Made by a program: the position numbers and the translations under genes. Positions 1 to 31,364 of a stretch of DNA of 31,364 bases are shown piece by piece (within the stretch, counting starts at the first letter, position 1; every line of letters starts with the position of its first letter). Where the stretch lies: positions 1 through 31,364 of the forward strand of contig NW_021834759.1 of the NCBI RefSeq assembly GCF_006345805.1. The letters are read 5' to 3'. Source of the DNA: Octopus sinensis. Taxonomy: Eukaryota. Below the pieces are notes generated by a model. The model searched no databases and was not told the DNA's origin. It saw nothing but the letters and a program-made list of their open reading frames with translations.

Positions 1-53
1 ACCTAATTTTAAGATGTCACACTTCAAGATGTCTGTCAGGATATGTTGTTTAG
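1..53 (+). CDS. Possible 3' end of an upstream exon of the same gene (truncated by window edge)
   Basis: Frame from base 2 is open (PNFKMSHFKMSVRICCL) and ends in phase 1 at TTAG|GTACGT, compatible with exon 1352. No acceptor is visible, so support is weak. Confidence 0.2.
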   Translation, partial: LILRCHTSRCLSGYVV

Positions 54-110
54 GTACGTACCCTGAATGTCTCTTTAGGTACGTACCCTGAATTATAAGA
101 AATTAACAAG

Positions 111-460
111 ATTAAAAATCAAATCTCTAAGATTATAAGTATAATGATCATTAACGTTGATTAAATATTAAATTTAGTATTGGACGGTGAACATATGTTT
201 GCATTTAAACAAAACATTGGTGTTGACATAAAAAATAAAGATAGGAATTAAATATGAGTTCCCTGTGTGACTTGATCTCACAAATCCTTGTTTGTAACTA
301 TATATAATATACACTTATTACATTGTTTGAACAACATTTACCATCCATATAGTCATTCTTTTTCTCACTCTTGTTAGATTTTAGATGATATTATTGCTAA
401 AAGAGGCACAGTTTTCTGAGTGTTTCACCCTTTGGTCTTGATTGTTGAGTTCAAATTATT
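111..460. repeat. ~350-bp direct duplication, copy 1 (copy 2 at ~2004-2358)
   Basis: Begins attaaaaatcaaatctctaagattataag at both 111 and 2004; about 95% identical by eye. Confidence 0.9.
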
Positions 461-1110
461 TAATGGAAGTTAGTCATTGTTATTTGACCAGGAAATGAAT
501 TAATCATTAGTATTTGGCAGTGGACTTGGTTATATCTTTCTTCGTTTGCTCATGGAACTACCATAATATTAGCTGTGCTGAGACACAATCATATTCATAG
601 TAATGAAGGTTATATGTTCTTTACTCAGATTATATACAATCTATATTGATATCTAATATTGCACCGTCAAGCACAGTGCCATTGTATCACATATATACCC
701 AATTATCATGATAATTAATAAGCTATAATTCATTAACTCTCTTACATTTGTATGTCTGAAATGTAAACATATTTTGTCATAGGAACATCGTGTACCCTCA
801 CCTAACATTTTATATCTTGTTAGGGATCATGTTGGGGAAGGGTGTATGGAATTTGGCTTGTGCAGATGTTTATTAGGGGACAGATTGTGTGCGGGGTGGA
901 GGGAATACACACAAAGGACATCTTTATGGCCTCGGTTTTACTTAATTAGAGAGGAATGTTCATTAGTGAATTCTAAAGATAAGAAGACAGTGCCATGCCA
1001 TAAATTTGGCATAGTTATAAGAGAAGAAAAACAAAGCTAAGAGAAAACTGTTATCAAGTTTTAATTAAATGAGATAATTGCAACATTGTTAGAATATTTA
1101 ATGTGTTTTT

Positions 1111-1132
1111 AGAGAGAGAGAGAGAGAGAGAG
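1111..1132. repeat. (AG)11 microsatellite
   Basis: Direct reading. Confidence 0.95.
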
Positions 1133-1351
1133 GGTGGATTTAGGAATGTTAGCCTGTTTTATTGTGGACATATTGGGCTATTACATGGGACCACTGTAGA
1201 AAGTACAGAAATATTGACCAAAACCATAATGGTCAACAGTTGACCAGTAACAACAGGAATTGAATGTCTCACAATAACAAAATAGAGTTTAAAAAAATAA
1301 AGATACAGACATTTTATTTTTAAATGTAAAACTTGGAAATATTTATTTCAG

Positions 1352-1429
1352 AGGCTCCAAAGTTTGAAGACAGGTGTGTACAAAGAGAGGCTACATGTCA
1401 GGAATTAGGGGCTGCATCTCAGGCAATTG
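1352..1429 (+). CDS. Exon A (78 nt, phase 1-1): EAPKFEDRCVQREATCQELGAASQAI
   Basis: Acceptor acttggaaatatttatttcag, donor G|gtgagtataaaat, both shared with the other module exons; open frame. Confidence 0.75.
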
Positions 1430-4400
1430 GTGAGTATAAAATAATAGTTCCCAATTGATTTCTGTAAGGTTTACTTCCCCCGAGTATATTGTGCTTGAAA
1501 GAATAACTGAAAACAGCTTCCATTCCTATTTTCCAATTGAACGATTATCTGTATAATAATTGAATTAAAGATATCGATTTACTGTGAGTTTATGAAATAC
1601 CCATTGAGGTTAATGCTGTTGGTAATAATGTTCAAATTAGAAGACACAATAGAGTTAATTTTGTCATTTGGTCACGGAACTCATCATCATCATCATCATC
1701 ATCATCGTTTAACGTCCGTTTTTATAGTAGCATGGGTCGGACGATTTCACTGGCAAGGCAGTAGGTTGCGCCAGGCTCCACTGTGATCTGGCAAAGTTTC
1801 CACATATGTATGCCATTCCTAATGCCAACCACTCCGAGAGTGTGGTGGGTGCTTTTTACGTGCCACCGACACAGGAGCCAGTTGAGGGGGGGGGCTGGCA
1901 TCGACCACGTTCGGATGGTGCTTTTTATTTTCCCCCGGCACAGGGAACCAGTCAGGCGGAACTTGCAACAAACCACTGAATAACATTGTTACAAATTAAA
2001 AGAATTAAAAATCAAATCTCTAAGATTATAAGTATAATGATCATTAACGTTGATTAAATATTAAATTTAGCATTGAACGGTGAACATCTGTTTGCATTTA
2101 AACAAAACATTGGTGTTGACATAAAATATAAAGATAGGAATTAAATATGAGTTCCCTATGTGACTTGATCTCTCAAATCCTTCTTTGTAACCATATATAA
2201 TATACACTTATTATATTGTTTGAACATTTACCATTCATATGGTCATTCTTTTTCTCACTCTTGTTAGATTTTAGATGATATTAATGCTAAAAGAGGCACA
2301 GTTTTCTGAGTGTTTCACCTCTGGTTTTAGTTCTGACTTGATTGTTGCATTCAAATTTGACTACTCCCACAGGTTTAACGTCTTGTTCCCTTCTACTTGG
2401 ATCTCCTGACACTTCTTTATCTAACTTTTATCTTCCATACTCCTCCCATATCTCTACATCTCCTCTCTTGTGCACTAAATCTTCTAAACTCTAGTTTTGC
2501 TTCCAGCTCATCTCTGCTCCGGGACTTCAGCACATTAATATTACACTTCTTCTGAAGTATGCTCACTTCATTTCTTAACAGTTTTCATACATCCTCTATA
2601 CATCCTCTATACTCTGTATTTACAAATACACATCAAGGTTCACCAAGGATCAGTCCTCAGCCCCCTCCTATTGATTATAGTCCTCCAGACAATAAAAGAG
2701 GAATTCAAGACACTCTGCCCCTGGGAGCCTCTTTATGGTGATGACCTTGCTCTTATAGACAAGTCACTGCCAGAATTGGAAACTAAGTTTAGCGTCTGAA
2801 AGCAAGGTCTAGAATCGAAGGGCCTTAGGGTTAACCTAGTCAAAACCAAAGTCCTAGTTAGTAGGAAGGCTGTCAAATCACAACCCCTTTCAGGTAGATG
2901 GCCCTGCTCTATCTGTAGAAATGGAGAGGGTAGAAACTCCACACGATGTAACCGGAGGAAGCTATGGACACATAAAAGGTGCAGCAATATCAAAGAAAGT
3001 TAACCGGGAAAATAGTTTTTGTGTGTGGCAGATGCTCTGGGGCAATAAACACTGAAGGTGTACAGAAAACAGATTCCATCACATGCCAGGGGAAGAAACT
3101 AGAAGTAGTTAATAGCTTCTGTTACCTAGGGGATCAAGTCTGTAGTGAGTGTGATTGCTCTGCGTGTATAGCGACTAGAGTAAGAATAGCCTGGGCAAAG
3201 TTGAGGGAGCTCCTACCTCTGCTGGCAACTAAAGGTCTATCACTCAGGGTGAAAGGTAGACTGCATGATGCATGTGTGCGAACAGCCATGTTACAGGGCA
3301 GGGAAACATGGGCCATGGATGCTGAGAACATGCGTAGGCTTGAAAGAGATGAAGTTAGTATGATTCGCTGGATGTGTAATGTCAGTGTGCAATCACGACA
3401 AAGTTGGGCATAAGAAGCATCAAATGTGGTGTGCAAGAGAGGCGACTGTGCTGGTATGGTCATGTGTTACGTATGAATGAAGACAGCTGTGTGATGAAGT
3501 GCCACTCCCTCACTGTAGAAGGAACCTGTAGAAGAGGTAGACCCAGGAAGACATGGGATGAGGTGATGAAGTATGACCTTCAAACATTGGCCTCACAATG
3601 GCAATAACAGGACACCGGGATCTTGGGAGATACGCTGTGATTGAGAAAACCCAGCAACTAAGGTGAGATTTCAGCCACGCATACCCAGCCCTGTTGACAA
3701 TACTCCTAATGCGTCGCCCGTTATGATATGCTTGAGAAGATATGTTGAGTCAAAACCAATAGTGTAGCTGTGGCCGGTGCCCCCTGTCTGGCCCCCGTGC
3801 CGATGGCACGTAAAAAGCACCAACCAAACCTGACTGATGACAGTAGCCCTTGATTGGCTCCTATGCTGTTGACACGTAAAAGGCACCCACCACACTCTCT
3901 GAGTGGTTGGTGTTAGGAAGGGCATCCAGCTGTAGAAATTCTGGCAGACCAGATTGGAGCCTGGCGCAGCCTTTTGGCTTCCCAGACCCCGGTTGAACCG
4001 TCCAACCCACGCCAGCATGGAAAATCCATACTTTCAATTTGTGATGTTTGAGAGTCCTTTCAGAAATTCGAAAAAAGGTTGCTCTGACAGGATCGTATGA
4101 AGGAGATGCCTGAGGACATTACCCCTACAACGCTCCTATGAATAGAGGGCAGAGGAAATGGATGGATGGATGGATGAAATTGTTTAACTGTTGGTGGTCT
4201 TTGTTCATTCTTTATTGACACATTCTTCTCCATCTTCAGCCTTTACTTCAAAGTGTTTGTTATTTCTGTCAGCATCTTTAGAAATAGAAAAATAGTGTTT
4301 TGTAGTTTCCTTATTTCTTAAGTATTTCTCATTCGTCTATTCACATAATTTCTTTGTTATACAAATATAACCATCCTACCGAAGCTGTAGACCAGAGTTT

Positions 4401-7400
4401 CCAGATTCTGTACAAAGGCTTTACAAGTTGTGATGCAGCGAAACATACACTTTGAACGTCCAGGGAAGCTCTTGATGAAACTGAATGAAACTTGAATGTC
4501 TGATCATGAGACGTAAAGTAAATTTCTTGTAAATGTTGCAGTTCTTTAGCCCCCGAGTCTACATTCAATAAACAGAAACCTTTGATGAAATGCCTTCCAT
4601 CCAGGACCATCCAGTCTTTTCTCTAGGTATAGTCAATCCAGAACCACATTGACTAATGCGTACTTCAATAAGATGATAAGTTGTGAACTGAGTAGGTTTT
4701 GGCTACTAATTCTAGCAGATCTCCCTCCTACATGGAAATCCCTTTCTTAGTTTGTCTCCCTTGTTAGAGATTAACTGCGAAAATAACGATACACTTTGAA
4801 ATTTCATTTGTTGATGTTGTTGTTGTTCTCGCTAAACACTTCCTCTGCTGTATAGACAAAATCAAAACCATGTGAATTTCTTCCAAAAATGAAATGTGTA
4901 ATTCCATTTTGTAAAGCTTGCTTAAAAACATATTTTGCTTTCAAGTAGAACCATCTTGTAGACACAATTGTCAATAAATATATTGTTTCCATTTCTCGCA
5001 GCCAATATTTTTACATTAGGAGTATTCCGTATGAATTCAAACAAAATTTAAAAGGAAGAGACTTTTCACTTGACAGACTCAGATGGGTTTTGGTAATACC
5101 TCTATATGCATAAGGAACACATGTATAATTTTAGTGTTCAACCACTAAGGGTTTCAATGATATGCCCTACAAAACATTGGGGGCCACACCCCTCGTGGAG
5201 CGCGAATGTCAATTTATACGATTTTGGTACTGAACGCTTTTAAAACTATTCATATTTGTCTGAAATTGGCTACAGCGTGTAATCTGCAATCAGATCGGCC
5301 AGAATCTGCTATCAGAATTCCTCTATTATCTTCCTCCATATTAACGGTATTGGCCTTTCAAATAAGAACATTTTCATGGGCAGAAAGTTTTTAAAATATC
5401 AATATTCAAGGGACCCCATTGGGACATGATGTAATACAAGAAAACGTGTGGTGCGTTTTTTCGCTTTCAGGATTGATCTGTCCATGGTAAGCATACTGAT
5501 AATGCTCAAGGCATAATATAGCATTTAGAGGCTCCTGAAAATGGCTCAGGGTGAAAAAATAACATTGTTGACAATTTTCGATTCCTACACTTCACCATCT
5601 GAACAATTAAACAAGGAAATGTAACTTGGACTCCAGGAAAGCATTTATCCAAACTTTATTCGTTCAAACATTCAATTTATTTTCTCATCTCCTCCTCGGT
5701 TGTTCATTCACTTTCCAAATGATATGGAAAATAATTGGATCAAGTCCGATGGTGCGCATATGGTGCCCTCTAATAGATTCATGCATACACACACCTTCAT
5801 TATTTGTAATGAATTTCATGCCCCCTAGTGACATTCACCCGCACACTTTTGGTGTGTATGCGCAATAGTCCTCTAAATCCAAAATATTGACACCCATCAA
5901 TACAGAAATGTATGGTAAGCATTTTGCATTCTATTTTACTCCGTATTTTGGCGACATTGAATATAAATTTCGAAGAGGCACCAATGCGCATTCGTTAACC
6001 TTTGTGCCAGTAATTTGGTCACGGAAATAATTTACTGGAACCTTTGATGTAAGTGATCATATGGTGCGGAAATCACAGCAACTGAGCAAAGAAGAGGCTA
6101 TTTTGGTTCATCCTGACCCAAGGAAAGGTACGTCCCGGGACGTCAGAATCGAAGGAATATTCACGTGTTTGTGCAGCTAAAAAGGAAATTGCTACTGTAA
6201 TTGAGAACGGATTAAAAGTCCACCGACTAAAATAGCCATTGCTTGTGAATCTTCAGAAATAGTTTTGTGTGGATTACAAGGAAAACGCTGGATATAATAA
6301 GGTAGATTTTTGTAAGTTTTATGAATTGCAACTGAAATGAACGGATAATACAATTGTATGAGTCGGAGGAATATTCGCTTCTTTGTGACTTGCAACCAAA
6401 ATGGTCTCTTCCGTGAGCAATCGAGATTGTATGTTGCTCCTATGTGAGTCCTGTCCTTTTGAACAACGTTTATTAGACGTATTTTATTCACTTGGAGGTT
6501 TAGTAACGCACAAACAGTTGGCACATGTGTACTGGTCAGCTCCTCCTTTATGACTCACTTCCCCAGTGAATGCCTTCATTCAAACCGCTGAAAGTGTGTT
6601 TGAATCTCTACAACAACATCATTTCATAGCAGAGGCCCGATCTTATTTCCTTAATCATCAAAAAGATGACCTGACATCAAGTGAAGCAATAGTATTGTTG
6701 GACTTCACAGAATAAAATTATAGCTTTGTAGTACAGGACGCCCTGCAAGGGTTTCATCGGAACAAATTCCAGGAAAATATTCATCCATTCACGATCTACT
6801 ATAAGACTGGTTCACACCCACAATGCACTTCAATCTGTGTCATATCTGATTGTTTGAAACATGACTACAGCACAGTGCATGCTTTTATTACGAGGGTGAT
6901 ATCGCATATAAAGACAGACCTTCCATTCATAAACCATCTCCTGTACTTCAGTGACGGTGCAGCCGACCAATACAAGAACTAGAGACACCAAACAAATCTC
7001 TGTCATCATCAGAATAATCAAGGACTTGCAGTAGAGTGGCATTTTTCTCCATGTCATGTGCAAAAAAGTCAGCAAGTAGCCACAGAAAGACATTTTCTCA
7101 CGGATTCCAAGGTGTGTAGCTGAGTATGTGCAAGCATTCCAGGAATAATGTTCTTTTACGTCTGAAACGAAAACAGTAGAACAGTGAAATTAATTGGCAC
7201 AAGATCCCATCACTGCTTCATTCTTTCTTCAAGATCTGATCTTCTAATGAAAAGAATATCAGCCGATGACAATTTCACTCTTTTAGGTGAGGAGCAGCCA
7301 GCATCTGAGCTGCATATTTCAAAGTTACAATCCTGAAAATATGTTGGATACACGAATGAAAATGTTTAACAAGGAGATCAAGTGAGCAGGTTTATACTAC

Positions 7401-10400
7401 GTGAAGTGTCTGTCATGTGTTTATGGTAAGATCATTGATGACCAAACTGGTTGCCATCGGAATTAAGCAAAGATGAGAATAATGTTGGTTAGAGAAGGGC
7501 AGAAGTGAGGGCACAATTTCACGTCATATGTTTAGTGCAGATATAAGAAAGGAAAGACAAACCTAATAAAAGATTGGTGTTATCAAGTGATAATTAAATG
7601 AAATAATGACACAGTTGTTAGATTATGTCGAATGTCTCAAGAGATAAAGGAAATTTTGGAAGGCAGTGTAAATATTGAACTATGACAGGGTAATCCTGTT
7701 CAAACTATAAACATTCTAACCAAAACCATTGTCTTCAACAGTTGATTATCTATGAAAGGAATCCCTGATGTAAAATATAGATTATTAATAAAGATGGAGA
7801 AATTTTTCTATAATGTTTGAAACTTGGAAATATTTATTTCAGTGAATCGAACATTTGAAGTCAAGGAAACACAGACATTGGCTGAACCTGTAGGTGAGTA
7901 TAAAATAACAGCACTTGATTGATTTCTGTAAGGTTTATCCCCTGCTGAACTATTTTGATATCAGAATGATAAAGATCAGCTTCCATTCTTACCTGTCAAT
8001 GGGAAGTTTTAGCATTAAACTAATCATATTAAACATATCGATACTATTGACATTTCATAAAGTATCCAATCAGGTTAGCATGTTTTGGTGAATGGATAAT
8101 TAGAAGCGAAATAGATTTCAGGTTCTCTTTTGGAACAGCCAAATAATATATGTTGTGGTTTAACAGGTGAGGTAATGACAAAGGTTTTGTTTGTTTTATA
8201 CTCTTTAACTCGTTTCAGACTGTCTCCATGCTGGAGCAACACCTTTTTAGTCGAGCAAATCGACCCTAGGACTTATTCTTTGTAAGCCTAGTATTTATTC
8301 TATCGGACTCTTTAGCCAAACCGATGCATTACCTAGACGGAAACACACCAGCACCAGTTGTCAAGCAATGTTGGGAGGACAAACACATACACACATACAT
8401 ACATACATACATACATACATACATACATACATACATACGACGGGCTTCTTTCAGTTCCTGTCTACCAAAGCAATTCACAAGGCTTTGGTTGGCTCGAAGA
8501 TATAGAAGACACTTGCCCAAGGTGCCACACAGTGGGACTGAACCCAGAACCATTTAGTTCGTAAGCAAGCTACTTACCACACAGCCACTCCTACGCCTGT
8601 ATTTTTAAAATGTTTACTGACAAGATATTCTTGTTATTTTAGCTGATGTCTCTTATAATGTGGCAGACTTACAATGAAACGAGTTCCAAATATGACCACC
8701 CTCTTATTTTTCACTGATAATAAATCTATCATTGCATCCAGTAAACATTGTCTTTATTCAAGTGGAAGACGTTGGTTTGCTGCTCAGAAAACCGTTGTCT
8801 CTTTCCCTTTCTTCAAACTTCATAGAGGCTGTATGATACAATACAATCAAATACATTCAAAGAGACATGGGACGGGTTGAAAGAAGAAAGGATAGTGAAC
8901 ACTTTAGATAGCAGCTCCTTAAGAACCCTGCTTACGGTGCTAGGATTCTTTTTGCAGCCGCTAAGAGCAGCAGATTATAACGAAATAAAGATGAAGTGAG
9001 CAAGAATATACAGGAGCTATAAGAGGACCCTGTGTTTCTTGGTTACAAGACCACATCCATACGAACCGTGATTATAGTCCCTATGTTTCAGTAAGTTTTG
9101 ATGGTATTGTATTTTTGCTTCATTTCATAGGAAACACTATGTTGTCGAACATTTCTGTATACGTATTTGACACTAATTAGATGTATTTTATAAAGCATTT
9201 TCGTCCCCTCAGATTTCATTGAACTGAGTTCTCAGCCCCTTCAGAGGCACCGCATTGATTAAGGAGACATCAAAGGAGAGACGGAAGTTTGGTTGATATA
9301 TAGAAGAGGTTGTCAGAAATATCCTAGAGTTTTCAGAATCACTTCCATTCTACCCACCACTTAAGTGGTGTGTGTAATGTGTTTATGGTTAGATCATGGA
9401 TAACCAAACTGGTTGCCATTGGAATTAAGCAAAGATGAGAATAATGTTGGTTAGAGAAGGGCAGAAGTGAGGGCACAATTTCACGTCATATGTTCAGTGC
9501 AGATATAAGAAAGGAAAGACAAACCTAATAAAAGATTGGTGTTATCAAGGGATAATTAAATGAAATAATGACACAGTTGTTAGATTATGTCGAATGTCTC
9601 AAAAGATAAAGGAAATTTTGGAAAGCAGTGTAAATATTAAACTATTACATGGTAATCCTGTTGAAACTATAAACATTCTAACCAAAACCTTTGTCTTCAG
9701 CAGTTGATCATCAATGAAAGGAAAACCTGATATAAAATATAGATTATTAGTAAAGATAGAGAAATTTTTTTTAAATGTTTAAAACTTGGAAATATTCATT
9801 TCAGTGAATCGAACATTTGAAGTCAAGGAAACACAGACATTGGCTGAACCTGTTGGTGAGTATAAAATAACAGCACTTGATTGATTCCTGTAAGGTTTAT
9901 CCCCTGCTGAACTATTTTGATATCAGAATGATAAAGATCAGCTTCCATTCTTACCTTTCAATGGGATGTTTTAGCATTAAACTAATCATATTAAACATAT
10001 CGATACTATTGACATTTCATAAAGTATCCAATCAGGTTAGCACGGTTGGTGAAATGGATAAATTAGAAGCAAAATAGATTTCAGGTTCTCTTTTGGAGCA
10101 GCCAAATAATATATGTTGTGGTTTAACAGGTGAGGTAATGACAAAGGTTTTGTTTGTTTTATACTCTTTAACTCGGTTCAGTCATTTGACTGTCTCCATG
10201 CTGGAGCAACACCTTTTTAGTCGAGCAAATCGACCCTAGGACTTATTCTTTGTAAGCCTAGTACTTATTCTATCGGTCTCTTTAGCCAAACCGATGCATT
10301 ACCTAGACGGAAACACACCAGCACCGGTTGTCAAGCAATGTTGGGAGGACAAACACATACACACATACATACATACATACATACATACATACATACATAC

Positions 10401-13400
10401 ATACATACATACATACATACATACATACATACATACGACGGGCTTCTTTCAGTTCCTGTCTACCAAAGCAACTTACAAGGCTTTGGTTGGCTCGAAGATA
10501 TAGAAGACACTTGCCCAAGGTGCCACACAGTGGTACTGAACCCGGAACCATCTGTTTCGTAAGCAAGCTACTTACCACACAGCCACTCCTATGCCTGTAT
10601 TTTAAAAATGTTTACTGACAAGATATTCTTGTTATTTTAGCTGATGTCGCTCATAATCTGACAGACTTACAATGAAATGCGTTCCAAATATGACCACCCT
10701 CTTATTTTTCACTGATAATAAATCTATCATTGCATCCAGTAAACATTGTCTTTATTCAAGTGGAAGACGTTGGTTTGCTGCTCAGAAAACCGTTGTCTCT
10801 TTCCCTTTCTTCAAACTTCATAGAGGCTGTATGATACAATACAATCAAATACATTCAAAGAGACATCGGACGGGTTGAAAGAAGAAAGGATAGTGAACAC
10901 CTTAGATAAAAGCTCCTTAAGAACCCTTCTGATGGTACTAGGATATTTTTGCCGATGTTAAGTGGGGGAGATTATAATGCACTAAAGATGAAGTGAACAA
11001 GAATATACGGGAGCTATAAGAGGACCCTGTGTTTCTTGGTTACAAGACCACATCCATACGAACCGTGATTATAGTCCCTATGTTTCAGTATGTTTTGATG
11101 GTATTGTGTTTTCGATTCATTTCATAGGAAACACTATGTTGTGGAACATTTCTGTATACGTATTTGACACTAATTAGATGTATTTTATAAAACATTTTAG
11201 AAACATTTTCAATTAGTTGACGTCAATGATCATTAGTGACAAATGTGGTAAAACAGTGATGGTGGAATGGGGTATGAGCAGGGTTTCATATTCCTTGTAA
11301 TGTTGTTAACTACAACATCAGGACGACCGTTTTCTGTCAGGTAAATATTTCTACAGAGGTGTCCATTTTGTCCCCTCAGATTTGATTGAACTGAGTTTTC
11401 AGCCACTTCAGAGGCACCGCATTGATTAAGGGGACATCAAAGGAGAGACGAATGTTTGGTTGATATATAGAAGAGGGTTGTCAGAAATATCCTAGAGTCT
11501 TCAGAATCACTTCCATTCTACCACTTAAAGTGGTGTGTGTAATGTGTTTATGGTTAGATCATGGATAACCAAACTGGTTGCCATTGGAATTAAGCAAAGC
11601 TGAGAATAATGTTGGTTAGAGAAGGGCAGAAGTGAGGGCACAATTTCAAGTCATATGTTTAGTGCAGATATAAGAAAGGAAAGACAAACCTAATAAAAGA
11701 TTGGTGTTATCAAGTGATAATTAAATGAAATAATGACACAGTTGTTAGATTATGTCGAATGTCTCAAAAGATAAAGGAAATTTTGGAAGGCAGTGTAAAT
11801 ATTGAACTATTACAGGGTAATCCTGTTGAAACTATAAACATTCTAACCAAAACCATTGTCTTCAACAGTTGATTATCTATGAAAGAAATCTCTGATATAA
11901 AATATAGATTATTAATAAAGATAGAGAAATTTTTCTATAATGTTTAAAACTTGGAAATATTCATTTCAGTGAATCGAACATTTGAAGTCAAGGAAACACA
12001 GACATTGGCTGAACCTGTTGGTGAGTATAAAATAACAGCACTTGATTGATTCCTCTAAGGTTTATCCCCTGCTGAACTATTTTGATATCAGAATGATAAA
12101 GATCAGCTTCCATTCTTACCTTTCAATGGGAAGTTTTAGCATTAAACTAATCATATTAAACATATCGATACTATTGACGTTTCATAAAGTATCCAATCAG
12201 GTTAGCACGGTTGGTGAAATGGATAAATTAGAAGCAAAATAGATTTCAGGTTCTCTTTTGGAGCAGCCAAATAATATATGTTGTGGTTTAACAGGTGAGG
12301 TAATGACAAAGGTTTTGTTTGTTTTATACTCTTTTACTCGGTTCAGTCATTTGACTGTCACCATGCTGGAGCACCACCTTTTTAGTCGAGCAAATTGACC
12401 CTAGGACTTATTCTTTGTATGCCTAGTACTTATTCTATCTGTCTCTTTAGCCAAACTGCTATGGTACGGGGACGGAAACACACCAGCACCGGTTGTCAAG
12501 CAATGTTGGGAGGACAAACACATACACACATACATACATATATACATACATACATACATACATACATACATACATACGACGGGCTTTGGTTGGTTCGAGG
12601 CTATAGTAGAAGACACTTGCCCAAGGTGCCGCACAGTGGGACTGAACCCAGAACCATCTGTTTCGTAAGCAAGCTACTTACCACACAGCCACTCCTACGC
12701 CTGTATTTTTAAAATGTTTACTGACAAGATATTCTTGTTATTTTAGCTGATGTCTCTTATAATGTGGCAGACTTACAATGAAACGAGTTCCAAATATGAC
12801 CACCCTCTTATTTTTCACTGATAATAAATCTATCATTGCATCCAGTAAACATTGTTGTCTTTATTCAGTGGAAGACGTTGGTTTGCTGCTCAGAAAACCG
12901 TTGTCTCTTTCCCTTTCTTCAAACTTCATAGAGGCTGTATGATACAATACAATCAAATACATTCAAAGAGACCTCGGACGGGTTGAAAGAGAAAGGAAGT
13001 TATATGACTGAAAATATCCAGAAGACTAGAATCCGGAGAATGTCTGTGTGTGTAGAACATGTATTTTAAATCTGGGATACCATATAAAAAGCAAAGAAGA
13101 ATAAAAGGATTCGGATGTAGTATGGCTTGATCTGGCTAATGCTTATTGTTCTGTACCACACACATGGTTGATGGAAACAAGGAATTTCTTTCATAAATGG
13201 GAGGAGATTAAGGATCTGATGATGAGATGCTATAACAGTTTCAAAAATGTTTTCATAGATATGAATTTCACAAAAACTGCCAGGTTCTGGATCTGGAATA
13301 ACTGTAGGTTGCACAATATCAGTTGGTTGGTGATCTTTATAGTTATGCTACTTAGATTAACAGAATGTCCAGAAGAAATTGCTCAACGGAAAGATATTCA

Positions 13401-15736
13401 TGGCTGACATAACAATACTAACAAGAGACTAAAAGGATATGCAAATAGTTCTGGTTAGTAGACTCGATAGAGTAAGTACTTAGTCATGAATGTGGTTTCA
13501 AGCAAATAAGTAATGCAGTCTATAATTTGTGAGAGGTCAGCTGGAGCAAGGAAGTTACGAACGGCAGGAGAACTCATGCCAAAAGTTAAAGACAAACCAA
13601 AAGTTAAAGATGGTGGTACGCTATCTTGTTGACTGATACATGCTGGGGTAGTGAGACCATGGCAAAGCTGAAGATGGACAGAAAACAACTGATAATTCAA
13701 AACTACTAAAAAAAAGCAAAATTTCATGTTTCCAGTTCGATTTATATATTCTTCAGAATAAATTGTTTGTTCTCAATTTGGATATAACTCCTTTGTAATA
13801 ATGTGTACATGAACAGTTATTTTGTAGTTAAGTAGGTTTGGTACAAAAGTACAGTGTTTCAGGATACCTGTTATCGCTTACCTCTCCACCTGTGTAGAAC
13901 TAATCATTGCTCACCTGAAAAAAGTCGCTTATTAAGGAAAATGAATGACATCAAAGTATTTTCAAATATTTCCTTAATCAGATTATATTCTGGTGAAGTG
14001 TGATGTGGTCAGTTAAAAATAAAGATTGCCAACAGTGACCTTTAAAAAAGAGAGCGGGGTTATGTTTATCCTACCTGAAACGATGTGTCATGGTCCGACT
14101 TTTGAGGACCAATTTGGTTGTCATGGAATTAAGTAGAAAACGAGAAGAATGTTGATTAGTGAAGTCTAGAGATGAGAGGACAATCATGTCATAGATTAGA
14201 TTAAATATAAGAAAGAGATTAGCAGTGTTAACAAGGGATTATTAAATGAGATAAGTGCAATGTTGTTAGATTATGTAGGATGTCTTAATAGAGAGAGGAG
14301 ATTGAGGAAGGTCAGTCTATTTAGTAGTAGACCTATATATTGGGTATATTACACGGTCCCATGGTAGAGAGTGTAAAAATGCTGACCAAAGCCATATTAC
14401 TCACCAGTTGACCATTGATTACATGAATGTCTCACAATAATAAAATACAGAATTTAAAGATAAAGAATTTTTACTATGAAGTATAAAACTTGGAAATGTT
14501 TATTTCAGTGCGTCCAAAGTTTAAAGAGAAAGCATCCCAAAGAGTGGCAGAGCCAGTTGGTGAGTATAAAATAACTGTATCTAATTGACGTCTACAAATT
14601 TTACCTCCACCTGAACTACATAATTTGTGTGAATCACTGAGAAGCGGTTCTATTGCTATATTTCATTCGAATGGTTAGCTACAAAGTAATTCTGTTCTAC
14701 TACAAATGCAAGAATATCCAATAAATGGATTTTACGGAAATAGGGAAACATGAGACACAGGAAAAAGATCTCATACGATAAGGAAAAATACAAAAGATAA
14801 AATATAAAACCTGAAGCGGTTCGCTCCCCTTAAGGGGAATATTCTCTCTTTCTATCATCTCGTTGCCATATTGTCATTTCTCTCTCTCTCTCTCTCTCTG
14901 ACTATGGATGCATCTACAAGCCCATTGATATTACTGATTTAAAATTTAATAAAATGTCCAGCAGTGTTGGCGCTGTTGGTAAAATGGCTAAATTAGAAAA
15001 CACAACAGACTTCATATTGTCTTTGGAATAAAGGAAAGCAATTTGTCGTTTAAAGGTAAAAACAGATGAGATAATGAGAGAGCTTGTTTGTTGTACATTT
15101 TAATAAGTTTCCTAATTGTTGTTGTTGTTGTCGGTCTTTTTTAACAAGGTGACTAAGTTGAAGGTCAGTCTATTTAGTAGTAGACCTATATATTGGGTAT
15201 ATTACACGGTCCCATGGTAGAGAGTGTAAAAATGCTGACCAAAGCCATATTACTCACCAGTTGACCATTGATTACATGAATGTCTCACAATAATAAAATA
15301 CAGAATTATTCATAAAGATAAAGAATTTTTACTATGAAGTATAAAACTTGGAAATGTTTATTTCAGTGCGTCCAAAGTTTAAAAGGAAAGCATCCCAAAG
15401 AGTGGCAGAGCCAGTTGGTGAGTATAAACTAACTGTATCTAATTGACTTCTACAAATTTTACCTCTACCTGAACTACATAATTTGTGTGAATAGCGGAGA
15501 ACAGATTCCATTGATACATTTTATTAGAATGGTTAGCTACAAAGTAATTCTATTCTACTACAAATGCAAGAATATCCAATAAATGGGTTTTACGGAAATA
15601 GGGAAACATGAGACACAGGAAAAAGATCTCACACGATAAGGAAAAATACAAGAGATAAAATATAAACCCTGAAGCGGTTCGCTCCCCTTAAGGGGAATAT
15701 TCACTCATTCTATCATCTCATTGCCATATTGTCATT

Positions 15737-15808
<72 letters not shown>

Positions 15809-18800
15809 TATGGATGCATCTAAAAGCCCATTGATATTACTGATTTAAAATTTAATAAAATGTCCAGCAATGTTGGCGCTGTTGGTAAAATGGCTAAATT
15901 AGAAAACACAACAGACTTCATATTGTCTTTGGAATAAAGGAAAGCAATTTGTCGTTTAAAGGCAAAAACAGATGAGATAATGAGAGAGCTTGTTTGTTGT
16001 ACATTTTAATAAGTTTCCTAATTGTTGTTGTTGTTGTCGGTCATTTTTAACAAGGTGACTAAGTTGAAAATTGTTACAAGTGTGAACACCCTCTCTTTTT
16101 TTCACTGATAGTAAATCTATCATTACATCCCCTAAACGTTGTGTTTATCCCAGTAGGAGACTTTGGTCTGCTGCTGAGACAATTGCTCTCTTTCTCTCTC
16201 CTCAAGATTGGGTGCAAGATACAATGCAATCGATTATAGTGTCTTCATCATCGAATTGGCTGGGTGGTCACTATCCATGTCCTTATTCAGAATTACTGTC
16301 CACCTCGATTGCTTGAGAAACACATCTCCCTTAAACATTCCCCATTTTCTATAGTGGTATGTCACCGACCACTTTATAAAGGGTCCTGAGTACTTTTTAA
16401 TGTGGCAATAGCACTAGAAAGAGTTTCATGTGTCCAACATTGAAACTAGAATAACTGCAGATTGCACAAATCCAGTCACTTGGATTATGCTTGTTATGGG
16501 GATGCTTTTATGGGGATTAGCAGATTTATCAGAAGAAATTACTGAAAGAAATCACTTAAGAAGGCATTCGTGGATGACATAAAATACTAAGAAGAGATCA
16601 GATGTATGTGCAAATAGTTCTGGATAGACTAATTACTCGGTCAAGAATGCAGTTTAAGGCAAATAATTAGCAGTAGAAATTACGCCAAAGATCAAAGAGA
16701 AACCTGTAAAAGGTTTCGGACACTGGCACGCTACTTCGTCATCTAAAACTAGGAGAGGCATTGAGATTAGCGAAAGATAAATCTAAATTACGGGGAGCAC
16801 TTACAAGATTTCCTGCTTCCCGTTTGATTTATATGCTCGTCTTGCTTATATAATTCTGGAGTTTCATTTCTTATGTAACATTTCAGATATATATTCTCAG
16901 TGAATCTTGTACCACTCGACACGACTAAAAGTAGAGTAAAGGAACTTGACTAAATACAGAACTGCCAGTGGCAGTTGACAGCGTTGATCGTCCAAATTGG
17001 TTACTCTGCTAGCTTAATACCGTAACTACGTTGGGGTAGTACGGAGTGCGTTCTCTGTGAACATATCAATTCTGCAATAAGGTGTTCTAGATAACCATAT
17101 CCAAATATTATTGTTCTAGATAACCATATCCAAATATCTACTGTTCTTACACGCAACGTGTACGTGCGCGCCATAACGTATGTTCATCACAGTAATCTGA
17201 GAATGAGCTGTTAGTGAGGTTTTGTGAAAGTGTATTGTGTTTTATGACAGCTGAAACACTTTCTGTTGGTCTAATCATTGCTTACCATTGTTTTTAATAT
17301 ATTTCCTGAATCTGATGACCTTCTGAGGAACTGTGATGCCAGGAGTTAAATATTACCAGCGGCAACCTTTAAGAAAGGGAACCGCTCAGTATGCATCCTA
17401 CGGATGATTAGAACTGGTTCCTTCAGTGGTCAGCGTGGTCTAGTGGGCTGAAACACAAATCAGGAAATACAAGATCACAAAGCTATTGACCAAGGTTCAA
17501 ATCTTGCTGGAGACAGTATTTTAGAAAGTAGCAGGAGGACACCTAGGAGTTATGAGCTGGGTGTGCCCGGCTCATTAAGAGTGTCATGTATAAGGACCGA
17601 AACATTTGTGGGATGGGAGTTCTTCCTTGAAGATCTCTCCTGCTGTGTGTTCACTTGAAAGAGCTTCTCTTGCTTTGTTTTCACTCCGTGTTTATCCTAG
17701 TTGAAGTGGTATGTCATGTGTTTGTAGAGAGATATTTGATGACCAGCTTGGTTGAAATCAGAATTAAGGAGAAATTGAGAAGAATATTGGTTGACCAAAA
17801 CTGGAAGTAAGAGGAGAATACCGTGTTTTAGATGTGGCACAAATGTAAGAAAGGAAAAAAAGCAGAAGAGACACACAGGGTTGTCAAGTGATAATTAAAT
17901 GAGATAGTTACCACATTGTTAGATTATATAGAAAGAAGAAATTTATGAAGATTAGTCTATTTTGTTGTAGTCATGATATTGAGCTATAGATAATATAAGA
18001 ATGCTAACCAAAGCCACAGTGGTCTCCCATCATGCAGTGATGATAGGTAACTCTTGCTATAATATTCTATAGATTATTAATGCAAATTTACACATTTTAC
18101 TATAGATTATAACACTTGGAAATATTTTTTTCAGGGATTCAGCTGCCACGAAAGCAACACCTTATGAATGTAGCAGAGGAATTAGTTGATGACTGGTTTC
18201 TAGCTGGTGAGTATAATTGATTTCTGTCAATTTTACCTTCCCTGAGCTATTTTGTTTGTCGGAATTACTGGGAAATTCTTCCATTTACCGACAGATTTGT
18301 AAAATTCTTTCCACATGTGACAATCCCGATATGTTCCTGGCAGAATGTAATCAAATATGCCTTTTAAAACATGATAGCTTGTCCTTTTAATACAATTTAG
18401 CTGTTATACCTACCGGTTGAAGCATCCACATGCCTCATTGGGTCATTGTTCACTCCCAGGTGTGACAGGATTGTGGTGGGCTTGATCTGTACTTATTTTA
18501 AGCATTTGTAATCCATGTTCCACACATAATTTGTTTTAGGTTGATAGACAAGTGTTACTTCTAGATTGTTTATTGTACTGTCTTGAGAAAAAAAAATCAA
18601 GTATTATTTTGGAGTTCTAAATAAGTTTTTATTAACCTCTCGGAGACTTACTGACACCCTACTCTATTTTACCATCCCTTTTCAAACTCAACTTTTCCCT
18701 GTCATCTCAGTATTAGATCGCCTCCACCGGCTCAATCTTTATTTCTCATTTACTTTTTTGCCTTCATGTGCATGGCCTTGAAGTAATGTTTAAGGATCTG

Positions 18801-21800
18801 GAGAAACAGGGTTCAGTGAAGTAGTGATATAATATTTGTGTAGCTGATGTTGCGCGAAAGCCCTCTACATTTCTACATGTTCCAAAGTCCATTACATTTT
18901 TACATGTTCAAAAGCCCTCTACATTTTTACATGTTAAACCATGTACCCCAGGTCCCTAATTGTTTCTATCTAAATAGTCACATCCTTAGGGACGCTGCTG
19001 TCAATGTAAATGAAATGTAAGTTAAGACTGATAAGATTGTTGAAATGCTAGACTGGAAGTATGTAGACGTGGGTTGCATGCAAGAGGTTAGGTGGAGGGG
19101 TGTCTCAGTAAAACTCTTCACAGACAAAGATTATTGGTATAAAATCTCCTGGAAAGGCAAGTGTGATAGCGCACCGTGAGAAAATGGATGCATAAAGTGA
19201 ACAAGTTAAAGTGTGCGATTGGATCAGGATTACTGCACAAACAAAAGGATCACTTTTATGGTGTTCTCATGCAAACTACTACAATGATGACCTTATTTTT
19301 ATGGTTGGTGGCTTCAGTGAACATGATGAGCAGCGATCCCGTGGATTCTATGGTGTCAAATGAGGAAGAAACAAGGCTATTAGAGTTCTATGTTGTAAAT
19401 AATCTAATGATCTACAACACTAACTTTAGGAAACCATACAGTCACATGATCACCTATCAATATGGTAGGTACACAATCCAGAGTGACTTCACTCACCAGA
19501 GAGTGAGAAAGGTGTTGGGCAGTACATTCTTCTCAAATGAAGAAGACGGAAGTGTGGGAGAGGAGTGTGTACATAGTGGATTTTAAAAAATGACATATGG
19601 GAGTGCTACTATGAAAGGTTATTCAATGAGGAGAATGCATAGGCGAATGAGTTTTATCAATTTGGATTCAATAGGGGGAGTAGCCAACCAAATCGACAGA
19701 AGTATGTTAGATAAAGCAACTAAGGCATATCGATCATGAATCACTGCCAAGGTACTTAAACTATGTGATAGAATGGGCTATGGCCTAGTCGATATATGTA
19801 GTTATTTAGGTGGTGCAGAAAGGTGCATATAGTTAGCCAGTTTGTTTGTGAAGGAAGGCATTATACTCCAGGACTGGTACAGCAGCAAATTACTTCACCA
19901 GGGCTTTTATCACTGCCTTTAAGACCTTAACAAAGCAGTTTAAGATCGGTTGCCTGTGTGAACTCTTTTATGCTGATTACATTGTTCTTATAATTGAGTG
20001 AATAATATAATTAGTAAAGAAATATAAGAAGCAAAAGCTGGAAACACAAGGCATTAAAATTACCTTCGCAAATATCAAAGACCTAGTTAGCAGCAAAACA
20101 TATAGTACACCAACCAACCCCTTCAGAAAAATGGCTCAGGTCAATGTGTTTGCAGAAATTCCATATAGTACAGTCAGTAGATAAATACGATGTGCTGGGA
20201 AGATAACGGAGAAAGTAGTGTTTGTATGTGGCAGATGTGCAGACATAATAAATACTAAGAACACGAAATTCTTTTTTAATGTCCAGGAGGATACTTGGAG
20301 GTAGTTGATAGTTTCTGTTGCTTATGTGATCAAATCTGTAGATGAGGAGGATACGCAGAATGTATAGTTGCTAGAAAAAAGATAGGATGGAGAAACTTCA
20401 GGGAGCTGTTACCTATGTTGGTAGCGGAAGTTGTCTCTCATAGTGAAACGAAGATTGTATGACGCTAGTGCATGGAGAGCAATTCAACATTGTAGTGATG
20501 TGTGATTTGTGAATGCAGAGGACATACAAAGACTAGAAAGAATGGAAGCCAGCATTCTTCACTGTAAGTGCAATGTCAATGTGGATATACACCCAAATGT
20601 GTGCTCAGACGAAAATTGGGTAGGATATACATCAGGGGTTGTGTGCAAGGTTTGGATATAAGATACAGGTGGATGAAAGCAGGTGCATAAAGAAGAGCTA
20701 ATTGCTAAATGTAGATGGAAGTCATGGACGTGGGTGGCCCAGGAAGATGGGGAAGGAATCAATTGGAACCAGTCAGAGGTTGTTGAGCCTCATGGTGTAG
20801 TAGACAAAAAGGGCTGCAATGAATGATGAAATCATCATTCATTGCAGCCCTTTTTGTCTACTACACCATGAGGCTCAACAACCTCTGACTGGTTCCAATT
20901 GATTCCTTCCCCATCTTCCTGGGCCACCCACGTCCATGAATTCCATCTACATTTAGCAATTAGCTCTTCTTTATGCACCTGCTTTCATCCACCTGTATCT
21001 TATATCCAAACCTTGCACACAACCCCTGATGTATATCCTACCCAATTTTCGTCTGAGCACACATTTGGGTGTATATCCACATTGACATTGCACTTACAGT
21101 GAAGAATGCTGGCTTCCATTCTTTCTAGTCTTTGTATGTCCTCTGCATTCAATAGGATGTGGAAAAGTTGTCTAACATATTCACACTTGGAAAAATGGAT
21201 GTATGATGAAGACAATGAACTTGTTAGGAAACTGATTTTATCAGAGCATCTGGCTGGTGCTTCTTGCCTTACTGCAAGACGTATGACAAGACGATAATTT
21301 CTCAAACCATGTTTGAGAAATCCTATTCGACTCAGTAAAAATTATGTTCTTAATGCATATTCTTTTTGCTTAAGCTCTTACACCTAATCTCTATATATCA
21401 ATCTTAAAACCATCCGTTATCCACTTTTCTTACCATTGCAACTTCAGCTGCTGTAATTAAAGGGGGACATCCATCTCCCTTTTCTCTTACCAGTTATCTT
21501 TCCTCTAAGAACCACTTCCCTTGTCATGCATTATGCACTCCCAGCATCATTCCTTGCGACTATATTTCCACTGCATGCCCCTTACCCCTTAAACGTCCTA
21601 TAACTCACTACCTCCACACCAGTGCACCTCCGTCTTCATCCACAAACACTTCTCATCAACTCCTTATTTCCCATCTACCTACGCTTTTATTCAACTTTTG
21701 TTTATTAAACTTTTCCTCCATCACTACCATTATCTTTCTTTGTGTCTTCTCACCTATCTGCTCTCCTTTCTTGACTCACTCTAATTTTCTCAACATTTCC

Positions 21801-24800
21801 CCCAAACCGCTATTCACCAATATCTAAGCGTCCTTCCATATTTGCCATTCACTGCATTTACTCCTAGCCTCATCTCTACTGACTGTCACTCTTCTTTCAC
21901 ACTATCATGACTCTACCCAGCCTCCCACACCCCCGTCCAGTCTCCGTCTTGTTGAGGACTTGTGGTCCTTAATTGTATGTGGTGTGGGGTTGCCGTCTAT
22001 CCCCTGGCCAGTCTGTTCCTCTGTATTTTTGTTGTAGTTCTTTAGCCCCCTGGTCAATTATATAGCCATGTTTCTAAACAGACAAGCACCTTTGTTGATT
22101 ATGTTAATGGACGGGATCAACGCAGCACTGTAAGTTAATGAAACTCTCACCAATTATGAAATAATTATCCTAACAATGGATGTAAACTCAACTTGATTTT
22201 GTTTCTCAATTTTCCTTTATTTTACAATAGCCGTATGGAAAGGCATGAACATCACAATACCTCATTTCCCCTTCATTGAAAGTGTAACATCAAATAACAT
22301 TTAGACGAAGTTTCTATTATTGAAAGGAACGCCTTGTTCCTCCCTATGGTACCTATTTACATTTACCAAGACATGAATTGTTGATGTCTGTGACTACAGC
22401 TCCAGACAATGTCCTCTCAGTTAGCTTATAGAAGTGATTTATCTAAATTAAGAGAGGACATCATCTATGACATTATCGTCTTGTCATACGTCTTGCAGTA
22501 AGGCAAGAAGCACCAGCCAGATGCTCTGATAAAATCAGTTTCCTAACAAGTTCATTGTCTTCCATACTCTTATCTTCCTAACAAGTTCATTGTCTTCCAT
22601 ACTCTTATCTTCCTAACAAGTTCATTGTCTTCCATACTCTTATCTTCCTAACAAGTTCATTGTCTTCCATACTCTTATCTTCCTAACAAGTTCATTGTCT
22701 TCCATACTCTTATCTTCCTAACAAGTTCATGGTCTTCCATACTCTTATCTTCCTAACAAGTTCATGGTCTTCCATACTCTTATCTTCCTAACAAGTTCAT
22801 TGTCTTCCATACTCTTATCTTCCTAACAAGTTCATTGTCTTCCATACTCTTATCTTCCTAACAAGTTCATTGTCTTCCATACTCTTATCTTCCTAACAAG
22901 TTCATTATCTTCCATACTCTTATCTTCCTAACAAGTTCATTATCTTCCATACTCTTATCTTCCTAACAAGTTCATTGTCTTCCATACTCTTATCTTCCTA
23001 ACAAGTTCATTGTCTTCCATACTCTTATCTTCCTAACAAGTTCATTGTCTTCCATACTCTTACCTTCCTAACAAGTTCATTGTCTTCCATACTCTTATCT
23101 TCCTAACAAGTTCATTGTCTTCCATACTCTTATCTTCCTAACAAGTTCATTATCTTCCATACTCTTATCTTCTAACAAGTTCATTGTCTTCCATACTCTT
23201 ATCTTCCTAACAAGTTCATTGTCTTCCATACTCTTATCTTCCTAACAAGTTCATTGTCTTCCATACTCTTATCTTCCTAACAAGTTCATGGTCTTCCATA
23301 CTCTTATCTTCCTACAAGTTCATTGTCTTCCATACTCTTATCTTCCTAACAAGTTCATTGTCTTCCATACTCTTATCTTCCTAACAAGTTCATTGTCTTC
23401 CATACTCTTATCTTCCTAACAAGTTCATTGTCTTCCATACTCTTATCTTCCTAACAAGTTCATTATCTTCCATACTCTTATCTCCTAACAAGTTCATATC
23501 TTCCATACTCTTATCTTCCTAACAAGTTCATTGTCTTCCATACTCTTATCTTCCTAACAAGTTCATTGTCTTCCATACTCTTATCTTCCTAACAAGTTCA
23601 TTGTCTTCCATACTCTTACCTTCCTAACAAGTTCATTGTCTTCCATACTCTTATCTTCCTAACAAGTTCATTGTCTTCCATACTCTTATCTTCCTAACAA
23701 GTTCATTATCTTCCATACTCTTATCTTCCTAACAAGTTCATTGTCTTCCATACTCTTATCTTCCTAACAAGTTCATTATCTTCCATACTCTTATCTTCCT
23801 AACAAGTTCATTGTCTTCCATACTCTTATCTTCCTAACAAGTTCATTGTCTTCCATACTCTTATCTTCCTAACAAGTTCATTAACTTCCATACTCTTATC
23901 TTCCTAACAAGTTCATTGTCTTCCATACTCTTATCTTCCTAACAAGTTCATTATCTTCCATACTCTTATCTTCCTAACAAGTTCATTGTCTTCCATACTC
24001 TTATCTTCCTAACAAGTTCATGGTCTTCCATACTCTTATCTTCCTAACAAGTTCATTATCTTCCATACTCTTATCTTCCTAACAAGTTCATTATCTTCCA
24101 TACTCTTATCTTCCTAACAAGTTCATTGTCTTCCATACTCTTATCTTCCTAACAAGTTCATTGTCTTCCATACTCTTATCTTCCTAACAAGTTCATTATC
24201 TTCCATACTCTTATCTTCCTAACAAGTTCATTGTCTTCCATACTCTTATCTTCCTAACAAGTTCATTATCTTCCATACTCTTATCTTCCTAACAAGTTCA
24301 TTGTCTTCCATACTCTTATCTTCCTAACAAGTTCATTGTCTTCCATACTCTTATCTTCCTAACAAGTTCATTAACTTCCATACTCTTATCTTCCTAACAA
24401 GTTCATTGTCTTCCATACTCTTATCTTCCTAACAAGTTATTGTCTTCCATACTCTTATCTTCCTAACAAGTTCATTGTCTTCCATACTCTTATCTTCCTA
24501 ACAAGTTCATGGTCTTCCATACTCTTATCTTCCTAACAAGTTCATTATCTTCCATACTCTTATCTTCCTAACAAGTTCATTGTCTTCCATACTCTTATCT
24601 TCCTAACAAGTTCATTATCTTCCATACTCTTATCTTCCTAACAAGTTCATTGTCTTCCATACTCTTATCTTCCTACAAGTTCATTATCTTCCATACTCTT
24701 ACCTTCCTAACAAGTTCATGGTCTTCCATACTCTTATCTTCCTAACAAGTTCATTGTCTTCCATACTCTTATCTTCCTAACAAGTTCATTATCTTCCATA

Positions 24801-27800
24801 CTCTTATCTTCCTAACAAGTTCATTGTCTTCCATACTCTTATCTTCCTAACAAGTTTATTGTCTTCCATACTCTTATCTTCCTAACAAGTTCATTATCTT
24901 CCTAACAAGTTCATTGTCTTCCATACTCTTATCTTCCTAACAAGTTCATTATCTTCCATACTCTTATCTTCCTAACAAGTTCATTATCTTCCATACTCTT
25001 ATCTTCCTAACAAGTTCATTTTCTTCCATACTCTTATCTTCCTAACAAGTTCATTGTCTTCCATACTCTTATCTTCCTAACAAGTTCATTATCTTCCATA
25101 CTCTTATCTTCCTAACAAGTTCATTGTCTTCCATACTCTTATCTTCCTAACAAGTTCATTATCTTCCATACTCTTATCTTCCTAACAAGTTCATTATCTT
25201 CCATACTCTTATCTTCCTAACAAGTTCATTTTCTTCCATACTCTTATCTTCCTAACAAGTTCATTATCTTCCATACTCTTATCTTCCTAACAAGTTCATT
25301 GTCTTCCATACTCTTATCTTCCTAACAAGTTCATTGTCTTCCATACTCTTATCTTCCTAACAAGTTCATTGTCTTCCATACTCTTATCTTCCTAACAAGT
25401 TTATTATCTTCCATACTCTTATCTTCCTAACAAGTTCATTGTCTTCCATACTCTTACCTTCCTAACAAGTTCATTATCTTCAATACTCTTATCTTCCTAA
25501 CAAGTTCATTGTCTTCCATACTCTTATCTTCCTAACAAGTTCATTGTCTTCCATACTCTTATCTTCCTAACAAGTTCATTATCTTCCATACTCTTATCTT
25601 CCTAACAAGTTCATTGTCTTCCATACTCTTATCTTCCTAACATGTTCATTATCTTCCATACTCTTATCTTCCTAACAAGTTCATTATCTTCCATATTCTT
25701 ATCTTCCTAACAAGTTCATTGTCTTCCATACTCTTATCTTCCTAACAAGTTCTTCATTACTTCCATACTCTTATCTTCCTAACAAGTTCATTGTCTTCCA
25801 TACTCTTATCTTCCTAACAAGTTCATTGTCTTCCATACTCTTATCTTCCTAACAAGTTCATTGTCTTCCATACTCTTATCTTCCTAACAAGTTCATTGTC
25901 TTCCATACTCTTATCTTCCTAACAAGTTTATTATCTTCCATACTCTTATCTTCCTAACAAGTTTATTATCTTCCATACTCTTATCTTCCTAACAAGTTCA
26001 TTATCTTCCATACTCTTATCTTCCTAACAAGTTCATTGTCTTCCATACACTTATCTTCCTAACAAGTTCATTATCTTCCATACTCTTATCTTCCTAACAA
26101 GTTCATTGTCTTCCATACTCTTATCTTCCTAACAAGTTCATTGTCTTCCATACTCTTATCTTCCTAACAAGTTCATTATCTTCCATACTCTTATCTTCCT
26201 AACTAGTTCATTGTCTTCCATACTCTTATCTTCCTAACAAGTTCATTATCTTCCATACTCTTATCTTCCTAACAAGTTCATGGTCTTCCATACTCTTATC
26301 TTCCTAACAAATTCGTTGTCTTCCGTACTCTTATCTTCCTAACAAGTTCATTATCTTCCATATTCTTATCTTCCTAACAAGTTCATTGTCTTCCATACTC
26401 TTATCTTCCTAACAAGTTCATGGTCTTCCATACTCTTATCTTCCTAACAAGTTCATTGTCTTCCATACTCTTATCTTCCTAACAAGTTCATTGTCTTCCA
26501 TACTCTTACCTTCCTAACAAGTTCATTGTCTTCCATACTCTTATCTTCCTAACAAGTTCATTGTCTTCCATACTCTTATCTTCCTAACAAGTTCATTATC
26601 TTCCATACTCTTATCTTCCTAACAAGTTCATTGTCTTCCATACTCTTATTCCTAACAAGTTCATTGTCTTCCATACTCTTATCTTCCTAACAAGTTCATT
26701 ATCTTCCATACTCTTATCTTCCTAACAAGTTCATTGTCTTCCATACTCTTATCTTCCTAACAAGTTCATTGTCTTCCATACTCTTATCTTCCTAACAAGT
26801 TCATTGTCTTCCATACTCTTATCTTCCTAACAAGTTCATTGTCTTCCATACTCCTCCCATACCTGAAACTATCTCCTTTCTTGTACATTATCTCTGATTC
26901 TTTCAAGAATCTCACATTTTCTTCCAGATCATTTCTTCCCCCAGAATCTCTCTTCACATTTCTAGTGAAATATGCTCGCATCATTTCTTGCCAGTTTTCA
27001 TACATCCTCCATATTCAATGTAAAATAGCATGTAACAAATACACATCATATAATAATCTGTGGTTCATTTGGAGACACATTGTTGTTCTTACTACGAACT
27101 GTTCGTGTATATCTGCTACATAAACCCTTCCCCTCTATCAATATGACTACAATTCCACTGCACCTATTAAGTACACCATATAGTATTCCTATTACCCCAC
27201 ATTCTATTATCCTGCTTATCAGATATGGTGACTTCCCAGCAGTTGATGCATGTGTTTGGATGCAGTGATTCCTTTGGAATTGAAACCTTGTATGTGTATG
27301 GTGTAGATGGTGGTGACTCCTACCTTCTTTCTTACAAACTAAAACTCTTCTCATTTACAGGTCTACTTAAAAACCTCTCCATTATTAGAATTTCTGTAAA
27401 CTGTGGCCTTGATCCTTAGACAGATATCTTCATTATGAGTCATGAACCCAGAAAAGTTAGTCTGATGTCCCCTATAACATGTGATGTGTACCAAAGTGTA
27501 TTATATGTTGCGCTTTGTGTCATTGAGGTCAATCGGGTATTTTGTCTATTTGTATTTTAATTATCTGAGGTGTACCTAATATGACTGATATTGTTTGATA
27601 TACTAGTCCCCACTTTCTACATATTTCTAAATTTTGAAACTTTATAATTATTAATTAGCCAGAGGAGATCAGTTAGTGTGACTGCTTCTTCTCTCTGATG
27701 GTCGTTCAGGCTCTCATACACTTTGGCCTACACAAACCCTTCTACCATTTGTTTACCATAAATTTTCTCAATTGTAATTTTCAAATTTATTTTTAATTTC

Positions 27801-28225
27801 TTTTCCATCGTCATCCTTTATTATTCATTTATTCCAGCTTCTCCGATATTCTTCTCAACATCCTTAGAAATAGACAACAATGTCGAATATGAATCCTAAT
27901 TATTTTTACTTCTCCACTGATGTCGTTTCTTTAGTAAATTTATAACAACCTTCAGTACTCATCGTTTATATTATTGTTAATGTTGTTGCAGTCATTTCTT
28001 GTTGTTTCTTTTGCAGGTATTTTGTTAGAAATAAAATCTACCAAGCTGTATATTCTCAACCGTAACATTCGTAATGACGTTGTAAAACGGAACTATGAGA
28101 TGTTGTGTGAATGGTTTATGACTTGTGATCCAAAGAGATGTACATTCGATACATTGAAAGACGTCCTTAAAGAGATAGACTGTTATGGTGCGCTTGAATG
28201 TCTACCACGAGGCGTAATAAAGTGA
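1352..28225 (+). CDS. Spliced gene, 5'-partial: repetitive linker plus C-terminal Death-fold domain. Exons 1352-1429, 7843-7893, 9805-9855, 11970-12020, 14509-14559, 15367-15417, 18135-18206, 28017-28225
   Basis: All internal exons have AG/GT ends, lengths divisible by 3, phase 1-1, and no stops. Joined: EAPKFEDRCVQREATCQELGAASQAI (VNRTFEVKETQTLAEPV)x3 VRPKFKEKASQRVAEPV VRPKFKRKASQRVAEPV GIQLPRKQHLMNVAEELVDDWFLA GILLEIKSTKLYILNRNIRNDVVKRNYEMLCEWFMTCDPKRCTFDTLKDVLKEIDCYGALECLPRGVIK*. The last ~90 aa fit the Death-domain pattern (VAEEL..dW..aG..L.i ... ML.eW ... T...L..vL.eI). Confidence 0.75.
1682..1976 (-). mobile_element. RTE-family LINE/SINE 3' end with (ATG)n tail
   Basis: (CAT)8-cgtttaacgtccgt followed by sequence homologous to the RTE 3' UTRs at 3670-4020 (opposite strand) and 28618-28900. 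Confidence 0.8.
2004..2358. repeat. ~350-bp direct duplication, copy 2
   Basis: Matches 111-460. Confidence 0.9.
2360..2600 (-). mobile_element. Old degenerate RTE LINE C-terminal relic
   Basis: Minus strand reads RNEVSI...ELEAKL...AQERR...IKKCQEIQVEG, resembling the RTE C-terminus (cf. RDEVSM...VQERRL...KCHSLTVEG at 3340-3530). Confidence 0.6.
2620..4022 (+). mobile_element. 5'-truncated RTE-clade non-LTR retrotransposon (RT C-half, C-terminus, 3' UTR), frameshifted
   Basis: VHQGSVLSPLL, PWEPLYGDDLAL, LEVVNSFCYLGD, RLCWYGHVLRM and GRPRKTW motifs across shifted frames; 3' UTR ends gaaccgtccaaccca. Confidence 0.9.
5180..7090 (+). mobile_element. Decayed Sola-type (DDD) DNA transposon; transposase relic ~6040-7075
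   Basis: HHFIAE...LLDFTE*NYSFVVQDALQGFH...IHPFTIYYK, SICVISDCLKHD, YFSDGAADQYKN and VEWHF motifs with stops and frameshifts. Subfamily and termini unresolved. Confidence 0.6.
7843..7893 (+). CDS. Exon B1 (51 nt): VNRTFEVKETQTLAEPV
   Basis: tatttatttcag|TGAATC...CCTGTAG|gtgagtata; phase 1-1, open. Confidence 0.72.
8195..8598 (-). mobile_element. tRNA-derived SINE with internal (CATA)11
   Basis: Minus-strand head aggcgtaggagtggctgtgtggtaag (A box), ggttcagtccc (B box), then ccttgggcaagtg core. Confidence 0.85.
9805..9855 (+). CDS. Exon B2 (51 nt): VNRTFEVKETQTLAEPV
   Basis: tattcatttcag|...CCTGTTG|gtgagtata. Confidence 0.72.
10157..10596 (-). mobile_element. SINE paralog with (CATA)18
   Basis: Same position within the module as 8195-8598. 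Confidence 0.85.
11970..12020 (+). CDS. Exon B3 (51 nt): VNRTFEVKETQTLAEPV
   Basis: Identical to exon B2, same splice sites. Confidence 0.72.
12322..12702 (-). mobile_element. SINE paralog with ~12 CATA units and a ~38-bp internal deletion
   Basis: acgacgggc joined directly to tttggttgg. Confidence 0.85.
13000..13730 (+). mobile_element. Relic of a restriction-like-endonuclease (R2/NeSL/HERO-type) LINE reverse transcriptase
   Basis: CVEHVF*IWDTI*KAKK, VVWLDLANAYCSVPH (from 13114), GITVGCTIS; many stops. Confidence 0.7.
14509..14559 (+). CDS. Exon C1 (51 nt): VRPKFKEKASQRVAEPV
   Basis: tgtttatttcag|TGCGTC...CCAGTTG|gtgagtata; phase 1-1. Confidence 0.72.
15367..15417 (+). CDS. Exon C2 (51 nt): VRPKFKRKASQRVAEPV
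   Basis: Same splice sites; GAG to AGG (E to R) relative to C1. Confidence 0.72.
15741..15804. repeat. (TC)~32 microsatellite
   Basis: Direct reading; the paralog at 14879-14898 is (TC)10. Confidence 0.95.
16330..17640 (+). mobile_element. Second R2/HERO-type LINE relic, paralogous to 13000-14050
   Basis: AFVDDI (gcattcgtggatgacata) and tgcaaatagttctgg are shared with ~13400-13455; 17270-17380 resembles 13900-14050. Boundaries approximate. Confidence 0.5.
18135..18206 (+). CDS. Exon D (72 nt): GIQLPRKQHLMNVAEELVDDWFLA, Death-domain helix 1 and start of helix 2
   Basis: acttggaaatatttttttcag|...CTAGCTG|gtgagtataa; joins in frame to 28017. Confidence 0.8.
18857..18936. repeat. ~27-bp minisatellite, 3 copies
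   Basis: aaagccctctacatttytacatgtt unit, middle copy diverged. Confidence 0.8.
18990..20760 (+). mobile_element. Degenerate, internally deleted RTE LINE (APE, RT, C-terminus)
   Basis: VDVGCMQEVRWRG (endonuclease), YYERLFNEEN, ELFYAD, LEVVDSFC and GRGWPRK-like remnants. Confidence 0.8.
20510..21151. repeat. Foldback palindrome: 320-bp arms, 2-nt loop, 1 mismatch
   Basis: 20510-20829 is the reverse complement of 20832-21151 except 20721/20940; the mirrored ORFs 20559-20762(-) and 20899-21102(+) differ by one residue. Confidence 0.97.
21208..22562. repeat. Perfect 91-bp inverted repeat pair (21208-21298 / 22472-22562)
   Basis: Base-by-base reverse-complement match. Confidence 0.95.
22540..26853. 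repeat. 35-bp tandem satellite, ~123 copies
   Basis: Unit ttcctaacaagttcattgtcttccatactcttatc; main variants cattg/catta/catgg and occasional 1-nt deletions; no spacers. Confidence 0.97.
26841..27015 (-). mobile_element. RTE C-terminal relic from which the satellite emerges
   Basis: Homologous to 2430-2595 (cttccatactcctcccata...tcatttctt..cagttttcatacatcctc); reads RYGRSMEDNELVRK. Confidence 0.65.
28017..28225 (+). CDS. Terminal exon E: Death-domain helices 2-6 and stop
   Basis: Pyrimidine tract gttgtttcttttgcag; G|GT ATT TTG...AAG TGA; MLCEW and TFDTLKDVLKEI motifs. Confidence 0.82.
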
Positions 28226-28467
28226 ATTTTTGTGTAAATCTTGCTGCTTGACCACACAAAGACTTATGATGAAATGCATTCCAGTCAGGACCCTCTTCTC
28301 TTTATTCTACATATAGAAAAACCAAGTACAACATTGTCCAACATGTCCTACTTTAAGGTGACGATGTATGAATTAAGGATTTGGCTGCTAATTTTAGTAA
28401 ATCCACTTTACCACATACAATATCCCTTGCTGGTTTGGCTCCACTGTTGTTAGAGATTAGCATTTGA

Positions 28468-28473
28468 AATAAA
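28468..28473 (+). terminator. Candidate polyadenylation signal AATAAA
   Basis: ~240 nt after the stop, followed by U/GU-rich ttttcgtttgttcttgttg. Confidence 0.45.
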
Positions 28474-28617
28474 GATAAACCTTCAAATTTTCGTTTGTTC
28501 TTGTTGCTGTATATCTAAGCACCTCCCTAAACGCTTTCATTTTGTTTTATAGTCAGATTTCACATCCTCTGGTATGTTGATAGTCATCTACCTTCAGAGA
28601 ATTATGTATATATATAT

Positions 28618-30054
28618 CATCATCATCATCATCATCATTTAACGTCCGTTCTCCATGCTAGCATGGGTTGGACGGTTCAACTGGGGTCTGGGGAGCCCGA
28701 AAGCTGCACCAGTCCAGTCTTGATCTGGCAGTGTTTCTACAGCTGGATGCCCTTCCTAACGCCAACCACTCCGAGAGTGTAGTGGGTGATTTTATGTGCC
28801 ACCGACACAGGTGCCAGACGAGGCTGGCAAACGGCCACGCTCGGATGGTGTTTTTTATGTGCCACCGACACAGGTGCCAGACGAGGCTGGCAGACGGCCA
28901 CACTCGGATGGTGTTTTTATGTGCCACCGACACAGGTGCCAGATGAGGCTGGCAAACGGCCACGATCGGATGGTGTTTGTTACGTGCCCACAGCACGGAG
29001 GCCAGTCGATGCGGTACTGGCTACGGCCACGTTCGGATGGTTTTCTTGTGTGCCACGTGCCACCGGCACTGGTACCACAAAGATACAAATTCCATTGATG
29101 TTCATCTATTTTGATTTGTTTTGATTTTCACTTGCCTCAACAGGTCTTCACAAGTGTCACAGGAAGGAAGGTATGCACAGGTGGACTAACTACGTCCCAG
29201 GTAGGGGCCACAGGTTATGGCCTGACTAGTCTTGCCGGGTCTTCGGATGGTGTTTTTATGTGCCACCGACACAGGTGCTAGATGAGGCTGGCGAACGGCC
29301 ACGACCGGATGGTGTTTGTTATGTGCCCACAGCACGATGGCCAGTGATGCGGTACTGACTACGGCCACGTTCGGATGGATTCTTGTGTGCCACCGGCACT
29401 GGTACCACAAGCGGTACTGACTACGGCCACGTTCGGATGGATTCTTGTGTGCCACCGGCACTGGTACCACAAATATACAAATTCCATTGATGTTCATCTA
29501 TTTTGATTTGTTTTAATTTTCACTTGCCTCAACAGGTCTTCACAAGTGTCACAAGAAGGAAGGTATGTACAGGTGGACTACGTCCCAGGTAGGGCCCACG
29601 GGTTATGACCTGACTAGTCTTGCCGAGTCTTCGGATGGTGTTTTTATGTGCCACCATGTTCCCACAGCACGGAGGCCAGTCGATGCGGTACTGGCTACGG
29701 CCACGTTCGGATGGTTTCTTGTGTGCCACAGGCACTGGTACCACAAAGATACAAATTCCATTGATGTTCATCTATTTTGATTGATTTTCACTTGCCTCAG
29801 CAGGTCTTCACAAGTGTCACAAGAAGGAAGGTATGCACAGGTGGATCGACTACGTCCAGGTAGGGGCCACGGGATATGGCCTGACTAGTCCTGCCGGGTC
29901 CTCTCATGCACAGCACACTTCCATAGGACTCGGTCTTCAGTCATTTCCTTGGTGAGACCTAAAGTTCGAAGGTCGTGCTTCACCACCTCGTCCCAGGTTT
30001 TCCTGGGTCTACCTCTTCCACAGGTTCCCTCAACTGCTAGGGTGTAGCACTTTT
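28618..30054 (-). mobile_element. 5'-truncated RTE 3' end with expanded 3' UTR repeats and (ATG)7 tail
   Basis: AVEGTCGRGRPRKTWDEVVKHDL at ~30040-29960; ~62-bp units from 28796; ~230-bp block present three times. Confidence 0.85.
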
Positions 30055-30561
30055 GTAGTTAATTTCCTTAAGGTTATCCGTAGAAGTAGTTTTATATTTT
30101 TTGCTAAGTTCCCTCATGATGAGCGATTTGTAGGTTTGGTAGTCTAACCTATACCAGTTCCCAGTCTTGTCGGCGGGTATGATAAGACTATCATCGTTCC
30201 TAAGTGAATGCAGGAAATCTTTAAGGCTCCTTAAGTGGGTGTTGGAAATGGTCTTATGCTTACTAATGTTGATGTTGGTAATGAGGTCGATTAAGTCTTT
30301 TTCAAAATTTTCCAGTGCGTAGTTAGAGGGTGGGTTTCTTCTGCTTTTAAATATCTTCCTGTGTGCTATTTCTTCTTGGTTAGAGTTGGGGTTGCTTTTC
30401 CCCGGGTTATCGAAATGGTAGGCCGCCCACCTGATTCTTCTAATAAAGTCTGTGGTCCGGTGGATGAGGGTCGTCGTGTAAGTTTTGTTGGAGTGGAGAG
30501 GTATGTCCTTGGGAGAGAAGTTTGTGTGAATCCTTTGAATCTTCATGCTTGGGTTCGTCAA
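30047..30561 (-). mobile_element. Penelope-like element, N-terminal part of ORF (ends before the RT core)
   Basis: FSPKDIP..S.K.Y...LI.....FIRRIRW, FKS...P, FEKDL..LI, IIPADKTGN.Y, Y..L....L.K.YK; uninterrupted frame. Confidence 0.8.
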
Positions 30562-30659
30562 GTACTAAAGGTTGTCGCGGTTTCTTTACATTTTTTTTAC
30601 ATGTTTTCTTATATTCATATGTTTACACCTATTTGTATACATCTTTTAATATCTTATAG

Positions 30660-31080
30660 CTATACCCATATGCGCGTATGTCTCTGTGTGTGTATGTAAG
30701 TGTATATGTGCACGCACATATAGACACACAGCCGTGTGTGCGTGCACGTGTAGACGTGAGTGCGTGATTCTTTACATACGTTCTTATATACATCCTTTAA
30801 TATCTTATATCTAAACCTGGAAGCGTGGGCATATGTGTATGTGTATGTAAGGATGGACGCACGTATGTATATATGGGTGTGTACACGTATAATGTCCGTG
30901 TATATATGCGGATATTCTGTTGTATGTATGTATATGTACGCGCGTGCGTGTGGGTGTATGTGTGTTTATGTACATGTTTACACGTGAGTGCGTGTGTATG
31001 CTTATAGGCTTGGAGCCGTGTATGCGCGCGTATATGTGCGCGTGTATATGGGTGTATGTATCCATGATGGTATGTATGTA
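30660..31080. repeat. Degenerate (TG)/(TA)/(CG) purine-pyrimidine-alternating low-complexity tract
   Basis: Direct reading; explains the VCMYV/HTH-type ORFs. Confidence 0.9.
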
Positions 31081-31364
31081 CAAGATGACCAATTAATTCA
31101 AAGAACTAGATTAAACGCTCAACAGCTCTGATTTACAACACACTAGGTCCCCAGACGACCCTGTTGATTTATTGACACCCAAAACTTCTACAACTAAATT
31201 TTATCAATCTCCTGACCACCATGTTTGTCCGTAACCTCTATACATCCTTATCTTTATATTTTTTACATTTTTATCATGTTTATTCCTATTTTATTTTTTT
31301 ACTTTTTACTTTTATTTCTATTTCTATTTTTACTTTATAACCTTATGCCTTTACATTCATTTAT

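Follow-up and report, generated by a model that had tools for sequence, protein, structure and literature searches.

A duplicated array of in-frame mini-exons lies between the RING and the Death domain of an Octopus sinensis ankyrin-repeat gene

LOC118761746 of Octopus sinensis belongs to an octopus-lineage family of ubiquitin-ligase-like proteins, in which ankyrin repeats, a single C3HC4 RING and a variable spacer precede a C-terminal Death domain. The window (the whole stretch of DNA that was analysed, 31,364 nucleotides) is the entire unplaced scaffold VCDQ01005689.1 and corresponds to the 3' two-thirds of this gene, the 5' part of which lies outside. The spacer is encoded by an array of cassette mini-exons, six in this gene (A, three copies of B and two of C), upstream of the two exons of the Death domain (D and E). 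The whole structure is probably a cassette spacer, prone to recombination, that separates the RING from the Death domain, and the number of modules would set the tether. The features of the window are the following:

1352-1429, + strand: module exon A, 78 nt, phase 1-1 (APKFEDRCVQREATCQELGAASQAI), with exact acceptor and donor motifs, present in XP_036355787.1
7843-7893, + strand: module exon B1, 51 nt (NRTFEVKETQTLAEPV), identified by motifs and frame, in the first of three tandem units of ~2 kb
9805-9855, + strand: module exon B2, 51 nt, identified by motifs, frame, self-BLAST and XP_036355787.1
11970-12020, + strand: module exon B3, 51 nt, identified by motifs, frame, self-BLAST and XP_036355787.1
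14509-14559, + strand: module exon C1, 51 nt (RPKFKEKASQRVAEPV), with an O. vulgaris counterpart at L001 65306-65356
15367-15417, + strand: module exon C2, 51 nt (RPKFKRKASQRVAEPV), with an O. vulgaris counterpart at L001 66168-66218
18135-18206, + strand: exon D, 72 nt, phase 1-1, predicted to encode the beginning of the Death domain (helix 1 and the first part of helix 2)
28017-28225, + strand: terminal coding exon E, predicted to encode the rest of the Death domain, with a TGA stop at 28223-28225
7406-13000, + strand: tandem array of the three B units, with periods of 1962 and 2165 nt, 92-93% identical over 1.5-1.8 kb by self-BLAST
14307-16068, + strand: tandem duplication of the C unit, two copies of ~0.86 kb (14307-15162 versus 15160-16068), 91% identical over 0.9 kb by self-BLAST

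The conceptual product obtained by concatenating these exons (203 amino acids) is 100% identical to the RefSeq protein XP_036355787.1 (LOC118761746, partial), and 1352-28225 is the span of the RefSeq gene on the scaffold. An earlier note on this DNA had described the array as hidden; its exons were in fact already annotated in XP_036355787.1. The splicing proposed in that note agrees with two independent annotations, the RefSeq protein and the O. vulgaris EVM model P0002. At LOC118761746, exon inclusion is based on automated gene models, with a single model at the locus; the scaffold, which is small and unplaced and comes from a repeat-rich gene cluster, carries only part of the gene. Only the phase-1 frame is open across all seven exons from A to D, the lengths of which are all multiples of 3.

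The acceptor context of these seven exons, ACTTGGAAAT.TT..TTTCAG, is invariant, and all of them have the donor G|GTGAGTATAA. The acceptor motif ACTTGGAAATNTTNNTTTCAG has seven exact matches in the window (0.10 expected), all on the + strand and without mismatch, and each of them directly precedes one of the claimed exons. The donor motif GGTGAGTATAA is found, also without mismatch, at all seven exon ends (1429, 7893, 9855, 12020, 14559, 15417 and 18206). The seven exons are all phase 1-1 and all end in G, which is also the case in loci L001-L004, and exon E carries the phase-1 frame on to the TGA stop. Exact motif matches and the frame check therefore confirm the common splice sites, the phase and the lengths (78, 51 and 72 nt) given in the earlier note, as well as the in-frame joining to the terminal exon. 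The acceptor and donor contexts accompany every module in the four other loci (L001-L004), with no off-target matches, and the same contexts occur in O. bimaculoides with 1 to about 6 changes. This species split off ~34 My ago (PMC10700109).

The introns around the seven exons are homologous over roughly 400 nt upstream and 250 nt downstream; the proposed flank homology of several hundred bp is thus confirmed by self-BLAST, in which units of different type are 63-76% identical over 200-670 nt. Each B unit consists of an intron flank, the exon, an intron and an (ACAT)n microsatellite. The mutual divergence of B1-B3 (2-10% per 200-nt window) exceeds the divergence between O. sinensis and O. vulgaris (~2%), and the triplication of B therefore predates the species split. 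The exon bodies of A, B and C are significantly similar to one another (A/B, A/C and B/C), whereas the similarity of the exon D body to A, B or C is no better than that of shuffled sequence. Exon D was rejected as a demonstrable sequence paralog of the modules because its alignment score falls within those of the shuffles, so that its relationship to them rests on the flanks, and flank homology alone is claimed. The idea of seven paralogous exons thus holds for A, B and C in both bodies and flanks, and for D in the flanks but not in the exon body.

According to profile searches and structure models, exons D and E encode a Death domain. Pfam Death (PF00531) matches D+E with an E-value of 1.5e-4, and the score of 22.3 bits falls slightly short of the gathering cut-off (22.6 bits); the Death domains of two full-length relatives (P0055 and P0074) score 43.9-45.1 bits. 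A single-sequence search of the PDB with D+E gave no significant match and the family profile was needed: the octopus profile matches the Death domain of RIPK1 best (7e-8), and also those of ANK3, PIDD, Fas, CRADD and FADD. The AF2 model of the 93 residues of D+E has a pLDDT of 89.2 and a pTM of 0.80. When it is compared with the PDB using Foldseek, Death domains make up 40 of the top 40 matches, with TM scores up to 0.81 (0.80 for RAIDD). The HMM and AlphaFold results on the last 93 amino acids are thus in agreement with the Death fold that had been proposed for D+E.

In the 93-residue AF2 model, DSSP fuses helices 1 and 2 into a single long helix (7-27). Six helices are seen in the AF2 model of the full-length product (203 amino acids), which is of lower confidence, with 12 sequences in the alignment and a pLDDT of only 40. 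Exon D is within the Pfam Death match and the high-confidence AF2 model; it is the first exon of the predicted Death domain and not a linker module, although the earlier note counted it among the seven exons of the cassette. No secondary structure is predicted for residues 1-114 of the product by the low-confidence, shallow-alignment AF2 model, which is a weak hint only. This prediction and the composition suggest that the spacer is probably flexible and disordered.

The orthologous O. vulgaris locus is colinear with the window at ~98%, and its RING exon is located 180 nt upstream of the point that matches window position 1. The ortholog encodes ankyrin repeats and one RING, followed by A, B, C, C, D and E. 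Exon A is identical in this species (L001 56019-56096), the protein sequence of exon E is 100% identical and both C copies are present; in the EVM model P0002, however, A, B, D and E are joined with only one of the two intact C exons. There are three B units in O. sinensis versus one in O. vulgaris, where the count of three might reflect an error in the O. sinensis assembly and the single O. vulgaris unit might be a collapsed repeat. This lone unit is a mosaic, its 5' end being B1-like and its 3' end B3-like.

Dozens of paralogs are found in three Octopus species, with 0 to about 7 modules each. Together with the difference in B units between O. sinensis and O. vulgaris, this range supports the proposal that the cassette is expandable by copy number. 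The RefSeq isoforms of paralogs differ by one or more whole modules, in several combinations, and module-free isoforms occur in one paralog (P0037). The proposal that the spacer is also tuned by splicing is supported indirectly, by these annotated isoforms of paralogs. In L003, one genomic A exon is used by 0 of 7 isoforms, and one A exon has a compensated frameshift which scrambles 7 residues, yet it is annotated as coding. Searches of one literature library returned no paper specific to this octopus family.

Exon A shares 91-97% identity with its counterparts at the paralog loci L002 and L003, and the B array is 94-97% identical to that of the paralog locus L004. Between genes, identity in the A and B units reaches 93-99%, introns included, whereas in the D-unit introns of the same genes it is 54-77%, in most cases 63-77%. 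The units therefore have a mosaic history, since nearly identical A and B units belong to paralogs whose Death-domain units share only about 65-70% identity. The three duplication ages deduced in the earlier note can be seen within the window, but they are confounded by this near identity with units of other paralogous genes.

Across types A, B and C, 28 of the 29 splice-signal columns are invariant, compared to 51% of the columns in the flanks (p=3e-7). The exon bodies are 45% invariant, no different from the flanks. Similarly, the nucleotide diversity (pi) among nine A units is 0.065 in the exon and about 0.06 in the flanks, whereas the acceptor has only 0.011 and the donor 0. The pN/pS ratio is about 0.44, with only 9 variants. 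Small as these samples are, they show selection on the splice signals and on the frame, but hardly any on the module sequence. Weak selection on the module sequence is expected for a flexible, probably disordered spacer; near-neutral module bodies fit equally well the drift of a spacer whose length is functionally unimportant.

Since all modules are phase 1-1, end in G and have near-identical splice signals, any subset of them can be joined without a frameshift, and the split codon G|NN is determined by the downstream exon alone. Units of 0.9-2.2 kb (exon plus intron flanks) are arranged in tandem and would have been duplicated as such. Because the flanks are homologous, unequal recombination could add or remove units, and paralogs may exchange or homogenise them. 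The Death domain would dock the predicted ligase onto Death-domain assemblies. The number of modules, as determined by the genome and by exon skipping, would set how long and how flexible the tether from the RING to the docking domain is, in which case the length of the linker would be functionally important.

A more ambitious version of this proposal, which is improbable, is that these proteins are cephalopod-specific, fast-reshuffling ubiquitin ligases of innate immunity or cell death whose genes trade modules as whole intron-exon units among paralogs, a dedicated splicing factor reading the invariant ACTTGGAAAT and setting inclusion across the family. If this were true, the tether length, and hence the choice of the members of a Death-domain assembly that get ubiquitinated, would be under combinatorial control.

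The array may also be real and spliced in, and yet be functionally neutral, a side effect of unequal recombination within a cluster of tandem genes, with drift in module number and composition and the frame as the only requirement. Indeed, the exon bodies diverge at the pace of introns, the few variants do not place pN/pS clearly below 1, the frameshift-scrambled A exon of L003 is still annotated as coding, and the number of modules varies among paralogs whose flanking domains are unchanged. This explanation is nevertheless rather unlikely: the splice signals, of which a 10-nt element lies outside the usual consensus, are near-invariant across types, paralogs and ~34 My, which would be costly if inclusion were irrelevant, and a spacer of such composition is kept in most family members. 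It is very improbable, on the other hand, that the modules are unused, being decayed copies of the first Death-domain exon (pseudo-exons) strung together by gene predictors, with the RING joined to D or the locus a pseudogene fragment. The incomplete gene on its unplaced scaffold, the intact C exon skipped by the O. vulgaris model and the module-free isoforms of P0037 are compatible with unused modules. So is an open frame of 17 codons, which is plausible by chance in AT-rich sequence (about 0.3 per type by our own estimate); the lack of a transcript-derived (Logan) member in the protein clusters of the product points the same way but is uninformative rather than negative. Conservation of the splice signals far above that of the flanks, in O. 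bimaculoides too, argues against it, as do the many paralog isoforms that contain modules in differing combinations; to our knowledge, RefSeq makes alternative forms solely from transcript alignments. The modules are also included by two independent pipelines, one of which draws on Iso-Seq and RNA-seq alignments among other evidence (PMC10700109).

It has to be considered whether the family might be a diversity-generating system, in which modules are shuffled among paralogs and spliced combinatorially into many RING-Death adaptors under diversifying selection. The mosaic history of the octopus units would fit such a system, by analogy with the mosaic "element patterns" of invertebrate immune gene families, and so would exon bodies that are not conserved above introns. 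The size of the family (68 clusters at 50% identity with E<=1e-10 against the Death-domain profile, some non-octopus proteins included) is also in its favour, as are the many models on one 12-Mb O. vulgaris contig and an O. sinensis paralog whose numbered isoforms amount to at least 22. However, there is no excess of non-synonymous changes (see the pN/pS above), the module types are few and of low complexity, and ordinary concerted evolution predicts the same pattern. A diversity-generating system is quite improbable. Each variant exon directly follows a conserved intronic element, which is also reminiscent of the Dscam clusters, where such an element precedes each of the tandem paralogous exons; ACTTGGAAAT would then be a selector that pairs with a single docking site, and the exons would be mutually exclusive. 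This can practically be dismissed. In contrast to Dscam, the modules are co-included (several together in annotated proteins, up to six in models), their lengths are unequal (78, 51 and 72 nt) and docking/selector complementarity is absent: there are 0 exact reverse complements of ACTTGGAAAT in the window and the 80-kb O. vulgaris L001, and those with at most one mismatch occur at chance level. Exonisation of a transposable element was judged unlikely as well, since searches with the module protein sequences return only this gene family, and the 21-nt acceptor pattern matches only module exons in ~215 kb of related loci.

As a case of tandem exon duplication, the duplicated and always in-frame octopus spacer is tidy but not unprecedented. 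The PEVK region of titin (vertebrate TTN) likewise consists of many short, tandem-duplicated exons which encode a low-complexity spacer rich in P, E, V, K and A. PEVK exons share one phase, and any subset of them is in frame. The number of PEVK exons expands and contracts by duplication between species, and these exons are differentially spliced (PMC6469411). The octopus array differs in that it has 6 modules, compared to ~100 in PEVK, and separates a RING from a Death domain in what is probably a small cytosolic protein of signalling rather than belonging to a muscle spring. Its units also include ~0.4 kb of homologous intron per side, near-unchanged across paralogous genes.

Databases name the octopus family "MIB2-like" because ankyrin repeats precede a C3HC4_3-type RING, as they do in MIB2/Mind bomb. 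Mammalian MIB2 has an N-terminal MZM region (MIB/HERC2, ZZ, MIB/HERC2) and a REP region; it acts on the Death-domain kinase RIPK1 in TNF signalling, and MZM binds RIPK1 (PMC5912950). In the full-length octopus relatives, by contrast, no MIB/HERC2, ZZ (MZM) or REP regions are found; these proteins have a single RING and a fused C-terminal Death domain, which is absent from MIB1 and MIB2. Pfam detects Ank and one zf-C3HC4_3 in P0002, P0188, P0055 and P0074; no MIB_HERC2 or ZZ was found by Pfam in the O. vulgaris ortholog and three full-length relatives (505-563 amino acids), where the only matches are Ank families, zf-C3HC4_3 and Death. Orthology with MIB1 or MIB2 was rejected on the basis of this domain content. 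The Death domains of RIPK1, RAIDD/CRADD, ankyrin-G, FADD and TNFR1 have the fold modelled for D+E (TM 0.7-0.8, rmsd 1.4-2.5 Å), and in ankyrins, as in the octopus family, the Death domain is C-terminal, behind ankyrin repeats. Compared to the known Death domains, the octopus domain is only 15-23% identical and is joined to a RING module via the cassette spacer.

The array illustrates cleanly how a protein spacer can be built and resized in nature by tandem exon duplication, with splice signals that are frozen, bodies that are free to drift and whole units that are common to paralogs. It also draws attention to a family that has expanded in octopus and is uncharacterised, in which a RING module and a Death domain are directly fused, a combination which vertebrates seem to obtain in trans (MIB2 on RIPK1). 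For annotators, "MIB2-like", "ankyrin-3-like" and "uncharacterized" all name one family, and unplaced scaffolds of the gene cluster may carry other module numbers than chromosome-level assemblies.

Scans of the window for tRNA and Rfam families gave no matches, and Pfam searches on its longer stray open reading frames gave sub-threshold chance matches only. The repeat content found in the window is dominated by a 35-bp satellite, owing to which the self-BLAST of the window was run masked.

The 21-nt acceptor context ACTTGGAAATNTTNNTTTCAG has seven exact matches in the window, all on the + strand (0.1 expected by chance); the donor context of 11 nt, GGTGAGTATAA, likewise has seven exact matches and no more. 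Pairing each acceptor motif with a donor motif defines the boundaries of exons A to D. The terminal exon E follows a good polypyrimidine tract and continues the same frame to a TGA stop.

Exons of LOC118761746 in the window
1352-1429, +, exon A, 78 nt, paired motifs
7843-7893, +, exon B1, 51 nt, paired motifs
9805-9855, +, exon B2, 51 nt, paired motifs
11970-12020, +, exon B3, 51 nt, paired motifs
14509-14559, +, exon C1, 51 nt, paired motifs
15367-15417, +, exon C2, 51 nt, paired motifs
18135-18206, +, exon D, 72 nt, paired motifs
28017-28225, +, terminal exon E, polypyrimidine tract ahead, ends at TGA

The lengths of exons A to D are all divisible by three (7/7), and phase 1 (the frame starting at the third base) is the only one that is open across the seven exons. 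Each of them ends in G, so that the junction codon G|NN is set solely by the downstream exon. In a satellite-masked self-comparison, the three B units (a unit being an exon with its homologous intron flanks) match one another at 92-93% identity across 1.5-1.8 kb and repeat at periods of 1962 and 2165 nt, and C1 and C2 are 91% identical across 0.9 kb, while units of different types share 63-76% identity over 200-670 nt, exon included. The difference between the B periods is partly due to an (ACAT)n microsatellite present once per unit (8385-8438, 10355-10436 and 12520-12577), with 13.5, 20.5 and 14.5 copies, respectively. A seven-way alignment places the flank homology at about 200 nt upstream and 250 nt downstream of the exons; upstream it reaches about 400 nt in BLAST pairs.

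The motif scans, self-comparison and alignment thus confirm the seven exons with shared signals and homologous flanks described in the earlier note, at the coordinates given there, as well as the open frame that they share with the terminal exon. The array is not hidden, as that note had it: all eight exons are already in the RefSeq annotation. All 203 residues of the conceptual product match XP_036355787.1 ([quoted passage not shown]) at 100% identity, and LOC118761746 spans 1352-28225 on VCDQ01005689.1 (assembly GCA_006345805.1), exactly the span that had been proposed.

The rest of the gene is found in O. vulgaris. The ortholog P0002 (326 aa, named "MIB2-like isoform X1") matches the entire 203-residue query; it has three modules fewer and one changed junction residue (E, not V), and is otherwise the same. 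Its locus, L001 (60 kb), aligns colinearly with the window at about 98% identity and contains the missing 5' part, namely three ankyrin-repeat exons and one RING exon. The latter has the 3' boundary ...GAATTTG|gtaagataat and stops 180 nt short of the point equivalent to window position 1; it is followed by A, a single B, two C exons, D and E. Pfam detects Ank families and zf-C3HC4_3 in P0002 and full-length relatives, and the Death domain at 43.9-45.1 bits in two full-length relatives. The gene encodes an Ank-RING-spacer-Death protein whose spacer is made from tandem phase-compatible units. The O. vulgaris gene model, from a pipeline that draws on Iso-Seq and RNA-seq alignments among other evidence (PMC10700109), also gives partly independent support for the splice sites.

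The last 93 residues (D+E), for which a Death fold had been claimed, score 22.3 bits against Pfam Death (E=1.5e-4), just below the cut-off of 22.6, and as a single-sequence query they find nothing significant among PDB sequences. A five-member family profile retrieves the RIPK1 Death domain at 7e-8, then those of ankyrin-3, PIDD, Fas, CRADD and FADD. The AlphaFold2 model of the domain, from a 38-sequence alignment, has a pLDDT of 89.2 and a pTM of 0.80, and the best 40 Foldseek matches in the PDB are Death domains without exception (RAIDD at a TM of 0.80, ankyrin-G at an rmsd of 1.4 Å, then TRADD, RIPK1, FADD and TNFR1). The profile and structural results bear out the predicted fold.

Exon D had been counted among the linker mini-exons. 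It shares their motifs, and its flanks are homologous to module flanks on both sides, but its product, helix 1 and the beginning of helix 2, is part of the Death domain and not of the spacer. The exon bodies of A, B and C align significantly with each other (A/B, A/C and B/C), whereas for D the alignments to all three score no higher than those of shuffled sequence. Duplication of a D unit, followed by free divergence of the copied body, may have given rise to the modules; or else the flanks of D and of the modules may have been homogenised.

Constraint is concentrated in the splice signals. Among types A, B and C, 28 of the 29 splice-signal columns are invariant, versus 51% in the flanks (Fisher p=3e-7); exon-body columns (45% invariant) do not differ from the flanks. 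In the nine A units compared, which come from three genes, the exon has a nucleotide diversity of 0.065 and the flanks of about 0.06; for the acceptor context (21 nt) the value is 0.011 and for the donor context (12 nt) it is 0. The pN/pS of the A exons is about 0.44, a value from just three synonymous and six non-synonymous variants. In four more loci the two contexts precede and follow every module and D exon, with zero other matches in about 215 kb. In a paralog from O. bimaculoides, which diverged about 34 My ago (PMC10700109), three of the four contexts carry 1-2 changes (ACTTGCAAAT..., CCTTGGAAAT...) and that of the fourth module, ACTTAGAAACACATATTTCAG, about six. The 10-nt part of the acceptor context that lies outside the usual polypyrimidine/AG consensus, ACTTGGAAAT, has no obvious match to the yUnAy branch point. 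The AlphaFold2 model of residues 1-114, which is of low confidence, is devoid of secondary structure. The sequence patterns point to selection for splicing and an intact frame, with little of it on residues, which fits a flexible spacer.

The number of units differs across species and paralogs. O. sinensis has three B units versus one in O. vulgaris, while C1 and C2 are present in both. The 5' end of the single O. vulgaris B unit is that of B1 (198/198 identical) and its 3' end is nearest B3, a pattern that would be expected of an unequal crossover or of assembly collapse. Divergence among B1-B3 is roughly 2-10% per 200-nt window and exceeds that between the two species (roughly 2%), whose split is dated to about 2.5 My ago (PMC10700109); the triplication is therefore older than the split. 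A 200-nt patch upstream of the O. vulgaris B exon (L001 ~62400-62600) is only about 84% identical to B1-B3, against 95-100% in neighbouring windows, and may have been converted from another paralog.

The A unit of the window is 93-100% identical, introns included, to those of the paralog loci L002 and L003, and the B array with 1.4 kb downstream is 94-97% identical to paralog locus L004. The D units of these genes, introns included, share 54-77% identity (mostly 63-77%). Since introns enter both comparisons, the gap reflects different coalescence times. Judging from these identities, modules have been exchanged or homogenised between paralogs. Because the chromosome-level assembly of O. vulgaris shows the same order, A-B-C-C-D-E, the mosaic cannot be blamed on the small scaffold.

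The same architecture is found in many O. sinensis, O. vulgaris and O. bimaculoides proteins, and many O. vulgaris family models lie on a single 12-Mb contig. Scanned in full with HMMER, the Death-domain profile matches 435 clusters at E<=1e-3, of which 68 reach E<=1e-10. The matches are not confined to octopus, a starfish protein being among the top scorers. Between RING and Death, relatives P0037, P0048 and P0056 have no module and P0074 has about seven, either of 17 residues (consensus roughly xPKxE[DE]KxVQTVxExV) or of the 26-residue A type. RefSeq is not known to make alternative forms from anything but transcript alignments. Annotated isoforms of single paralog genes differ by whole units: those of the L003 gene carry one, two or three A exons in varied combinations, those of LOC115230672 occur with the module, without it or without exon D, and one or two modules distinguish O. 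bimaculoides MIB2 X1, X2 and a third form. For one O. sinensis gene the numbered isoforms come to at least 22 and differ by blocks of 17, 12 and 5 residues.

The splice signals are intact in all four A exons of L003; the second (L003 29195-29272) is used by none of the seven RefSeq isoforms, and in the fourth (33900-33974) deletions of 2 and 1 nt scramble about seven residues before the frame is restored. The models P0012, P0014, P0029 and P0030 end in ...GEYKI(I/T)..., the translated donor flank GGTGAGTATAAAATA, and thus run into the intron, through intron retention or a truncated scaffold. In P0073, P0074 and P0201 each 17-residue module contains CPxC (e.g., repeated ECPRCREKTVKTVAESF); these modules could form zinc knuckles instead of a disordered spacer. 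The B and C modules of the window are without cysteine. The same Death-domain subtype follows a run of PSTSQHE-like heptads in P0064 and C-terminal STSQQ repeats in P0077 (1283 aa), whose start looks leucine-rich-repeat-like by eye only and which has long hydrophobic stretches. A repetitive spacer ahead of this Death domain may be a wider octopus habit.

We propose that the homologous flanks would drive unequal recombination and conversion, that the predicted Death domain would dock the ligase onto Death-domain assemblies, and that module number would determine how long and how flexible the tether from the RING to this docking domain is. The spacer might instead drift neutrally, with no functional tuning, a less probable reading that agrees with the weak constraint on residues but accounts less readily for the deeply conserved splice context. 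That conservation, and the inclusion of the modules in two annotations, also make it unlikely that they are pseudo-exons joined by gene predictors. Exonisation of transposable elements is also unlikely, since protein searches with the modules recover this gene family alone. A diversity-generating system of the immune type is possible but unsupported, there being no excess of non-synonymous change. Mutually exclusive splicing as in Dscam was rejected: several modules are used together, and no docking complement above chance was found in the window or the 80-kb O. vulgaris locus.

The closest known kind of system is an array of symmetric cassette exons, duplicated in tandem and coding for a low-complexity spacer, with the PEVK region of titin as the textbook example (PMC6469411); the octopus array differs in sitting between a RING and a Death domain. 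The analogy with mammalian MIB2, which acts on RIPK1 in TNF signalling (PMC5912950), is suggestive only: the octopus proteins have a RIPK1-like Death domain in place of its MZM and REP regions, whose absence in the Pfam domain test rules out MIB orthology. A literature search found no published work on this octopus family. What is new is the RING-to-Death context and the near-identical intron-exon units common to paralogs.

The window also carries repeats. GC-rich SINE-like copies, each with a (TCA)n/(ATC)n run at its head, lie at 1681-1970 (+), 3769-4024 (-) and 28610-29900 (+), and scans of the window give them no tRNA or Rfam match; 62-63-nt tandem sub-repeats (28790-29472) follow them at the 3' end of the window. 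The ORFs at 2979-3413 (+) and 21000-21305 (-), which we take to resemble C-terminal pieces of non-LTR retrotransposon reverse transcriptase, have only sub-threshold Pfam matches at chance level. Downstream of the gene, a 174-aa ORF (30037-30561, -) has no significant Pfam family match and is probably transposon debris.

The last intron, between D and E, contains about 124 copies of a 35-bp satellite, TTCCTAACAAGTTCATTGTCTTCCATACTCTTATC (22540-26853, 96-97% matches), which is strongly strand-asymmetric (GC skew about -0.7) and has no copy in the 80-kb O. vulgaris locus. An 8.7-kb segment that includes it (18722-27467) is missing from the O. vulgaris ortholog, where the junction is clean (...CAGTATTAGATC|CCCTATAACATG...), and the intron measures about 9.8 kb in O. 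sinensis versus 1.3 kb in O. vulgaris.

Follow-up and report, generated by a model that had tools for sequence, protein, structure and literature searches.

Linker exons that share intron flanks with the first death-domain exon of an octopus ankyrin-RING gene

The linker of an octopus ankyrin-RING-death-domain protein is predicted to be encoded by an array of six small exons. We put at about 65% the probability that these exons are copies of the exon for death-domain (DD) helix 1 (exon D) that were exapted as frame-neutral spacer cassettes and are serially spliced, with D itself normally retained. The array lies in the window, an unplaced Octopus sinensis scaffold that was analyzed over its full 31,364 nt and holds the 3' part of LOC118761746. 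An earlier note on this DNA had proposed that the copies are alternative helix-1 cassettes and had kept their use as a spacer as a fallback; the fallback is the reading that fits best. On present evidence, the locus is an ordinary, tidy tandem exon duplication. It would nonetheless be a well-preserved record of a folded-domain fragment recycled into a linker, in which the intron flanks betray the descent of the spacer exons from the first DD exon and the peptide resemblance is almost gone.

Gene family and exon modules

In octopus, the LOC118761746 family consists of proteins with ankyrin, RING, linker, and DD regions. The O. vulgaris orthologue (P0002) has Ank and zf-C3HC4_3 domains upstream of a matching linker and DD, and its product comprises ankyrin repeats, a MIB-like RING finger, the linker, and a C-terminal death domain. 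Precomputed Ank and PF13920 matches are present in P0002 and in the paralogues; the corresponding exons lie off the window scaffold. The NCBI name for the family is MIB-like E3 ligase. True MIB1/2 proteins are defined by MIB/HERC2 and ZZ domains, both of which are absent from the listed domain matches. A profile search for remoter DD relatives recovered octopus proteins only, and the Ank-RING-linker-DD family is apparently restricted to octopus. Literature searches returned descriptions of neither this family nor the LOC118761746 locus, and an Rfam scan of the whole window yielded zero families. The exons of the window are as follows.

1352..1429, + strand: linker exon A, 78 nt, phase 1-1, APKFEDRCVQREATCQELGAASQAI; present in P0001 at 100% identity
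7843..7893, + strand: linker exon N1, 51 nt, NRTFEVKETQTLAEPV
9805..9855, + strand: linker exon N2, 51 nt, NRTFEVKETQTLAEPV; in the second copy of an approximately 2-kb tandem unit
11970..12020, + strand: linker exon N3, 51 nt, NRTFEVKETQTLAEPV; in the third copy of the approximately 2-kb unit
14509..14559, + strand: linker exon R1 (exon B of the earlier note), 51 nt, RPKFKEKASQRVAEPV
15367..15417, + strand: linker exon R2 (exon C of the earlier note), 51 nt, RPKFKRKASQRVAEPV
18135..18206, + strand: exon D, 72 nt, phase 1-1, IQLPRKQHLMNVAEELVDDWFLA
28017..28227, + strand: terminal exon E with the stop codon, GILLEIKSTKLY...ECLPRGVIK; remaining part of the death domain

Four modules (A, B, C, and D) had been recognized previously. 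All four are real, but the count was too low because the three NRTFEVKETQTLAEPV exons were missed: seven exon modules with common intron flanks are present, namely, A, three of the NRTF type (N1 to N3), two of the RPKF type (R1 and R2), and D. Exon A is the first exon of a partial gene model on the scaffold, and its flanks (1195-1351 and 1430-1578) fit the module profiles. The approximately 2-kb units that carry the N exons are 92 to 93% identical to one another, and R1 and R2 lie in a tandem unit of about 0.86 kb (14307-15162 versus 15160-16068; 91%). Introns of the array measure 0.8 to 6.4 kb.

All seven modules are in phase 1-1, have lengths that are multiples of three (78, 51, or 72 nt), and are open in phase 1 only. 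Each is therefore frame-compatible with exon E, as had been claimed. The equal intron phase on both sides and the lengths divisible by three are those of a tandem exon duplication. The 21-nt acceptor flank ACTTGGAAATATTTATTTCAG occurs seven times at no more than one mismatch, always on the + strand (0.00 occurrences expected from dinucleotide shuffles), and GTGAGTATAA directly follows all seven exons. Exon D has the acceptor ...tttttttcag followed by GG and a donor in which G is followed by gtgagt; phase 1 is its sole open phase.

Exon D codes for helix 1 of the DD and the N-terminal half of helix 2, a segment that contains the conserved Trp. Pfam Death (PF00531) matched residues 7 to 85 of D+E with 22.3 bits (E = 1.5e-4), below the curated cutoff of 22.6, and precomputed PF00531 matches exist for paralogues P0003 and P0006. 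A family D+E profile was homologous to solved death domains across the whole domain (positions 3 to 81), with matches to RIPK1 (3e-7), ankyrin-3 (1e-5), and PIDD (4e-5), and also to CRADD, FADD, and Fas; against RIPK1, PIDD, and CRADD, the alignments start at position 3 or 4.

Evidence on the relationship of exon D to the linker exons

The homology between D and the linker exons extends into the introns around them, well past the splice signals themselves.

17987..18134, + strand: intron flank 5' of D, with homology to the corresponding flank of every linker exon; its terminal ACTTGGAAATATTTTTTTCAG is conserved
18207..18320, + strand: intron flank 3' of D, with homology to its counterparts at the linker exons but without 15 nt just 3' of the donor

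Using nhmmer profiles built from linker flanks without any D module, we obtained matches at 17987-18134 (E = 1.7e-16) and, downstream, at 18214-18286 (E = 9e-10), with no off-target matches in the 31-kb window. The same D-free profiles matched the D flanks in five of five loci (E values from 1e-9 to 1e-25), again with nothing off target. In blastn searches, the upstream homology of D continued for about 430 nt (17690-18140 versus the N and R upstream regions; E values from 1e-17 to 6e-24). Across 22 modules from four loci, the flanks were alignable over at least 150 nt per side, and the module arrangement is common to the O. vulgaris orthologue and three paralogues. The earlier note had stated that A, B, C, and D have the same intron flanks and had let their common origin depend on whether flank alignments group D with the others. 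They do: the first claim holds, and common origin is supported. Of the alignment and tree that it had suggested, the tree was less informative: classes A, N, and R were well supported, and the deep nodes were star-like and without resolution, with the D modules forming no clade. Because of this star-like shape and the lack of a D clade, the order of duplication and the direction from D to linker are matters that we infer.

Similarity within the exons themselves is more uneven. Over the whole exon, the similarity of window D to the linkers does not reach significance (Needleman-Wunsch [NW] z of 0.2 to 1.5), and paralogue D exons are significantly similar to the A and R types (NW z of 3.5 to 5.6), a result that supports common origin. 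Window R1 aligns with the D module of one paralogue at 74.8% identity over 465 nt (E = 2e-49), and this alignment spans the intron-exon boundary (intron, 81%; exon, 68%). Neighboring exons are thus homologous together with flanking intron, as in tandem exon duplication, the body of window D being the weak element. Exon-peptide profile comparison placed D in register with R/N profiles (P = 0.004) and gave no significant match to A profiles (P = 0.37), but such comparison is weakly informative because the peptides are only 17 to 26 residues long. At the 3' end, the previously described collinearity of A and D is real: in each of the two exons, 21 nt separate AGGAATTAG from the donor (donor-anchored 9-nt run, P = 0.0002 by shuffling). 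Taken with the flanks, these sequence comparisons support the descent of D and the linker exons from one ancestral exon.

An alternative is that the exons are unrelated and that their flanks were homogenized by gene conversion or by selection for a common splicing element. The nonsignificant similarity of the window D body counts in its favor. Sequence exchange between loci does occur, since paralogous genes with DDs of only 33 to 39% identity have A-type units of about 2 kb that are 92 to 95% identical. In addition, the most conserved part of the module is the 40 nt adjoining each splice site (-40 to -1 and +1 to +40), which exceeds the exons in conservation. However, flanks of different classes are 25 to 45% diverged in a star-like pattern and so have not been homogenized, and the homology passes the intron-exon boundary. 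The similarity of paralogue D exons to A and R is significant and keeps the register of the two splice sites, and exon lengths and phases are conserved. We regard this alternative, already disfavored, as very improbable.

Scarcely credible is the further proposal of a repeatedly exonized transposable-element fragment as the source of the module. The repeated unit is about 0.6 to 2 kb long with conserved ends, and other repeats are abundant in the region. Against this, all copies have one orientation, are in tandem, and occur only between the RING and DD exons (154 kb examined); one of the copies, D, codes for a segment integral to an ancient protein domain; and no transposable-element protein domain was found nearby, Pfam searches of repeat-borne open reading frames having given only subthreshold chance matches.

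The linker exons show little of the core that characterizes D as a helix-1 exon. The invariant core residues of D exons are L9, A13, L16, and W20; the R and N types keep only A13 and the A type only L16 (one of four in each class). As had been observed, the Trp is found in D only, and B and C lack a segment that is present in D: both end in GCAGAGCCAGTTG, and the 51-nt classes, which contain Pro, are without the LGxxW segment. Origin of the 51-nt exons through use of a donor-like GTGATT inside D was considered and rejected, the donor flank of these exons being homologous to the one that follows the 78-nt A exons. Given this homology, and given that A keeps a D-like 3' end upstream of that donor, an internal deletion is more parsimonious.

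Predicted serial splicing and linker variation

The sole model for the window gene (XP_036355787.1; P0001) splices A-N1-N2-N3-R1-R2-D-E in series, and the product of that splicing agrees with it at 100% identity and coverage; this inclusion of all eight exons is a Gnomon prediction. In one paralogue, on a 46.6-kb contig, isoforms X1 to X7 carry one to three linkers each (L1L2L3, L1L2, L1L3, L2L3, and L1 or L2), followed by D+E, and D is kept in all seven. Isoforms that differ by single symmetric exons, as combinatorial cassettes do, are annotated in this paralogue, in LOC115230672 (X1 to X3), and between P0013 and P0039. Such behavior follows from the frame properties, since any subset of linkers can be skipped without a frameshift. 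P0004 and P0011 likewise use different linker exons. Linker length in the family differs with exon copy number from species to species, among paralogues, and among annotated isoforms. N exons are present three times in the window and once in O. vulgaris, A exons number one to four among paralogues, and the O. vulgaris genome contains two R exons, of which its gene model uses one.

Under a competing explanation, E can be joined either to D or to a linker exon in its place, and the D-skipped protein is a nonsignaling decoy or dominant negative. All modules are in phase 1-1 with near-identical splice signals, so each could be joined to E in frame, and D-skipped products are indeed annotated. In LOC115230672, isoform X3 (P0031) reads RING-linker-E, an exon layout that we confirmed on the locus (L004); in O. 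vulgaris CAJ1099279.1 (P0045), the RING exon is joined straight to an E-type exon; and LOC115213394 products have a partial DD made of E only. Given P0031 and P0045, the use of D falls short of strictly constitutive in the family as a whole. The conservation of the 40-nt flanks beyond that of the exons is also as seen for regulated alternative exons.

Several observations nevertheless argue against decoy formation. The only model of the window gene has every exon in series, the best-sampled paralogue keeps D in 7/7 isoforms, and noisy splicing or faulty annotation may account for the D-skipped models. With one of four core residues, and with Pro and no LGxxW in the 51-nt classes, the linkers cannot be equivalent helix-1 cassettes. 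The structural equivalence in length and core residues that marks mutually exclusive clusters is lacking, and so is a single member per transcript in the annotation models considered, the window gene having all seven in series and the isoforms of the best-sampled paralogue one to three linkers plus D. Nothing was found that would enforce exclusivity by frameshift, a too-short intron, or RNA pairing: joint inclusion stays in frame, introns are at least 0.8 kb long, and duplexes between upstream and downstream flanks, within or between successive modules, had z values of -2.1 to +1.1 relative to shuffles. Docking/selector or exon-looping arrangements based on flank pairing were rejected on these energies, which do not differ from those of shuffles. 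We therefore found no support for the alternative helix-1 cassettes proposed earlier, and we consider the decoy explanation unlikely. A broader variant, in which the conserved flanks are a shared splicing-control element that sets a family-wide choice between D and a degenerate copy joined to E, with DD-dead E3 ligases acting as dominant negatives, strikes us as rather improbable.

AlphaFold2 (AF2) models were built for P0001 and for an A+E variant. The model of P0001 (mean pLDDT, 43.8) has no secondary structure in residues 1 to 115 (pLDDT below 50), in keeping with a spacer, and five helices, compared with the six of a death-domain bundle, in residues 117 to 195 (pLDDT of 50 to 61; 18-sequence alignment). 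For an A+E chimera (mean pLDDT, 55.8), the A-derived part reached 31 to 44, which counts against a decoy, albeit in a low-confidence model, and the C-terminal E helices reached 63 to 78. The alignments behind both models are shallow, making them too weak for fold assignment or for judging helix-1 competence.

It could also be argued that the linker exons are prediction artifacts, i.e., splice-site-bearing intronic repeats that were strung together by the annotation and are rare in real mRNA. The exons are tiny, repetitive, and weakly constrained, and linker number differs between the O. vulgaris and O. sinensis models. We give this little credence. The open phase-1 frame, the three-divisible length, and intact AG/GT sites are kept in 7/7 modules, while clearly decayed copies lie alongside and are excluded from the models (one with a GT-to-CT donor change, as well as 49-nt relics). 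Orthologous exons are conserved between the two species, many independent paralogue models have the same exon types, and the NCBI pipeline normally reports alternative isoforms only with transcript support.

Constraint on the linker peptides differs by type. A-type exons are conserved no better than their own introns (5.4% versus 3.0% divergence), with 44 nonsynonymous and 26 synonymous changes, which suits a spacer, as do the variable copy number and the decayed modules. N-type exons are better conserved than their own flanks (2.0% versus 6.9% divergence), with three synonymous changes and no nonsynonymous ones. This pattern hints that N-type exons may have some sequence-specific role beyond that of a passive spacer.

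Proposed origin and related systems

Under the spacer reading, the ancestral module would have been a phase 1-1 exon that encoded helix 1 of the DD plus the N-terminal half of helix 2, flanked by about 450 nt of intron upstream and 150 nt or more downstream. The module would have been duplicated in tandem, with unequal crossing-over between the flanks of the module itself as the most likely route. Upstream copies would then have lost the DD core residues, and two classes also 21 to 27 nt, while both splice sites, a multiple-of-three length, and the open phase-1 frame persisted in all of them. These copies would now be spliced serially as a spacer that separates the RING from D, the exon of the true helix 1. 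D would normally be retained, presumably constitutively in the window gene, and the linker cassettes would vary RING-DD spacing.

The PEVK exons of titin exemplify short symmetric cassette exons whose arrays encode extensible or disordered linkers. The octopus exons resemble these in being small, in phase, and tandemly duplicated, and in forming a low-complexity spacer whose variable inclusion would tune its length. They differ in that the array is small and would derive from a fragment of the adjacent folded domain rather than from a preexisting linker exon.

A closer parallel for serial inclusion is the H2d-H2a helix repeat of vertebrate COE/EBF, a tandem exon duplication with mandatory inclusion (PMC2394523). 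There, as here, tandem duplication affected a single-helix exon whose copy is used alongside the original, so that the segment is repeated in the protein. Unlike in COE/EBF, six copies survive in the octopus locus in three length classes, inclusion varies among paralogues, and the copies lack the helix core residues and apparently serve as a spacer rather than as a second functional helix. Substitutions derived from tandem exon duplication, or mutually exclusive exons (PMC8373072), share with this locus adjacent homologous exons, homologous flanks, and matching phase within one gene. In contrast to such exons, the octopus modules have unequal lengths (51, 78, and 72 nt), do not preserve core residues, and are jointly included in the gene model, and we found no frame, steric, or RNA-pairing mechanism.

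For D-skipped products, the related forms are TRAIL-R4/DcR2, a truncated-death-domain decoy encoded by a separate gene (PMC9500463), and MyD88S, a dominant-negative splice form of a DD adaptor from which the intermediate domain, not part of the DD, is removed (PMC8772076). The D-skipped octopus product annotated in one paralogue would have an incomplete DD and so be the type of molecule that serves as a decoy in those systems. It differs from the separate gene of TRAIL-R4 and from the intermediate-domain loss of MyD88S in that the annotation models predict the skipping of part of a DD. By analogy, and speculatively, a D-less product might act as a decoy or dominant negative, with the paralogue models P0031 and P0045 as indirect precedent. 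If D-skipping were regulated, it could, again speculatively, provide the family with a natural on/off switch for its death domain.

The intron between D and E includes a stretch of different character.

18724..27467, no strand assigned: stretch of the D-E intron, 8.7 kb, missing from the O. vulgaris orthologue

This stretch contains a 642-bp palindrome and a 4.3-kb satellite of a 35-bp unit.

Module array and death domain of LOC118761746

The window has a GC content of 32 to 40%, long noncoding stretches, and canonical mini-exons bounded by AG and GT, features characteristic of animal DNA. The earlier note had placed exon D at 18135-18206 and had given it the same intron flanks as three linker exons, A, B, and C (B and C are R1 and R2 here). 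The position is exact and all four exons share the flanks, but the array is larger, because three NRTFEVKETQTLAEPV exons (N1 to N3), which encode identical peptides and lie inside a triplicated unit of about 2 kb, had been overlooked. Eight exons were spliced in silico.

Exons of the window gene
1352-1429, forward strand, linker exon A
7843-7893, forward strand, linker exon N1
9805-9855, forward strand, linker exon N2
11970-12020, forward strand, linker exon N3
14509-14559, forward strand, linker exon R1
15367-15417, forward strand, linker exon R2
18135-18206, forward strand, exon D
28017-28227, forward strand, terminal exon E

Joined in phase 1, they yield a 203-aa product that matches XP_036355787.1 ([quoted passage not shown]) from end to end at 100% identity; in the NCBI model, therefore, all eight exons are spliced serially. 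Seven copies of the acceptor flank ACTTGGAAATATTTATTTCAG lie in the window at ≤1 mismatch, all on the forward strand (0.00 expected), and each is followed by an exon with a length divisible by three, open in phase 1 only, and then by GTGAGTATAA. Every module (exon plus flanking intron) is in frame with E, as had been claimed. The reported exon ends were also reproduced: A and D both have AGGAATTAG at 21 nt from the donor (a 9-nt run in the donor-anchored register; p=0.0002), R1 and R2 both end in GCAGAGCCAGTTG, and only D has the conserved Trp.

The Octopus vulgaris orthologue (P0002, 326 aa) shares this linker and C terminus and carries, upstream of them, ankyrin repeats plus a RING of the zf-C3HC4_3 type. 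This Ank-RING-linker-death domain plan is common to about forty related octopus proteins, for which a literature search found no describing paper. Against Pfam Death, the window D+E segment scored 22.3 bits (E=1.5e-4; cut-off, 22.6). A profile built from seven D+E segments of the family matched solved death domains, namely, RIPK1 (3e-7) and also ankyrin-3, PIDD, CRADD, FADD, and Fas. Because these alignments begin at profile position 3 to 4, exon D appears to encode helix 1 together with the first half of helix 2. Four of the residues that are invariant in the family lie in this exon (L9, A13, L16, and W20).

Common origin of exon D and the linker exons

Twenty-two modules were compared, taken from the window, the O. 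vulgaris orthologue locus, and two paralogue loci (L002 and L003). On either side of the exon, their flanks align throughout the 150 nt examined, and upstream homology between D and the linkers reaches about 430 nt (window self-blastn, E 1e-17 to 6e-24). To guard against circularity, nhmmer profiles were built from linker modules only, with D excluded. These profiles matched the flanks of the window D exon (upstream, E=1.7e-16; downstream, 9e-10) and of D in all four other loci (1e-12 to 1e-25). Across about 154 kb nothing else matched, and no match fell on the minus strand; on this basis, the flanks of D group with those of the linkers.

As to exon bodies, the window D is a divergent family member, and over the whole exon its similarity to the linkers is not significant (NW z 0.2 to 1.5). 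Paralogue D exons gave z values of 3.7 to 5.6 against A-type and 2.9 to 4.5 against R-type exons, and 27 to 29 of 51 positions matched R in the acceptor-anchored register (p<0.0002). The window R1 module and the L003 D module are 74.8% identical over 465 nt spanning the intron-exon boundary (E=2e-49), with 81% identity in the last 100 nt of the intron and 68% in the exon. In profile-profile comparisons, D versus R/N (P=0.004) and A versus R/N (P=0.0009) matched in register; D versus A was not significant. Taken together, flanks and exon bodies support the descent of the linker exons and D from one ancestor. We infer duplication from D to linker as the most parsimonious direction, since the domain formed by D+E is ancient and complete; the star-like flank tree gives no order of events.

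Exon usage and the alternative helix-1 reading

Exon usage was judged from annotated isoforms as the sole proxy for transcripts. The window gene has one model, fully serial. A paralogue on a 46.6-kb contig has seven isoforms with linkers L1L2L3 (X1 and X2), L1L2, L1L3, L2L3, L1, or L2, all followed by D+E. Linker content also differs between family proteins P0004 and P0011 and between P0013 and P0039, and of two R exons in the O. vulgaris genome one is in the gene model. D itself is not untouchable, as D-skipped models are annotated in the family: LOC115230672 has linker+D+E (X1), D+E (X2), and linker+E (X3, skipping the D module at 11334-11405 of its locus, L004), and O. vulgaris CAJ1099279.1 joins the RING exon straight to an E-type exon. 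LOC115213394 products have a partial death domain, E only.

The earlier note read the linkers as possible alternative helix-1 cassettes and the product of D skipping as a possible decoy. Joint inclusion of linkers and D preserves the frame, introns of 0.8 to 6.4 kb make the short-intron exclusivity mechanism inapplicable, and flank-flank RNA duplexes are not stronger than shuffled controls. Nor are the linkers structural equivalents of D: of the four invariant residues, A13 alone survives in the R and N types, whose peptides end in AEPV and have no LGxxW segment; in the A type, which is two residues longer, L16 alone survives and Ser replaces Trp. A low-confidence AF2 model of the window protein leaves the whole linker without secondary structure (pLDDT <50). 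Of the suggested linker-plus-E variants, the A+E chimera was modelled, also at low confidence (pLDDT 31 to 44 in the A-derived segment); the two models thus corroborate the nonequivalence weakly. No known exclusivity mechanism fits. The cassette interpretation is not supported and a functional decoy is improbable; other rivals are rated lower still.

TRAIL-R4, a truncated-death-domain decoy (PMC9500463), and MyD88S (PMC8772076) offer functional analogies for the putative D-skipped form only. From classical tandem-duplication substitutions (PMC8373072) the window locus differs on every defining point tested. The closest precedent is vertebrate COE/EBF (PMC2394523), where the duplicated helix exon is included serially. 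The original observation is confirmed and broadened, and the locus is a new example of a known process.

Some family models read into the conserved flanks. The C termini of P0012, P0017, P0018, P0041, P0042, and P0022 (GEYKIIVPN* or GEYI*) are translations of the donor flank GTGAGTATAAAATAATAGTTCCCAATTGA (window 1430-1458 and equivalent donor flanks). These models continue past a linker or D exon into intron sequence, lack the death domain, and may be truncated genes, intron retention, or artefacts. In P0040 (O. vulgaris), the RPIF linker is preceded by five additional residues, EIFIS, which translate the acceptor flank (G)AAATATTTATTTCAG exactly; judging from the protein sequence, the model exon starts 15 nt early, within the conserved flank.

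Module turnover, the proposed spacer, and surrounding repeats

The fallback of the earlier note, exaptation of the copies as a spacer, is favored over the cassette and decoy reading. The helix-1 exon module would have been duplicated in tandem, the copies would then have undergone birth-and-death, and the survivors would have been co-opted as cassette exons, neutral to the reading frame, that determine RING-death domain spacer length; we rate this mechanism, the most likely one, at 0.65. N is present three times in the window and once in O. vulgaris, and A varies from one to four copies among paralogues. Decayed modules occur in the paralogue loci and include a linker exon whose donor reads CT instead of GT, frame-breaking relics of 49 nt whose flanks are intact, and exonless orphan flanks. 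The copy-number differences and decayed copies together point to turnover.

Decayed modules and relics
L003, 16612-16662
L003, 18678-18726
L003, 10187-10316
L004, 8767-8815
L004, 4860-4988
L002, 10181-10272

A-type exons are not better conserved than their introns (divergence, 5.4% versus 3.0%; 44 nonsynonymous to 26 synonymous changes), and N-type exons are slightly more so (2.0% versus 6.9%, few events). Conservation within the module is highest in the 40 nt next to each splice site (majority fractions, 0.84 to 0.95), which is consistent with selection on shared splice signals.

The N-exon unit of about 2 kb, triplicated at 7406-12997 with a (CATA)n-type microsatellite in each copy, is single in O. 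vulgaris. Its three copies differ mutually by 7 to 8%, more than the approximately 2% between the two species; either the triplication predates their split, with later copy loss, or it is collapsed in the O. vulgaris assembly. A-type units of about 2 kb (window 27-1973, L002, and L003) are 92 to 95% identical between paralogues whose death domains are only 33 to 39% identical, which points to recent exchange or spread of this class of module between loci (concerted evolution).

The D-E intron contains an 8.7-kb block (18724-27467) that is absent from the O. vulgaris orthologue, where D and E are separated by only about 1.3 kb of intron; the sequence flanking the block is 98 to 99.7% identical between species. 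Within the intron, 22540-26853 is a 35-bp satellite (unit TTCCTAACAAGTTCATTGTCTTCCATACTCTTATC, about 124 copies, 96 to 97% identity) with strongly skewed strand composition (GC skew, about -0.7). A 642-bp segment at 20510-21151 is a near-perfect palindrome: it matches its reverse complement at 99.4% identity, and the same 67-aa ORF is found on each strand. This segment may be a foldback element or may have arisen as an assembly artefact. Directly downstream of the gene, a GC-rich block (28600-29800, 43 to 51%) has 62- to 63-bp tandem repeats at 28790-28988 and 29349-29472; nearby ORFs gave nothing significant in Pfam. Related copies at 1750-1970, at 3769-3985, and in paralogue loci make this block look like a dispersed repeat.
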